Below, piece by piece: positions 1 to 64,000 of a DNA stretch of 64,000 nucleotides. The DNA lies in contig CANKKB010000001.1 in assembly GCA_947482555.1 (NCBI GenBank), forward strand, positions 4,278 through 68,277, given 5' to 3'. The notes beneath the pieces were generated by a model. It worked only from the letters and a program-made list of their open reading frames with translations, had not been told where the DNA came from and made no database searches. Positions within the stretch are counted from its first letter, which is position 1, and each line of letters opens with the position of its first letter. This stretch comes from Burkholderiaceae bacterium (GTDB lineage Bacteria; Pseudomonadota; Gammaproteobacteria; Burkholderiales; Burkholderiaceae). Both the position numbers and the translations under genes were made by a program.

Positions 1-1
1 T

Positions 2-1393
2 GTCCCCGCAGCACCTGCAACGCATGTGCTTGCTCTACGTGAGTTTGGCACGATCTCATTTGAAGAGGCGGCAACGCCAGCATTAGAACTTGCGAGAGAT
101 GGCTTTGCAATGTATCCCGAACTACATGACAGCTTAGAAAGTCATGCCGATACGATTGCCCTATTCCAAGAGAATAAAAATATTTTCCTTTCTGAGGGGC
201 ATCCTCCTGCTGTAGGGAGTCGATTTAAGCAAATTAATCTAGGCAATACAATCGCCCGTATGATTCAAGCCGAACGTTTAAGCACAGGTAATCGCGATAA
301 AAAATTAAGCGCTGTTCATGATTTTTTTTATCGTGGTGAAATTGCCAGGCAAATTGACCAATTTCATCGCTCACATGGCGGATTCATGCGTTTTGAAGAT
401 CTAGCTAATTTTGAAGTGCCAATTGAAGAGCCTATTTCTTGCAATTACCATGGATTAGATGTTTATACCTGTGATGTATGGTGCCAAGGCATTGTTCTAT
501 TGCTAGCATTAAAAATCCTGGAGCCAATTAATTTAGCAGAAATGGGTCATAACTCTACTGCTTATATTCATACTATTGCCAGTGCTTTGAATTTAGCTTT
601 TGGGGATCGAGAAGCATGGGTTGGTGACCCAAAATTTATTGATGTGCCCACGCGCGAATTACTTTCAATCGATCATGCACTCAAACAAATGGCACGTATT
701 GATCCAAATTATGCATTTTCTAGTCTCGTAGATGCCTTAGCTATAGATGGTCGGCAAGCCCCCCTTGCGGATCAGCTGTTACCGGCACAAGGTAAAACAC
801 CTTTGGCGCCAGATACTATTTATGGTTGTGTTGTTGATCGACACGGTAATGCTTATTCAGTTACACCTTCAGATACGATGTACGATATTCCAATGATTGA
901 TGGCCTTGGTCTAGCTATTTCTTCACGTGGTATGCAAGGCCGACTAGAGCCTAATCACCCTTGCTTTGTTCAGCCCGGAAAGCGACCACGTCTAACCCCA
1001 ACGCCTGCTATTGCGTTACGAGATGGTAATTTTGAAATGGCATGGGGAACTCCTGGAGGTGATGTTCAGTGTGCATCGATGCTACAAGTTCTGCTTAATA
1101 TCAGCCACTTTGGAATGTCATTACAACAGGCAATTGAATCCCCACGGGTTGCGCCATTTAATTTTCCAAACTCTTTTGCACCTAACGATTATTATCCGGC
1201 CCGCTTATGCGTAGAAAATCGTCTCCCAAAATCAACTATTCAATCACTCCTACAGCTAGGCTATGATATTGAATACTGGAATGAAAGAGAATATTATGCT
1301 GGCGCTGTCTGCGCGATTCGTCGTGATCAAGCAACGGGAATGTTACATGCGGGTGCAGACCCCCGTCGAGCTGCCTATGCATTAGCTTGGTAA
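2..1393 (+). CDS. gamma-glutamyltransferase family (Ntn-hydrolase) protein, N-terminus outside window
   Basis: Frame is open from position 2. GGT motifs: DT nucleophile in PDTIYGCVVDRHGN, PGKRPR, GTPGGD, C-terminal GADPRR. Confidence 0.85.
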   Translation, partial: VPAAPATHVLALREFGTISFEEAATPALELARDGFAMYPELHDSLESHADTIALFQENKNIFLSEGHPPAVGSRFKQINLGNTIARMIQAERLSTGNRDKKLSAVHDFFYRGEIARQIDQFHRSHGGFMRFEDLANFEVPIEEPISCNYHGLDVYTCDVWCQGIVLLLALKILEPINLAEMGHNSTAYIHTIASALNLAFGDREAWVGDPKFIDVPTRELLSIDHALKQMARIDPNYAFSSLVDALAIDGRQAPLADQLLPAQGKTPLAPDTIYGCVVDRHGNAYSVTPSDTMYDIPMIDGLGLAISSRGMQGRLEPNHPCFVQPGKRPRLTPTPAIALRDGNFEMAWGTPGGDVQCASMLQVLLNISHFGMSLQQAIESPRVAPFNFPNSFAPNDYYPARLCVENRLPKSTIQSLLQLGYDIEYWNEREYYAGAVCAIRRDQATGMLHAGADPRRAAYALAW

Positions 1394-1449
1394 TTACTGC
1401 ATCAGTATTAAACCAAATAAATAGTCAAGACAAATTATTGCCAAAAATG

Positions 1450-2676
1450 CTAATTAGGCTTTATTTTCTCTTGAATAATATTTGCAATCATTTCTGCAGT
1501 AACAGCTGACAAGGTCCAACCTAAATGGCCATGCCCTGTATTGTAAAAAACATTCGATTTTGAGCCTATGCCAATTTTTGGCATCATATTTGGCATCATT
1601 GGTCGCAAACCAGCCCAAGGAATAACAGATCTGGTACTCACTCCCGGAAAATATGCTGCAACCCAATCTATCAAAGGATTAATACGGTCCGCACGAATAT
1701 CATAATTTTTACCATTAAGCTCTGCAGTCCCAGCAACACGAAAACGTTCAAGGCCCAAGCGGCTAGTTACTAACTTGGCCTTATCATCCAGTATGCTGAC
1801 ATTAGGCGCGCTAGACTGGCTCTTTGCATCAGATAAATTAACAGTAATAGAATAGCCTTTAACGGGATAAATATTTATTCTATCGCCCAGTTGCGCCCCC
1901 AGATTTCTGCTTTCAGTTCCTGCGCAAACTACTACATTATCAAAAATTAACTGTTCAGAGTGACCATTTTTTTCAAAATTTAAAACTACACGCTTCCCAT
2001 CCGACTCAAGGTTATTCACTTGATGGTTATATAAAAATTTAACTCCCGCACGCTCTGCAGCTAAAGCCAGCCCATAAGTGAATTTATGAATGTCTCCAGT
2101 GGAATCGCTTTGAGTGTAGAAGCCTCCATAATATTTACCACTTAGGGCGGGTTCAATATCTTTCATCTCCTTAGGTGTGACTGCATCACGATGCAGTCCT
2201 CCCGCTGCCAATAATTTAGTTACTAGTTTGGCGTGATCAAAACTAACTTTATCGCGATAAATGTGTAAAATTCCATCTTTTTTAAGATCAAAATCAATGG
2301 ACTCTTCTTGAGCCCATGCAAATAGATACTTGCGCGCTTCAATCGCCAGACGAGTGGTCTCAATTGTATTTTTTTTATAATTTGGAATAGAGAAAATAAA
2401 CTCAGCTAGCCAAGATATTTTATGCCACTCTGGTTTTAGATTAATTAATAAAGGAGCATCTTTTTTAAGCAGCCATTTCATCCCATTTAGTATTGTAGGC
2501 ATATAGTTCCATACCTCTGCATTTGAAGCAGAAAGTTGTCCGCCATTGGCTAAGGAAGTTTCCATAGCAACATAACGATTTTTTTCAACAAGCGTAACGT
2601 TATAGCCACGTTTTATTAAGACATAAGCTGTAGTAACTCCAGTAATTCCGCCGCCAACGATAACAATAGATTGCAT
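1450..2676 (-). CDS. dadA: D-amino acid dehydrogenase (DadA-like FAD oxidoreductase)
   Basis: IVIVGGGITG FAD motif, TSLANGGQLS, IYPVKGYS, WAGLRPM, NTGHGHLGWT. Start placed at MQSIVIV (2676), downstream of the riboswitch. Confidence 0.85.
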   Translation of the reverse strand: MQSIVIVGGGITGVTTAYVLIKRGYNVTLVEKNRYVAMETSLANGGQLSASNAEVWNYMPTILNGMKWLLKKDAPLLINLKPEWHKISWLAEFIFSIPNYKKNTIETTRLAIEARKYLFAWAQEESIDFDLKKDGILHIYRDKVSFDHAKLVTKLLAAGGLHRDAVTPKEMKDIEPALSGKYYGGFYTQSDSTGDIHKFTYGLALAAERAGVKFLYNHQVNNLESDGKRVVLNFEKNGHSEQLIFDNVVVCAGTESRNLGAQLGDRINIYPVKGYSITVNLSDAKSQSSAPNVSILDDKAKLVTSRLGLERFRVAGTAELNGKNYDIRADRINPLIDWVAAYFPGVSTRSVIPWAGLRPMMPNMMPKIGIGSKSNVFYNTGHGHLGWTLSAVTAEMIANIIQEKIKPN

Positions 2677-2736
2677 TTTATTGATCCAATTAACGTCGAA
2701 GGAATATAAAACAAACGGCAAAATGCAGTTTGAATA

Positions 2737-2930
2737 CCCCCTCTGTTTTGGACCTGAGAGATTCGCAACCGTTGATTTGGCTGTTTGCTCCTGCGGTGTA
2801 TTGGCCGACTGATTACCAATAACTCTTCAGAGTTTGATATAAATACCGGTTCTTTTGCCTGAGAGTTTCCAGGGTGGTTGCTCCTTCGGCGCCTCAAAAT
2901 AAATTATTTCGCGGTCTCTCCCGGTTATTT
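2737..2930 (-). promoter_or_regulatory. tandem glycine riboswitch upstream of dadA
   Basis: Minus strand reads GGGAGAGACC...GCGCCGAAGGAGCAA...AAACTCTCAGGCAAAAGAACC, then CTCTGAAGAG...CACCGCAGGAGCAA...ATCTCTCAGG...ACAGAG, the two-aptamer glycine riboswitch pattern. Confidence 0.9.
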
Positions 2931-2988
2931 CTTTGCTTATTATTTTTATATTTCTAGTGCATAGGAAAAATTCCTTAAACAAAAAAAA

Positions 2989-3552
2989 TTAGGACTTAGC
3001 AATTGAAAATTCCTTACAAATAGTTTTCATCAGCAAATCTACATAACCTACAAAACTACTACGAACCAAAAGCTCATAAATTGGCTCATCACTAGTTTTC
3101 CAGACCCATATAGATGTATTAAAAAAGACTGATCCAGCGCTTTGACCAACCTTAAAGTGGCGCGAATGAAAATCTAATGGGCATCCCTGTGCCAAAACTT
3201 CGCCAACTCGTCCCCCGGAAAGCCTTAATATTCGATAGCCCCCAGAAACATCTGTAACCGCTGAATTAGTTCCTTTGCATGAATCCTTGAGTGATTGATA
3301 CATATCAGAAGCTGACATTTTTTCACTAAGCCAGAACCAATCATCCGGTCCTGCCCAAATAATTTTATTTCCATCTTCCAGCAAAGTAGAACATTCTGTA
3401 ATAGGTAGTTTTAATTTAGTCCCCTTTTCTATAGATGCAAGAAAAATTGGATCTTTAATATCACCTCGAAAATTAATGATATTCCAGTATTTTAGCCAAC
3501 TCAAACTAAGTTGATCTTTTTCATGCGTAACTTGTGAGTGGTATTTAGGCAT
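2989..3552 (-). CDS. soxG: sarcosine oxidase gamma subunit
   Basis: WAGPDDW, VTDVSGG, LAQGCPLDFH, VRSSF motifs; follows soxA. Start placed at MPKY (3552). Confidence 0.85.
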   Translation of the reverse strand: MPKYHSQVTHEKDQLSLSWLKYWNIINFRGDIKDPIFLASIEKGTKLKLPITECSTLLEDGNKIIWAGPDDWFWLSEKMSASDMYQSLKDSCKGTNSAVTDVSGGYRILRLSGGRVGEVLAQGCPLDFHSRHFKVGQSAGSVFFNTSIWVWKTSDEPIYELLVRSSFVGYVDLLMKTICKEFSIAKS

Positions 3553-6541
3553 TTTGACGTTCAGATAATTGATCATAAAAGTTTGGAGAAACAATTTCTG
3601 CCTCGACCCACTTATTTATACCAATTGAAATAATTAATTTTTCACCTAACCGTGACAGTCCTCCATTTACTAATGCAAGCGAAATAGAGCGATTAAGTGT
3701 GGGGCTAAAGTAACTAGAAGTGACGTGGCCCTGCATTGAAGTGGGTATTTTTTGGGGATCTCCACAAATGATTTGTGATCCCTCTGGAATTACAATGAAC
3801 CGATCAGTCGTTAATAATCCAACAAATTGCTTTCTATCAGGTCTTGTCGTATCACTTCTAGCTAGAGATCTCTTCCCTAAAAAATCCTTATTTTTGGATA
3901 ACAATCCTCCCATACCTAAATCAATTGGTGTAGTTGACCCATCTGTATCCTGCCCAACAATAATGTAGCCTTTTTCTGCGCGCAAGATATGCATAGCCTC
4001 TGTTCCATAAGGAGTGATGCCAAATGATTTACCACTTTCATATATTGAATTCCAAAGTTTTAAACCATCAGAACTTGAAACACTAATTTCATAACTTCTC
4101 TCACCTGTAAAGCTAATACGCATAATACGTGCTTGCAATCCAGCAACTTCGCCACTTCTACATGACATAAACGGAAAGGCGTCATCATCAAAATTTATGT
4201 CTGAGCATAAGCTCTGCAACACACTTCGACTATGAGGCCCAACAATTGCTGTTGTTGACCAATGATCAGTAACTGAAGTTAGAAAAACCTTTAAATGAGG
4301 CCATTCGGTCTGTAGCCATCTTTCCATCCAGGCTAAAACTCTAGCCGCACCACCTGTTGTGGTGTGCATTAAAAAATGATCTTCATCCAATTTTACCGTT
4401 ACGCCATCATCAAAAACCATGCCATTTTCATCAAGCATTAATCCATATCTACATTTTCCTATTTCTAAATTTGTCCAATTATTGGTATAAATTAAATTTA
4501 AAAAATTAACAGCATCTGGGCCTTGAATATCAATTTTTCCAAGAGTTGATGCATCAAGAATTGCCACACCATTTCGCGCCGCCAAGACTTCCCTTTGAAC
4601 TGCGGAATGCATATCTTCACCATTTTTTGGATAGTACCAAGGACGCTTCCACTGGCCTACATCTTCAAATTCAGCCCCATATTCTTCATGCCAACTATGA
4701 ATAGGGGTAGTTCTAATTGGCTCAAATGCATCCCCTAATTCAACTCCTGCAAGTAAGCCAAAGGTTACTGGGGTGTAATTAGGGCGAAATGTAGTGGTGC
4801 CAACCTCTGGGATCGACTTCCCTAATGCCTCCGCTACAATTCCCATTCCATTAATGTTCCCTGTTTTACCTTGGTCCGTACCAAATCCCATGGCTGTATA
4901 GCGTTTCACATGTTCAATTGATTCAAACCCCTCCCTTACCGCCAAATATAAATCTGATGCTGCTACGTCATTTTGAAAATCAACAAATTGTTTTGGGGCC
5001 CTACTAACAGATTGAGTATGCGGAACTAGCCATAATGGTCTGATGGGTCCAAAAATAACAGGCTCGATTAATGGAGAATATTCCTCGATTCGATTAAATC
5101 CAGCTGCTATGGCAGCTTTTTTACCAGCATCTTTTCCACTAATTGCGCAATTTAGAAGGCCAAACACGCCTGCGCAAGCACCAGCAGAAAACTCGCCCTG
5201 CAAAGAATTGGCCGTTATAAAAGCACTAATATCTTCGCTCCATTTAGATTTCGACCCTGCCTGCGATTGCAAATGAATAACAGGACTAAACCCCCCAGAA
5301 ATTGCTAATAAATCACATGAAATTGATTCAATAGCACCAGTCAGTTGACCATTACTATCAATTGATTGCATCATTACTTTTTCTAAATGGCGCGTCCCTT
5401 GGGCCTCAATAATTACAGCCCCACTATTTATTAAAATACCAGACTGCTCTGCTTTTTTTGGAAGATCGCCGTCAAGAATTGGACGCGCATCGATGATCCT
5501 TACGGCTGCGCCCATCCCTTTATATGCTAGAGCCGCGTCATACGCATTGTCATTATTTGTAAAAATAATGACCTGTTGCCCCAGTAAAACACCATATCGG
5601 CGCAAATAAGTACTTACCGCAGATGCAAGCATAATGCCAGGCAAGTCATTATTGGAGAAAACTAATGGTCGCTCATGTGCACCAGTAGCAATTACGACCT
5701 CCTTTGCGCGAACCTTCCACAATCGCTCCCTAATCTTTGGTTGGTCTTGAAGCGGCAAGTAATCGGCTCTTTTTTCAGATAAGGTTAAATACCGATGATC
5801 ATGAAAACCAAATGCTGTCGTTCTTGTTAAGATCTTTACCTCTGGAAAATTTTCTAATTTGTGTAATAATTTTTCTACCCAACTTGATGCTGACATGCCA
5901 TCGATAACCTCTGCGCTTGATAGAAGCCAGCCACCTAGTTCGGCTTGCTCATCGCATAAAATTACTCTTGCACCTGATGAGCCTGCAGTTAATGCAGCGT
6001 TTAAACCTGCAATACCACCTCCCACTATTAATACATCGCAATGCACAAATTGTTTATCGTAATAATCGGGATCGGGAAGACTTGGTGAGCGTCCCAAGCC
6101 ACTTATTTGACGAATGTACTTTTCAAAAAAATGCCATACACCCTGTGAAGCCATAAAAGTTTTGTAATAAAAGCCGGCAGGTAAAAAACGGCTAATCCAT
6201 CCATTCATTGCGCCATAATCAAATTCAACGCTTGGTTTTACATTAACTGAATAAGCTACCAATCCTTCAACTAACTCTACCTCAGTCATTTTTGCATTTG
6301 GTATAGTTCGATCTCCATCAAATAATTGCACCAATGCATTCGGCTCCTCTACTCCGCTAGCTATTACACCGCGAGGTCGATGGTACTTCCAGCTTCTAGC
6401 TACCAATCGAATATTACTTGCTAATAAAGCAGCTGCGAGAGTATCGCCATGAAAACCACTATATGAGCGGTTATTAAACTTGAAACTAATTGGTTTTTTA
6501 CGATCAATGCGACCGCCAGATTTAATTCTCATTTGGTTCAA
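3545..6541 (-). CDS. soxA: sarcosine oxidase alpha subunit
   Basis: GDTLAAALLA, RSWKYHRPRG, AGFYYKTFM, KRYTAMGFGTDQGK and a C-terminal GcvT-like folate-binding domain; 998 aa. Confidence 0.95.
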   Translation of the reverse strand: MNQMRIKSGGRIDRKKPISFKFNNRSYSGFHGDTLAAALLASNIRLVARSWKYHRPRGVIASGVEEPNALVQLFDGDRTIPNAKMTEVELVEGLVAYSVNVKPSVEFDYGAMNGWISRFLPAGFYYKTFMASQGVWHFFEKYIRQISGLGRSPSLPDPDYYDKQFVHCDVLIVGGGIAGLNAALTAGSSGARVILCDEQAELGGWLLSSAEVIDGMSASSWVEKLLHKLENFPEVKILTRTTAFGFHDHRYLTLSEKRADYLPLQDQPKIRERLWKVRAKEVVIATGAHERPLVFSNNDLPGIMLASAVSTYLRRYGVLLGQQVIIFTNNDNAYDAALAYKGMGAAVRIIDARPILDGDLPKKAEQSGILINSGAVIIEAQGTRHLEKVMMQSIDSNGQLTGAIESISCDLLAISGGFSPVIHLQSQAGSKSKWSEDISAFITANSLQGEFSAGACAGVFGLLNCAISGKDAGKKAAIAAGFNRIEEYSPLIEPVIFGPIRPLWLVPHTQSVSRAPKQFVDFQNDVAASDLYLAVREGFESIEHVKRYTAMGFGTDQGKTGNINGMGIVAEALGKSIPEVGTTTFRPNYTPVTFGLLAGVELGDAFEPIRTTPIHSWHEEYGAEFEDVGQWKRPWYYPKNGEDMHSAVQREVLAARNGVAILDASTLGKIDIQGPDAVNFLNLIYTNNWTNLEIGKCRYGLMLDENGMVFDDGVTVKLDEDHFLMHTTTGGAARVLAWMERWLQTEWPHLKVFLTSVTDHWSTTAIVGPHSRSVLQSLCSDINFDDDAFPFMSCRSGEVAGLQARIMRISFTGERSYEISVSSSDGLKLWNSIYESGKSFGITPYGTEAMHILRAEKGYIIVGQDTDGSTTPIDLGMGGLLSKNKDFLGKRSLARSDTTRPDRKQFVGLLTTDRFIVIPEGSQIICGDPQKIPTSMQGHVTSSYFSPTLNRSISLALVNGGLSRLGEKLIISIGINKWVEAEIVSPNFYDQLSERQNA

Positions 6542-6827
6542 AATTCCGATTAGACTGTTCTAGTGGTTCAGCCCCAATTTTCCAGGTTGACTTAATTTGA
6601 TATGTGACCGTATCACGCAAAACATTGAACCACTTACCGCAACCACTTATATGACGCCATTGTTCATGATTTATGCCTTTTACATTTCGGCGCATGAATA
6701 AGTATTCACCCCACTCTTGATCTGTTAAATTTTCTGAAGAGGTAGGACGAATAATCCCCCCTTCTCCGCCATAGGTAAATTCGATTTCAGCGCGTAGGCC
6801 GCACCAGGGGCAGTTAATTAATAGCAT
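6522..6827 (-). CDS. soxD: sarcosine oxidase delta subunit
   Basis: CPWCG...EF.YGGE...EQWRH..GC Zn-binding pattern between soxB and soxA. Confidence 0.95.
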   Translation of the reverse strand: MLLINCPWCGLRAEIEFTYGGEGGIIRPTSSENLTDQEWGEYLFMRRNVKGINHEQWRHISGCGKWFNVLRDTVTYQIKSTWKIGAEPLEQSNRNFEPNEN

Positions 6828-6834
6828 ATTTTTA

Positions 6835-8079
6835 CTAGTGAGCTACCGCAGCAGCACCGTGCTCATCAATTAGATGACCAGTGTTAAATCTATTCAGGCT
6901 AAAAGGTTCATTTAAGTAATGCGGTCTATCTTGCGCAATCGTATGAGCCATTACCCAGCCAGAGCTTGGGGTAGCCTTAAACCCACCTGTACCCCACCCA
7001 CAATTAATATATAAACCCTTGATAGGAGTCAAACCAATTATCGGACAAGCATCCGGTGAAACATCAACAATTCCACCCCACTGACGATTCATTCGAACCC
7101 GTGAAAAAATAGGGAACATTTCTATAATCGCCTTTAAAGTCTGCTCAATTGTTTGAAAACTTCCTCGCTGCCCATATCCAGCATAGGAATCGATACCAGC
7201 GCCTATAACTAAATCACCTTTATCAGATTGACTTATGTATGCATGAATTGCATTACTCATAACTACCGTTGGAAAAATAGGCTTCATTGACTCTGATACA
7301 AGGGCCTGAAGCGGATGGCTTTCAATTGGCAAACGAATTCCTGCCATACTTGCTACTACGCTGGAGTGCCCTGCGGCAACTAGACCCACTTTCTTAGTCT
7401 TAATAAATCCCTTTATAGTTTCAATACCTACAATCGCATTACCCTCCCGTCGGATACCGGTTACCTCACAGTTCTGGATAATGTCAACGCCCAAAGCATC
7501 GGCTGCCCTTGCATAGCCCCAGGCAACTCCATCATGTCGGGCAACTCCACCTCTTCTTTGAAATGAAGCGCCAAAAATAGGGTAACGCGTATTTAAATTG
7601 ATATAAGGAATCATCTCCTTTATTTGGATTGGATCAATTACTTCTGCATCAATCCCATTAAGTCGATTAGCGCTAACTCTACGCTCAATATCACGCATGT
7701 CTTGAAGCGAGTGGCCAAGGTTCATGACACCACGCTGACTAAACATTACGTTATAGTTTAAATCTTGGGAAAGCCCCTCCCAAAGCTGCATGGCCTTTTC
7801 ATAAAGGCGGGTGGACTCATCCCAAAGATAATTTGATCTTACTATCGTTGTATTGCGCGCGGTATTCCCCCCTCCAAGCCATCCACGCTCAACCACCGCA
7901 ATATTTCGCATACCGTGTTCTTTAGCCAAATAATATGCAGTTGCAAGGCCATGGCCGCCAGCGCCCACAATAACTGCATCATATTCACGCTTTAACTCGG
8001 GAGATCTCCATTGCTTCTGCCAGCCTTCGTTATAAGATAAGCCATTTCGCAGTAACGACCAAATAGAAAAGTGTTGCAT
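6835..8079 (-). CDS. soxB: sarcosine oxidase beta subunit
   Basis: [59 protein letters not shown]. Confidence 0.97.
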
Positions 8080-8269
8080 TAATTACGAGCCCAAGCATTT
8101 AAAAAATCTGAAAGGAGTAACCACACAAAATTAACTGTAAATCGCTTCATCTGTGTATTTCTTACTATAGTCACACTAATTATTAATATTTGTTATTCAA
8201 AAAACGTCATTTATTATAATTAATACGACAAAAATACTAGAATTTATGACCGAATATGCAATCTAATTT

Positions 8270-9280
8270 TTAATTCATCTTCACGTCTTCTAAACTTTGA
8301 TTTTTAAGTTGCTCTCTAAGTAGTTTAGGTGAAATGCCATATTTTATTTTAATAAAACGAGAAAATTGAGATGAATCTTGGAACCCAGACTCTATAGCAA
8401 CGTCGGTAATACTTATATTAGAGCTCCTCAGCAACGTCACAGCTCGTTGCAAGCGTAATAGTAAGCGGTACTGCGCGGGGCTAATGCCAATATCCTTGGA
8501 AAATTTACGCTCTAGTTGACGCCTACCAATGCCGAGTGAATTAAGCGAGTCAGTTACGGGACCTTGATATTGTAAAAATTGCTCTATAACCAACATTGCT
8601 TTATGAACCATTGGATCTCGCGAGCTTTTAGTTAAAACTTTCTCGGGCTGTAATGTTGTTGAGGGTAATGGTTGATTCTCTAGCATGACGCGCAAAGCCT
8701 TAACGGCCATTGATCTGCTTATATGCTTTTCGATAATATGAGCAGCCAAATGAACAACGCTTGTACCTCCAGCACAAGTCATGCGATCACGATCAATAAC
8801 AAACATTTGATTGGAAGTAATGCGGCATTTAGGATAATCAGCAATAAACTCATCTCGATGAAACCAGCTTATACAAGATAAATAACCATTCAATAATCCA
8901 GCTTTAGCTAGAAGAAATGATCCAGTACATAAGCCAACTAAATTGACATTTACAGATGCAGCAGACCTTAAAAATTTTAAATGCTTTTCTAATGGGCTCT
9001 GAACTCCATGTAACAGTCCGCCTACAATCACTAGATAATCAAATATACTGGGGTCGTCCATAAGAACTGTTGGCATTACGGAAACACCGCAGCTAGAAAT
9101 AATAGGCAAATTATCAACCCCTAATATCTCCCAATCGCAGAAATTTTTTTGACTTCGATCACCCTCATCTGCTGCTAGTCTTAAGGCATCAATAAAACCA
9201 GCGAAAGCAATTAAAGTAAATTTTGGCGCCAATATAAAACCAACTTTAAGTTTTTTATGATTTTTGTCTAAATAGGTCAT
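8270..9280 (-). CDS. GlxA/GbdR/SouR-type AraC regulator (DJ-1-like sensor domain plus AraC HTH)
   Basis: F..FIDALRLAADEGD, GLCTGSFLLA, RRQLER, GFQDSSQFSR; lies directly upstream of the sox genes. Confidence 0.9.
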   Translation of the reverse strand: MTYLDKNHKKLKVGFILAPKFTLIAFAGFIDALRLAADEGDRSQKNFCDWEILGVDNLPIISSCGVSVMPTVLMDDPSIFDYLVIVGGLLHGVQSPLEKHLKFLRSAASVNVNLVGLCTGSFLLAKAGLLNGYLSCISWFHRDEFIADYPKCRITSNQMFVIDRDRMTCAGGTSVVHLAAHIIEKHISRSMAVKALRVMLENQPLPSTTLQPEKVLTKSSRDPMVHKAMLVIEQFLQYQGPVTDSLNSLGIGRRQLERKFSKDIGISPAQYRLLLRLQRAVTLLRSSNISITDVAIESGFQDSSQFSRFIKIKYGISPKLLREQLKNQSLEDVKMN

Positions 9281-9295
9281 AGGCTAAAATTTTAA

Positions 9296-10261
9296 CTAAC
9301 CATCATTTAAGGCGTAAGACTCTAGATATCGGTGAAAACGATTTTCAACTACATTATTATTCTCAGTGACCCAACAGGCATAACTTGGAATTAAATCCTT
9401 TATATTGATAATTGGCTTGACCAATACGCCAGCTCTCTGCAGATTTCGTGCGCATCCCGCATAAACACTTAAACCGACGCCAGCAGCAACCATTCCTAGG
9501 ATACCGGTTGTGCTTGATGCCTCTTGAATTATCTTGGGGTGAAAACCCACAGCATGGCATATAGGGAAAAATAATTGGCGAAAAGTGCCAAATGAATCCT
9601 CATTTCCGAGGACAAACGATAAGTCTGCAAGATCTTCAATCTTAATTTCTGAATTTTTAGCTAATGGATGTTGCTCCGGCACTAAAGCAACATAATCATA
9701 TTTTTCAATTAATATATTTTTAACTTTATTGCTGTTTAATTTGCCAATGATAATTGCAACATCTAATTTACCCTCAATTAAATCCTTTTTTTGGCTTTGG
9801 GTGGGGCCATAACGAAGATCAATAATATCGTCAGGAAACTCGTTATGAAAATTATTAAAGATTTCAGGCAGGCAACCATTAATGGCAAAATCCATATAGC
9901 CCACCTTGATTCTTTTTGTACTTAAGTTAGTAGCTCCGCTAGCGGCAGCCCTAGCTCGCTCAATGTGAACTAGTGCAAGCCGCGCCTCCACGGCAAATGC
10001 TTCTCCAGCAGCGGTCAACCTAACTTTTCGTGTAGAACGCTCGAATAAAATTACTCCTAGAGCTTCTTCTAACGATTGCACTGACCTTGATAAGGCTGAC
10101 TGGCTTACAAATAATCGTTCGGCAGCTTTCCCATAATGAAGTTCTTCGGCTACATGTAAGAAAACATTGACTTGTCTTATATCAAACCTGGTCGCATTAA
10201 AAGTTAGGGGTATTGACGTGCTCATAGCCTTATTAAATAAGTATTCATGCAATTTGTGCAT
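9296..10261 (-). CDS. LysR-family regulator (true start may be the downstream Met, MSTSIP)
   Basis: VAEELHYGKAAERLFVSQSALSRSVQSLE...LFERSTRKVRLT; divergent from the amidase gene. Confidence 0.93.
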   Translation of the reverse strand: MHKLHEYLFNKAMSTSIPLTFNATRFDIRQVNVFLHVAEELHYGKAAERLFVSQSALSRSVQSLEEALGVILFERSTRKVRLTAAGEAFAVEARLALVHIERARAAASGATNLSTKRIKVGYMDFAINGCLPEIFNNFHNEFPDDIIDLRYGPTQSQKKDLIEGKLDVAIIIGKLNSNKVKNILIEKYDYVALVPEQHPLAKNSEIKIEDLADLSFVLGNEDSFGTFRQLFFPICHAVGFHPKIIQEASSTTGILGMVAAGVGLSVYAGCARNLQRAGVLVKPIINIKDLIPSYACWVTENNNVVENRFHRYLESYALNDG

Positions 10262-10373
10262 TAATACTACATGAATTAATATAAATAAATCAAATTTTAA
10301 GACATAAAATTAAAAATTAGGGCTAAGTTACCCCTATCTAGGCATAAATCTTAACCAAATAGAAAAGGCAAAT

Positions 10374-11069
10374 ATGACAGATTTAGAACAAGTACTGGAA
10401 GCGGCTTTTGCTGAAGCTACACGTAAATATCAAAGTAGCGGTTTTCAACGCCGCGTTGGCTTTGGCAAGCGGCCGGCCTTAATTAGTGTAGATCTAGCAA
10501 ATGCATGGACCCGACCTGGCAACCCTTTTACATGCGAACATATTGACGATCAAATAATTCCTTCAATGCAAAAACTTTTAGTTGCATTTAGAAAATACAA
10601 TTTTCCAGTTGTTCATGTAACCACCTGCTACCAAATCACGGATAGAGAAAATCCCTATACTGATATGGGCCTGTGGCATAACAAAATTCCAGTTGATGTT
10701 GTGGACCAAAGTGATACCGAACTTTGGGCAATTGATTCAAGAATTGCCCCAATTGAAGGAGAACAGTTACTTATTAAGAAGCGAGCAAGCGCCTTTCACG
10801 GAACCTATTTGGCTGGATTTCTAAGATCTGCAAACGTCGATACAATTTTGGTAACGGGAGTTACTGCATCGGCATGTGTTAGGGAAACAATTTGTGATGG
10901 ACTGGCAGATGGTTTTCGAACAATTGCTGTAAAAGAGGCAATTGGCGATAGAGTTCCTGGAGCCGTATTATGGAATTTATTTGATATTGATGCTAAATTT
11001 GGCGATGTGGAGACCACTGAAACTTGCTTAAAGTATTTAGATAGAATTGGTGCAGAACAGCAAATCTAA
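10374..11069 (+). CDS. N-carbamoylsarcosine amidohydrolase (isochorismatase/cysteine hydrolase family)
   Basis: GFQRRVGFGKRPA, DLANAWT.PG.PF.C, DMGLW..KIP, K.RASAF.GT, catalytic CVR, GDRVPG.V.WNLFDIDAKFGDVE. Closely follows the Arthrobacter CSHase sequence as I recall it; adjacent to sox. Confidence 0.85.
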   Translation: MTDLEQVLEAAFAEATRKYQSSGFQRRVGFGKRPALISVDLANAWTRPGNPFTCEHIDDQIIPSMQKLLVAFRKYNFPVVHVTTCYQITDRENPYTDMGLWHNKIPVDVVDQSDTELWAIDSRIAPIEGEQLLIKKRASAFHGTYLAGFLRSANVDTILVTGVTASACVRETICDGLADGFRTIAVKEAIGDRVPGAVLWNLFDIDAKFGDVETTETCLKYLDRIGAEQQI

Positions 11070-11366
11070 AAATCAAATTTAGTATGTCTTGATTTTATTA
11101 AATTATGACGCTTTTTGCATATCAAGTATTGTTAATTGATGTAACTATACAAATTGTTAATACTAATTTTTCATGAATTGAATTTCCTTATCTTTGCAAA
11201 AATTTCTTGCTTGAAACATTAAGTATTGGGAATCTTGCTTATTCAGTTAGGCAGTTTGAGGAATGAAGTGTGATCAGTGAGTCCTCTTGGACTGGTCTGG
11301 AATTTGCAATAGTGCATTAGATATAAGTTATTTTTTAACTCAAGTTAAATCCTAAAAGGGGTTGTT

Positions 11367-12431
11367 ATGAAAAAAATGAATAAGCTCTCAATAAGCGAAA
11401 GTCATAGACGCGAATTATTGATGGGAATAGGATCACTAGCGCTCATAGGAATCATGCCCAAAACTGCTCATGCGCAATCTGATGAATTAATTGTCACAAA
11501 TTGGGGTGGCGACTGGAACGATCGAACTGTAAAATTTATTGAAGCGCCACTGATAGAAAGCAAGGGAATCAATATTGTTCGGGCGCTTAATCTTGAGCCT
11601 GAACGCAAGACAAAATTATTGGCGGAAAGAAATTTACCAAGAGGGACTATCGGCATTGCCCATTTCAGTAATGCCGATGCTTATGAATTGAATGAGCAGG
11701 GCATTCTAGAGCAACTAGATTACGCAAAAATACCAAATGCAAAGAACATCATCCCATCCTTACGTAGTCCATATTTTATGCCTTGGGTTTATGGGGGTGT
11801 AACTTTAGCCTACAACCCTAAATTTATTAAAACTCCTCCAACTTCATTTGCTGACTTATGGAAATCTGAATATGCTGGAAAGATTGGAGTTCTAGATCAG
11901 AGTTTTTTCAACTGGATATATATGGCGGCTTTAGTAGGCGGTGGAAAAATGAATATGGTTGATTCTGCCTTTCCTAAACTCTTGCAAATGAAGACAAAAT
12001 TACAGCCGAAGATTTACCCAACCCACCAACATTTAGCTGCTGGTTTTGCTAACGAGGAAGTATGGATTTCCGCTAATTATTCCGCACGTATTGAGCAATG
12101 GAAAAAAGATAAGGTGCCCGTAGCTTCTTCATATCCGAAAGAAGGTGCAGTAACAATTGTTTTTGGAGCAGTGATTCCCAAAAAAGCACCCAATAAAACA
12201 GCGGCTTATACCTATCTAAATGCCCTTCTGGATCCTAAAGGTTTGGGGCAATATTGCGAAGCATCAATGTACTCTCCATCAACGTCTAACGCTATTGTGC
12301 AGGAGAGCGTAAAGGCTAAAATTGAATTCACACCGCAACAAATTACCTCCTTAAATAATGTGGACTATGCTTATCAAGCTAAAAATATAGCCTCTTGGCT
12401 AGAATGGTGGAATAAGGAGTTTAAGGGATGA
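11367..12431 (+). CDS. PotD/PotF-like ABC substrate-binding protein, probable Tat signal
   Basis: RRELL twin-arginine-like leader, WGG, P.SFADLW, PKEGA. Confidence 0.85.
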   Translation: MKKMNKLSISESHRRELLMGIGSLALIGIMPKTAHAQSDELIVTNWGGDWNDRTVKFIEAPLIESKGINIVRALNLEPERKTKLLAERNLPRGTIGIAHFSNADAYELNEQGILEQLDYAKIPNAKNIIPSLRSPYFMPWVYGGVTLAYNPKFIKTPPTSFADLWKSEYAGKIGVLDQSFFNWIYMAALVGGGKMNMVDSAFPKLLQMKTKLQPKIYPTHQHLAAGFANEEVWISANYSARIEQWKKDKVPVASSYPKEGAVTIVFGAVIPKKAPNKTAAYTYLNALLDPKGLGQYCEASMYSPSTSNAIVQESVKAKIEFTPQQITSLNNVDYAYQAKNIASWLEWWNKEFKG

Positions 12432-13333
12432 ATCTAATTGCCCCCTCCCCCTTTGGGAGTGAGCATTTTCAAAATCTGAAAATAACTGCGATTAGTCAAA
12501 AAATACGCGGGAAGTTAGCATTACCAGCTTTATTACTAGTTTCCTTCTTTTTGCTTGCACCATTACTTTTAATTCTTCGTTATAGCTTTGATCTTTATGA
12601 TCCAAAGCAATTAATGCAAGATATTTTCACCTTACAAAATTACTATAAAATTTACAGCGATCCATTCTATAAGAATGTCTTATGGGTAACCGCACAAATT
12701 GCATTTTTATCGACAATTTTTACTCTATTATTTGCAATTCCTGTAGCTTATTTTGTTTCAAGAACTCAATCTGAACGTCGCAGAAGCTTTTTAATAGTAA
12801 TAATTGTTTTACCGCTCTTGTTAGGAAATGCCGTTCGATCGGCGGCCTGGATGCTTGTGATGGGAACAAAAGGATTAATAAACGCGAGCTTAATTGGCCT
12901 TGGTCTAGCCGATAACCCAATAACTATTTTATTTACCCCAACTGCCGTAGTAGTTGCTTTGGTATCGGTGCTTCTACCTTACGCCATCATTACTCTACAA
13001 AGTGTAATGGACTCGATCCCAACTACCCTTGAGGAGGCCGCAAGGGCACTGGGGTACTCTCCTTTTCATTCATTCATGCGCATAGTATTTCCCTTGGCAA
13101 TGCCAGGAATCATAGCCGCCGGGGCAATTTGCTTTGCACTAGCTATGAATGCATATGCCACACCGGTTTTGATTGGTGGGCCAAAAATGAAAATGATGGG
13201 GCCTGTCGTATACGAACAAATTGCCAAAATATCAAATTGGCCATTTGGATCTGCTCTAGCCTGCATATTAATGCTAACAACCTTAGTATTAACAATACTC
13301 TCTACTCGATATTTACATAAAAAGTACTTTTAA
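12428..13333 (+). CDS. ABC permease (PotB-like)
   Basis: Hydrophobic; EAA loop LEEAARALG; PLAMPGI. Confidence 0.9.
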   Translation: MNLIAPSPFGSEHFQNLKITAISQKIRGKLALPALLLVSFFLLAPLLLILRYSFDLYDPKQLMQDIFTLQNYYKIYSDPFYKNVLWVTAQIAFLSTIFTLLFAIPVAYFVSRTQSERRRSFLIVIIVLPLLLGNAVRSAAWMLVMGTKGLINASLIGLGLADNPITILFTPTAVVVALVSVLLPYAIITLQSVMDSIPTTLEEAARALGYSPFHSFMRIVFPLAMPGIIAAGAICFALAMNAYATPVLIGGPKMKMMGPVVYEQIAKISNWPFGSALACILMLTTLVLTILSTRYLHKKYF

Positions 13334-13334
13334 G

Positions 13335-14144
13335 ATGGGGCAATATTCCTTTGGTTACTGGATCTTTCTATTTGTTGTTATCTTAATCCTAACATTTGTT
13401 ATAGCCCCATTATTTGTGATTATTTGGGCAAGTTTTTTCTCAGATAAGATTCTGGTATTTCCACCTACTAGCTATACCTTTAATTGGTTTTTAAATGCAT
13501 GGGATATAAAAGACTTCTCAAATGGCTTCATAATGAGCGTTGAATTGGGTCTATGCGCTAGCTTAATTTCTTTGTTACTCGGTATACCAGCCGCTCTCGC
13601 AATAGAAAGGCAGTCCTTTCAGTTTAAGGAAACTGTCAGGCAAATCCTTCTTTCCCCAATGTATGTTCCCGGAATAGTCGCAGGAGCGGCCGTATATATT
13701 TATTTTATTCAATTGGAAATATTTACAGATCTTCAATTGGCGGGAACATTTAAAGGGCTTTTAATTGCCCATACGTTAATTGCCCTACCATGGACTATTC
13801 GCCTTATTTGTGCCTCCCTTATGATGACCAGTCTAGCGGCCGAAGAAGCAGCTGCAAGTCTTGGTGCTAGCCCTTTTAAAGTATTTTTTTTGGTGACATT
13901 GCCTAGTATTCGTTCGGGCGTTATTGCTGCTGCGTTGTTTTCTTTTATTGCTTCATTTTCAGACTTAGAAAAATCTCTATTCATAGTTGGTCCTGGTAAA
14001 ACAACTCTACCTATCGCCATAATTAATTATTTAGAATGGAATTTAGACCCGACAATTGCTGCTGTTGCTACAGTTCAAATTTTAATAATTGCAATTGCAC
14101 TTTTAATATCGGATCGTTATATAAACTTAGGGAAAGCTTTTTAA
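13335..14144 (+). CDS. ABC permease (PotC-like)
   Basis: EEAAASLGA, VTLP, TLP motifs. Confidence 0.9.
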   Translation: MGQYSFGYWIFLFVVILILTFVIAPLFVIIWASFFSDKILVFPPTSYTFNWFLNAWDIKDFSNGFIMSVELGLCASLISLLLGIPAALAIERQSFQFKETVRQILLSPMYVPGIVAGAAVYIYFIQLEIFTDLQLAGTFKGLLIAHTLIALPWTIRLICASLMMTSLAAEEAAASLGASPFKVFFLVTLPSIRSGVIAAALFSFIASFSDLEKSLFIVGPGKTTLPIAIINYLEWNLDPTIAAVATVQILIIAIALLISDRYINLGKAF

Positions 14145-15197
14145 ATGGCAGGAGTTATTCTAGATAAAATTATGAAGAGCTTCGGCGACTTTACTGCCGT
14201 TCAAGAAACCTCATTAGAAATTTCTGAAGGTGAACTTTTAGCCCTACTCGGCCCAAGTGGCTGCGGAAAAACTACAATTCTTCGAATGATTGCTGGTTTT
14301 GTGAATCCCACCTCTGGATCTGTATTGATTGGTAATAAAAATGTAACAAATTTACCAGTTCATAAAAGAAAAGCTGGGATGGTATTTCAAGGGTACGCGC
14401 TCTTTCCCCATCTAACTGTTTCTCAAAATATTTCTTTTGGTTTAAAAATTCTAAAGTGGGATAAAAAGAAACTAGAAGCGCGTTTAATTGAAATGCTTCA
14501 ATGGGTAAGGCTTGAAAAATATGCAGATCATTACCCCAAAACTCTATCTGGGGGACAACAGCAGAGGGTTGCGTTAGCTAGAGCCATGGCAAATCGACCA
14601 GAGGTATTGCTGCTTGATGAGCCATTTTCTGCACTTGATGCAAAGCTACGCACTGAAATGAGAAGTGAAATTAGGGGCTTCCAAAAAGAGGCTGGTATTA
14701 CTTCCATTTTTGTTACGCATGATCAAGAGGAGGCAATGGCTATCGCTGATAGGATTGGTGTTATGAATCAAGGTCAGATAGAGCAAATTGGCTCTGCCCA
14801 AGACCTGTACTTAAGGCCAGCCTCAAAATTTGTAGCTAATTTTATTGGTAAATGTAATTTAATTGCGGGTAAAAAAACGCAAATTAATACTTTTATAACT
14901 CTCGCTAACCAATCTCTTCAATTTAATGAAAAATTAAGTAGCATAAATGCTACGGCAATTTTTTTTAGACCCGAACAAAGTTGGCTGACATTAAAATTGG
15001 CTGAAAATGTTAATTCAATACCGGTTACCGTTAAATCTTATGTTTATTTAGGACCAATAATTGAATATGAAGTAGTAGATCAGGCTGGAAATAGGCTTTT
15101 AACAAATAATTTATCTCCAAATAATCTAATATTAGTTGAAATAGGAATGTCTTTATATTTAAATTGGCAGGCAGAAAATTGCATAGCCATAAAGTAA
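14145..15197 (+). CDS. ABC ATP-binding protein (PotA-like)
   Basis: GPSGCGKTT, LSGGQQQRVALARA, LLDEPFSALD, VTHDQEEA. Confidence 0.95.
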   Translation: MAGVILDKIMKSFGDFTAVQETSLEISEGELLALLGPSGCGKTTILRMIAGFVNPTSGSVLIGNKNVTNLPVHKRKAGMVFQGYALFPHLTVSQNISFGLKILKWDKKKLEARLIEMLQWVRLEKYADHYPKTLSGGQQQRVALARAMANRPEVLLLDEPFSALDAKLRTEMRSEIRGFQKEAGITSIFVTHDQEEAMAIADRIGVMNQGQIEQIGSAQDLYLRPASKFVANFIGKCNLIAGKKTQINTFITLANQSLQFNEKLSSINATAIFFRPEQSWLTLKLAENVNSIPVTVKSYVYLGPIIEYEVVDQAGNRLLTNNLSPNNLILVEIGMSLYLNWQAENCIAIK

Positions 15198-15228
15198 TAC
15201 TTTAATTAATCCTTAATATAAAAAAAAT

Positions 15229-16206
15229 ATGACCAACTTATTGCATGAAAAAATAATTGTTATTGATGGTTTAATCATCTCAAAATTTGATCGATCAATT
15301 TTCGAAGCAATGCACGCCGGCGGCATAACTGCTGCTAACTGTACTTGCTCAATTTGGGAAAATTTTTATGACTCGATGAAAAATATTGCCGAATTTAAAA
15401 AACATTTTGATCAAAATTCAGATTTAATAATTCAAGTTTTTACAACTGCAGATATCGTTCGCGCTAAGCGGGAGGGTAAAACTGGAATTATATTAGGCTG
15501 GCAAAATTTAAGTGGCATTGAAGATCAAATTTCTTTTCTTAAATTATTCAAAGATTTAGGTGTAGGTGTAATGCAAATAGCTTACAACACTCAAAATTTT
15601 ATTGGCTCTGGTTGTTATGAAAAAAATGATAGTGGCCTATCAGATTTTGGACATGAGGTGATTGATGAAATGAATCGCGTTGGAATACTATGTGATTTAT
15701 CTCATGTAGGACCAAAAACTAGCCACGATGTAATTCTTGCCTCTAAAAAACCAGTTGCATATACCCATTGCCTTCCTGCGGGATTAAAAGAGCATCCGCG
15801 CAATAAATCAGATGAGCAATTACGATTTATTGCTAATCATGATGGATTTGTCGGAGTAACAATGTTTCCTCCTTTTTTAAAAAAGGGGGTTAACTCAACT
15901 ATTGTTGATTATATTGAAGCAATTAATTATGTTATTAATGTCGTTGGCGAGGACCAGGTAGGAATTGGTACGGACTTTACTCAGGGTTATAAAAAGCCAT
16001 TTTTTGATTGGATTACTCAGGATAAGGGATACGCTCGAAAATTAACTGAGTTTGGTGAAATTGAGCAACTTGAAGGTATAGCAGAAATTTCTCAATTCCC
16101 CAATATAACCCATACGATGGAGAAAATGGGCTGGAAAGAAAATCGTATTCGTAAAATTATGGGCGATAACTGGGTTAATTTATTAAAAGAAGTATGGGGG
16201 GCATAA
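15229..16206 (+). CDS. membrane dipeptidase (peptidase M19, amidohydrolase fold)
   Basis: IDGL, MQIAYN, EMNRVGILCDLSHVG, HPRNK.DE, VGIGTDF, MG.NW. Confidence 0.88.
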   Translation: MTNLLHEKIIVIDGLIISKFDRSIFEAMHAGGITAANCTCSIWENFYDSMKNIAEFKKHFDQNSDLIIQVFTTADIVRAKREGKTGIILGWQNLSGIEDQISFLKLFKDLGVGVMQIAYNTQNFIGSGCYEKNDSGLSDFGHEVIDEMNRVGILCDLSHVGPKTSHDVILASKKPVAYTHCLPAGLKEHPRNKSDEQLRFIANHDGFVGVTMFPPFLKKGVNSTIVDYIEAINYVINVVGEDQVGIGTDFTQGYKKPFFDWITQDKGYARKLTEFGEIEQLEGIAEISQFPNITHTMEKMGWKENRIRKIMGDNWVNLLKEVWGA

Positions 16207-16210
16207 TTTA

Positions 16211-16618
16211 ATGGCAATTAATTATTTTAAGGATAAGTTAATCAGCGTTGATCAAGCAATTGATTTATATAAAAAATCTACACTAGGGGAAAGACGCCCC
16301 ATTCATAATCGAGCAACTTTTCAAGATATGCTTAATCATGCAAATCTTACTATTACAGCATGGCATGATTCAAAATTAATTGGTATTTCTCGCTCATTAA
16401 CTGATTTTTCTTATGTCGCCTACTTGGCAGATTTAGCTGTTGATTCTGAGTACCAAAAATTAGGTGTAGGGAAGCAATTGGTTGTAGAAACAAAAAAATA
16501 CCTCGGGGATGAATGTCTCATAGTACTTCTTTCAGCTCCGAAAGCTAATGATTATTATCCACATATCGGGTTTGAGCATAACCCTAGAGCTTGGACTTTT
16601 AAAAAGAATCCAGCCTAA
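16211..16618 (+). CDS. GNAT acetyltransferase
   Basis: YLADLAVDSEYQKLGVGKQL acetyl-CoA motif; YYPHIGF. Confidence 0.88.
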   Translation: MAINYFKDKLISVDQAIDLYKKSTLGERRPIHNRATFQDMLNHANLTITAWHDSKLIGISRSLTDFSYVAYLADLAVDSEYQKLGVGKQLVVETKKYLGDECLIVLLSAPKANDYYPHIGFEHNPRAWTFKKNPA

Positions 16619-16788
16619 ATTTATTTAAAAATTCCCTTCTCATTAAAAAGTTCGAAAAAATGACTTTTGAACTTCTATCCAGCTCGAATCCCAATTCAGT
16701 CACCAATATGACCTAAAAATCCATTGCACACCGTATTTTTACGCTTGTAAACTATTAAATTAATTAGGTTTTTAGGTGGCACAATATT

Positions 16789-16855
16789 CTTTTAATCCGT
16801 TGGTCGTGGGTTCGTAAACGAAGTTTCGGCGCAGCCAATCCCGCCCGACCTACCA
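16789..16855 (+). pseudogene. tRNA-Lys(UUU) 3' half (att-like scar) with a 22-nt insert in the T-loop
   Basis: CTTTTAA-TCCGT-TGGTC-GTGGG-TTCG[16815-16836]AAT-CCCGC-CCGACCT-A-CCA. Removing the insert restores a canonical T-arm. No 5' half or D-arm upstream. Confidence 0.85.
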
Positions 16856-17094
16856 TATAGAATAAGGCTTTTCCGGCCGTCTCATTGTTGCAGCCTAGAA
16901 CAATTTCCTATAATCCGCTGTTTTTCGCATCACACCCATATAGATCTTGGGTTGCAAGCTAATTAGCCCTTTGTACACTTGGTGCTTTTTTGTGTGTAAT
17001 GGGTTCGGCTCTGCGGGTGGGATTGAGAATCTTTAGGCTTAGGGGTTGAATTAGCTTAATTAGGCGTACAACTTATAACGCTTAGTCATCCCTC

Positions 17095-17134
17095 GGTCAC
17101 TAATCTGCTAGTTCGAAGTTCGACACCATATAGA
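17095..17134 (+). repeat. heavily decayed additional tRNA-3'-end scar
   Basis: GGTCAC...GCTAGTTCGA...CACCATATAGA shares TAGTTCGA with the 49.6/60.3 kb copies and the ACCA-TATAGA end with all three Lys scars. Confidence 0.4.
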
Positions 17135-17175
17135 GGAGTCCGGGCTAAAAATGCCATTAAATAATCCTAAGAAAT

Positions 17176-18759
17176 TTAGAATTTATAAAACTTAATTGTT
17201 TCGTCATTTCGAACCTTTTCAGTTAAACCAATTTCCCAGCTCAAATACTGCTTCATGGACTCAACTTGATCTTTGGCCTCAAATGGCTTAACAAATGAAT
17301 CATTTATTTCTGTCAAAATATTTTTGTCACCTTTACCAGACGGATATCCAGCAAAAAACCAGGCTGAATTTCCCCCGTCAAGTAAAAATATCTGATTAGC
17401 AAATATATTTTTTATTTCTTGGCCAGCAAAATTTGCCAATAGCGGCTCATCTGATGTCAATACTATTGGCTTAGTAGGATCTACTTTTTCCAAAACATCA
17501 CATAGTCGTGATCGAACGCACCAATAAGCGCCATCAATATGACGCTCAACATAATTTTTTCCGAAACTTAGATCGATTACGGTGTAGGAGTTTCTAGAAG
17601 AAAATAGGTTTTCAACAGAAATCTTAGGTATTTCATCCGCCCTTGGATCATAAATCGAAATTAATTCTGTCCCCATTGTAAATTCGATATTCTTGTCAAC
17701 CGGATCCAATTGAAAAACTTCCTTATAACCCATTTGTCGTAGCCAGGATCCGGTTATTGCCGCTCTAATTAGATAGTCATCGTATAGAAGAATACGCGTT
17801 GATTTTGAGGCTATGAAAGTATCTGTAGCCTGAATTAACTGGCCTCCAGGAGAATATATAGCGCCTTTTGGATGTTTTTCGTTATATTCATTTCGCATTC
17901 GAACATCGAACAAATAAGTCGTAGTAGGGTCGTCATTGGATATCCAATTTTTATAACACTCCCAATTGGCCGTCTTTATATTATATTTTTCTAGTATTTC
18001 ATTATTTAAATTTAAATTTCCATTGATAAGGTTTAAGTTTGGGGTAAATTTTTGTGAATTTTTTTCAACTTCAAGGCCAGCTAATTTCCAGCCCATAGTG
18101 CCATTGCGAAGCGCCATCACTTTATTTTTTATATTAATATTTCGTAAAGACTGGGCTCCAATAATGCTACGAGTTCTTCCGGCACAGTTTACGATTATGG
18201 TGGTGTTAGGATTACTTATCATTTCAGGCAATCGTAAGGCTAATTCAGCCCCAGGAATGCTAAGAGAGCTTGGAATTGTGCCGCGCTTGTGCTCTTCCGG
18301 TGTTCTACTATCAACCAGTAAAATATCCTTACCTTGGCGCATCCACTCATTTAATTCTTCGGGTGAAATTGACGGCGTATTAAATTCATGCTCAATGAAT
18401 TCTCCAAATGCCTTGCTAGGTGTATTAAATCCTGTGTACAGTAAATAACCTTGATTTGCCCACTCGTCTAAACCACCTTTTAATTTTTTAAGTTGCAAGT
18501 ACCCCATTTCCTGCAATTTATTTATTGTCCTATCGTTCAAAAGCTCATCGTCTGAGGCAACTACTATGCTTATATTTTTCTTGGGTAAAACATGATTTAG
18601 TCGCCATTCAATCCGGGAAAGCGGTAAATTAATGGACTGAAAAATATGCGGGGATAAGGAAAATAGCCCCTCTTCCCTTGGGTCTAATATGACAATATTT
18701 GCCTCTTTTAAAAGCAGTTGATGCAATTCAAATGCAGATATATCGCTTATCATTTTCAA
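17176..18759 (-). CDS. multi-domain rhodanese/sulfurtransferase
   Basis: Repeated rhodanese motifs (LDPRE, VDSRT..E, FDVR...EY, L.GG..AW); active-site loop NCAGRTRS; PSKAFGE. Confidence 0.88.
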   Translation of the reverse strand: MKMISDISAFELHQLLLKEANIVILDPREEGLFSLSPHIFQSINLPLSRIEWRLNHVLPKKNISIVVASDDELLNDRTINKLQEMGYLQLKKLKGGLDEWANQGYLLYTGFNTPSKAFGEFIEHEFNTPSISPEELNEWMRQGKDILLVDSRTPEEHKRGTIPSSLSIPGAELALRLPEMISNPNTTIIVNCAGRTRSIIGAQSLRNINIKNKVMALRNGTMGWKLAGLEVEKNSQKFTPNLNLINGNLNLNNEILEKYNIKTANWECYKNWISNDDPTTTYLFDVRMRNEYNEKHPKGAIYSPGGQLIQATDTFIASKSTRILLYDDYLIRAAITGSWLRQMGYKEVFQLDPVDKNIEFTMGTELISIYDPRADEIPKISVENLFSSRNSYTVIDLSFGKNYVERHIDGAYWCVRSRLCDVLEKVDPTKPIVLTSDEPLLANFAGQEIKNIFANQIFLLDGGNSAWFFAGYPSGKGDKNILTEINDSFVKPFEAKDQVESMKQYLSWEIGLTEKVRNDETIKFYKF

Positions 18760-18866
18760 CTCTCGAAAGCTTTACTGCATTTTATTTAATTGATTAGCAT
18801 AGAGCATATAAAAATTACTAAAAGTAGCTTACATGAAGTTTCCGCCACAAGTTACCTGTTATGCAC

Positions 18867-19850
18867 TTAATCAATGGATGCGCCAGATGTACTCACGAGA
18901 TCTTTCCAAAACGCAACCTGATCTTTAATGAGATTTTGAAATCCAGCGGCAGGCATTGGGGATGCAGGGTCATATCCGGCACCAACAAGTCTCTTTCTAA
19001 TATCTGGATTTTGTATTGTCTTCATTGCATTTTGATGTAATGTTTCAACTATTGCATCAGGTGTACTCGCTGGAACTATCAAACCAAACCATACCGCAGT
19101 CTTCTCAAACCCCTTATAACCAAAAGACTCCATCGTTGGAATATCAGGAAGATCAGAAATCCTATTTAAAGAGGTAACAGCAAGTCCCCGTATTTTCCCT
19201 GCCTTCATTTGAGGTATGGCTGAAGCAAGTGAAGCGAATCCAAAATCAACATCTCCGGCCGCAATAGAAACGATAGCTTCGGCTGGTCCTTTAAAGGGTA
19301 TATGTTCTGCTGGCAGGCCAACTTGATTAACAAAAAGTACGCCAGTTAAGTGTTGTGTCGTTCCATTGCCAGGCGAACTGTAATTAAGGCGTTTCTTTGC
19401 CATCAACTCCACCAGCTCCTTGACAGTTTTAACAGGACTTGAAGCAGGTACAACAAGTATATTGGGCGTTGATGCTAGATAAGCTACCCCTTTAAAATCT
19501 TTAAGGGTGCTATAGCTAACTTTTTTAAATAAAACGGGATTAATTGCTAGCGTGGCAGTTGAGCCAAGACCAAGTGTATAGCCATCTCCCGCAGCCTTTG
19601 CAACGAATCCAGTACCAATCGAACCACCAGCACCAGGCTTGTTATCCACAATAATATTTTGATTTAATAACTTACCTAAATCAGGCGAAATAATCCTCAC
19701 TAAAGTATCATTAGCTGATCCTGGAGTATAAGCAACAACAATTGTTATCGCCTTATCTGGATAAGTTTGCGCACTCAATTTATGGGAGCTAAGAATGAAA
19801 ATTCCAATGCTAGCCAGCACCAAAGATAAAGCTTTTATGATCATTCTCAT
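18867..19850 (-). CDS. Bug/TctC tripartite tricarboxylate receptor
   Basis: Signal peptide, YP.K.I..VV...PG, NKPGAGG.IG, HIPFKG, PDIPT. Confidence 0.92.
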   Translation of the reverse strand: MRMIIKALSLVLASIGIFILSSHKLSAQTYPDKAITIVVAYTPGSANDTLVRIISPDLGKLLNQNIIVDNKPGAGGSIGTGFVAKAAGDGYTLGLGSTATLAINPVLFKKVSYSTLKDFKGVAYLASTPNILVVPASSPVKTVKELVELMAKKRLNYSSPGNGTTQHLTGVLFVNQVGLPAEHIPFKGPAEAIVSIAAGDVDFGFASLASAIPQMKAGKIRGLAVTSLNRISDLPDIPTMESFGYKGFEKTAVWFGLIVPASTPDAIVETLHQNAMKTIQNPDIRKRLVGAGYDPASPMPAAGFQNLIKDQVAFWKDLVSTSGASID

Positions 19851-19881
19851 CCTAGTTTCCTATATTTTTTCGTGTTGAAAC

Positions 19882-20484
19882 TTAATTGTTAATACCATCT
19901 TTTGTATTCTTATTGGGTGGAAAATGCTCAGTCTTACCACTTTCATCGAACTGCTCCCTATCAGTTTGCAACTCAAGAGCTCGCTCATAAAATCTAATTT
20001 GCCAAACGGGCACATCTCCATTGCCCTGCACATGAATACTGTGAATATCTTCCCCCGTCAAAGCAACTCCGACTCCAGGTCCTACTGATATTTCATCTAT
20101 TTGCTTAAACCCAGCTTCATCTGCTTTATATAGCTTGTTAATCTCCACGCCGTCTAGGCCCACTAAAATGGCCCAGTTTTTATGATTATGTGGGGGGCTT
20201 GTCTTTCCAGGCAGCGCAAGTGAAACATAAAGTGCTCTCTCTGTACCATCTTCCTTATTCAATCTATACGCAACAAAGTCCTTAAATGTGCCCCTCTGTA
20301 CGGGTTCAAATTCAGAGGTAACAAAGAGCTCAGGGTATTTTGCCAGCATAGATACCTCATCCTTCATCAGATTTAAAGCCTGACGTGAAACCCCATGCTT
20401 CTTTTCAATCTGTGTGACCTTATTCATTACTTCATCAACCAAACCTTGACGCTTTGTTTTAATTTCTGCGAGTGTCATGCTCAT
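19882..20484 (-). CDS. cysteine/thiol-dioxygenase-like cupin
   Basis: SPPHNH..WA...G..G.E and DIHSI metal-binding His pattern; near the multi-rhodanese gene. Confidence 0.7.
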   Translation of the reverse strand: MSMTLAEIKTKRQGLVDEVMNKVTQIEKKHGVSRQALNLMKDEVSMLAKYPELFVTSEFEPVQRGTFKDFVAYRLNKEDGTERALYVSLALPGKTSPPHNHKNWAILVGLDGVEINKLYKADEAGFKQIDEISVGPGVGVALTGEDIHSIHVQGNGDVPVWQIRFYERALELQTDREQFDESGKTEHFPPNKNTKDGINN

Positions 20485-20677
20485 GTCTAATCTCCTTTAT
20501 TATCCCAATAATTCTCTACCAAGAGGCCACTAAAAACCAAAACTAGCTAATAATTATTTTTTATATTTAATATGAATTTAACATATATTTTTTGAGATTT
20601 AATTATTGCTATATTTTCTGCTAATCTATTAAAAATAAAACCTTAAAATGCGATTTTTTTAAAAAAAATAAGCCTTT

Positions 20678-22105
20678 TTAAGTTTCCAGCTTTTCAAGCT
20701 CTGCTTTTACAAAATCAGTTCTTTGGGGCTCAGCACTTGGTGCAGAAGCCATAATTGCTATTATTTTTTTCCCAATAGCTTCAATATTTTCCCTATCTTT
20801 CGTACCATCACTAAAACTTTGGATATTTAAAATTGAGTTTTGGGAGTAGCTCCTAAAAAAATTACTCGGGTCTAAATGCATCATTGATGCCAAAAGAGGA
20901 ATATTTTCATTCAGTAACGCCTGGGATAGGATTTTTCTAAACAGAACAACCCCCTTATCCCCTGAAAGTCGGTGCTCATCGATACGAGAAGCAATCTCGC
21001 CTTGACCAACAATTGCTTCAAAATCACCAGGTAACATCTGCCGCTCTTTATGCGTCCGAGAACCGGCTACTTGGCCACCCAAAAAATCAATCGAGTCATG
21101 TCCAACTTGCTCCATATTACCCATATTGTCCGGGTCAATTGAAGGTCCAAACATTCGCCATCCAAAAATGATTGAATTTTCGTTATCTATTGGAACATAC
21201 CACCTAGCCATATGAACGCGGTGAAAAACTCTTCTTGCATTGCCCTTTTCATATAAATAAGCGTGGTGACTTAAATTCGGTAAGATACATTCATTAATCC
21301 TCCACCAAACTAATTTTTCTGACATTCTTCTTCCGGCAACAAATGCCATTGCAGTATTGTCGCGAACCGCATGGTAATCAAGTACCGGTATGCCACTAAA
21401 GGAAGGAAGAGTAAAAGAGTCAAAATCAACCTCTCCAGGTAATTCGCCATCATAGAGACTCATTGGCTGATGCAAGGTAGCTGTATGCATTTGATCTGCG
21501 ATATTTTCAATAACCTGCAGCCAATTACAAGGGTAAATATTGGAAAAAGCGACCAATTCTGTTTTATTTTCTTTTGAAAAAGAATCCCATTCTTCGAATT
21601 CTGGAATGGTATCGGGATTTCCAAAATAAGCAAAGATTAAGCCATCTCTTTCAATAGTTGGATAAGCGGGCTGGCAAAATCGACCCATTACTCGCTTACC
21701 CCCATCTGGCTCGGATGGAATTTCAATAATTTCTCCAGTTACATCAAAATGTATTCCGTGATAACAACACTTAATTCCACCAGCTTCTTGCGTTACTCCA
21801 AACTCGAGGGAAGCTCCCCTATGGGCGCAATGAAGTTGCATTAAACCAATTTGGTTCTTGCCATCTCGAAAAATAACAAGATCTTCATTAAATATTTTTA
21901 TTTTTTTTGGTAAACGTGTAACTTGTGATGCAAGTGAGACCGGCTGCCAAAAACACCTCATGTACTCACCTAATGGAGTGCCAAAATTAGAATCGGTTAA
22001 AAGGTCATCTGGCTTATTTTGCCTTCTTATCTTATAACCTTGATACGCTGTGGATGAATTTTTTATCATATTTTTCATAAAATTACTGTTGGTTTGCTTG
22101 AGCAA
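20678..22105 (-). CDS. Rieske non-heme iron oxygenase alpha subunit (phthalate/vanillate-oxygenase-like); start probably a later Met
   Basis: GEYMR.FWQP, CAHRGASL...CCYHG Rieske motif, CNWLQ..EN..D..H....H mononuclear Fe motif. Confidence 0.9.
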   Translation of the reverse strand: MLKQTNSNFMKNMIKNSSTAYQGYKIRRQNKPDDLLTDSNFGTPLGEYMRCFWQPVSLASQVTRLPKKIKIFNEDLVIFRDGKNQIGLMQLHCAHRGASLEFGVTQEAGGIKCCYHGIHFDVTGEIIEIPSEPDGGKRVMGRFCQPAYPTIERDGLIFAYFGNPDTIPEFEEWDSFSKENKTELVAFSNIYPCNWLQVIENIADQMHTATLHQPMSLYDGELPGEVDFDSFTLPSFSGIPVLDYHAVRDNTAMAFVAGRRMSEKLVWWRINECILPNLSHHAYLYEKGNARRVFHRVHMARWYVPIDNENSIIFGWRMFGPSIDPDNMGNMEQVGHDSIDFLGGQVAGSRTHKERQMLPGDFEAIVGQGEIASRIDEHRLSGDKGVVLFRKILSQALLNENIPLLASMMHLDPSNFFRSYSQNSILNIQSFSDGTKDRENIEAIGKKIIAIMASAPSAEPQRTDFVKAELEKLET

Positions 22106-23720
22106 TAGAATCAGAAATTTTTTCAGCCAGCATTAAGATAGGAATATTGGTGTTACTACTTATATGCATTGGAAGAACTGATCCATCAACTACACGTAAT
22201 TTAGTGGTGCCAAAGACTTTGCAATTAATATCTACAACACTATTTTTTTCTAATCCCATTTTGCAAGTTCCAATGGGATGCCAGCAGGTATGTCCAGTCT
22301 CTTTTGCAAAATTCAGTAAATCGTCATTTGAACTTACTTGTTTTGTTGGTCGAATTTCTTTTGTAATTATATTTTTTAAGGCTGGAGATTCAGCAAGTTT
22401 TCGAATAAGTTGTAGACCCTCAATAACTGTTTTTTGATCTCGCGCCGTATCAAGATAATTTGGCTGGACATTAGAGGGACTATTAATATCCAAGGAATTT
22501 ATATGAGAATATCCGATTGAGTCGGGATACATTCCATAAACTCCGATATGAAAAGCGGAGCCAGGATCCAGACTAGCTCTAATTCCTGCTAAGTCTAGCC
22601 CGGATTTGCCAGATTCAGGAATTCTCCCCTCAGCACTCATGAGTGAAACCTGAATTCTTAGATTTGGAATGGCTTCAAATTCATTGCTGCGTAAATATGC
22701 TGTAGATTTTAAGGTAGTCGTTGAAAAGATTCCCTTTTTAAATACCAAATAGTTTAATAGCTGTATTCCTAATGAAAATTTATTGCCCATCATATAGTTA
22801 ACTGTATCTTTCGAGCTTGTCTCATAACAAATACGAGTCATAAAGTGGTCCTGCAAATTCTCACCAACAAATTCATTTTCAAAAATCATAGGAATAGAAT
22901 AATTATTTAATATCTTTGGATTACCCACCCCTGATAACTCAAGTAATTTAGGACTTCGGATAGCGCCAGCACACAAAATAACCTCTTTATCTGCTAAAGC
23001 TTTATAAATTTGATTATTTTTTATATAACTAACGCCAATAGCCTGATTACCAGAAAATAAAATCTTATTAACTTGCGCATTCTTTAATATAGTTAAATTT
23101 TTCCGATGAGAAATATTGTCTAGATACCCCTTGGCCGCACTAACTCTTTTTCCATTTTTTGAAGATAACTGAAGATATCCGACCCCATCTGGAATATCAG
23201 CGTTATAGTCAATAACTCTTGGATATCCATTTTCGATGCACGCCTTTATAAACAACTCTGAAATTTCATCTTTTTCAGCTAAAGCAGCGCCAATTGGGCC
23301 TCCGCGGTGTCTTAAATTCGATGAACTAAACTGACAATCTTCTAATTTCTTAAAATAAGGTAAGCAGTCTTTATAGCTCCATCCGTTACAACCCAACGAT
23401 ACCCAATCATCATATCGAATTGGATGCCCTCTAACAAAAATCATCCCATTAATAGCACTTGATCCACCGATACATTTACCGCTAATCCAATCAATTTTTC
23501 GCTGAAGAGTGCCGCTAGAAGGTTTTGTAATATCAGCCCATAAATTCTGCTTATTATTTAATAATTTTCCTACACCCAAGGGAATCGATAACGCCAAATC
23601 CGAGCTAATATCATCGCCTGCCTCAATTAATAGAACTTGATTTTGGTTATTCTCGCTTAATCTTGATGCAAGTACACATCCTGCAGATCCAGCGCCAACA
23701 ATGACGTAGTCAAATTGCAT
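22083..23720 (-). CDS. GMC oxidoreductase (BetA/IseJ-like flavoprotein dehydrogenase)
   Basis: DYVIVGAGSAGCVLASRLSE, GGSSAINGM, VGENLQDH, HPIGTCKMG, LRVVDGS, NTN.P. Confidence 0.93.
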   Translation of the reverse strand: MQFDYVIVGAGSAGCVLASRLSENNQNQVLLIEAGDDISSDLALSIPLGVGKLLNNKQNLWADITKPSSGTLQRKIDWISGKCIGGSSAINGMIFVRGHPIRYDDWVSLGCNGWSYKDCLPYFKKLEDCQFSSSNLRHRGGPIGAALAEKDEISELFIKACIENGYPRVIDYNADIPDGVGYLQLSSKNGKRVSAAKGYLDNISHRKNLTILKNAQVNKILFSGNQAIGVSYIKNNQIYKALADKEVILCAGAIRSPKLLELSGVGNPKILNNYSIPMIFENEFVGENLQDHFMTRICYETSSKDTVNYMMGNKFSLGIQLLNYLVFKKGIFSTTTLKSTAYLRSNEFEAIPNLRIQVSLMSAEGRIPESGKSGLDLAGIRASLDPGSAFHIGVYGMYPDSIGYSHINSLDINSPSNVQPNYLDTARDQKTVIEGLQLIRKLAESPALKNIITKEIRPTKQVSSNDDLLNFAKETGHTCWHPIGTCKMGLEKNSVVDINCKVFGTTKLRVVDGSVLPMHISSNTNIPILMLAEKISDSIAQANQQ

Positions 23721-23725
23721 ATAAC

Positions 23726-25462
23726 CTAGTCGGAATTATTTGTGTATTTACGATACTTATCTAGCTCCCTAACTGGAAACTTGAGTGCATCACGCCGATA
23801 TGGTTCATTTAGGATCGCTGGATCAGTCATTATTTCAATTACTGAGGGTATAGATTGTTTAAATGCATCTTTTACCGCCGACCCAATATCAGCAGCTTTA
23901 TCAATTTGATAGCTTTTTGCTCCCATATCACCAGCAATTTGAGCAAATGATGGATTTTCTAAATCTGTATAAAAATAACGCTTTCCAAAAAAATCATATT
24001 GATTTCGTCGCTCTGCTCCATAAACCTTGTTATTAAAAATAACAGTTACAAAATTAAGTTTTTCCCTAACCGTTGTCATTACTTCTTGTAAAGACATACT
24101 CCATGCGCCATCACCAACTAATGCAAGGACTTTTTTATCAGGACTTGCAAGCGAAACACCCATTGCAGTTGGGTATCCAACTCCAATACCACCTAAGCTG
24201 CCTGCAGCAAACCACGATCTTGGTTTATCAAACGAAGTAAAGTAGGCATTAGCGCTACCACTAATGTTTCCTACGTCAGCTACCACTGATACATCAGAGC
24301 CTGAAACCGCCTTTGAGACTTCCCACAATGCGCGTCTAGGCGGAATCGGATCGCCTTCGATATCAGACATTTCTTTTAATTTTTGAGACCAAGCATCCTT
24401 TTGCTCTTGAATATGTTGTTTTCTTGTTTTTGAATCAATTTCTAACTTACTCCCCGTTAAAGCTTCAATAAGTTGATTGGTAACTGCTTTGCAGTCGCCA
24501 AGTAAACCTACGTTCATAGGTCTTAGAGAGCCTAGCTCCAAAGGATTAATAGAGTTGTGTATTAATTTAGCGTGTTTGGGGAAAAAATCAATGCCATACT
24601 GAGGAGTTGTTCCAAATGAATTTAATCGCGACCCTAAAACTAGAATTAAATCGGATTCGGATAATAATCGCATCGCAGCTTCTGACCCTTGATAGCCAAT
24701 TGGACCAACAGCCAATGGATGTGAGCCATAAAATGCATCGTTGTGGGCATAAACACATGCAACAGGTGCTGTCAACATCTCTGCAAGGCGGGCAATAGAA
24801 TCATGTGCTTCGCTGTCAATTGCGCCATGCCCTACTAATATAGATATTTTTTTACTTTGTTTAATTAGCTGAATAGCTTCTTTAATTGACTCTTTATCTG
24901 CCCCACCATAACGACCATTGGTTCGATAAAGCTCGGGGGAAAGTTCGTCTTCATCCCAGATTCCATAATATGAATCTCGAGGTACATCAATTTGAACCGG
25001 CCCGCGAAGACTAACGGCTGCACGAAACGCGCCTCGTATTGCCTCTGACATTCGATCCGGTCTATTTACTTGTAATTGCCATTTAACAACGGGGGCAAGC
25101 ATACGCATTTGGTCGATTTCTTGAAACGCACCAGTTCCAATTGCAGAAGTTACGACAGATGGCGTAATAACTACTAATGGCGTGTGATTGAGAAACGCAC
25201 TAGCCACACCTGTTACTAAATTTGTAATCCCTGGTCCATTTTGACCAATGCAAACTCCAGGCTTTCCAGTTGCGCGAGCATAACCCTCAGCCATAAGTGC
25301 CGCACTTTGCTCATGTCGGACTTGAATAAATCTGATTCCAGCCTCGGGAAAAAGATCTAAAGGGTCCATAAATGCAGAACCAACAATTCCACAAATATTC
25401 TCGACACCCTCTAATCTAAATGCTTCTACAAAAGCTTCGCTACCGGAAATCTTTCTTTTCAT
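23726..25462 (-). CDS. xsc: sulfoacetaldehyde acetyltransferase (ThDP-dependent)
   Basis: SEAFVE, GIVGSAFMD.LDLFP.AGIRF, QNGPGITN, GPIGYQGS, GDGAW.MS, GAE.RNQ.DF, EPYRRDAL, as recalled for Xsc; next to a tau/ssu-type ABC transporter. Confidence 0.85.
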   Translation of the reverse strand: MKRKISGSEAFVEAFRLEGVENICGIVGSAFMDPLDLFPEAGIRFIQVRHEQSAALMAEGYARATGKPGVCIGQNGPGITNLVTGVASAFLNHTPLVVITPSVVTSAIGTGAFQEIDQMRMLAPVVKWQLQVNRPDRMSEAIRGAFRAAVSLRGPVQIDVPRDSYYGIWDEDELSPELYRTNGRYGGADKESIKEAIQLIKQSKKISILVGHGAIDSEAHDSIARLAEMLTAPVACVYAHNDAFYGSHPLAVGPIGYQGSEAAMRLLSESDLILVLGSRLNSFGTTPQYGIDFFPKHAKLIHNSINPLELGSLRPMNVGLLGDCKAVTNQLIEALTGSKLEIDSKTRKQHIQEQKDAWSQKLKEMSDIEGDPIPPRRALWEVSKAVSGSDVSVVADVGNISGSANAYFTSFDKPRSWFAAGSLGGIGVGYPTAMGVSLASPDKKVLALVGDGAWSMSLQEVMTTVREKLNFVTVIFNNKVYGAERRNQYDFFGKRYFYTDLENPSFAQIAGDMGAKSYQIDKAADIGSAVKDAFKQSIPSVIEIMTDPAILNEPYRRDALKFPVRELDKYRKYTNNSD

Positions 25463-25487
25463 TTTTTTCTCACTTAAATTTTATTTG

Positions 25488-26273
25488 TTAAGCACGTGCA
25501 ACTAAATGCAAAATCTCCCTAATTCTTCGGGCAACTCGAACACACTCATCACTACTAATATCTCTAGGCCTAACGCTATCCATTGTTAATATCTCAACTA
25601 TCCTACCTGGGCGAGGAGACATGATAATAATTCTATCGGCAAGTTTTATTGATTCTTCAATGCTGTGGGTAATAAATACAACTACTTTTTTGTTGTGCTG
25701 CCAAATACGCACTAGCTCATCTTGCATGCGCTCCCTGGTAAATGAATCAAGCGCAGCAAATGGCTCGTCCATAAGTAAAATTTCAGGATCTACTGCCATA
25801 GCCCTTGCCAAGGCTACTCTTTGTCGCATTCCGCCAGATAGCTGTATTGGATATTTATTTTCAAACCCCTTAAGATCAATCAAGTCAATAAAATGATTGA
25901 CGATTTTTTTTCGCTCAGATTTGCCAAGGTTTCTTTGTTTTAAACCATACTCGATATTTTTACTAATTGTCAGCCAAGGAAATAATGCATAGTCTTGAAA
26001 CATCATAGTACGATCAGGGCCTGGGCCTAAGATAGGCTTACCAAGAACCTCTGCAAATCCTTTTGTAGGGAACTCAAATCCCGCAAGGATATTTAACAAA
26101 GTTGTTTTGCCGCAGCCACTAGGGCCTAATACACAAATAAACTCTTGCTGCTGAATATTGAGATTAATTTTTTCTAATGCTAATACTTCATTAGGACCAG
26201 ATCCATAAATTTTTTCTAATTCTTTAATTTGAATTGCGTTATCAGTCATTATTGATTGCCTAGTCTCCACCAC
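25488..26273 (-). CDS. NitT/TauT (TauB/SsuB-like) ABC ATPase
   Basis: GPSGCGKTT, LSGGMRQRV, MDEPFAALD, FITHSIEE. Confidence 0.93.
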   Translation of the reverse strand: MVETRQSIMTDNAIQIKELEKIYGSGPNEVLALEKINLNIQQQEFICVLGPSGCGKTTLLNILAGFEFPTKGFAEVLGKPILGPGPDRTMMFQDYALFPWLTISKNIEYGLKQRNLGKSERKKIVNHFIDLIDLKGFENKYPIQLSGGMRQRVALARAMAVDPEILLMDEPFAALDSFTRERMQDELVRIWQHNKKVVVFITHSIEESIKLADRIIIMSPRPGRIVEILTMDSVRPRDISSDECVRVARRIREILHLVARA

Positions 26274-27019
26274 GGCATTATGGTGGCCTGAATTAATCTA
26301 ATAAGCGCATCTAGAAGCAAGCCAATTAGGCCAATCACAACCATTCCTACAATTACGTAATCACTTCGAAATAAATATCTGCCTTGGTTAATCAAGTATC
26401 CAAGACCTGAAGTTGCAGCAACCAATTCCCCAGCAACTAAAGCCATCCAAGCAATCCCAGTACCAACACGAAGACCAACAAACATCTGCGGCAATGCTGC
26501 AGGAAAAATAACCGTCATAATGATTGAAAATTTTGATGCCCCCAATGTCTTTGCTGCTCTTATGTATTGTGGGTCAACATCTCTGACGCCTTCCATTGTG
26601 CTTATTAAAATAGGGAAAACTGCTCCTAAGAAAATAATAAATTCATTTTGTACATTCGAAATACCAAACCATAAAATACTTAATGGTATCCATGCTAAAG
26701 GAGGAATTGGCCTAAAAAAATTCACTACGGGTTCAAAAGACCATGAAAAACTCTTAGATGCCCCAAGCAATGAGCCTAATGGTATTGCCACCAACAGAGC
26801 AACACCAATAGCGATAAAAACCCTAGAAAGGCTAGCGTAAATATCTTTTTGAAGCGTTCCTTTTTGAATTAGCTCAACAGCACCCGAAAAAATTTCACTT
26901 GGTGGCGGAAGTTGCAGTGAAATTGTGCTGCTATTCTCGCTTACAAGTTGCCAAACAATAATAAGAAGGGCCAAAAGCCAAAGTCTAGCAACGGACTTTA
27001 ATGCTTTTTTTATTTGCAA
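26249..27019 (-). CDS. NitT/TauT (TauC/SsuC-like) permease
   Basis: RPIPPLAWIPL..LWFG, AAKTLGAS, LVAGELVAATSGLG. Confidence 0.93.
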   Translation of the reverse strand: MQIKKALKSVARLWLLALLIIVWQLVSENSSTISLQLPPPSEIFSGAVELIQKGTLQKDIYASLSRVFIAIGVALLVAIPLGSLLGASKSFSWSFEPVVNFFRPIPPLAWIPLSILWFGISNVQNEFIIFLGAVFPILISTMEGVRDVDPQYIRAAKTLGASKFSIIMTVIFPAALPQMFVGLRVGTGIAWMALVAGELVAATSGLGYLINQGRYLFRSDYVIVGMVVIGLIGLLLDALIRLIQATIMPWWRLGNQ

Positions 27020-27076
27020 TTCATTCCCCAGATTCCATTTAAAACACTTACTAAGTATTTTTATTGATTAAATAAT

Positions 27077-28429
27077 TTAACTCGGCTTAAATGTTTTGCC
27101 AGCAAAAGTCCATGGACGAATTAAGTCGCCAGGGCCTGGAAAATTCTGCTTACCCATTTCCATCACCCCATAAGGAGGATAAGGTGGTTGACCAACCTTT
27201 CCCGCCCAATTTGGTGGCATAAAGGGGGGCTTTTTGGGAACGGCCCATCCTAATTGGTTGAATGTTTCAGCAAGATATTTAGGTCGTAATACAGCCTTAA
27301 AATCGGCCTCGGTATAGCGGCGCTTCAAGACTCCGGCGTCAGACATAATTCCAGATTGGTATAACTCCAGTGGTATCCATAAACCTCCGGTATCTTCAAA
27401 AACATAATTTCGCGTGGGCTTAGGATTAAGCACATGAATCTGAACATCACGCTCAATTAATTTAATATCGCGCCCTCTTTGGGATGGATCAGCAGCAAAA
27501 TCAGAAATCGCCTCTTTTGGCTTATAACGAGCAATTAATTGCGCCTCCATAAAGCTATCTGCATAAGCCTGAACTACGTCGGGAGCATTTTCCTCAATTT
27601 CCCCACGCATATAGGAGTAACCATTAAAAATCTCATAATTATTAATGAGGTCAAAGATGCGTGCATTTTTCAAAAACTCATCCATGAGCATCACATTTGG
27701 TTCCCAGATCCCGACTATATCTATGCCTTGAGGCATCATAAGAATATCGGCAGGCGCAGTATTTTTAATAACATAATCTTTGCCTTCTTCAAGCCCATAC
27801 ACCTTTACTGCAATTAGAAATGCGAGGTGGGTTGTGCTTCCAATTGTGATGCCAACTACAGCAGGTCGTCCAAGAACTTTTGCACCTTTTAATTCAGAAA
27901 TGCTATTTTTTAAAGGAGAGTCCTTATGGCATAAAAAAGCCTGTCTTTGAGTTGGATAGCAAGCAATTGCGGCAGTGGGGATTTTTTTATCTATAACCTG
28001 TAATAAGCCCAAAGAGCCTGCTTGGGCAACTTGAACGCGCCCTGGCATGTATACCTCATTCATTAGGCTGGCAGCAACAAAGGGGCTATATTCAGCCTCG
28101 ATGCCTCTTAGCTCCATTAACTTTTGCTGGCGCATTAAAAAAAGGATTATGTTCCCCTCCGACCAGAGAGGGTTCCATGCAATTTGAAGTGGCCACCAAC
28201 CTTTAGACTTTAGCCACGCAACAGATTTATCAGAAATTTTTCGGTAAGGAGTTGGCCAGCCCCATTGCGTAAAAGTGCTGGCTTGGGCAAACGAAGATGT
28301 TGAACCAAGCATCAGAGATGAAAGCCCAGCTGAAGCTGTCAAACTTAAGCTTTGCTCTAAAAAAGTACGTCTTGAGTTCTTTTCTAATTTATTTAAATCA
28401 GGTATACCGCTTAATTTCTTATTAGTCAT
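27077..28429 (-). CDS. ABC substrate-binding protein (SsuA/TauA-like), Tat signal, unusually long
   Basis: SRRTFL leader, GSTTH, WEP motif; first gene of the ABC operon. Confidence 0.75.
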   Translation of the reverse strand: MTNKKLSGIPDLNKLEKNSRRTFLEQSLSLTASAGLSSLMLGSTSSFAQASTFTQWGWPTPYRKISDKSVAWLKSKGWWPLQIAWNPLWSEGNIILFLMRQQKLMELRGIEAEYSPFVAASLMNEVYMPGRVQVAQAGSLGLLQVIDKKIPTAAIACYPTQRQAFLCHKDSPLKNSISELKGAKVLGRPAVVGITIGSTTHLAFLIAVKVYGLEEGKDYVIKNTAPADILMMPQGIDIVGIWEPNVMLMDEFLKNARIFDLINNYEIFNGYSYMRGEIEENAPDVVQAYADSFMEAQLIARYKPKEAISDFAADPSQRGRDIKLIERDVQIHVLNPKPTRNYVFEDTGGLWIPLELYQSGIMSDAGVLKRRYTEADFKAVLRPKYLAETFNQLGWAVPKKPPFMPPNWAGKVGQPPYPPYGVMEMGKQNFPGPGDLIRPWTFAGKTFKPS

Positions 28430-28578
28430 ATCTCCCCCCGAAAATTTAAAGAATTTGTATTTTTTAAATCTAACAGAAATTTTATTAATGTCAATATTGA
28501 GATAAAAAATCTCATTTTTTGCAAAAATTGATTAAAATAAGTAAAATGTCAATAAGTAACTATCAAAACTAAGAGCAG

Positions 28579-29391
28579 ATGAAAAATAAAATTACTGGCT
28601 ATGACGAATTTATAAGGGAAAGTACTAACCCTTCTAAGGACTCCGCGATCACAAGAGCCATTGAAATTCTATTTGCACTCAGTAGCTCACCAAAACCACT
28701 GTCGGCGATTAGTGTTTCAGAAAAATTAAAAATCCCCAAAGCATCGATTCATCGACTTATGGCTCATCTGGAGTCCATTGGAATTTTAGAAAGAGAGCCT
28801 GGAAGTAAAAAATTTATAACCGGCCAAAGATTAAATAACTTAGCAATAGAAACCTTAATTAACTCACCAAATAAATCAATTCGTCATTCAATCTTAGAGT
28901 CGCTAGTGAGTGATTTAAGAGAGACTTGCAATATCACAGCTCTTGTTGGAAATAAAGTTATTTATATAGATCGAGTTGAATCACAATGGCCACTAAGAAT
29001 TCATTTGCAGCCTGGATCTATGGTGCCGATTTATTGCGGTGCAAGCGGAAAACTTTTTTTAAGTTATATGCCAGCAGAGCAAAGACGAAGAATTTTAAAC
29101 TCTATCACTCTTGTTAAATACACCGAGCACACAACAATCAATATAGCAAAAATTGAAAAAGAGTTAAAAAAAATTCGTACACAAAACTATGGCTTAGACA
29201 TCGAAGAGTTTATGCAAGGTCTAATTGGGATAGCGGTTCCAATTTTTAATCGAAATAATAAGATATGCGGCACCGTGTCAATCCATATACCAACCGTCAG
29301 ACATGATCTCTCAGAGGCGATTGCGTGTATTCCAAAGCTTAGAATTGCTGCCGAGAAAATAGGTCAAACTTTTTCGCGAGAGGATATTTAA
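28579..29391 (+). CDS. IclR-family regulator
   Basis: RAIEIL, IPKASIHRLM HTH, ETCN, GASGKLFL, GIAVPI. Confidence 0.93.
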   Translation: MKNKITGYDEFIRESTNPSKDSAITRAIEILFALSSSPKPLSAISVSEKLKIPKASIHRLMAHLESIGILEREPGSKKFITGQRLNNLAIETLINSPNKSIRHSILESLVSDLRETCNITALVGNKVIYIDRVESQWPLRIHLQPGSMVPIYCGASGKLFLSYMPAEQRRRILNSITLVKYTEHTTINIAKIEKELKKIRTQNYGLDIEEFMQGLIGIAVPIFNRNNKICGTVSIHIPTVRHDLSEAIACIPKLRIAAEKIGQTFSREDI

Positions 29392-29457
29392 TTTGACCCC
29401 AAATTAATTGATCGAAAATCGTTCAATTAACTAGCAGTAGTTACGCAACAAGAATAA

Positions 29458-30423
29458 TTATTTGTTAATATTTTTGAGAATTTTTTGCATTTCTTCTAAA
29501 TCTTGATTCATTACCGCCAATGCATCGGATTGGGGCACATAGCTTTTTTCCGATGCAAAGGAATCCTTCAAGTAGGCTCTATATTTTGGTAAATTAACTA
29601 TCTTATTTAAAGCTTGGGATATAACTGCTATTTTTGCGGGATCAGTACCGGCCTTAATAATTAGCGCTCTTCTTTGGGGCAGTGTAACGTTATATCCAAC
29701 CTCCTTAGATGTGGGAATGTCTTTAAAATCATTTAATCGCTCGGCACTGAAAAAAATGATTGGTCTCATTTGCTTCGACTCTACAAAGCTAGCTACATTA
29801 CCGACTGGCGAATAAAGGGCATCAACGTGCCCTCCAATTAATGCTGCGTACCTCTCTCCAGGCTTTGCATAAGGAATTGCATTTATTTTCAATCCTTTGG
29901 ATTGTAGATAACTCATCGTAATATCATCCGTACTTCCCAGTCCAGAAATTGCTATTGAGACAGGGCTAATTTTTGCTGCTTGCTCAAAACTCTTCCAATT
30001 ATTAAATTTATCACCTGAAACGTATAGGCCTGAAGGAAGTTGAATGACAATCCCTAAATTAATAAAATCATCAATTTTCCATTTTGGCTGTTGGGTAGCT
30101 AATAGGGCAAAATTATCCCACGCCAATAAGAGCAAGGTTTGACCATCAGCTGGATCAGATAATAACTTTTGCATGCCAATATTTCCAGTTGCGCCGGGCA
30201 TATTGATTGCTGGTACAGATATCTTTAATTCTTGCTCTAATTGATTGGCAATTAGCCTTCCAGTTTGGTCTGATCCGCCTGAAGGACCCCAAGGAATGAT
30301 TAATTGTATGGGCTTGGAGGGATATTTTTCCTGAGCAAAAGTGTATTGCGCAAAACATAAGCCGGCTATAAAAAAGAAAAATTTAAAATAGATTTTTATC
30401 TTATCAATCATTATTAACCCCAA
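29458..30423 (-). CDS. Bug/TctC receptor (start likely 30411)
   Basis: YPSKPI.LIIPWG..GG.D, N.PGATG.IG, GGHVD, DIPT. Confidence 0.88.
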   Translation of the reverse strand: MGLIMIDKIKIYFKFFFFIAGLCFAQYTFAQEKYPSKPIQLIIPWGPSGGSDQTGRLIANQLEQELKISVPAINMPGATGNIGMQKLLSDPADGQTLLLLAWDNFALLATQQPKWKIDDFINLGIVIQLPSGLYVSGDKFNNWKSFEQAAKISPVSIAISGLGSTDDITMSYLQSKGLKINAIPYAKPGERYAALIGGHVDALYSPVGNVASFVESKQMRPIIFFSAERLNDFKDIPTSKEVGYNVTLPQRRALIIKAGTDPAKIAVISQALNKIVNLPKYRAYLKDSFASEKSYVPQSDALAVMNQDLEEMQKILKNINK

Positions 30424-30443
30424 ATTTTTAATGCATTAATTTA

Positions 30444-31214
30444 TTAACCCTCTGTTGCCCTAACCATTGCAGATGTCCAGCCGCCATCAACAGTAAGAAC
30501 CGTGCCAGAAATAAAATCCGAAGAATTAGAACAAAGAAAAAAAACAGCATCTGCAACTTCGCTTGGCCTACCCCATCTACCCACATTATTTTCTTTTCCC
30601 CAAACCGCAGCCAATTCATTATCAGCTGCAAAACCTGAATTTAATGGCGTATCAATCAACGCAGGCGCAATGGCATTAATGTAGATATTTTTACCGCGCA
30701 TATCCAAGGCAGCGGCTTTGGTAAAGGCAATTTCACCACCTTTAGAGGCGCAATATGCTGATCTTTCTGGCCTTCCAAATAATCCTGCTACAGAAGAGAT
30801 ATTAACAATCTTTCCTTTTCCATTTTTTAGCATGTAGGGAATAACTGCTTTGCAACACAAAAATGGGGCTGTTAAATTCACATCTAAAGTACGGCGCCAT
30901 TCTTCTTCTGTTTGCTCTAATAATGGATTTATAAATCTTATTCCAGCATTGTTAACTAATATATCAATACGCGAATATTTTGCAAAAGTTTGATCTGCCA
31001 TCTTGGCAACATCACTGGAGTTTGAGACATCTGCCTTAACTGCGAAAGCATTTCCACCGCCCTTCAAAATTTCTGCAACCGCTAAATTCGCAGAATCTAA
31101 ATTTATATCGGCAATTACTACAGTAGCTCCCTCGCTAACTAATTTTCCTACAATTGCCCTGCCTATTCCTACGCTTCCACCAGTAACTATTGCTACCTTA
31201 TTTTTGAGTTCCAT
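30444..31214 (-). CDS. short-chain dehydrogenase/reductase
   Basis: TGGSVGIG, NNAG, YCASK catalytic motif, VDGG. Confidence 0.95.
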   Translation of the reverse strand: MELKNKVAIVTGGSVGIGRAIVGKLVSEGATVVIADINLDSANLAVAEILKGGGNAFAVKADVSNSSDVAKMADQTFAKYSRIDILVNNAGIRFINPLLEQTEEEWRRTLDVNLTAPFLCCKAVIPYMLKNGKGKIVNISSVAGLFGRPERSAYCASKGGEIAFTKAAALDMRGKNIYINAIAPALIDTPLNSGFAADNELAAVWGKENNVGRWGRPSEVADAVFFLCSNSSDFISGTVLTVDGGWTSAMVRATEG

Positions 31215-31228
31215 AATTTTTTCTTTTT

Positions 31229-32131
31229 TTAAAATGGTATTGATCCAGCAAAAGTTGTTCTATGCATTTTTCTTCTTAAAGGGGGTGCATAGTCGCTGAC
31301 TGCTAAATGCTGTGTGGAGCAGTTATCCCACATTATTAAATCATTAGCTTTCCATTTATGCCGATATACAAATTCATCTTTGGTGCATAACTTATCTAAT
31401 TCTTGAAGAATTTTTTTACTCTCCGACTCAGGAATTCCTTCTATTTTTGTAACGCACAATGGACTTAAATATATGGACTTTCTACCAGTTATAGGATGGG
31501 TTCGAATAATGGGATGGTTTTCAGGTGATCTCTTAATCTGCTCATCTGTAAATTTAACTGCGGTTATTGTGTCTTTGGGGGCATCATCATAGGCTTTGGT
31601 CATTTTATGAAGCGCCTTTAGATCTCGTAACTTAATCTTCATATCTTCACTTAAAGCATCATATGCTGCAAAAGTACTGGCAAATAAAGTATTTCCGAGA
31701 GAATTACCATTTGAATCATATGGAACCTCTAATGCATACAGTGCCGACCCAGCACTTGGCGTTTTTAAATACGAGGTGTCTGTATGCCAAGTAGCTACGC
31801 GCTCAGTGTCTGCAAATCCTATTGGCTTACCGTTTTCAATAATATTTGATAGAAGAAGAATCTCTGGGTGATCTTCCAGTAAATACTGCTTTAAAGAATG
31901 AATTTCTAATGATCCAAATCGCTTGCTAAAGTCCACATGCACTTTGGGTGAGATTCTTTGATCATGAAAAACAAGCAATGAGTATTCATAGTACGCATCT
32001 TTTATTTTTGAAAAAGTTTCCTCATCTAAGTCACTTGAGAGGTCAATTCCGCTGATTTCGGCCCCAAAATATGGGTTTAAGCGTTTTATTTGAAATGATC
32101 TATTTGTTTCACTACTCATATTGCCCCCCAT
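31229..32131 (-). CDS. TauD/TfdA Fe(II)/2-oxoglutarate dioxygenase
   Basis: GAEI.G.DL, WHTD, HP.IRTHP.TGRKS, WDNC.TQH, R.MHRTT. Confidence 0.93.
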   Translation of the reverse strand: MGGNMSSETNRSFQIKRLNPYFGAEISGIDLSSDLDEETFSKIKDAYYEYSLLVFHDQRISPKVHVDFSKRFGSLEIHSLKQYLLEDHPEILLLSNIIENGKPIGFADTERVATWHTDTSYLKTPSAGSALYALEVPYDSNGNSLGNTLFASTFAAYDALSEDMKIKLRDLKALHKMTKAYDDAPKDTITAVKFTDEQIKRSPENHPIIRTHPITGRKSIYLSPLCVTKIEGIPESESKKILQELDKLCTKDEFVYRHKWKANDLIMWDNCSTQHLAVSDYAPPLRRKMHRTTFAGSIPF

Positions 32132-32391
32132 TTATATTTTTAGGGTTAACCCCTAATATTTTTTTAATATGATTACACAGATATAAATTTATAACCATCC
32201 TAAGGATTATTTCATAATTTAGATAGCATCTTAAAAAAATTGCTATTAAATTTTATATATATTCTGGTTGTTATCCTGATTTAGTTTGATGGTTGGCCTC
32301 TGGCAACCTAGGATCAAAGCCAAACACTGTTTTTCTGCAATAAAGCATTGTGGCGTAATTGAGTGTCACTTAAAGTAAAGCTCAAAAGACA

Positions 32392-32454
32392 AAACCCCCA
32401 CCATTTCTAGTGAGGGTTTGCTTTTCTGGTGGACCCATGAGGACTTGAGCCTGG
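32392..32454 (-). pseudogene. tRNA 3'-end scar (probable tRNA-CAU/Ile2) followed by a terminator-like hairpin
   Basis: Reverse complement of 32427-32454 is CCAGG-CTCAAGT-CCTCA-TGGGTCC-A-CCA, exact T-arm/acceptor spacing. Imperfect hairpin at 32392-32419. Confidence 0.75.
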
Positions 32455-32720
32455 CTTCTAGGAGTTTGGATTGTTAATCCATATAAGTGCTACTTAAATT
32501 CACGCTCAAATATTTCGAATCCCAATTTAGTCGCCATTTAATCCAAAATAAAACTATTTTGCTGCAATGATTTACTGTAGAAACGCCCTCTTTAGGTTTG
32601 GTGCTAAATTAACAGCAGCACAAAGAAGTTAAATTGGCTTTAGAGTACTTGAAATGCCTATCTTTTACAGGCTTCCAATTAGCCAGCCTGTCTTAGTTCA
32701 CTTAAAAAGAAAGAGGAAAT

Positions 32721-33593
32721 ATGCCAGAAATAGTTTGCCTCGCGGAAACCAAAGACATTCTTGGTGAAGGCCCCATGTGGAATGAAGATGATAAATCTTT
32801 GTACTGGCTAGACAACATCACCCCCTCATTGCATCGTTATACGCCAGCAACCAAACAGATAGATACTTGGCCGATGCCTGAGCAGGTCGGTTCCTTAGTA
32901 TTTCGCAAGAACGGCGGTATCGTGGCTGGCATGAAGTCGGGATTCGCCTATTTCAATCTCGAGAAGTTTACCTTCGACTACATCGTTAATCCTGAGCCGG
33001 ACACTGATAATTGCTTGAATGACGGCAAGCCGGATCGACGCGGACGTTATTGGTGCGGCACCATCAATCGCGACCTAGCTACGCCCAACGGCGGCCTGTA
33101 CCGGCTTGACCCCAATGGAAGTTGTCACAAGATGGAGAGTGGCATCATTGCATCGAACGGGCTTGCATTTAGTCCCGACGACAAGACCATGTACTTCTGT
33201 GACTCGCGGCAGGACACGGTCTGGGCTTATGATCTCAATATCGACGCTGGCACTATCAGCAACCGCCGCGTGTTCATCTCCACGAAGGGGCAGCCTGGTC
33301 GCGTCGATGGCGCAACCGTCGACACTGAGGGCAACTATTGGTGTGCCCTCATTCATGATTGGCACATTGCATGTTTCGACCCCAAAGGGCAATTAGTAAG
33401 ACGCATCAAAATGCCGGTACGCCATCCGACAATGTGCACTTTTGGTGGTGACAATTACGACGTCATGTACGTCACGTCAGGAACCCGCTTCCTTGATCCT
33501 GCCGAAGCGGCAGCACAGCCTCAGGCGGGCGGCCTTTTTGCGATTTATGATCTGGGAGTCAAGGGCTTCGCAGAGCCCCGATTTGCTAATTGA
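32721..33593 (+). CDS. SMP-30/gluconolactonase family protein
   Basis: LGEGP.W, NDGK.D..GRYW.GT, SNGLAFSPD, DGATVD.EG.YW, CTFGG. Confidence 0.93.
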   Translation: MPEIVCLAETKDILGEGPMWNEDDKSLYWLDNITPSLHRYTPATKQIDTWPMPEQVGSLVFRKNGGIVAGMKSGFAYFNLEKFTFDYIVNPEPDTDNCLNDGKPDRRGRYWCGTINRDLATPNGGLYRLDPNGSCHKMESGIIASNGLAFSPDDKTMYFCDSRQDTVWAYDLNIDAGTISNRRVFISTKGQPGRVDGATVDTEGNYWCALIHDWHIACFDPKGQLVRRIKMPVRHPTMCTFGGDNYDVMYVTSGTRFLDPAEAAAQPQAGGLFAIYDLGVKGFAEPRFAN

Positions 33594-35062
33594 CTATGGC
33601 GAACGCTGAATCTGGTGCGCTCGGACAACGATCCGCTGCTGAGCTTTCAGATCTTCTAGTACGGCGTGAGGTTTCAGCTGTAGATCTGGTGGATGATTTT
33701 CTCGAAAGTCACGAGCGTCTCAATCCACAGATAAACGCGATTGTCGCAATCGATCCGCAAGTAGCTTATAGCCAAGCGCGGGATAGTGATTCAAGGACGG
33801 CACGCCGCCAGCGCCTTGGGCCACTCGATGGTATTCCTGTCACAGTAAAGGACAATATATTTGTGGCGGGATTTCGCGCAACGTGGGGGAGCAAAATCTA
33901 TGCAGATTTCAGGCCCTCTAGTGACGATGTCTGCATCGCTCGGCTACGCGCTACTGGAACGAATCTGTTTGCAAAGACCAACACCCCAGAATTTGCGTTG
34001 GCGGCGTACACCGATAATCTACTATTTGGCGCAACTCGAAATCCGTGGAACTTACAACTTACACCCGGCGGCTCAAGCGGGGGAGCAGTATCGGCCTTAG
34101 CGGCGGGCTTAGGACCACTTGCGGTAGGTACAGACGCAGGCGGTTCGATCCGACGTCCATCCTCCTACGCAGGAGTTGTTGGCTTTCGACCCTCCACTGG
34201 AAGAATTCCTAAGGTATTCGGGTTTCCTGCTATTGCGCATGACTTCCAGGTTATTGCACCAGCAGCACGAACGGTGGATGATGCCTATTTACTGTTCCGC
34301 GCAATGACAGGATCAGACCGGCGTGATCAGGCTTCCCTTTGTTTTAGTGATACTCCCTTACCCGAACACTTGCCCAACACAGCACTACCGCCCTCGCGTA
34401 TTCACTGCCTCTTTGGTATCGGCGAGGCACCTGTAGATCGAGATATTCGAGAAAGTGTTCAAGCAGCAGCCCAGATCTTCGCATCGCTGGGGCATTTTGT
34501 CGAAGAAGTCCAAACACCCTATGATCTATCAGAGGTGGAACGCATCTGGTCCACACTAAGCACAGCTGGGCTTGCTCGCATAGTCGCGCCTCACTCCAAT
34601 TGGCGTTCGCTGGTACACCCTGGAACCAAAACGCTTGCTGAGCGGGGTATGACCGTGTCTACTGAAGAGTATATAAATACGCTCGATTCAGTTCAACAAC
34701 TTCGTTCTCGTCTGGCTATGTACTTTGAATCGGCGGACTTTCTGCTGATGCCCACTTCAGCATCGTTGCCATGGGCACTAGGCGAACCGTGCCCAAGCCA
34801 AATCAATGGACGCGAGGCAGGACCTAGAGCGGCTGCGATCTTCGCCACGTTTGTGAATGCTGCAGCACTACCTGCTATCAGCTTACCAGTCGCGCCATCT
34901 TCTTATGGCCTACCCATCGGCATGCAAATCGTTGGTCCATTTGGAGCTGACCTAGCTGTTTTCAGACTTGCTAAACTGTTCGAAGAGTCTTCCCCTTGGA
35001 TCGACCGCTTCCGCGACACTGTGACATCGACTGAAATCACAAACACATCATTAAGGAGATAA
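33590..35062 (+). CDS. amidase (amidase-signature family)
   Basis: GIPVTVKD, KTNTPEF, TPGGSSGG, GTDAGGSIR.P. Confidence 0.95.
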   Translation: MTMANAESGALGQRSAAELSDLLVRREVSAVDLVDDFLESHERLNPQINAIVAIDPQVAYSQARDSDSRTARRQRLGPLDGIPVTVKDNIFVAGFRATWGSKIYADFRPSSDDVCIARLRATGTNLFAKTNTPEFALAAYTDNLLFGATRNPWNLQLTPGGSSGGAVSALAAGLGPLAVGTDAGGSIRRPSSYAGVVGFRPSTGRIPKVFGFPAIAHDFQVIAPAARTVDDAYLLFRAMTGSDRRDQASLCFSDTPLPEHLPNTALPPSRIHCLFGIGEAPVDRDIRESVQAAAQIFASLGHFVEEVQTPYDLSEVERIWSTLSTAGLARIVAPHSNWRSLVHPGTKTLAERGMTVSTEEYINTLDSVQQLRSRLAMYFESADFLLMPTSASLPWALGEPCPSQINGREAGPRAAAIFATFVNAAALPAISLPVAPSSYGLPIGMQIVGPFGADLAVFRLAKLFEESSPWIDRFRDTVTSTEITNTSLRR

Positions 35063-35064
35063 TA

Positions 35065-36036
35065 ATGTTGAAGATAAAAAGACTGATGAGTTGGCTGACT
35101 GCTGCAGCAGCTATTGGGATTGCTGGAGTGACGTTCGCACAGGAATATCCTAACAAGTCAGTGAAGCTAGTTCTTCCTTTTCCGCCTGGCGGCGTCGCTG
35201 ATAACATGGCTCGCATTTACTCCCAGGAACTTTCCAAGGCATGGCAGCAGCCAGTAGTAGTTGAAAACCGCCCCGGTGCTGGAACCACAATCGGTGCTGA
35301 GTTCGTAGCGAAATCACCGGCGGACGGCTATACAATTTATCTCACTAATGTAGGGCACTCAAGCAGTGCCGCTGTTTACCGCAAGCTTCCATATAACGCA
35401 GAAAAAGATTTCTCCCCGGTGAGCCTACTCGCTGATGTTCCAAGTATCCTAGCTGCGACGCCATCACTGCCAGCCAATAATATGAAGGAGTTAATCGCAC
35501 TGGCAAAATTGAAGCCAGGAACTATTAATTACGCTTCGGCAGGAGTCGGTACTGGGTCTCATCTGATGGGTGAATACCTGAAGGTTCTCGCTGGGATCGA
35601 CATTGTTCATGTCCCCTACAAGGGCACAGCGCCAGCATTTGCAGACTTAAATAGCGGACGGGTCGACCTAATCTTCGAACCGATCGGGACAATGCTTCCG
35701 CATATCCGCTCAGGGAAGTTGAAGGCACTCGGTATAACCACGGCCAAGCGCTCTCCAGTTGCACCAGAGATTCCAGCCATCGGGGAGTCGATACGTGGTT
35801 TTGACACCTCTACTTGGTATGGAATCTTAGTACCTGCCGGAACCCCTCCGGACGTAATTAAAAAAATTAATAGTGAACTGGTACGTATCACAAAGATCCC
35901 CGAAATAAAAGAGCGCCTCCTCGCGCAAGGTCTTCAACCAGTGGCCAATACTCCCGAGCAGTTTGCTGCAATCCTAAAGGAAGACTCCCAGCGCTGGACG
36001 AAACTTGTAAAGGATGCCAACATTACCGTTGAGTGA
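35065..36036 (+). CDS. Bug/TctC receptor
   Basis: PFPPGG..D, ENRPGAG, HVPYKG. Confidence 0.93.
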   Translation: MLKIKRLMSWLTAAAAIGIAGVTFAQEYPNKSVKLVLPFPPGGVADNMARIYSQELSKAWQQPVVVENRPGAGTTIGAEFVAKSPADGYTIYLTNVGHSSSAAVYRKLPYNAEKDFSPVSLLADVPSILAATPSLPANNMKELIALAKLKPGTINYASAGVGTGSHLMGEYLKVLAGIDIVHVPYKGTAPAFADLNSGRVDLIFEPIGTMLPHIRSGKLKALGITTAKRSPVAPEIPAIGESIRGFDTSTWYGILVPAGTPPDVIKKINSELVRITKIPEIKERLLAQGLQPVANTPEQFAAILKEDSQRWTKLVKDANITVE

Positions 36037-36172
36037 TTTTCGTTGATGACCGCTAAAATCCATCCTTCGTTTTTTTGATAGTTATCAAATAGAATAGAAT
36101 TTACTTTAGCTCCCCCTTGGGTTCAAATTATGGGGTGCCGCTACTTTTACAATTATTTGAAAGAAAAAGAAA

Positions 36173-36871
36173 ATGGCCCGCACTATTATTGACCTTTCCG
36201 TCAAGATTTATGATGGGATGCCTGCACACAAAAACATGCGCCCTCCTTTTGTCCTGCCGCACGGAACGCACGAAGCGTCAAAAGCACGTAATCTAGGCAC
36301 ACCAGAAGACCCAATGACTTTCGCCAGTTGCTATTTTGCGATGAATGATCACATTGGCACACACGTGGATGCCTTCTTCCACATGCACCCTCAAGGTCTA
36401 CCGATCGACGAAATGGATGTAACAATGTTTATGGGTAAGGCGGTGGTCTTTGACTTGCGCCACATCCCAGACCTTGGTGATATATCTGTTAAAGATATGG
36501 AAGAGGCTGAAAAAAAAGCAGGGGTCAAAGTGGATGGCCATATCGTGCTACTTTGCACTGGCTTACACAAGAAGTACTTCCCGATGCCTGAAATCTCCCA
36601 TCGCAATGCCGGCGTCACAGCAGAAGCTACGCACTGGCTAGCCGATAGAGAATCCAAGCTTCACGGTGTCGAAGGCCCTTCAACCGACCGACCAAATGAC
36701 CCAACCTTTCCCAGTCATCGTACGTGCCGCGACCGGAAGATTACTCACTACGAGTGGCTTTGCAACCTGGAGGAGCTTATCGGCAAGGGTGTCTTTGAGT
36801 TCCAAGGGGTTCCCTTAAATCTCAAGGGTGCCAGCGGATCGCCTGTAAGAGCGCTTGCCTTTCTTTCGTAG
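36173..36871 (+). CDS. cyclase/kynurenine-formamidase-like metal-dependent hydrolase
   Basis: IDLS, HIGTHVDA, E.L.NL, GSPVRALA. Confidence 0.9.
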   Translation: MARTIIDLSVKIYDGMPAHKNMRPPFVLPHGTHEASKARNLGTPEDPMTFASCYFAMNDHIGTHVDAFFHMHPQGLPIDEMDVTMFMGKAVVFDLRHIPDLGDISVKDMEEAEKKAGVKVDGHIVLLCTGLHKKYFPMPEISHRNAGVTAEATHWLADRESKLHGVEGPSTDRPNDPTFPSHRTCRDRKITHYEWLCNLEELIGKGVFEFQGVPLNLKGASGSPVRALAFLS

Positions 36872-37046
36872 GAACGCCCCCCAGCCAATACTTAAAGTTA
36901 CACTGAAAAAATACAAATCTTAGCCTTAATCTAATTCAAGCTTAATTTACGTATTGAAAATCAGGTTAGTTCAGGCTGATACGTATAAATTAACTTAAAA
37001 AATGCCTTTATAGACTTTGTATTAATTTTCCATTCTTTTCATTTAA

Positions 37047-38213
37047 TTGAAAAGTTGTATAACCTTAACTATGGATTCCTTTAAATACCACGTTTCCGAT
37101 AACGAAATCACCGACCTGAACTCACGACTTACACTAACTCGTTGGCCAGATCAGGCACCAGATGCTCCATGGAGCTTTGGTACTGATATTGATTATTTGC
37201 ATAATCTAGTAAGTTATTGGCAAAGTGACTTTGACTGGCGCGCCCAAGAAACTCAGCTTAATACCTTTGCTCAGTACATGGTACCTATCTCTGGAATAAA
37301 TATCCACACGCTTCATGTTCAGGGCAACGGGCCAAATCCCATGCCCCTACTTTTACTTCACGGTTGGCCAGGCTCGGTATTCGAGTTCCTTGATATCATT
37401 CCGCGTTTGACAGACCCAGCTGCTTTTGGCGGTGACCCAGCCGACGCTTTTACGGTAGTAGCACCCTCCTTACCTGGCTTCGGTCTTTCATTCCAGCAGG
37501 GACAAAAACGCTTTGGTGTTAGGCAGATGGCCGATGCCGCTACTGAGTTGATGTCTGCTTTTGGTTACGATCAATTTGGCGTTCAAGGCGGTGATTGGGG
37601 CTCTACGATTTCGACTAGTCTGGGGCTGCATCACGCTGATCGACTTAAAGGTATTCACCTTAACTTTCTAGGCGCGATAAAGCGTGATCCTTCGCTTTAT
37701 CGGGATCAATCACCTGAAGTTCAGAACTTTGTTACCCAACTAAAACACTTCAATGCCGAAGAAACTGGTTACCAGTGGATCCAAGGTTCAAAACCCCAGA
37801 CTCTAGCCTTCGCTCTAACCGATTCCCCAGTCGGACTTGCCGCTTGGATGGTTGAAAAGTTCCGCAGTTGGACAGATTGTGGCGGCAATCCCGATAGCGC
37901 CATCAACCGTGACAAGATACTAGCAAATATCAGTTTTTATTGGTTCACCGGTTGTATTGGCGCTTCGTTTTGGCCCTATTACGATCGGCTACATGGCCCC
38001 TCGATAGTGTCCGAAGGAAAGACTATAGATGTACCGATGGGTTATGCCCAGTTCCCATTTGAAATCCTGCGTCCTCCACGGATAATTGCAGACACAGTCT
38101 TCAGCAATATACGGCGATGGAGTGAGATGCCCAAAGGAGGTCATTTCGCCGCAATGGAACAACCGGCTGCATTGGCATCTGAAGTTCTAGAGTTCTTCAG
38201 AGAGTTACGCTAA
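37047..38213 (+). CDS. epoxide hydrolase (microsomal-type alpha/beta hydrolase)
   Basis: TRWP, FDWR.QE..LN, HGWPGS, QGGDWG, DSPVGLAAW..EKF, GGHFAA.E.P. Confidence 0.93.
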   Translation: MKSCITLTMDSFKYHVSDNEITDLNSRLTLTRWPDQAPDAPWSFGTDIDYLHNLVSYWQSDFDWRAQETQLNTFAQYMVPISGINIHTLHVQGNGPNPMPLLLLHGWPGSVFEFLDIIPRLTDPAAFGGDPADAFTVVAPSLPGFGLSFQQGQKRFGVRQMADAATELMSAFGYDQFGVQGGDWGSTISTSLGLHHADRLKGIHLNFLGAIKRDPSLYRDQSPEVQNFVTQLKHFNAEETGYQWIQGSKPQTLAFALTDSPVGLAAWMVEKFRSWTDCGGNPDSAINRDKILANISFYWFTGCIGASFWPYYDRLHGPSIVSEGKTIDVPMGYAQFPFEILRPPRIIADTVFSNIRRWSEMPKGGHFAAMEQPAALASEVLEFFRELR

Positions 38214-38269
38214 GGATCACTCGCTATATTATTAAATTGCCTATTACAGAAAAATTATTTTTACTTAAA

Positions 38270-38319
38270 AAAATACCAACCCTAAAGTTGGCATCGTGAT
38301 TTTTAGTCGGCCCACCAGG
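38270..38319 (-). pseudogene. tRNA 3'-end scar (same family as 32427 and 63157) with hairpin
   Basis: TAGTCGGCCCACCAGG (38304-38319), preceded by AAAATACCAACCCTAAAGTTGGCAT, nearly identical to the hairpin at 63123-63147. Confidence 0.65.
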
Positions 38320-38548
38320 TTTTAGCTAGCTTGCAATCTATACGGGGGTTGAAGATCAAAAAATTAATTCAGCTATAAGCCTTATATGATATAGGCTGTG
38401 GGCGGAGACGAGAAAAAACGCTGTTTTATAAAGTTTTATTCCGTCGGTCGTAGTTTCACTGCCGCTGGGTAGGACACTAAACAACTGAATTTTTTATGGA
38501 TCCTACTGCGAAGTATTTACCGAATTACGGCGGAGATTGGCTGGGGCT

Positions 38549-39517
38549 TTAGTCTACTTTCGCACCGGACGCCTTCACGACACCCCCCCATTTATCGATC
38601 TCGTTGTGAAAGAACTTCTTCGCTTCGGCGGTGGTCATGGCCACCGGTTCCGCACCCAGTTCGGCCAAGCGCGCGCGCGTCTGCGGATCGGCGAAGATAC
38701 GAGTGACTTCAGCATTGATTTTGTTCGTGATCACGTCCGGCGTCTTCGCAGGCACAAGGATGCCGAACCACGAGCTCAAGTCGTAGCCGCGCACGCCGCC
38801 TTCGCTGATCGTCGGCACATCCGGTAGCGCGCTCGCTCGCTGCGCAGTGGTGACCGCGATGGCCTTGAATGTTCCAGCTTTCACCTGCGGCACGATCGAG
38901 GGCAGATTCGCAAATACGATGTCGATCTGCCCACCCATGAGGTCGGCGAGGCTGGGGCCGGTGCCCTTGTACGGGATGTGCACGATGTCGATGCCGGCCA
39001 TGGTCTTCAACATCTCACCGGACAGATGCAGCACGCTACCGGTGCCCGACGACCCGTAGTTGATCTTGCCTGGTTTGGCACGGGCGAGATCAATCAACTC
39101 CTTGATGTTGTTGGCGGCAAACTTGGGGTTGGCCAAAAGAATGTTGGCTGTTACCGCCACTGGTGTTACGAGCGCAAGGTCGCGCTTTGCATCATAGGGC
39201 ATGCGCGTATACAGACTGGGGTTGACTGCGTTCGATCCCGAGGTGCCGAGCAGCAGAGTGTAGCCGTCAGGTTCAGCCTTGGCAACGATATCCGAGCCGA
39301 TGTTGCCGTTCGCTCCGCCGTGGTTTTCGACGACAACCTGCTGCTTCCAGGCGGCGGAGAGTTTCTGCCCGATGATGCGCGCGAGAATGTCGGTTGTGCC
39401 ACCTGCGGCGTAGGGCACGATCAGCCTGATTGTGCGCTCGGGGTATTCGGCTAGCGCGGGCGTCTGGACGAGTAGGAGAAGCAGGCCAATACAGAGTGTA
39501 CGCATGGTGATGAACAT
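38549..39517 (-). CDS. Bug/TctC receptor (high-GC)
   Basis: VPYAAGGTTD, GANGNIG, HIPYKG, LPDVPT. Confidence 0.93.
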   Translation of the reverse strand: MFITMRTLCIGLLLLLVQTPALAEYPERTIRLIVPYAAGGTTDILARIIGQKLSAAWKQQVVVENHGGANGNIGSDIVAKAEPDGYTLLLGTSGSNAVNPSLYTRMPYDAKRDLALVTPVAVTANILLANPKFAANNIKELIDLARAKPGKINYGSSGTGSVLHLSGEMLKTMAGIDIVHIPYKGTGPSLADLMGGQIDIVFANLPSIVPQVKAGTFKAIAVTTAQRASALPDVPTISEGGVRGYDLSSWFGILVPAKTPDVITNKINAEVTRIFADPQTRARLAELGAEPVAMTTAEAKKFFHNEIDKWGGVVKASGAKVD

Positions 39518-39700
39518 TAAAAAATTCTCCTCGAAGACGGTGCGCGGTCTTGAATTTTCTAGACCCGTTTAACTGCATTGACAGCTTGCACCAGAATAGT
39601 TAAGCTACTCCTAATACTATAATTGTTATAATAATTGAAAACAATGTTTTCAACAAACGCCCCGTTCCAGACGGGGTGCTAAGTTCGTGGAGGCGTAAGC

Positions 39701-40564
39701 ATGCAGATTCGGCCAATATCCCCGCTATTTGGGGCCGAGATAGTTGAGGTGGACTTGTCCGGCAAGCTCGACGACGCAACTTTTACTGCCATCGAAGCGG
39801 CCTACAGCAAGTATTCCGTGCTGCTGTTCCGTGACCAGAAGATGACGGACGAGCAGCACGTCGATTTCAGCCGCCGCCTTGGAGAGCTCGAGGTGCACGT
39901 ACTCAGGGAATTCTCCAAGCCGCAGCACCCAGAGGTATATGTGCTCTCCAACATTGTTGAAAACGGCAAGCCCATCGGTATTAAGGACGCCGGCAGTTAC
40001 TGGCACACCGACTTGTCCTATACCAAGTCGCCAAGCCGCGGTTCTATCCTTTATGCGATCGAAGTACCGCACGCCGCGGACGGCACGCCGCTTGGCGACA
40101 CCGAGTTCGCCAGTACTGCCGCCGCCTATGACAGCTTGTCGGAGGAAATGAAGACAAAGCTTCAGAGCCTCAAAGCAGTGCACCGTTTCTGGGATCGTTA
40201 TATCAACTCGCGCAAGGCAGCGGGCAGCGAAGTAGTGATCAGCGACGAGCGCAGGGCCGGACTTCCCGACGTAATCCAGCCGGTGATTCGCACCCATTCG
40301 GTGACCGGGCGCAAAAGCATCTACGTTAACGAAGGTTTCACCGTCAGCATCGTCGGTATGTCAGACAGCGAGTCGCGTGCGCTACTGGAAGAGCTGTATG
40401 CGCATTGCACGCAAGCCAAATTTCGCTACCGCCACAAATGGCGAGTCGGCGATGTCGTGATGTGGGACAACTGTACAACCGTTCACCGGCTAAACGTCGA
40501 CTTCGCGCTGCCGCAACGCCGACTGATGCAGCGGACCACGCTAGTGGGGAGCGAAGTCCAGTAG
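39701..40564 (+). CDS. TauD/TfdA dioxygenase (high-GC)
   Basis: FGAEI, WHTDLSY, TGRKSIY, WDNC.T.H, RRLMQRTT; GGAGG RBS upstream. Confidence 0.93.
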   Translation: MQIRPISPLFGAEIVEVDLSGKLDDATFTAIEAAYSKYSVLLFRDQKMTDEQHVDFSRRLGELEVHVLREFSKPQHPEVYVLSNIVENGKPIGIKDAGSYWHTDLSYTKSPSRGSILYAIEVPHAADGTPLGDTEFASTAAAYDSLSEEMKTKLQSLKAVHRFWDRYINSRKAAGSEVVISDERRAGLPDVIQPVIRTHSVTGRKSIYVNEGFTVSIVGMSDSESRALLEELYAHCTQAKFRYRHKWRVGDVVMWDNCTTVHRLNVDFALPQRRLMQRTTLVGSEVQ

Positions 40565-40660
40565 CCAGCAGCGCTCCTCTGGGCGATAGCCCCACTCGAA
40601 ATCCAATAGTAATACTTAAAAATGATGCTTTTTCAGTCTCAGAATAGCCGCAGGGCCTCT

Positions 40661-41383
40661 TTAAAATTGTTGCTGAGAAATGCTGGCGCCACCACAAACA
40701 AATATCGTTTGGCCAGTTGTATATGAAGCGCTCTTTGATAAAAAGTAAATCACTGCAGAAGCTATCTCGCGCGGATCTCCAAGTCGATTCATAGGAATGG
40801 AATCCATTATTGAGTTTCTTCCAGGAGATCCTATTGGATTATTTCGATTAAACATCTCTGTTTCAGTCGACCCTGGAGCAACACAATTTACTGTGATGGA
40901 TGAGGGGGCAAGTTCAATAGCCCAAGATTTCGTGAAACCCACTAGGCCTGCTTTAGCTGCAGCATAAACACTGCTATTTTTTTTACCAAGCATTGATCTA
41001 CTGGCAATATTGACTATTCTGCCCTGACCTAGGGCTAGCATCGAGGGCAATACTGCCTGAGTTAATTCCAAAGCTACGGTTAAATTAAGATCAATTATCT
41101 TTTGATAATTTTGCGCAGTAACTTCGAGCAATCCCTGTAACTGATTGAACCCAATGTTATTCACTAAACGGTCAATCGGAAAAGAGGTGGTAATTTCTTT
41201 GAATATTTGGTTTCTAGATGAAATATCAGAAAGATCAGCTAAAAATAATTGCCCTTTAAAGGTTGGGTCTGGATTTCGAGCAATCCCTATGACTGATTGG
41301 CCTTGCTCAATCAGTAAATCAGAAATTGCCCTACCGATTCCATTGGTTGCCCCCGTAATCAAGGCGTATGACTTATATTCCAT
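40661..41383 (-). CDS. short-chain dehydrogenase/reductase
   Basis: TGATNGIG, YAAAK, VNCVAPG. Confidence 0.93.
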   Translation of the reverse strand: MEYKSYALITGATNGIGRAISDLLIEQGQSVIGIARNPDPTFKGQLFLADLSDISSRNQIFKEITTSFPIDRLVNNIGFNQLQGLLEVTAQNYQKIIDLNLTVALELTQAVLPSMLALGQGRIVNIASRSMLGKKNSSVYAAAKAGLVGFTKSWAIELAPSSITVNCVAPGSTETEMFNRNNPIGSPGRNSIMDSIPMNRLGDPREIASAVIYFLSKSASYTTGQTIFVCGGASISQQQF

Positions 41384-41385
41384 TA

Positions 41386-41513
41386 TTAAGGTTTTGGATC
41401 CGCAATAGTGATTCGATTCATGACACGTCGATGACCTTGATTATCATTACTCGCACAATTTTGGAGAAAGCTTTATAGATATCCCAAGGCCAAAAATTTC
41501 TGTGCCAAGCGAC
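41386..41513 (-). pseudogene. C-terminal remnant of a TauD-family gene
   Basis: Two frames give VAWHRNFWPWD and SFLQNCASNDNQGHRRVMNRITIADPKP*, resembling the TauD C-terminus (W..N....WDN...H.A.NDY.G.RR.M.R.TI). Frameshift and in-frame stop; the stop lies 2 nt before the SDR ATG. Confidence 0.55.
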
Positions 41514-41792
41514 ACTCTTAATGGCCTCGCTTCTAAAGCTGAAGAAATTAAATCTAACTCCAAAACTTGTTTAGTTATCTTTTTAATTAATATTTTCTCT
41601 ATCAACATTTATTAAATACTATCTATAGTTCTTGTTATTAAATACTTATGGTTTACCCGTAGCCCAAACTATTGTCAGTTTAGGCCCAAAACTAAAAAGA
41701 GTTTATCTACAGTAAACCATTGCAGCAGTTCAAAAAGCAAGCCTCAAATTTTACTAAACATAGATAACTAGCCAATAGAATAGAGATTCGCG

Positions 41793-43442
41793 CTAAGCAG
41801 CATCATAAAAAGTTGTAAATTTTGCAGTAGTAGCTTGCGCATTTGGATCAGTTTTAACATTTATAACCGCTGGAATGCCTGCTTGAACAGCTAATTTTGC
41901 CGCCTCCAATGCTGCACGTATTTCATTTGGATTTTCAACATAACTAGCATGGCAGCCAAGTGATTTTGCAAGCTCATGATACCTAGTGAGACCCAGATCT
42001 CTACCTGGTTTGGTTTTTGATGGGTCAGAAGTCCACCCCCCATTTAGACTTATTATTGTTATGAGTGCAATCCCATGTCGAACTGCTGTATCTAACTCCA
42101 TCACATTCATACCTAAAGACCCATCCCCATGTAAGCAAATAACTTGACGGTCTGGGCTTGCAATTTTAGCGCCAATTGCGTATGGTAAGCCAACCCCCAT
42201 TGTGCCAAATGTACCTGAATTTATCCGATGCCCAGGGAAATATGAAGGTATGGATTGCCTTCCAAAGTTTAGGATTTCCTGACCATCCACAACTAAAATT
42301 GCATCTCGATCCATAAAATCCCTAATTTCACGGCAAAGTCGGAGTGGGTGAATTGGAGTGCTATCTGAGTTTAAAAGAGTCTCTTGTTTTGCTGATCCCT
42401 CAAGGTGTTTTATATGCAATAAATTACGCCAATCTACATATTTATTTGGCATTAGTAATTTATTATTTGCGACTAATAATTGCTCTAGAATAGATTTTAT
42501 GTCGCCCACAAGACTAAGATCTACATTAGATGTAGTTGCGATTTCTTCTGGATCAACATCAATACGAATAAACTTCGCATTTAAATTAAACCGGGGTGTT
42601 TTTAAGTTACCAATAACATAATTGATTCTTGTTCCAAGAACAATAACAAGATCAGCATCACGAAATGCAGTAGATCTAGCGTTTAAGTAGCAATATTCAT
42701 GATCCTCAGGAATGACCCCGCGACCCTGCGGTGTAGTGAAAAACGGAATCCCAGTGTCATCAACAAACTTTTTTAGAACATCAGATGCCTGAGACCAAAT
42801 TATGCCACTTCCACTTAAGATAATTGGTTTTTTGGCTAAATTAAGCATCTGAAGAACTTTACTTATTGAATTTGAATTGGCTCCCGATGGCTCTTGAATA
42901 TTTCGGTTATAGTCTGGCCAATCAATTGTGGACTCTTCGATTTTTTGATACAACAGATCACCAGGAAAATCAAGATAGACGGGCCCTGGTTTCCCAGACA
43001 TCGCAATGGCAAATGCCTTATTAATTAATTCCGGAATTCTTCGGACTTCATAAACTCTTTCCGCCCACTTTACTAGTGGCCGCATAGCTGCAACTTGATC
43101 GAATTCCTGAAATGAGCCAGTGCCCCATTCTTTTAAGGGGCTAGATCCGCCCAGAGCAACTATAGGAGTGCAATCCATAAGAGAGGTGGCAAGGCCTGTG
43201 CCAAGATTGAGAGTTCCCGGGCCAGAAGCAGTTATACAGACTCCTGGCTTAACACGTAATCTAGCGTAAGCGTGGGCCATCATAGCAGCGGCTTGCTCAT
43301 GCCGCACATCAATGGAGATAATTCCTTCTCGTATGCATGCACTTTCAGTGGCAAGCATCGGCCCCCCCATGAGATAAAACATAGTATCTACGCCCTGATG
43401 TTTCAGGGCTTTTGCAATAATATCGGATGCTTGAAGTAACAT
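41793..43442 (-). CDS. ThDP-dependent oxalyl-CoA decarboxylase / 2-hydroxyacyl-CoA lyase family protein
   Basis: RHEQAA.MMA.AYAR, GPVYLDFP, SGTFGTMGVGLPYA, GDGS.G...ME.DT..R; adjacent to a family III CoA-transferase. Confidence 0.8.
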   Translation of the reverse strand: MLLQASDIIAKALKHQGVDTMFYLMGGPMLATESACIREGIISIDVRHEQAAAMMAHAYARLRVKPGVCITASGPGTLNLGTGLATSLMDCTPIVALGGSSPLKEWGTGSFQEFDQVAAMRPLVKWAERVYEVRRIPELINKAFAIAMSGKPGPVYLDFPGDLLYQKIEESTIDWPDYNRNIQEPSGANSNSISKVLQMLNLAKKPIILSGSGIIWSQASDVLKKFVDDTGIPFFTTPQGRGVIPEDHEYCYLNARSTAFRDADLVIVLGTRINYVIGNLKTPRFNLNAKFIRIDVDPEEIATTSNVDLSLVGDIKSILEQLLVANNKLLMPNKYVDWRNLLHIKHLEGSAKQETLLNSDSTPIHPLRLCREIRDFMDRDAILVVDGQEILNFGRQSIPSYFPGHRINSGTFGTMGVGLPYAIGAKIASPDRQVICLHGDGSLGMNVMELDTAVRHGIALITIISLNGGWTSDPSKTKPGRDLGLTRYHELAKSLGCHASYVENPNEIRAALEAAKLAVQAGIPAVINVKTDPNAQATTAKFTTFYDAA

Positions 43443-43477
43443 TATTAATTATTCCGGTTCAATATTTTTTAATTAAT

Positions 43478-44737
43478 TTAAGTGGGCAATATATTGCCGG
43501 CCTTGGTAATTGGCGCTTGCCTAATTATTCCTCTTTTGTTCAATTCAAATACTTCTTCTTTGGTTAATGAGGTGTAATCCATTAAAACTTGATTGGTATC
43601 TCTACCATTTTTACCTCCAGATCTAACAATACGTCCTGGAGTTAAAGACAACTTTGGCACAACACCTGGAAGAACTAGGGTATCAAGTTCATCATCAGGT
43701 ACCTGTGGCAACATATCTCTTGCTTTAAAATGCGGATCATTAAAAATATCTTCTACAGTAAAAATTTTAGACACAACTACATCAGATTTAATTAAAAAAG
43801 ACTCGGCTTCGTCAAGATTTTTGCCTCTTACCCATTTGGCGATGATTGGATCAAGCACATCCTCATTTTTTGCACGTTCAATTGGATCTGCAAAGCGCGG
43901 ATCATCTGCCAACTTTTCCTGATCAATCGCTTTCATTAGCCTTCGGAAAAGAGAGCTATTGGCAGCTGAAATATGAATATAACCGCCATCTTTAGTTTTA
44001 TATAAATTACTTGGGACATGGCCTGGAAGGCGCGATCCAGCCCTGCTAGCAATCTTCTTAAGTTTATCGTAGCTTGGTACTTCTGACCGTAAAAAACTAA
44101 ACGCTGACTCAAATAATGAGGCGTCAATGCACTGCCCTTCGCCAGAATGCTCGCGATGAATTAATGCTACAAGTATCCCCATTGCTGCATACATTCCCGC
44201 AATATAGTCAGTCAAAGGAACCGCAACCCGAGAAGGAGGAAGATCTGGGTCTCCTATTAAGTGCCGCAATCCACTAGCTGCTTCACCTATCACTCCATAA
44301 CCAGGCCTGAATGAATAAGGCCCCTCTTGCCCAAATCCACTTACTCTAGCCATAATAATTTTTGGGTTAATTTTTTTCAAATCGAGATAACCCAAGCCCC
44401 ACCCTTCTAATACTCCTGGTCGAAAATTTTCAATAACAATGTCACACTGGCTTACTAATTCGCAAATAATTTTTTGTGCTTCAGGAGTTTTCAAATCCAA
44501 AGAAATAAGTTTTTTATTACGCATCATGCTGGCAGCGTATAGCGACTTATCTTTAATTCGATCCCCCATAGCTCTTACAGGATCGCCCTCAATTTGTTCG
44601 ACCTTTATCACTTCGGCACCAAAATCACCCAAGAAACTTCCGCAAAAAGGACCTGCTACTAGGGATCCCAACTCAAGCACGCGATAATTTGAGAGAGCCC
44701 CTATAGATTTTTCTCCATAGGAATTAGTAATTTCCAT
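43478..44737 (-). CDS. family III CoA-transferase (CaiB/BaiF/Frc-like)
   Basis: VAGPF, DFGAEVIKVE, RNKK, ENFRPG, SGFGQ.GP, catalytic D in TDY.AG. Confidence 0.93.
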   Translation of the reverse strand: MEITNSYGEKSIGALSNYRVLELGSLVAGPFCGSFLGDFGAEVIKVEQIEGDPVRAMGDRIKDKSLYAASMMRNKKLISLDLKTPEAQKIICELVSQCDIVIENFRPGVLEGWGLGYLDLKKINPKIIMARVSGFGQEGPYSFRPGYGVIGEAASGLRHLIGDPDLPPSRVAVPLTDYIAGMYAAMGILVALIHREHSGEGQCIDASLFESAFSFLRSEVPSYDKLKKIASRAGSRLPGHVPSNLYKTKDGGYIHISAANSSLFRRLMKAIDQEKLADDPRFADPIERAKNEDVLDPIIAKWVRGKNLDEAESFLIKSDVVVSKIFTVEDIFNDPHFKARDMLPQVPDDELDTLVLPGVVPKLSLTPGRIVRSGGKNGRDTNQVLMDYTSLTKEEVFELNKRGIIRQAPITKAGNILPT

Positions 44738-44770
44738 AAATATTGACTGCCTATTTAATTATTAATTTAA

Positions 44771-45799
44771 TTAACTTCCCGATTTCATGGCCGCCTCAGG
44801 AAAGCATAACTCCTGCCAAGTTGCTGGCTTGGAATCTATTCTGCCAATTTGGTGCATGAAATTAGCGAATTTCATCAATCCATTTGGAGTCGAGGTAAAT
44901 TCAATTCGAGGGTCGACTACAATTTTATCAATTAAATCAACTTGATCACCTTTTAATGAAGCTAAATCAATATAAATTCGACCAGCTGCTTTTTTATCAG
45001 AATTGATAATTTTCATTGATTCATCTAATGCTTCAATAAATGATTTATAAAGGCGTGGGTTTGCTTCACGAAATTTATTAGTTGTATATACAACATTAAA
45101 ATTATGCTGTCCTAGAACATCTGCAGAGTTGATAACAAGCTTTATTTTTGGGTTTTCAAGCTCTTGAAACATGTATGGGGGTGCAGTAAAGTGGGCAGTG
45201 ATTTCGCTCTTACCAGATAATAGTGCAATCATCCCATCGGGGTGTTTCATTGAAACTGTAATATTATCAAGTTTTGAATAATTTTCATTGCCCCATTCTT
45301 TTGCTGCCGCCATCTGAAGAACAATAGCTTGCAATGAAACTTTTACGGCCGGTAGTGCAATCTTATCTTTATTAGTAAAGTCTTTTAAACTTCGAATATT
45401 AGGGTTTGCAGTATTTAAAAAAACAGGGATATTATTTAATCCTGCAGCAACTCGTACCTTGGATTCACCTTTAGTTTTGCTCCACAAAGACAAAAATACT
45501 GGAATTCCTGCCGCCGCAAAATCTAAATTATTTGATAAAAGCGCGTCATTCATTGAAGCGCCCCCTCCTAATTGGATCCAACTTATCTTTACGTTATCTA
45601 AGCCATTCTTTTGAGCATATTTTTCAATTAAGGATTGTTTTTGCATGACTAGAAATGGAAGATATGCTATCCCAAATTGCTGAGCAAGGCGAAGTTCAGT
45701 GGCTTCAGCGGCCATAGATGGATTTGAAGATATAAAAAATATTGCAGATACTAAGATTGTTAATAAATTTTTTATAAACCTCATTTTGAATGCCTCCAA
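44771..45799 (-). CDS. NitT/TauT ABC substrate-binding protein
   Basis: Signal peptide, QQFGIAYLP, MNDALLS, DKIALPAVK, HPD. Confidence 0.88.
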   Translation of the reverse strand: MEAFKMRFIKNLLTILVSAIFFISSNPSMAAEATELRLAQQFGIAYLPFLVMQKQSLIEKYAQKNGLDNVKISWIQLGGGASMNDALLSNNLDFAAAGIPVFLSLWSKTKGESKVRVAAGLNNIPVFLNTANPNIRSLKDFTNKDKIALPAVKVSLQAIVLQMAAAKEWGNENYSKLDNITVSMKHPDGMIALLSGKSEITAHFTAPPYMFQELENPKIKLVINSADVLGQHNFNVVYTTNKFREANPRLYKSFIEALDESMKIINSDKKAAGRIYIDLASLKGDQVDLIDKIVVDPRIEFTSTPNGLMKFANFMHQIGRIDSKPATWQELCFPEAAMKSGS

Positions 45800-45808
45800 T
45801 TGAATATC

Positions 45809-46822
45809 TTAACTACCTGAATATTGATGAACATTGTCAAAAAACATGTCTTGCCATTTATCCGGCTTTCGTTTAATTAAGCCAAGTTGAAAGACGAATT
45901 CTGAATATGCCATCACAGCCTTAGGCGTATTAGTAAACTCTACATCCGGGCTAGATAATATTTCCATTAGCTCATCAATGGATTCCGTGCTTTTTGATTC
46001 CTTGATATAGATTTCAGCAGCAGCGCGCTTATTATTTTTAATAAAGTTTATAGCTTCAGACATTGAAATTACGTATGCTTCATACAATTTTGGATTATTT
46101 TTTCTAAATTTAACAGTTGTCCAACTAGCTGTAAAAGTAAATGGGCCACCCATAATTTCTTTCGAAGTTAAGATCGTATGAACCCTGGGATCACGTAATT
46201 GTTGATATTGAAATGGGGGCGCTGAAAAACTGGCCGAAATATTGTTATTTATTAAAGCAAGAGTAGCGTCGGGATGAGCCATAGAAACTGTTAGGCGATT
46301 CATCTTTTCCACATGCTCACTTCCAAGCTGTTTTTTTGTAGCAATTGCCAAAAGTACCGCTTGATTAGATGTTTTAATTGCTGGCATTGCAATTTTATCT
46401 TTTTCTGAAAAGTCTTTGATTGTTTTTATGTTTGGATCATTTGTATTTAGATATAGTGGCATTTGGCTCATTACTGCTGCAATTTTTACTTGATTTTCAC
46501 CATTAGTTTTACTCCAGAGCGTAATGAATGGTGGTATTCCTCCGGTTGCAAAATCTAAACTATTTGACAGGAGCGCATCGTTCATATTTGACCCTCCTGC
46601 AAACTTAGCCCATATGATTTTTGTTGTACCAAGTCCCTTTAGTTTGATATTTTTTTCTAATAGTTCTTGAGATTTAATTACTGCCATTGGTAGGTAGCCT
46701 ATTCCCCACTGTTGAGCAATTCTAATTTCATCGGCCTCAGCTAGAGCATTTGATTGGATTCCAACGCCTGCCACAAACCAGATTAGAGCCGCATAATATT
46801 TAGGTGATCTTAAGATATTCAT
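45809..46822 (-). CDS. NitT/TauT ABC substrate-binding protein (paralog of 44771-45799)
   Basis: QQWGIGYLP, MNDALLS, DKIAMPAIK, HPD. Confidence 0.88.
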   Translation of the reverse strand: MNILRSPKYYAALIWFVAGVGIQSNALAEADEIRIAQQWGIGYLPMAVIKSQELLEKNIKLKGLGTTKIIWAKFAGGSNMNDALLSNSLDFATGGIPPFITLWSKTNGENQVKIAAVMSQMPLYLNTNDPNIKTIKDFSEKDKIAMPAIKTSNQAVLLAIATKKQLGSEHVEKMNRLTVSMAHPDATLALINNNISASFSAPPFQYQQLRDPRVHTILTSKEIMGGPFTFTASWTTVKFRKNNPKLYEAYVISMSEAINFIKNNKRAAAEIYIKESKSTESIDELMEILSSPDVEFTNTPKAVMAYSEFVFQLGLIKRKPDKWQDMFFDNVHQYSGS

Positions 46823-46913
46823 CTTTTAAGTAGTATAGTTATATTTATTATAATAATATAACTATGCGCTTCACCAGCTTCGATTGTCAATAGCAAAGTT
46901 TGTTTTCTACCTT

Positions 46914-46944
46914 AGGATAAACCCTTACTGTAAGGGTTTATCCT
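46914..46944. repeat. near-perfect 31-bp palindrome (15-bp arms) inside the ABC cluster
   Basis: AGGATAAACCCTTAC-T-GTAAGGGTTTATCCT. Confidence 0.8.
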
Positions 46945-46962
46945 CCAGGTAACGCTATGAAA

Positions 46963-47829
46963 TTAGTTTTGCATGCCCCATTTTCTTATTGTTTTTGCCT
47001 CAATACTTTTAAAAATAACATTTTCCACTGCTAAACCTATGAGGATTACGGTAAAAAGACCAGCAAAAACATTTGGTATCTCTAATAAATTTTTATTTTC
47101 ATAAATGAACCATCCAAGTCCTCCCGATCCAGAAGAAACACCAAATACAAGCTCTGCAGCTATGAGCGTACGCCAAGCAAAAGCCCATCCAATTTTTAAT
47201 CCAGCTAATATACTTGGGAAGCCAGCAGGAATCAAAATTTTAGTTACAAATCCAAAATTTGATAGTCCATAATTGTTTCCGACCATACGGAGTGTTGGGG
47301 AGACAGATAAAAAACCAGAGTGCATATTGAGTGCTACTGGCCAAAGTACCGCATGTATGAGGACAAAAATGATGCTTCCATTTCCAAGCCCAAACCATAT
47401 TAGTGCCAAAGGAAGTAATGCAATGGCCGGCAATGGGTTGAACATGGAGGTAAGTGTCTCAAGGAAATCATTACCGATTTGCGTTGTTATAGCCGCAACA
47501 GTAAGAAGTGTAGCTATAACAAGTCCGGATAAATACCCAATTAATAGAATTTTGATTGAATAAAAAACTTTTTCAAGCAGGCCACCAAAAACTATAGCGT
47601 CTCCAAAAGCAACGATTGTTGATGTGAACGTAGGAAAGAGAAGTGGATTATCCAAGTAACGCGCATAAATTTCCCATATTGTCGCTAAAAGAAATAATAT
47701 AAAAGTTTTTCTAATAAATCCGAAAGAATATATTTTTTCCCATAAAGTGAGAGGAACTTCTGTAACACCAAAAACTGAACTCAGAGAATTATTAAAAAAT
47801 TCAGGGCGTTGTATAAATTTCTCATCCAT
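46963..47829 (-). CDS. NitT/TauT ABC permease
   Basis: NPLPAIALLPLALIWFG, WAFAWRTLIAAELVFG. Confidence 0.92.
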   Translation of the reverse strand: MDEKFIQRPEFFNNSLSSVFGVTEVPLTLWEKIYSFGFIRKTFILFLLATIWEIYARYLDNPLLFPTFTSTIVAFGDAIVFGGLLEKVFYSIKILLIGYLSGLVIATLLTVAAITTQIGNDFLETLTSMFNPLPAIALLPLALIWFGLGNGSIIFVLIHAVLWPVALNMHSGFLSVSPTLRMVGNNYGLSNFGFVTKILIPAGFPSILAGLKIGWAFAWRTLIAAELVFGVSSGSGGLGWFIYENKNLLEIPNVFAGLFTVILIGLAVENVIFKSIEAKTIRKWGMQN

Positions 47830-48607
47830 TGATTAACTCCGAATTTATTTCATCCTTATTAAAAAGCATTTCGTGGATATTTTCGGAGAGATGCTTTCCA
47901 TTAATTGGGTCGATAGGATCGGTCCCATCACTATTGATTTCAGCCCTAACCCTTCCAGGGTGTGGTGATAACAATAAAATTCTATTGCCAATACGTAATG
48001 CCTCAGAAATTGAATGCGTAACAAACATAATGGTAAATCGTGTTTCATCCCATAATCGCAAGAGCTCATCTTGCATATTTCGTCGCGTTAACGCATCAAG
48101 AGAGGCAAATGGCTCATCCATTAAAATAATTTCAGGCTCCATTGCCATTCCACGAGCTATCGCAACTCTTTGCTTCATGCCGCCAGATAGAGTGTGCGGG
48201 TAATTATTTGCAAACTTAGTTAAATTAACTTTTTCAATGTAATAAAGCGCCTTTTCTTGCGCCTCGCTATTGCCAAGCTTGCCTGAAGACACTAATGCAA
48301 ATACAATATTTTCCTTAACAGTTTTCCAAGGTAGCAACTGATCAAATTCTTGAAAAACCATAACCCTATCAGGGCCGGGTCGAGTTATTTGAGTCCCTTT
48401 AAGTAAAATTGACCCTTCTACTGGGAATAAAAAGCCGCCAATTGCTTTAAGCAATGAAGATTTGCCACATCCTGACGGTCCCAGCAGCACAAATCTATCC
48501 GAGGAATAAGTGTCAAAATTGACTCGGTATGTAGCCGTTACCAAGTAGTCCTTGGTCTTGTATTGCAAAGTTACATCACGAACCTGCAAAATAGGGTTAT
48601 CAGACAT
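47822..48607 (-). CDS. NitT/TauT ABC ATPase
   Basis: GPSGCGKS, LSGGMKQRV, MDEPFASLD. Confidence 0.93.
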   Translation of the reverse strand: MSDNPILQVRDVTLQYKTKDYLVTATYRVNFDTYSSDRFVLLGPSGCGKSSLLKAIGGFLFPVEGSILLKGTQITRPGPDRVMVFQEFDQLLPWKTVKENIVFALVSSGKLGNSEAQEKALYYIEKVNLTKFANNYPHTLSGGMKQRVAIARGMAMEPEIILMDEPFASLDALTRRNMQDELLRLWDETRFTIMFVTHSISEALRIGNRILLLSPHPGRVRAEINSDGTDPIDPINGKHLSENIHEMLFNKDEINSELING

Positions 48608-48730
48608 GGAACTCCTATCAAACTGATATTAATTGAAATTAGTATTAAGCAGCTTTACACAATTCATCGTAATATTTTGATTCTTAATACTATACTCCTG
48701 ATAATTTTTAATACTATAAAATATGGGTAA

Positions 48731-49528
48731 TTGACCATGAAAATTCCGCAATCAGATTTTGCCCCACTATATCTGCAGTTAGCAAATTTACTGGAGCAAA
48801 GGATTAAAACTGGGGAATTTCCACTCCAAAGTCAATTACCTACTGAAATTTTACTTGCTAAAGATTTTGGTGTGAGTCTGATTACAGTTCGTGGGGCTAT
48901 GAAAGTTTTAATGAATAAAGGTTTGGTTGAGCGATTTCCTGGAAAGGGTACATTCGTAATAAGCCCCTCAGAAAGCCTCACAATGTGGGGGTTGGGTAGC
49001 TTAAATGAGCTTGACCTAACAACAGTCAAGTCTGATATGAGTACATTATTTTCAAAAATAATTAATTTACCAGTTTGGCTTCAGAAGCCAATGGAGCTTG
49101 CGGTACCATCTAAAATTAATTGGATGCGTAATGTTCGCTCGAAGCACGGCGAGCGATTTATGCTTTCAGATGTATATCATCCTCCTGTTTTTAGCCCTAT
49201 TATTCGTTCTAAAAAATTTAGTAATTTACTTTCTGAACGAAAGTTAGTAATCCTTGCCATTTGTGATTTAGAAGGTATTCAATTAGGTGAAATTCGTCAA
49301 TCTCTTACTGCGACCCTAGCAAAAGGGGAGATAGCCGTAGCGCTTAATATTGATGAAGGCATTCCATTGCTGCTAATTGATCGAATTTTTCTTGACACCC
49401 ATGGACGAGTAATTCAGTTTGGACGAACGCACTATCGGGTTGATCACTATGGCTATGAGCTAAATCTTCGTTTATATGAAGAGAAATCAAAAATTAGAAA
49501 AAAGACTATCCATAAAAAATTATTTTAA
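48731..49528 (+). CDS. GntR (HutC/UTRA) regulator
   Basis: PLYLQL, LPTE..LA..FGVS.ITVR, GKGTFV. Confidence 0.9.
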   Translation: MTMKIPQSDFAPLYLQLANLLEQRIKTGEFPLQSQLPTEILLAKDFGVSLITVRGAMKVLMNKGLVERFPGKGTFVISPSESLTMWGLGSLNELDLTTVKSDMSTLFSKIINLPVWLQKPMELAVPSKINWMRNVRSKHGERFMLSDVYHPPVFSPIIRSKKFSNLLSERKLVILAICDLEGIQLGEIRQSLTATLAKGEIAVALNIDEGIPLLLIDRIFLDTHGRVIQFGRTHYRVDHYGYELNLRLYEEKSKIRKKTIHKKLF

Positions 49529-49542
49529 ATAAATTTAATATA

Positions 49543-49678
49543 TTTTTAGGTGGAAAATTATTCTTTTAATCCGTTGGTTATTAGTTCGACTTGAGCTAAC
49601 GCGAAAAGTGGTGGACACTAACTTTGTGAAGCAAAGTTATGTGGGAGTCAATCCCGTGACCCACCATATAGAATGTGG
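49543..49678 (+). repeat. 136-bp direct repeat, copy 1: tRNA-Lys 3' half with a 61-nt T-loop insert
   Basis: Matches 60256-60391 with 4 mismatches by eye. CTTTTAATCCGTTGGT...TTCG[49589-49649]AATCCCGTGACCCACCA. Confidence 0.92.
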
Positions 49679-49745
49679 TCGGTACCGGACACATGGTTTA
49701 CACCCCCATAAAGCCCATCTTCGTACTTTCATTCCACGGCATAGA
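49674..49745 (-). mobile_element. internally deleted IS481-like remnant
   Basis: Minus strand: mini-ORF MPWNESTKMGFMGV* (49742-49698), like an IS481 transposase N-terminus, running into TGTAAACCATGTGTCCGGTACCGACCACA, an IS481-type terminus as I recall it. Confidence 0.5.
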
Positions 49746-49779
49746 GTGATACCCCAGTCCGACTTAAATTAATAATCAA

Positions 49780-50583
49780 TTATGCATCGACTTTTTTAAA
49801 AAAATTGAGCGCAAGCTGATTGAAAGCATCTGCCCTTGCTGAGGTGAAAGCATGTCCTCCCCAATCTAATTCTACAAATTGAGAGTTTTTAATGAGCGTA
49901 TGTAATTCCTTGGTCAAATAGGATGGAACCAAAAAGTCATCTACCGCAGTTGTTACCAGGGTCGGTAAATTAATGTTGGATATAGATGCCCTACCGTCAT
50001 ACTCCAAAAATAGATTAATCTTTTCCAATAGCAGATCTACTAAGGGAAAATTGGCGGTCATTGCTTTTCCATCTTCCTTTAATAGAGCATCATGCTCAGA
50101 AATCCACTTTGGCGGGTATAAAAATAAAGGCTGAGCATCAACATAGGCTTCAGGCCCGGAGCTTTTGAGAATTTTCTTTCTAACCTCAAAGCAGCGTGCT
50201 AAATAAGGATCTGCTTTTGCCCAGGCATTTACCACCAATAAACTTCGTAATCTAGATGAGTCGATCTGAGCTAATTCAATCCCAACAATAGCCCCTATAG
50301 CATGTCCCACAAAATGTGCCTCAGAAATCATCAATGCATCAAGAACTGCCATCACATCCTCGGCCATTCTTTTAATTGATTGTTGACCGATAATTTCTCG
50401 ACTACTTTTGCCTGAGCCGGCCTGGTCATAAAGTATGATCCGATGACTCTTTGAAAGTGATAACACTTGTGGAGTCCAAAAATGTGCGGCGCCACCCATA
50501 CCAGCAGATAAAATGATTGGTGAGCCAATTGAACCAATCATCTCGTAGTGAATTTGCACGCCCTGACTAGCGACAAAAGGCAT
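49780..50583 (-). CDS. rutD: RutD-like alpha/beta hydrolase (aminoacrylate hydrolase-like)
   Basis: SAGMGG...FW.PQ, YDQ.G.G.S, GHAIG, RCF.VRK..L...GP.AYV.AQPLFLYP..WI, GGHA; directly downstream of rutB. Confidence 0.78.
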   Translation of the reverse strand: MPFVASQGVQIHYEMIGSIGSPIILSAGMGGAAHFWTPQVLSLSKSHRIILYDQAGSGKSSREIIGQQSIKRMAEDVMAVLDALMISEAHFVGHAIGAIVGIELAQIDSSRLRSLLVVNAWAKADPYLARCFEVRKKILKSSGPEAYVDAQPLFLYPPKWISEHDALLKEDGKAMTANFPLVDLLLEKINLFLEYDGRASISNINLPTLVTTAVDDFLVPSYLTKELHTLIKNSQFVELDWGGHAFTSARADAFNQLALNFFKKVDA

Positions 50584-50585
50584 TT

Positions 50586-51311
50586 TTATAGAACCTTTAA
50601 TCCATGACAAAATTCATCAGTTTTGCAGGTCCAACCAAAGAAATTTTGAATGTTATATATCGTCGCCTGCTGAATGAAGTCGGGCCCCGCTTGATGTGTC
50701 GCATCCTCTAACATTACACTAAAGTACTCCAGGAAAAAGCCGTCACGCATGGTAGATTCAACGCAAACATTTGTAGCGATTCCACAGAAAATCAGATTTC
50801 GAATTCCATAGCTTCTTAATAAACTATCAAATTGCGTATTAAAGAACCCGCTATAGCGTGTTTTCGCAATTAGAACTTCTTTGGGGCCCGGCTTAAATTC
50901 CTCAATCAACTCATAATCCCAACCACCCCGAGATAAAAGTTTTCCCTGTAATTCAGGATTTTTTTTCATAGTTTTAAGGGCATTTGATTTATACCAGTTT
51001 GGCGAACCAGGTCCACCAGCCTCAACATAATTCTTATCCCAACCATTTTGAAAGAAAAAAACTTTCATTCCGACTTTTCTCGACATTTCTAGAGCTTGAG
51101 AAATTTTTTTAATTACTTTTTTAGCGCCAGATATATCAAATCCAGCTAGGTCAAGATAGCCCCCTTTTGAAGCATATGCATTCTGCATATCTACTACGAT
51201 CAAAGCGGTTTGTGAAAGATTTAATTCAAGCTCTTCAGGCTTTGTATCTAACTGAAATATTTTTGAATCCTTATTTAATTGATTGGTTTTATTAATAAGC
51301 ATGTTCTTCAC
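50586..51311 (-). CDS. rutB: RutB (peroxy)ureidoacrylate amidohydrolase
   Basis: [65 protein letters not shown]. Confidence 0.92.
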
Positions 51312-51371
51312 TCTTTAGGAAAAATTTCTCAAGATTGAGCAAATTTGATAAAAATTATTATCGCTAGATCT

Positions 51372-52214
51372 CTAAATTTGAATTTCTAAATCTGTCCATA
51401 TTTGGTCGAAATACTTTTGATAATCTAAGTTTTTTCGGACATGAACTGGATCTCTATCTGATAATGACAATTCAATATCGTAAATTTTTTTAACGTATGA
51501 AGGTCGATGACTCAGCACCAACACTCTATCTGCCATCGTAATAGCTTCGCTAATATCATGCGTAACAAGGATTGCACTTTTACCTCTTTCGCGAATAATT
51601 TTCATTACTTCACCCTGCAAAAGAATTCGTGTTTGAAAATCAAGGGCGGAAAAAGGTTCATCCAATAGAATTACATCAGGATCAAAGGCAAGTGTCCTCA
51701 TAAAAGCTACCCGCTGCCTCATGCCTCCAGATAGCGTGGCAGGCAGATTATTTTCGAAGCCCTTTAAACCATAAGCCTCAATCAATTGCATCGCTTTTTC
51801 GCGCGCCACCTTATCACTTACCCCTCTCACCTCAAGCCCTAAGATAACATTTTCGATGACGGTACGCCATGGCAAAAGCATATCTTTTTGGAGCATGTAT
51901 CCCACTTGTCCAGCAGCGCCCTGAACAAGTTTTTCTTGAACATGTACTGAGCCTTGAGTCGGCTCAATCAAGCCAGCGATCACATTAAAAATAGTTGTTT
52001 TGCCACAACCAGAGGGTCCAACCACTGCCAGAATCTCATGCTCTCGTAGATCAAATGAAACCTCTCCAAGTGCTATTAAATCAGGCATCCCAGGATTCTG
52101 AAAAACCATTCCTATTGAGTCAACCCTCATTACCACCTTAGATTTACTAGCTTGAGTGGAATTACTCTCAACATTAGCCATTTTTTTGATCTCTATTCGA
52201 CTTTTGGTATTCAT
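51372..52214 (-). CDS. NitT/TauT ABC ATPase
   Basis: GPSGCGKTT, LSGGMRQRV, LLDEPFSALD. Confidence 0.93.
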   Translation of the reverse strand: MNTKSRIEIKKMANVESNSTQASKSKVVMRVDSIGMVFQNPGMPDLIALGEVSFDLREHEILAVVGPSGCGKTTIFNVIAGLIEPTQGSVHVQEKLVQGAAGQVGYMLQKDMLLPWRTVIENVILGLEVRGVSDKVAREKAMQLIEAYGLKGFENNLPATLSGGMRQRVAFMRTLAFDPDVILLDEPFSALDFQTRILLQGEVMKIIRERGKSAILVTHDISEAITMADRVLVLSHRPSYVKKIYDIELSLSDRDPVHVRKNLDYQKYFDQIWTDLEIQI

Positions 52215-53010
52215 TTTCAGCGGTCATTAAATATTTAATAACGTAGTCATTAAATTCGTCCGGCAATACTTGAGATATTGCGTGACCGCCAGTCTCAAAA
52301 AAATGTGTCTCAGCATGTGGGATATAGCCAGCAATCTCTTCAGAGTAAAAAATTGGGGTTAGATGGTCATCTTTAGCGCAAATAATTGCCGTTTGACATT
52401 TAACTTCTCGAAGCTTCTCTTCTGGGCCATACGCACAAATAGCATCAATACGGCTACACATAATTTCACTAGGGGGCAATGCGTTAGCTGATGCCTGCTC
52501 ACCAGCTTCAATATCATTAATATTTTGACTGACATACCATGGAGGCATCAAAAATAACGGTGTCGTTTGGACATACGCCAAAGGCCCGCTATCCAATAAA
52601 ACTCTTTTCCTGACATCAAAACATCTTTGAAAATAACTATCCTTCCTGGCCCACCCAGAATACATTACTGCGCTTCGAATTCTTTCTGGGTAGCGCATAG
52701 CCATATCCTGAGCCATTACCGCTCCCGTTGAGTGACCAACAATATGCGCGCTTTTAAGATCTAGCTCATCCATTACTGCAATCATGTCATCGGTCATCAG
52801 CTCAACTGAATATTTCAATTTATCCTTACTCGACTTCCCCGTTCCCCGGTGGTCATGTAAAACTAAATGAAAATTCTCTGAAAATGACTTCACTTGGGGT
52901 TTCCAATACCCTGAAGCTCCTCCGATGCCAGCTACCAATAAAACTGGGGTGCCTTTTCCTAGACTCTCGTAATAAATCTCGCCTTGATGGTTGGCTTTAG
53001 CGAATGGCAT
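52174..53010 (-). CDS. second RutD-like alpha/beta hydrolase
   Basis: GIGG...YW.PQ, HDHRGTG.S, GHSTG, RCFDVRK..L...GPLAYV, GGHA. Confidence 0.8.
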   Translation of the reverse strand: MPFAKANHQGEIYYESLGKGTPVLLVAGIGGASGYWKPQVKSFSENFHLVLHDHRGTGKSSKDKLKYSVELMTDDMIAVMDELDLKSAHIVGHSTGAVMAQDMAMRYPERIRSAVMYSGWARKDSYFQRCFDVRKRVLLDSGPLAYVQTTPLFLMPPWYVSQNINDIEAGEQASANALPPSEIMCSRIDAICAYGPEEKLREVKCQTAIICAKDDHLTPIFYSEEIAGYIPHAETHFFETGGHAISQVLPDEFNDYVIKYLMTAENEYQKSNRDQKNG

Positions 53011-53034
53011 TTCAATTAACCCCTCATATAAAAA

Positions 53035-53814
53035 TTAATTCCAGCGAAACCTTTTCTCGATTAAAGTCACCCCATAATCAAGAATAAGTGCTAATGCCAT
53101 CATTGAAAATAAGCCGACCCAAACAGTATTCAAATCGTAAATTGTCCCAGCGTAGTAAACCAGATAACCTAGTCCTTCTTTGGCGGCAATATATTCCCCT
53201 ACTACTGCACCAATCAGTGCAAATCCCACATTTAAGCGTAATCCAGAAACAATCCAAGGGATTGTTGAAGGAACAATCACCTTTCTGAAAGAGGTCATAC
53301 TCGTTGCGCCTAAAGAGCGCATCAGACGAATCAAGTCCTGGTCAACCTGCTGGGCACCACTGAAAGCGGTAACTAAAGAAACAATAAAACAAATAATTGC
53401 CGCAATAGCAACCTTGGATTCCATACCTAAACCAAACCAAACAATAATTAAAGGGGCGAGCGCAATCTTGGGCAAGCCATTAATCGCAACAATAAATGGC
53501 CTAAGAACCTTAGCAAATGTTGGGGTAAGCCATAAACTAAGCCCTATTAAGCTCCCCAAAAAACTTCCAATAAAGAACCCTAATGCGGACTCAAGAGCAG
53601 TGATCCATGTATGCTTTAATAAACTGAGATCACTGATTTGCTCGATAAATTTAATAAAAATACCACTTGGCAATCCATATAAATAAACCTTTAGCAAACC
53701 TGTACGAATGGCCAATTCCCACGCTCCAAAAAAGGCTACTATCAGCCCTATTTGTGCGAGCAGAATTTTTAACCATACTGAACCAAAGAAAGATCTAGTC
53801 TTAAGCATGGCCAT
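53035..53814 (-). CDS. NitT/TauT ABC permease
   Basis: PKIALAPL.IVWFG, ALIGAVVGE, GLGY. Confidence 0.92.
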   Translation of the reverse strand: MAMLKTRSFFGSVWLKILLAQIGLIVAFFGAWELAIRTGLLKVYLYGLPSGIFIKFIEQISDLSLLKHTWITALESALGFFIGSFLGSLIGLSLWLTPTFAKVLRPFIVAINGLPKIALAPLIIVWFGLGMESKVAIAAIICFIVSLVTAFSGAQQVDQDLIRLMRSLGATSMTSFRKVIVPSTIPWIVSGLRLNVGFALIGAVVGEYIAAKEGLGYLVYYAGTIYDLNTVWVGLFSMMALALILDYGVTLIEKRFRWN

Positions 53815-53819
53815 TACAA

Positions 53820-54209
53820 TTATTTTTTAGGCAAGTGAGCAGTAGAAGATATTTCTACTAGAAATTCAGGCTTAACTAAATCAGCCTTGATGCAGTAACG
53901 AGCCGGGTATGGACTAGAAAAATATTCCTTATACACAATGTTCATCGCCGCATAGTCTTTGAGATCTTTTAGGAAGATTGCGTTGTACACCACATCATCC
54001 ATAGTGCCCCCAGCAGATTCAACTACAGATTTAATGGACTCAAGAATTGCTCGGCACTGCGCGCCGGCATCTCCTATTCCTATGGTTTTGCCTTCAGTAT
54101 CCATGGCCAGCATTCCAGATACATATAAAATATTATCAGCCACTACTCCCGGTGAATAAGGTGCTAGAGGTGGTGGTGATCCCGTTGGGATAACTGGGGT
54201 TCTTGGCAT
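53820..54209 (-). CDS. rutC: RutC (RidA/YjgF family)
   Basis: [21 protein letters not shown]...LVKP..LVEI; in the rut cluster. Confidence 0.85.
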
Positions 54210-54219
54210 ATTGACTCCT

Positions 54220-55281
54220 TTAGTTGGTTAAACCAAAATCTTTGGCTGCTTTTATCGCAAATGTGTTGTCCACCATTTGCGAATAATCTAGAGTTTGCTT
54301 CAAGGTTCCTGCGCCTGCTTCATGCTTCATGATTGCATCCCAATCTACCTTCGTGATGATCGGATTACGGGGTACAACATATGGCGCTTTCATGAAATTT
54401 GCTGAGCCAATTTTGATGACTTCTTTGGGTACCTGGGGAAATTCCTGAGCACTAATGTCAGCAAACATATTAGGGTCAGTGTGTAATAATTTCATCGCCT
54501 CAGCTAATGCATTACAAAATGCTTGAACCGTAGGCCCATTAGCCTGAACATAACTTTCAGTACAAAAAATTGATGTAAATGCTATTGGCCCAAGAATATT
54601 AGCAAAAGAAAATACGTTCTCTAGTCCAAATTGTTCTACACCAATCGTAGCATCCCAGTCAAAAGCAATCGCCACGTCTGCTCGGCCGTCTTTTACAGCA
54701 GTCGCTTGGGCTCCGGGAGGTAACTCAATAAATGTAATTCCCGAATCCTTAGGATCGAACCCACCGATCATACGCATAATATAAGTTGGGGTTGAGATCG
54801 TATTTGACGGAAATCGTAGAGTAGCAATTCTTTTTCCTTTGAAATCGTTTAAGGAGTTAATTTTTGTTCCGGGCTTAGCAATTGCAAAAAGAGAAATTCC
54901 TCCTGCAATCTTTGCTACGCACTTCATCTTTCCGCCTTCTAATGTTGCATTGACTGACATCCCCGTTCCAGTGCAAGCAAACTGCCCCCTACCTGAAAGT
55001 AAAACTGGCACCGGCAAAGCAATGCCCCCCGCAGTAGAAAGATCAACATCTAAGCCATGCTTTATAAATAAACCCTTCTTCAGCGCTGTATACACAGGTG
55101 TATAGAGTGCAATATGGATCGCCTCTGAAAGAACAACTTTAGTTCTTTGTTGGGCATTTACATTAAATGGTATTGAAGATGCCAGGGCTAAACCACCTAT
55201 TCCTCCCAACACTTTTCGCCTGCTCAGCGATTCCAAATTAGTGTCAATCGTTAAAATATCTTTTGCTGATAATTTACTCAT
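54220..55281 (-). CDS. NMT1/Thi5-like ABC substrate-binding protein, Tat signal
   Basis: SRRKVL leader, Y.P.Y.A..KG.F...GLDV, GKRIA. Confidence 0.82.
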
Positions 55282-55387
55282 GCTTAAATCTCCAATTGCA
55301 GGTTAGATGAAAAATGAAGTCGTTACTTTGAATATCTTTTTAAAATAAGTGTGAGTTATCCTAACATACATATAAAATTTATATTTC

Positions 55388-55423
55388 TAGTGGGCTCAAG
55401 AGGACTTGAGACTTGGACCAAAG
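55388..55423 (-). pseudogene. tRNA 3' scar (Ile2/CAU-like family)
   Basis: TAGTGGGCTCAAGAGGACTTGAGACTTGGACCAAAG aligns with 63157-63179 and 62017-62050. Confidence 0.7.
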
Positions 55424-55449
55424 AGGTATTTGATACTCTTTCTTAAACA

Positions 55450-56406
55450 CTATTCAATATATATCTTTCTTTCCTTAATCAAAATTTTTAATCTAGCTCT
55501 TTCAGTCTCAATCTTCATTTTCATCTGCTCTGGAGTGTCGGCAATCACCTCCATCCCTGCCGCAGCAAATCGTTCCTTAACAGCTGAATCATTAAGAACT
55601 AAATTAACATCCTTATAGATTTTTTGGACTACTGCATTTGGTGTACCCTTAACCCCCACTATGCCAAACCAACCTTTAGCTTCGTATCCGGGAACGGTCG
55701 CTGCGATAGTACGTACCCCAGGAAGTTGGTTAACTGGTTCAAGTGAAGCTACTCCGAGAGCCCTTAATTTTCCACCTTTGATTAAAGGTAAAGATGGGGT
55801 AATTGCACAAATACAAAAATCTAATCCCCCCCCAACAAGATCAACAAGCGCAGGGGGATCGCCTTTATAGGGTATAGAATTTGCAGAAATACCCGACATG
55901 TAAAGAAAATTTTCACTTGCTATATGACTTTGAGACCCAATTCCTGCATGCCCAAAAGATAATGAACCGGGATTTTCTTTAGCGGCCTTAAGCAAATCCT
56001 CAACAGTTTTAAACTTAGAATTTATTGGGACTGAAAGCACTAGTGGGGCTGAAGAGACTGTAGTAATGGGGACAAAATCTCTATCAGGATTATATTTTAG
56101 GTTCGAGTAAATATATTCATTTGCCGTTAAAACTGCGCCCGCTGGGAAAAATAAGGTGTATCCATCGGCCGGAGACTTTGCAACCTCAACTGCTGCAATT
56201 GACCCGCCAGCACCCACCTTATTCTCTACAAAAAGTGTTTGTCCCCAAATTGTAGATAATTTTTCAGAAAGTATTCTTGCGGGTATATCAGTAGCTCCGC
56301 CAGCAGGAAATGGAACCACTAGACGTACAGATTTTTGTGGCCAATTTTGAGAATAGGCGGTCACTGAAAATATCATACAAAAAATTACTAAGCTTATTTT
56401 TTTCAC
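55450..56406 (-). CDS. Bug/TctC receptor
   Basis: VPFPAGGATD, ENK.GAGG, PYKG. Confidence 0.92.
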   Translation of the reverse strand: MKKISLVIFCMIFSVTAYSQNWPQKSVRLVVPFPAGGATDIPARILSEKLSTIWGQTLFVENKVGAGGSIAAVEVAKSPADGYTLFFPAGAVLTANEYIYSNLKYNPDRDFVPITTVSSAPLVLSVPINSKFKTVEDLLKAAKENPGSLSFGHAGIGSQSHIASENFLYMSGISANSIPYKGDPPALVDLVGGGLDFCICAITPSLPLIKGGKLRALGVASLEPVNQLPGVRTIAATVPGYEAKGWFGIVGVKGTPNAVVQKIYKDVNLVLNDSAVKERFAAAGMEVIADTPEQMKMKIETERARLKILIKERKIYIE

Positions 56407-56477
56407 AATTTGTCTCCGGAAATTATAATTATTATATTATCTGAATTTCTTAACTAAGTACCTTATATTAAATAAAT

Positions 56478-56810
56478 TTACTCCTCATGGTTATATAAAA
56501 TATTTTTATTTAAGTTAATCCAAATATCATTATTTCTAATTTCAGTTTCATAATTAGAGAGTCGGCACTCAGAGTCCCCTAGAGGCTCACAGGATGGAAT
56601 GCTCCATTGCCATAAATGCTTATCGCAAGTTAATGTTTCCCCATCAAAAAAACCGTCTATTAATGCGTTATCCATATGCGGGCAAGAAGGGGGAATTGCA
56701 ACGAAGCCTGCAGCACCATTGATAATAATAAAGTTAACCTCGCCAATACAAAAGGCTTTCATGGCCCCTATAGCAATATCTTCTGTTCTACAAACTTTGT
56801 TCCAGGTCAT
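56478..56810 (-). CDS. msmC: Rieske ferredoxin (MsmC-like)
   Basis: CPH...L..G.FDG..LTC.KHLWQW; follows the msmA/msmB-like genes. Confidence 0.75.
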   Translation of the reverse strand: MTWNKVCRTEDIAIGAMKAFCIGEVNFIIINGAAGFVAIPPSCPHMDNALIDGFFDGETLTCDKHLWQWSIPSCEPLGDSECRLSNYETEIRNNDIWINLNKNILYNHEE

Positions 56811-56818
56811 TTTTATGC

Positions 56819-57325
56819 TTAGAACGGAATATGGGATCCAACATCAATTTGACGTGTTTCCAAAACAACATTTCTATCAATAAATTCGGCTTTAAATGAT
56901 TCACTATCCACTCTTATTTGATCAATATATTTTCCTACTGCAAATAATTTAGTCTGGCCAGAATATAAATGTGAATTTAAACCGTCTAACTCGGTACGAT
57001 ACAGAGAAAATATGCTAACTACATCATATACATTCGTTGTGTTAGTCGGATTAATTTGATAAACCGTAATGTGCCTAGTAAGGGGTGAATGGTTAGTGTT
57101 GTGTTTTGGGAGAATATCTAAAATTCCCTTAAGCCCTTGCCAATTTCTCTCCATCCAACACTGTTCTTTTTTGATTTCAGGGCTGTAATTAGTAATTCTA
57201 TAGTTAAATTTATCTTTATCGCAGAAAGATAAAAACTTTTCCCAATCTTCACTGTTTAAAGCCAAACAACTTTCATATATACAAACTTCAATGGCCTGCT
57301 TTGTCATTAAATCTAGTAATGGCAT
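56819..57325 (-). CDS. msmB: ring-hydroxylating oxygenase small subunit (MsmB-like)
   Basis: IY.SCL.L, Y.I..YSPEI, LP.H.T.HSPL.RH, R.V.L.TR...GSH.P; sits between the alpha subunit and the ferredoxin. Confidence 0.75.
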   Translation of the reverse strand: MPLLDLMTKQAIEVCIYESCLALNSEDWEKFLSFCDKDKFNYRITNYSPEIKKEQCWMERNWQGLKGILDILPKHNTNHSPLTRHITVYQINPTNTTNVYDVVSIFSLYRTELDGLNSHLYSGQTKLFAVGKYIDQIRVDSESFKAEFIDRNVVLETRQIDVGSHIPF

Positions 57326-57354
57326 TTAAAATCCAATCAAAAAATTATTTTTAT

Positions 57355-58626
57355 TTATAAACTGCTAGCTTTTTTTTCCATACGCTTAGACCATTCCGCA
57401 TAATAAGATCGCAAGCCAATCTCATCATGAATCGTAGAGTCTTCTTCTCTAGCCATTAATAAATGTTTAATATTCGACCCATTTCCCATCGCCGCTGTTT
57501 GATTTTGCACAGCCAATAAATCTTCCATTAAATTTCTACCAAACGGCCCCCATATCGTGTCGTGGTCTGCGATTCGTTCTTGCCGCTGCTCTGGGGTATC
57601 ACCTTTTAATCCCAGGCCACGAATTTCAATCAATGTTTCTTTCTCGCTAATTGGGGTCATTACGCTGACCCTAAGACAAGAAGCTCGAAGGCTATAGGTA
57701 CAGCTTGGAAATATATTTAATTGTTTCCAGCCATTTTTAGGCATTCCCGGGAATGTTAAGTGCCTATCCTTGCTTCCCTCATATGCATCGTAGGTTACCG
57801 TTGTCAATCCTGTTGCAGCATGACCATTATCAAAGACCGAGTATTTGCGATCAAAATATCCCTTTTGCAGCATTCCTGTCGCTCTATTGTGATAGTGCAT
57901 ATAGTCGTGATAGAACTCCCGACTTGTTTCATGCCATAGCTTGTAATTCGTAGGGATAATTGACTTTTGGTAATGAAATATCTCCAAAGGCTCAGAATCT
58001 AACTCCGTACTCATTAAATCAAAAGCATCTCCAACAAAGGCAGATAGCGACTCACAGTTGTCGTCTAAATTAACCCATATAAAACCACCATGGGCTATCT
58101 CTGAGCGAATTTCCCGCAAACCAATGTCTGCTTTACATAGCCTATCTTGATAGCCTTGCTTTTCCCTGGGGATATCTACGCAGTGCCCCATAGCATCAAA
58201 TTGCCACCCATGAAACATGCATGTCATATTTTTAGGATTTCCTGATGGCTCTGCATTCAATAGATTACCTGCAGGATTTCGCATAATCGTATTGCCACGA
58301 TGGGGGCAAACATTTAAGAAGGTTCTAATTTTATTATCCGGCCCTCTAACTGAAATTAAGGGTTTATTTCCAGCTACCCCAGTTGTCCTGTAGTCATATT
58401 TATTTGGTAATTCACTTTCATGGCAAATTGGCAACCAAACTTTATTAAATATTTTTTCTATTTCTTCATTAAAGATATCTGGATTTGTATATACGCCCGT
58501 TTCAATAAAGTGAGTCTCTGGTAATTTTGGCTTTTCAAACCATGACTTTGAATTTTTTGATGAGCCAGTCTTTTGACCAACCTTAGTTAACATTGACTTA
58601 CTTCCTGACTCAATAGTTTCTTTCAT
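57355..58626 (-). CDS. msmA: methanesulfonate monooxygenase hydroxylase alpha subunit-like Rieske protein
   Basis: CPH-X26-CMFH (26 residues counted), the long Rieske spacer characteristic of MsmA; PSGNPK.MTCMFH, REK.GYQDRL, EFYHDYMH, WGPFGRNL.ED. Confidence 0.82.
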   Translation of the reverse strand: MKETIESGSKSMLTKVGQKTGSSKNSKSWFEKPKLPETHFIETGVYTNPDIFNEEIEKIFNKVWLPICHESELPNKYDYRTTGVAGNKPLISVRGPDNKIRTFLNVCPHRGNTIMRNPAGNLLNAEPSGNPKNMTCMFHGWQFDAMGHCVDIPREKQGYQDRLCKADIGLREIRSEIAHGGFIWVNLDDNCESLSAFVGDAFDLMSTELDSEPLEIFHYQKSIIPTNYKLWHETSREFYHDYMHYHNRATGMLQKGYFDRKYSVFDNGHAATGLTTVTYDAYEGSKDRHLTFPGMPKNGWKQLNIFPSCTYSLRASCLRVSVMTPISEKETLIEIRGLGLKGDTPEQRQERIADHDTIWGPFGRNLMEDLLAVQNQTAAMGNGSNIKHLLMAREEDSTIHDEIGLRSYYAEWSKRMEKKASSL

Positions 58627-58659
58627 TTTTAATTTTTACCTTTTATCCATGAAAATTGT

Positions 58660-59199
58660 TTACTTAGCCTTCTTTTCTAATGCATCAACTATGGCCTTAC
58701 AAAAATAAGGGATGTCGCTAGGCTTTCTGGAAGTAATAATATTTTGATCTATAACTACGGGGCTATCGCTGTATATTCCACCCGCATTTTCGATATCATC
58801 TTTAATCTGAGAAGCCCCTGTAACTTTTACACCGCTAATGAGTTGAGCAGAAATCAAAACCCACGTACCATGACAGATTGCTGCAATAAGCGCACCATTA
58901 GAGTAATTCTTCTTAATAAGTTGAATAACATCGTTATCAACACGCAATAAATCAGGTGCATACCCTCCCGGAATAATTATTAAGTCAAAGCTATTAGCTA
59001 ATGCTTCTTTTGCGCTCATGTCTGGGTTAGCTGGATAGCCCAACTTTGATTTATATAAATTGGTAGTTGGAGCAATAATTTTTACTTCAACGCCAATTTC
59101 CTGAAGTCTATAAATGGGGACCCAAACTTCCATCTCTTGGTAAAGATTTTCAACCAGCATTCCAGCAATTGCTTTAGCCATATTTAATTTTCTTTCCAC
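58660..59199 (-). CDS. DJ-1/PfpI family protein
   Basis: E..E..VP..RL, IPGGYAPD.LR, AAICHG, ITSR.P.D. Confidence 0.92.
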   Translation of the reverse strand: MERKLNMAKAIAGMLVENLYQEMEVWVPIYRLQEIGVEVKIIAPTTNLYKSKLGYPANPDMSAKEALANSFDLIIIPGGYAPDLLRVDNDVIQLIKKNYSNGALIAAICHGTWVLISAQLISGVKVTGASQIKDDIENAGGIYSDSPVVIDQNIITSRKPSDIPYFCKAIVDALEKKAK

Positions 59200-59277
59200 T
59201 CATTCGAATGACTTAAAGAGGCCAATATACTACTAAATTCATATTTACGTATCATTAGGGTTAATACTGAATAAGCC

Positions 59278-60051
59278 ATGTTAAATAATTCGAAAAAAAT
59301 AATTCGCCAATCGCCAAAAACAAAAGGTTCGACATTGCTTTACAAGCAAGTTAAGACTGATTTAATTGAGTCCCTAAGAAAATCTGAATGGAGGCCCGGG
59401 GAGGCATTACCAAGCGAAGCTAAATTGGCCTCTAAATATGGCGTTGGAATTTCGACGGTTCGTGCTGCAATAGCAGAACTTACAATCGCAAATCTTTTAA
59501 TTAAGATTCAGGGAAAGGGGACATTTGTAGCTGACCATAATTCAAATTCGGATATTTATCGCTTTTTTAGACTCATCAGAAAAGACGGTGAAAAAATATT
59601 ACCAGTTAGTCAATTAGTCTCTTTCTCAAAAATACCAAGCTCCCAAAAGAGTAATGATCAATTTAATTTAAGTGATAAACAAAAGCAGCTTGGGTTTTAT
59701 AATATACAAAATATTCTTTTTGTAGATGATAGTCCAACTATATTCTCAACTATTTTAGTTCCGGCCTATCTTTTTCCAGGGATGACAAAAGCTACTTTAC
59801 TTAAAGGCAGTAGCACCTTGTACTCCGTTTATCAAAAATCTTTCGGTATAACAATTACTAGATCATCCGAACAATTGGTTGCAAGTAAAGCCGATGCCTT
59901 AGCTGTTAAAAATCTTAAGCTTAATAAAGGCGATTCAATTATTGAAATTAATCGCTTAGCATATACATTTGGAGGGACTTTAATTGAAAAGAGAAATAGT
60001 AAGGTTAATACTAAATTATTTTATTATGAAATAAATGAAGGTGAACTTTAA
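59278..60051 (+). CDS. GntR (HutC/UTRA) regulator
   Basis: LYKQVK, LPSE..LA..YGV...TVR.AI, QGKGTFV. Confidence 0.92.
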   Translation: MLNNSKKIIRQSPKTKGSTLLYKQVKTDLIESLRKSEWRPGEALPSEAKLASKYGVGISTVRAAIAELTIANLLIKIQGKGTFVADHNSNSDIYRFFRLIRKDGEKILPVSQLVSFSKIPSSQKSNDQFNLSDKQKQLGFYNIQNILFVDDSPTIFSTILVPAYLFPGMTKATLLKGSSTLYSVYQKSFGITITRSSEQLVASKADALAVKNLKLNKGDSIIEINRLAYTFGGTLIEKRNSKVNTKLFYYEINEGEL

Positions 60052-60255
60052 TACGCCGTAAATTTCATGGGCTAGTATCAAACCCTATTTATAAGAAATT
60101 ATATTAGTTAAGCATTACCACTTGCACCATCTGCCACCTACTTCACCTATTAACTAGTTCGAATCCCAAACTAGTCACTAATTTGACCTAAAAAGTCATT
60201 ACACACTTCATTGCACACCGCATTTTGACGCTTCTAAACCATTGAATTAATTAAG

Positions 60256-60391
60256 TTTTTAGGTGGAACAATACTCTTTTAATCCGTTGGTTATTAGTTC
60301 GACTTGAGCTAACGCGAAAAGTGGTGGACACTAACTTTGTGAAGCAAAGTTATGTGGGAGTCAATCCCGCGACCCACCATATAGAATGTGG
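60256..60391 (+). repeat. 136-bp direct repeat, copy 2 (tRNA-Lys 3' half at 60276-60379, insert at 60302-60362)
   Basis: Near-identical to 49543-49678. Upstream flank 60157-60275 also aligns with 16681-16788. Confidence 0.92.
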
Positions 60392-60589
60392 GCTAGAAGG
60401 CCATTGGCTTTTTAGTCCTTTTTTCTTTTTTAGTGCCATGTATTGGTTATGTATTGGTTGCAAGGTTATTTCAATCAACTTTGCTCTAATTCTTCGGCTT
60501 TCGATGCCTTTCCTAAAGCTCAATAGTTTTGTTTATTTGGTATATTAATTATTCATTAACCCCAGATTCCTCAATTAAAAAAGTACCTT

Positions 60590-61072
60590 TTGATGCGCAC
60601 CTATTTAACTAGTCTATTAGCCGTCTTAGCTCTAGTAGCTTGTGGTGGGGGTAATGATGTAGCTTCTTCTGGAGCTACTGCTCTGAGTGCTGCTGCTTCT
60701 ACTTCATCAACAGCAACCGCACCAACTACTGAACCTAAACTCAATGGTCAGATTGATGAGCGGACTGGAGTAGCTCCTTCTCTAGCGATGGGTGATAGTG
60801 CCACAGGAATCGACTCGCAGATTAAATTTGCTATGGATGAAATAAGGTATCACCTGGCAGTCTTTCCAAAGGCAGCAGATACAGTCGAGGGAATCCATAA
60901 TTTTTGGATTAGGTGGGAAGTTAAACCCGAGATTGCAGTTACTACTGATGCTTTATCACTATTAAAAGCAGAAGGTCTTGTGGAAATGATAGAAAATGTA
61001 AATGAGAGAAGTGGGAAGCGCTCATGGATATGGCGTATACCAATACACAATATGGCGCCAGGGGAAGGCTAA
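60590..61072 (+). CDS. hypothetical lipoprotein
   Basis: LALVAC lipobox, Ser/Thr/Ala linker, small C-terminal domain (AADTVEGI..FW). Confidence 0.6.
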   Translation: MMRTYLTSLLAVLALVACGGGNDVASSGATALSAAASTSSTATAPTTEPKLNGQIDERTGVAPSLAMGDSATGIDSQIKFAMDEIRYHLAVFPKAADTVEGIHNFWIRWEVKPEIAVTTDALSLLKAEGLVEMIENVNERSGKRSWIWRIPIHNMAPGEG

Positions 61073-61109
61073 ATAAAAAACCAATAGCTCTCTCCACTGC
61101 TGCACCACC

Positions 61110-61131
61110 AATCACCTTCGGGTGGTTTTTT
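61110..61131 (+). terminator. rho-independent terminator
   Basis: AATCACC-TTCG-GGTGGTT followed by a T run. Confidence 0.7.
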
Positions 61132-61222
61132 ATTGGGTCACTATTTTCTGGAATGACTGCCTATGTTAAGATTTAGTAGTGAATTTTCCATGTTTCAAGA
61201 AAATAATTACGGGAGATAGTTA

Positions 61223-61690
61223 GTGAAATTTAGATTAATATTAGCTTTATTAATGAGTTCTAGCTTTAGTATTTGCACTGTAGCGCAAACTATTCCATCT
61301 CTACCCAAGGAGTGGAATGGAACCGTAACCGCCACTGCAATTGGAGCGAATCAAAAGATGAGTCCAAATCATCCTGATAATATCGGCAAAGAAAAATCAG
61401 CTAAAGGCTGGAATACTTATTCGGAATCACGAACCCTAAAAATTGTTCGTCAAGAGGGGCGACATTTAGAGATAGCATTCAAGTCTTCTCGCGGCGAACA
61501 AATATGGGTAGGCACCCTATCAAAGGATGGCAAGCAAATAATGTTGGCCGCCAAGAATGCAAGCTACTTATTTTCATTATCTGGAAACACCCTAACAGGA
61601 TGCGGTGGATCTCGAGGTATGGATGGTAATTTTGACCATTGGTTAGCCAACTATAGTGCAATTTGCTTTGAATTTAATGCCGTTAAATAA
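61223..61690 (+). CDS. hypothetical secreted protein
   Basis: Signal-peptide-like N-terminus, GGGAG RBS, 155 aa; no family recognised. Confidence 0.6.
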   Translation: MKFRLILALLMSSSFSICTVAQTIPSLPKEWNGTVTATAIGANQKMSPNHPDNIGKEKSAKGWNTYSESRTLKIVRQEGRHLEIAFKSSRGEQIWVGTLSKDGKQIMLAAKNASYLFSLSGNTLTGCGGSRGMDGNFDHWLANYSAICFEFNAVK

Positions 61691-62013
61691 TTCCTGCTGA
61701 ACTAGTTTTTGCAGACTTAACAATTCATAAGCCGATAACTTAAATATTTCTTACGTGATTGGCTTCTAATAAGCTTGGTATTCGCAAAAAACAAGGGTGG
61801 TTTGACCCCCATTAAAACAAAGGCTGCAAGCAATCATGCGCAATTAACATTTTTTCTCGCTAAAGGTTTGTAAATGACTTTATTTAAAGTTACTTTAGGT
61901 AAAGCTCAAAGGTTTGAATCCTAAATGCATCACCAATTTGGCTAAAAAATTCATTACACATACGATATATCACTCTACGGAGTGATTTTTTCATTTGGAA
62001 TAGCGAATTAGGC

Positions 62014-62056
62014 GCTAGGTCCCACTCGGACTTGAATCTGGGACCAAAGGATTACG
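62014..62056 (-). pseudogene. tRNA 3' half scar extending to the anticodon loop (Ile2/CAU-like)
   Basis: Reverse complement is TAA-TCCTT-TGGTC-CCAGA-TTCAAGT-CCGAG-TGGGACC; similarity stops in the anticodon loop. Confidence 0.7.
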
Positions 62057-62156
62057 GTTTGCATTAGTGTCATACCCATCAGGACTAAACGTCCTAAAGG
62101 GTATGCTAGTATTTTATTAACAGCTATCGGAGCTGACCTTGAAAACGGAGGCAAGT

Positions 62157-62537
62157 ATGCCATTGATACAAATTTCATTAGCAGAAGGAAAAACCCCAGA
62201 ATATATTCAAGCAATAGCTGATGGGGTACACCAAGCATTGCAAACATCTTGGAAAATTCTATTAAATGATCGATTTCAGATAATTTCGGAACATAAAAAA
62301 TCCCATTTCATGATCGATAAAAAGATGTGGGATGGAAATCGCTCTGACGATGTGGTGGTAATCCACATCACATCTGTTTTAAGAACAAAAGAAATGAAAT
62401 TGAATTTATATACTGAATTGGTGAGAGTATTAACTGTCAACCCAGGAGTTAGAAAAGAGGATATCTTTGTAACTATTGTCGACAACAATCCGGAGAATTG
62501 GTCATTCGGCAAAGGACTTGCACAACTCTCAACCTGA
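62157..62537 (+). CDS. tautomerase-superfamily protein (Pro-1; MSAD/4-OT-like)
   Basis: MPL.QI start after a GGAGG RBS; DRFQ, ENWSFG.G. Confidence 0.85.
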   Translation: MPLIQISLAEGKTPEYIQAIADGVHQALQTSWKILLNDRFQIISEHKKSHFMIDKKMWDGNRSDDVVVIHITSVLRTKEMKLNLYTELVRVLTVNPGVRKEDIFVTIVDNNPENWSFGKGLAQLST

Positions 62538-62544
62538 CTTAGCC

Positions 62545-63039
62545 TTACTTCTGACGATCAAGACAAGGATTAGTCTTTGAGCATTTATCGTTTATAACAG
62601 CCACTCCTTGAATTTCAATCAACATCCCTGGTACAGCCAGATTTGAAACTGTAATCATGGCACTAGCAGGAAAATTTCCGTCTGGATATATATCAGCACG
62701 AACTTTAGAGAGAATTGGTCCATTGCGAGGGTCAGTAATGAATGTGGTGGTTGCGACAACATTTTTAAGGCTACCACCAGCCTGTTTGAGGGTTTTTTCC
62801 ATCAAAGCAAAAATTGTTCGGACTTGCGCCTCAAAATCACCTTTAATATCTTTGCCATTGAGATCGGTGATGGCCGTTTCACCAGATAACCAGATGGTTC
62901 GACCACCCTCTGTTACTACCGCTGGTGAATAAGTTCGCCCTTTTCCTGCATCAGTTTGACTCATGAATTCAGCAGCATATGCTGTAGTAGTCAGAATGTA
63001 GAAAGCCACAAATACAACTAAAAATACTAAGTGCTTCAT
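62545..63039 (-). CDS. RidA/YjgF family protein with an N-terminal signal peptide
   Basis: YSPAV, LSG, FEAQ, PAS..I.V..L..PGMLIEI; hydrophobic leader ending AYA. Confidence 0.82.
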   Translation of the reverse strand: MKHLVFLVVFVAFYILTTTAYAAEFMSQTDAGKGRTYSPAVVTEGGRTIWLSGETAITDLNGKDIKGDFEAQVRTIFALMEKTLKQAGGSLKNVVATTTFITDPRNGPILSKVRADIYPDGNFPASAMITVSNLAVPGMLIEIQGVAVINDKCSKTNPCLDRQK

Positions 63040-63122
63040 GGGCTTCTCCTAATAGGAAAAAACAGTATGCCATTACTACCTACACTCAAAATATTTACTG
63101 ACTTTGCCTAAAATAACGCTCA

Positions 63123-63179
63123 AAAATACCAACCCTAGAGTTGGTATTTTGAGTCTTGGTGGGCCCAAGAGGACTTGAA
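63123..63179 (-). pseudogene. tRNA 3'-end scar plus terminator-like hairpin
   Basis: Reverse complement of 63157-63179 is TTCAAGT-CCTCT-TGGGCCC-A-CCA. Hairpin AAAATACCAAC-cctaga-GTTGGTATTTT at 63123-63150. Confidence 0.8.
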
Positions 63180-63199
63180 ACTAAGATGATGTACTTATC

Positions 63200-64000
63200 T
63201 TAGGTGGTGCGTGCATTTATTCCACGTCTAATGATGCCGTTATATGTCTTGCCAGGATAAGCAGGCATCTCTTGCAGCTTATCAAAGCCAGGAATAGTCT
63301 CCATATGTTTAACCATTCGTACACGCATTTCTTTATCTGGAAGCGGACCACGCAAGGCGCTGATGTTTTCAGCTTGATGCGCAGGATTGCTGGTGGCAGG
63401 AATAACGCAGGTAATTGCTGGATTAGAAATCACCCACTTTAAGAAGAATTGGGCCCAGTTTTCACAACCAATTTCTTTTGCAAAATCGGGCAGTGGTCTA
63501 CCTTGAACAATCTTGAACAGCCGAGCCTTCTCAAAAGGCATATTAACTAACACGGCTGTACCTTTATCCATTGCAGCAGGAAGAATGCGATCCTCAGCAA
63601 GACGCATTTGGATAGAGTAATGTACCTGCACAAAATCGAGGTCACCTCTTTCTACTAGACCCCCCAAAGCACTGAAATAAGGTATTTCATGATGGGTAAC
63701 GCCAACGTAACGGATCTTACCCTCCTTCTTCCAGTTTTTAAGAACGGGAACGATCTGATCAACATTCACAAGGCTATGCACTTGAACTACGTCAATCATC
63801 TCGCGCCAAAGCCGTTGCTGACTCTGCTGAAAACTCTTGCGCGCATGGCTATCATCAGACAGAAACTCGCCAGTAGACCAAATCTTATTGCAGATAAACA
63901 TCTGGTCATTTATGCCCATACCAGTGGCAAAATCACCTACGCTAAGCTCACTAGTTCCATAAAGCGGTGAGGTATCGAAAACGCGCCCTCCTCCATCCCA
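63200..64000 (-). CDS. aldo/keto reductase, N-terminus outside window
   Basis: Frame open to the window edge (GGRVFDTSPLYGTSE); KIW, D..QVH, GK.RY.GVT, IPATS. Confidence 0.9.
   Translation of the reverse strand, partial: WDGGGRVFDTSPLYGTSELSVGDFATGMGINDQMFICNKIWSTGEFLSDDSHARKSFQQSQQRLWREMIDVVQVHSLVNVDQIVPVLKNWKKEGKIRYVGVTHHEIPYFSALGGLVERGDLDFVQVHYSIQMRLAEDRILPAAMDKGTAVLVNMPFEKARLFKIVQGRPLPDFAKEIGCENWAQFFLKWVISNPAITCVIPATSNPAHQAENISALRGPLPDKEMRVRMVKHMETIPGFDKLQEMPAYPGKTYNGIIRRGINARTT

What the first reader, a model, noticed from the sequence alone, without database searches (positions are those of the whole stretch)
16681..63179. Integrase-less array of catabolic cassettes punctuated by tRNA-fragment att scars from two tRNAs in opposite orientation
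Seen: at least eight intergenic junctions carry a tRNA 3' fragment, Lys(UUU) on + (16789, 49563, 60276) and a second family on - (32427, 38304, 55388, 62014, 63157). None interrupts a gene, most separate functionally coherent modules, and two coincide with visible GC shifts (32.4 and 38.3 kb). I recognised no integrase, relaxase, phage gene or intact tRNA in 64 kb. Known: tyrosine integrases often cross over in tRNA anticodon loops and leave duplicated 3' fragments, so tandem integration leaves att junctions. Inference: this is an integron-like accretion system in which cargo-only nutrient cassettes are added or swapped at tRNA-derived sites by integrases acting in trans, with two targeting systems interleaved.
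Basis: partly seen in the sequence, partly recalled or inferred. Interest (0 to 1): 0.9.

Follow-up and report, generated by a model that had tools for sequence, protein, structure and literature searches.

The report
Stacked tRNA-Lys and tRNA-Ile integration scars
Eight left-over tRNA gene ends sit between blocks of nutrient-use genes in a lake bacterium of the genus Polynucleobacter; they are likely the joints left by mobile DNA that inserted again and again at two tRNA genes, a known way of building gene islands, here with the twist that the isoleucine-tRNA elements of relatives likely bring a whole spare tRNA gene, often split by a group I intron.

Summary
All eight fragments are real and intergenic: three tRNA-Lys(UUU) 3' halves on +, five tRNA-Ile2(CAU) 3' ends on - (38304 is weak). 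Window contig C1 overlaps the contig with the intact tRNA-Lys, placing the window about 22 kb inside its island. Lys junctions keep a ~125-nt arm with paired 10-nt repeats; the same repeats precede a divergent ~450-aa tyrosine integrase behind tRNA-Lys in relatives. That family is in 116 of 241 genus genomes, not found in this one (78% complete) or in closed relative G045. Window modules recur at 92-95% identity in other species, often ending in a scar. A 712-bp integrase-free cassette lies behind the intact tRNA here, behind a scar in three relatives. This is site-specific accretion (CIME stacks, additive and tycheposon-type islands), not an integron: no IntI; modules are operons. No excision was seen; most window scars are decayed. 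Less ordinary: Lys and Ile2 scars are opposed on 13 of 13 contigs; some Lys scars carry 22- or 61-nt T-loop inserts; Ile2 elements appear to carry a whole replacement tRNA gene, often with a group I intron, whose end survives at scar 62014. New variant of a known kind.

The parts
16681..16788 (+). Left arm of a Lys junction (attP-arm-like; one of the two 10-nt repeats lost)
   Evidence: 75-84% to at least 11 junctions in G001; alignment
16789..16855 (+). tRNA-Lys(UUU) 3' half from the anticodon loop, with a 22-nt insert in the T loop (16815-16836)
16856..17030 (+). Right-hand arm shared with junctions of G001 and with G000 C18:8573-8747; holds an inverted copy of the arm repeat
17176..32131 (-). 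Cargo block, 13 ORFs (12 on -): rhodanese-domain protein, TctC, GMC oxidoreductase, Xsc-like thiamine enzyme, ABC transporter, IclR, SDR, TauD-like dioxygenase
32366..32454 (-). tRNA-Ile2 T-arm-to-CCA fragment (32427-32454), terminator and 19-nt palindrome
32488..32550 (+). Second palindrome copy and start of a Lys left arm, back to back with the Ile2 fragment; same composite junction in G001 and G207 (79%)
32540..32640 (+). Repeat R (about 80 nt, not tRNA-like), left end of the high-GC block
   Evidence: (I2)
32721..41383 (.). High-GC cargo (0.45-0.54): lactonase, amidase, TctC, arylformamidase-like, hydrolase; then TctC, TauD-like, SDR
38269..38319 (-). Strongly decayed tRNA-Ile2 3' end (38304-38319) with terminator
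   Evidence: (D12); not found by BLAST
41673..41727 (-). Repeat R, inverted copy, at the GC drop; a junction without a tRNA fragment
41793..49528 (-). Cargo block: thiamine enzyme, CoA transferase, ABC transporter, GntR
49532..49666 (+). Lys junction with eroded left arm; 3' half 49563-49666 with a 61-nt T-loop insert (49589-49649)
   Evidence: (D2)
49780..55281 (-). rut-like pyrimidine-use block (RutD, RutB, RutC, ABC transporter); 95% in G045 and 92% in G084, there between Ile2 scars
55388..55423 (-). Decayed tRNA-Ile2 3' fragment; identity with G045 ends at its 5' edge
55450..60051 (-). Cargo block: TctC, Rieske dioxygenase set, PfpI, GntR
60146..60379 (+). Lys junction with complete left arm (two 10-nt repeats); 3' half 60276-60379 with the 61-nt T-loop insert
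61888..61960 (+). Palindrome copy and first half of a Lys left arm, no Lys core
62014..62090 (-). tRNA-Ile2 3' exon (62014-62054) preceded by the decayed last 35-40 nt of a group I intron
62139..63039 (.). Two single-gene cassettes (tautomerase; Rid-family), found separately in G140 (92%) and G001 (94%)
63102..63182 (-). tRNA-Ile2 T-arm-to-CCA fragment (63157-63182), terminator, decayed palindrome; identity with G001 C12 starts inside it

Best explanation
The window lies in an island of about 110 kb that likely starts at the tRNA-Lys(UUU) gene after amiC, and its tRNA fragments are likely junctions left by repeated site-specific integration of tyrosine-integrase elements that came without an integrase or lost it. 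Shown: the fragments, the conserved arms, integrase genes behind the same tRNAs in relatives, and reuse of modules across species. Inferred: (1) A Lys-specific integrase (Int-A) crosses in the anticodon loop; each new element enters the rebuilt gene and pushes older ones outward, so each junction reads left arm, core, 3' half, right arm, an attP-like site. (2) The integrase-bearing part is transient; what stays is cargo with att ends, like CIMEs. (3) A related integrase (Int-B) cuts tRNA-Ile2(CAU) after rpoD without rebuilding it; its element carries a whole new tRNA-Ile2 gene about 200 nt behind the core, without an intron or with one of at least two group I introns. Later insertions and deletions leave 3' ends and intron tails. 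(4) A third class of site, beginning at the T stem, likely accounts for the short Ile2 fragments. (5) Blocks first stacked at Ile2 later moved into the Lys island and kept the strand polarity of the native genes (Lys on the C-rich strand, Ile2 on the G-rich strand), likely through inherited composite junctions or selection on orientation. In this population the array looks largely static.
For: C18 and C1 overlap by 112 nt at 100% and join into one 386-aa ORF; the window then starts 21,967 nt after tRNA-Lys. The left arm is conserved over ~125 nt upstream of the tRNA match, in 10 of 241 genus genomes at E<=1e-9. The paired arm repeat varies with the lineage: one form on both sides in G001/G000, another on both sides of the core before Int-A in G151. 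Int-A/B are integrases (phrog_1, E 1.8e-28 and 1.5e-35) in 116 of 241 genomes; of the 30 best loci, 4 have the gene right behind an intact tRNA-Lys and 4 behind a Lys scar (3' half or end), others behind Arg, Asn, Phe or Leu. Neither was found in G000, G045 (closed) or G140; G001 has two cut pieces. A 712-bp toxin-antitoxin cassette between Lys end and left arm is behind the intact tRNA in G000 and behind a scar in G045 and G207 (99.3%) and G001 (98%, cut by the contig end). A 6.4-kb integrase-free catabolic cassette lies between two Lys att ends in G072. Of 9 internal ends of the five matches at 91% or more, 7 lie within 90 nt of a scar, 3 inside one. 30 of 32 full intron-bearing Ile2 genes held have the 7-nt core and arm repeats 166-224 nt upstream, 17 after a lone 5' half, 13 after a non-tRNA arm. 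In G106 and G102 an arm plus intronless core and 3' half closes the element downstream. Opposite polarity on 13 of 13 contigs in 7 genomes; strand skew fits for 16 of 16 Lys and 21 of 22 Ile2 loci.
Against: No integrase, excision or circle was seen for this genome; it is 78% complete, and rpoD with its Ile2 gene is not assembled. The C18-C1 link has a fork: C31 shares about 300 nt with the start of C1. Of the 12 long matches, 5 (68-85% identity) have no end within 300 nt of a scar. Five of the nine operon boundaries at 45-64 kb carry a scar (my count), so ends near scars are not far above what operon structure alone gives; the two rut matches are not independent. Step 4 has no identified enzyme. 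Step 5 is untested: skew in cargo may follow gene direction, and in G045 the Ile2 genes at 1.60 Mb run against the skew of both flanks. In G084 a Lys-type arm is fused to an Ile2 3' half in the same orientation. Related genomes are not independent samples.
Confidence: 0.75

Rival explanations
1. A dedicated, integron-like cassette system: cassettes are made without an integrase, circulate between species, and are added or swapped at arm-bearing junctions by visiting integrases acting in trans.
For: The 712-bp cassette at 98-99% in four species at different array positions; single-gene cassettes at 92-94%; complete arm and core at 60146-60301; at least 11 near-intact junctions in G001; no Int-A/B in closed G045; C31 branches from C1 just before the junction at C1:343-562.
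Against: No IntI. No attC-like site was looked for or seen. Blocks between scars hold 2-13 genes, with their own regulators. Two of three Lys junctions and all five Ile2 sites in the window are decayed or lack core and arm. Contigs from three studies match the window near 100% and show no credible skip or circle. Integrase-bearing full elements of the same family are common, so decay explains cargo-only units.
Confidence: 0.2
2. Integrases made the first scars, but present shuffling is by homologous recombination between the repeated 100-250-nt junction modules (arm, terminator, palindrome, repeat R), with no need for integrase.
For: The same left part of a scar (arm plus 22-nt insert) is joined to different right-hand cassettes in G000 C18 and in G045/G207; several module ends lie 30-90 nt from, not in, the tRNA match; the 41.4-kb GC edge falls on repeat R, not on a tRNA piece; decayed Ile2 scars travel with their modules. 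This would also keep polarity fixed.
Against: Lys junctions switch sharply to tRNA sequence at the anticodon loop in the aligned cases that reach it, as site-specific crossover predicts; arm repeats track the integrase lineage. It is compatible with the best explanation for later steps.
Confidence: 0.25
3. The lone Ile2 5' halves come from a tiny (about 225-bp) reversed-polarity element that duplicates the 5' half; the full gene behind it is the host's own, and no whole replacement gene is carried.
For: Units of core, arm and 5' half stand in tandem (two in G145, two extra in G072); the arm holds both direct and inverted repeats; 8 of 12 further arm loci have an intronless gene.
Against: 13 full genes follow a non-tRNA arm plus core; G106 and G102 have an intronless 5' half upstream, an intronless 3' half downstream and an intron-bearing gene between them; repeat spacing around the core matches the Lys junctions.
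Confidence: 0.15
4. The interleaving is an assembly chimera: repeats joined arrays of different strains or loci in this metagenome-assembled genome.
For: Public contigs break at the Lys repeats (16785-16810, 49591-49719, 60226-60331); a fork at the start of C1.
Against: Single contigs bridge 55388 in three runs; a 17.2-kb contig starts at 32380 and by its length ends at 49591; depth is even across blocks in X1 and X9; interleaving with the same polarity occurs in six other genomes, one of them closed.
Confidence: 0.05

Closest known systems
Site-specific accretion of ICE/IME/CIME elements (review PMC5704250, passages read)
   Same: Tandem elements at one tRNA gene; decayed members that lost integration genes but keep att sites; chimeric junctions; one cited case is at a tRNA-Lys gene.
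   Different: No relaxase, oriT or conjugation genes seen here; the stack is deeper (at least 9 Lys-type junctions in about 87 kb); a second tRNA family is interleaved on the other strand; cis-mobilisation is untested.
Tycheposon-driven islands of Prochlorococcus (bioRxiv 10.1101/2020.12.28.424599, passages read)
   Same: tRNA-specific tyrosine integrases, one subclade per tRNA; transient elements; islands mostly without an element, with partial tRNAs scattered through them; nutrient cargo; a small serine recombinase beside a tRNA in G000 C58 and G072.
   Different: Clade membership of Int-A/B was not tested; junctions here keep long arms; whole-gene replacement, introns and fixed opposite polarity are not in the passages I read.
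Additive flexible islands of freshwater bacteria: Ca. Methylopumilus fGI-2 (PMC10872708, passages); Polynucleobacter asymbioticus additive islands (as summarised in bioRxiv 10.1101/2022.03.25.485477, passages)
   Same: Repeats of a tRNA-Lys 3' end marking an island of variable size; metabolic cassettes flanked by tRNAs or integrases in this genus.
   Different: There the repeat is the last 20 nt of tRNA-Lys(CUU); here 45-nt halves of Lys(UUU) with arms. The primary Polynucleobacter paper could not be read and may describe these loci.
tRNA-dependent lysogeny of actinobacteriophages (PMC10865867, abstract only)
   Same: A tyrosine integrase uses a short core in a tRNA gene, does not rebuild it, and the element carries a tRNA of the same type.
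   Different: Here a non-phage cargo element of a betaproteobacterium; the spare gene lies about 200 nt from the core, stacks up to four copies in one genome (G045) and often holds a group I intron that splits the core; dependence on it is untested.
Group I intron in tRNA-Ile(CAU) of Azoarcus (mentioned in PMC3984707 and PMC4033280, passages)
   Same: Small group I intron (Rfam RF00028 over cut-off in 6 copies) after the CAU anticodon in a betaproteobacterium.
   Different: Sequence identity to the Azoarcus intron was not tested; here it is patchy (93 of 241 genomes, partial hits included), multi-copy and tied to an att arm; a second intron type sits before the anticodon.
Integrons (definition recalled)
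   Same: An array of exchangeable units separated by recombination sites.
   Different: No IntI; sites are double-stranded tRNA-derived att sites with arms; units are operons in either orientation.

Membership tests
tRNA-targeted additive island / site-specific accretion | Island next to an intact target tRNA gene | tested here: met
   C18-C1 overlap of 112 nt, one joined ORF; a fork with C31 remains
tRNA-targeted additive island / site-specific accretion | Repeated co-oriented 3' fragments of that tRNA between blocks | tested here: met
   All Lys fragments and arms on C18 and C1 are on +
tRNA-targeted additive island / site-specific accretion | Cognate site-specific integrase beside the target in some members | tested here: met
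   Int-A behind tRNA-Lys in relatives; not found in G000
tRNA-targeted additive island / site-specific accretion | Same unit proximal in one genome and displaced in another | tested here: met
   712-bp cassette
CIME (cis-mobilizable element) | No integration or transfer genes but both att ends kept | tested here: inconclusive
   Met by the 712-bp cassette and the G072 6.4-kb cassette; window blocks mostly have one decayed end
CIME (cis-mobilizable element) | Mobilised in cis by an adjacent conjugative element | not testable with these tools
   No conjugation genes in the window; needs mating experiments
Integron | IntI-family integrase | tested here: not met
   TIGR02249 below cut-off in G000, G001, G045, G140 (best 77.7 of 265 bits); G000 is 78% complete
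Integron | attC sites folded as single strands | not tested
   No attC model was available; the separators found are tRNA pieces with arms
Integron | Mostly single-gene, co-oriented cassettes | tested here: not met
   2-13 ORFs between scars, both strands
Tycheposon | Integrase of the tycheposon tyrosine-recombinase clade | not tested
   No reference sequences held; the atlas did not answer
Tycheposon | Element flanked by full and partial tRNA, with integrase, in the window | tested here: not met
   No integrase in the window or on C18/C1; it works like a tycheposon-built island, not an intact tycheposon
Tycheposon | Enriched in vesicles or phage particles | tested here: inconclusive
   No Int-A, Int-B or arm pattern in viral contigs or phage records; vesicles not testable
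tRNA-dependent integration (whole-gene complementation), Ile2 system | Short core; target not rebuilt at the junction | tested here: met
   Lone 5' half followed by core and arm in 17 of 32 copies
tRNA-dependent integration (whole-gene complementation), Ile2 system | Element carries a full tRNA of the same type | tested here: met
   (relatives; not assembled in G000)
tRNA-dependent integration (whole-gene complementation), Ile2 system | The carried tRNA is required for survival after integration | not testable with these tools
   Needs genetics
Group I intron (RF00028) | Covariance score over the gathering cut-off | tested here: met
   6 copies in relatives, 52.5-63.7 bits against 50; the window remnant itself gives no hit and is assigned by alignment

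The most novel reading that the evidence does not exclude
Polynucleobacter runs a genus-wide cassette exchange without resident integrase: integrase-free metabolic cassettes with attP-like arms move between species and dock at Lys, Ile2 and other tRNA-derived sites, including inverted sites carried inside other elements. Target sites are switched off by inserts: group I introns split the core of the replacement tRNA-Ile2, and 22- or 61-nt inserts split the T loop of spent Lys sites. The integrative element, not homing or reverse splicing, is then the vehicle that spreads endonuclease-free tRNA introns.
Probability: 0.25. Interest if true: 0.75.

Novelty: new variant of a known kind. Interest (0 to 1): 0.45.

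Why it matters
The array itself is a clear, deep example of a known process and names the likely enzymes and sites that build the flexible genome of an abundant lake bacterium. The Ile2 system matters more. How small tRNA group I introns without a homing endonuclease spread is open (the review PMC3984707 says the reverse-splicing route has no direct experimental support). A cultivable genus in which intronless and intron-bearing replacement genes ride the same element makes DNA-level hitchhiking, and shielding of the spare gene by its intron, directly testable. Ten literature searches listed no paper on intron-bearing replacement tRNAs on islands or on these loci; the library lacks most subscription papers, and two key ones could not be opened. 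Earlier notes of this scan report the same idea for tRNA-Leu in other genomes; they are unchecked and not independent support.

Tried and rejected
Rfam scan of the window: only a glycine riboswitch; no intron or tRNA hit. PF00589 found only two Xer-like genes and a 189-aa recombinase on C5 in G000 and misses Int-A/B (best Pfam E 0.004), so they were sought by tblastn. No Int-A, Int-B or arm pattern in viral contigs or phage records. Laying contigs of 6 runs on 39 of 64 kb gave no credible circle or deletion; the listed joints have sides under 30 nt, and the 'goes back' joint in X8 fits the far end of a colinear contig at the next Lys repeat. The low depth of X8 at 45-49 kb looked like loss of one block but is probably a filtered record, since a 17.2-kb contig of that run spans it by length; not used. 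Four of these runs' studies are at most three, and X1/X2 may be the source sample. The 22-nt T-loop insert does not fold better than shuffles (z 0.2); the 61-nt one does (z -3.2, -2.6). The idea that the palindrome is a dif site was dropped by eye against a recalled consensus, not tested. The idea that Ile2 scars are always inverted to the host island's tRNA fails in G119, where they run with tRNA-Arg. Three weak same-strand profile hits (E 0.02-0.03) right behind Lys ends, and weak arm hits inside ORFs (L031, L040), were set aside as terminator or chance matches. The label 'truncated-intron remnant' is faulty (it includes full genes); only its intron type and printed flanks were used. Scar ends were set 5-6 nt too far out for 49563 and 60276. 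Atlas look-up gave no answer. Earlier-findings look-ups by place and by sequence were empty.

Full report
Setting. The window is C1:4278-68277 of a 1.95-Mb, 205-contig assembly, 78% complete. The closest integrase-bearing records in the named collection are mostly titled Polynucleobacter (8 of 14; the rest are unnamed or Oxalobacteraceae/Burkholderiaceae), and the query came from a genome of the same genus as this one; I take the genus from that. Public runs holding the DNA are lake metagenomes.

Observation. All eight fragments are present and lie between ORFs. The three Lys fragments start at the anticodon loop and match the genome's tRNA-Lys(UUU). The second family matches the third CAU tRNA of relatives, located after rpoD, which I read as Ile2; its intact gene and rpoD are not in this assembly. 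Site 38304 is the weakest. No integrase, relaxase or phage family was hit by the 61 ORFs. The GC rise at 32.4 kb coincides with a scar, but the matching fall at 41.4 kb coincides with another repeat, R. The scars are not peculiar to the window: at least 21 Ile2 3' ends and several Phe ends lie on other contigs, chiefly the lowest-GC ones, so they mark islands rather than the whole genome.

Where the window lies. The right end of C18, which holds amiC and the intact tRNA-Lys, overlaps the left end of C1 by 112 nt at 100%, and the join completes a 386-aa ORF; the right end of C1 overlaps C38 by 323 nt. The window then begins about 22 kb behind tRNA-Lys, and all Lys fragments and arms on C18 and C1 point the same way as the gene. 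C31 shares about 300 nt with the start of C1 and departs just before the junction at C1:343-562: a second gene copy or an alternative allele.

The Lys junctions are more than tRNA pieces. About 125 nt upstream of the core are conserved among junctions of this genome and of relatives; the arm was found in 10 of 241 genus genomes (only 3 candidates per genome were scored). It holds a paired 10-nt repeat. The same pair follows the intact tRNA-Lys of G001, ahead of an ORF cut by the contig end. That ORF belongs to a family of about 450 aa that Pfam barely sees, PHROGs calls integrase, and 116 of 241 genomes encode. Among the 30 best loci, subgroups sit behind tRNA-Lys, Arg, Asn, Phe or Leu. In G151 a different repeat pair stands on both sides of the core before the integrase. 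That arm-type sites flank the core of tyrosine-integrase attP sites is established knowledge, recalled; reading these repeats as such sites is inference. No member was found in G000, in closed G045 or in G140.

Accretion and reuse. The first unit behind tRNA-Lys in G000 is a 712-bp toxin-antitoxin cassette ending in the left arm. It is 99.3% identical in G045 and G207 and 98% in G001, where it follows a scar; in G192 the contig starts inside the tRNA, and G140 holds a partial copy. G072 has a 6.4-kb catabolic cassette without integrase between two Lys att ends, inverted inside an Arg-type element. Nine relatives carrying the arm were searched with window 8000-64000. The rut block recurs at 95% in G045, beside tRNA-Asn and about 0.5 Mb from tRNA-Lys, and at 92% in G084, each time between Ile2 scars. 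Three small units at 62-64 kb recur at 92-94%. Seven of nine internal ends of these five matches lie within 90 nt of a scar and three inside one; five of the seven weaker matches end elsewhere. As five of nine operon boundaries there carry a scar, this is support but not proof. Blocks at 17-32 kb and 33-40 kb had no close match in those nine genomes.

The Ile2 family. In many relatives tRNA-Ile2 carries a group I intron; 93 of 241 genomes have full or partial hits. Of 32 full copies in my loci (12 from genomes fetched for other reasons, 20 picked from the best hits), 30 have the 7-nt anticodon-loop core and arm repeats 166-224 nt upstream: 17 after a lone tRNA 5' half (16 at rpoD), 13 after a non-tRNA arm; 2 sit plainly at rpoD. 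Nine have an Int-B gene 1-5 kb downstream on the same strand. In G106 and G102 an arm with an intronless core and 3' half lies 2-4 kb downstream, so the host gene was intronless and the intron-bearing copy lies inside the element. The upstream arm is in 75 of 241 genomes; 59 of the 74 relatives also have the intron; of 12 further arm loci, 8 have an intronless whole gene and 4 a longer intron. I infer an element that breaks the gene and brings a whole spare. The window's scar at 62014 keeps a decayed intron end, intact in the G140 homologue. G000 holds remnants of both intron types and one arm whose tRNA is deleted (C35). The other window fragments begin at or near the T stem; a T-loop class of site is recalled from the literature, and no enzyme was assigned.

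Opposite polarity. Lys cores and Ile2 3' ends are opposed on 13 of 13 contigs that hold both within 50 kb, in 7 genomes. The native genes are also on opposite strands in G002, G005 and G148. Lys copies lie on the C-rich strand at 16 of 16 loci and Ile2 copies on the G-rich strand at 21 of 22. Two accounts remain: orientation kept with respect to replication or gene direction, or inherited composite junctions such as the back-to-back Ile2 end and Lys arm at 32366-32550, shared with G001 and G207, and the inverted Lys core behind Int-B in G072 and G148. Against a strict rule: a Lys arm fused to an Ile2 half in G084 and Ile2 genes inverted to their flanks in G045.

T-loop inserts. None of 21 intact tRNA-Lys rows has one; among scar rows with a readable 3' end, 22 have none, about 9 a short one and 7 the long one (overlapping loci not removed, 27 rows unreadable). 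Both inserts fall at the same place. Their origin is unexplained.

Activity. Contigs of six runs from three studies match near 100%, bridge 55388, break at the Lys repeats and show no credible circle or skip. Contigs drop rare variants, so this does not exclude rare excision.

Comparison. Tandem accretion with decayed, att-bearing members is described for CIMEs (PMC5704250, passages). Islands strewn with partial tRNAs and visited by transient integrase elements are described for Prochlorococcus (10.1101/2020.12.28.424599, passages), tRNA-Lys repeats for Methylopumilus (PMC10872708, passages) and additive islands for this genus (10.1101/2022.03.25.485477, passages). Whole-gene complementation is known from phages (PMC10865867, abstract). 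It is not an integron. I saw no supplements. Earlier notes of this scan describe similar arrays and intron-split replacement tRNA-Leu genes elsewhere.

Verdict. Observation confirmed; interpretation partly supported. The array is a known kind of island, unusually deep and well resolved. The fixed polarity, the T-loop inserts and the intron-bearing replacement tRNA-Ile2 make it a new variant. Interest 0.45.

Noticed in passing
window 2837-2933 (-): Glycine riboswitch aptamer (64.4 bits) upstream of a D-amino acid dehydrogenase gene and downstream of the sarcosine oxidase genes.
   Followed up: no
window 32366-32388, 32488-32510, 61888-61910, 63102-63124; many copies on C4, C9, C31, C35, C50, C156: A 19-nt palindrome (GCGTTACTTTAAGTAACGC) follows Ile2 terminators and lies near integrase ends in relatives; function unknown.
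   Followed up: partly
window 32540-32640 (+), 41673-41727 (-); C1:343-411, C9:5982, many in G001: Repeat R, about 80 nt, not tRNA-like, usually downstream of Ile2 junctions; two inverted copies bound the high-GC block.
   Followed up: partly
G000 C5:22060-33379 and C39:348-1539: A tRNA-Phe array of short, mostly single-gene cassettes separated by 22-45-nt 3' ends, beside a 189-aa tyrosine recombinase and an ATPase-like ORF; closer to an integron-like layout than the window.
   Followed up: no
G000 C58:1177-2034: Small serine recombinase directly behind the elongator tRNA-Met, a tycheposon-like arrangement.
   Followed up: no
G000 C4 and C9: The two contigs overlap by 129 nt and form a second, about 60-kb array of at least 13 co-oriented Ile2 3' ends, probably the native Ile2 island.
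   Followed up: partly
L135, L136, L137 (G122, G031, G088); G000 C9:16107, C31:150, C50:5069: A second, about 250-nt intron-like insert in tRNA-Ile2, placed before the anticodon; ARAGORN miscalls two of these genes Leu(taa). L139 (G119) has a 416-nt intron. Not scanned with Rfam.
   Followed up: partly
L052:13262-14014 (G072), L131 (G145): Lone tRNA-Ile2 5' halves stacked at 225-232-nt spacing ahead of the full gene, possibly a count of past integrations.
   Followed up: partly
L034 (G045, 1.597-1.607 Mb), L134 (G091): Whole tRNA-Ile2 genes with arm inside or beside tRNA-Ser islands, away from rpoD.
   Followed up: no
window 19882-20484, 27077-28429, 56819-57325, 60590-61072, 61223-61690: Five ORFs with no family in NCBIfam, Pfam or PHROGs at the thresholds used.
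   Followed up: no
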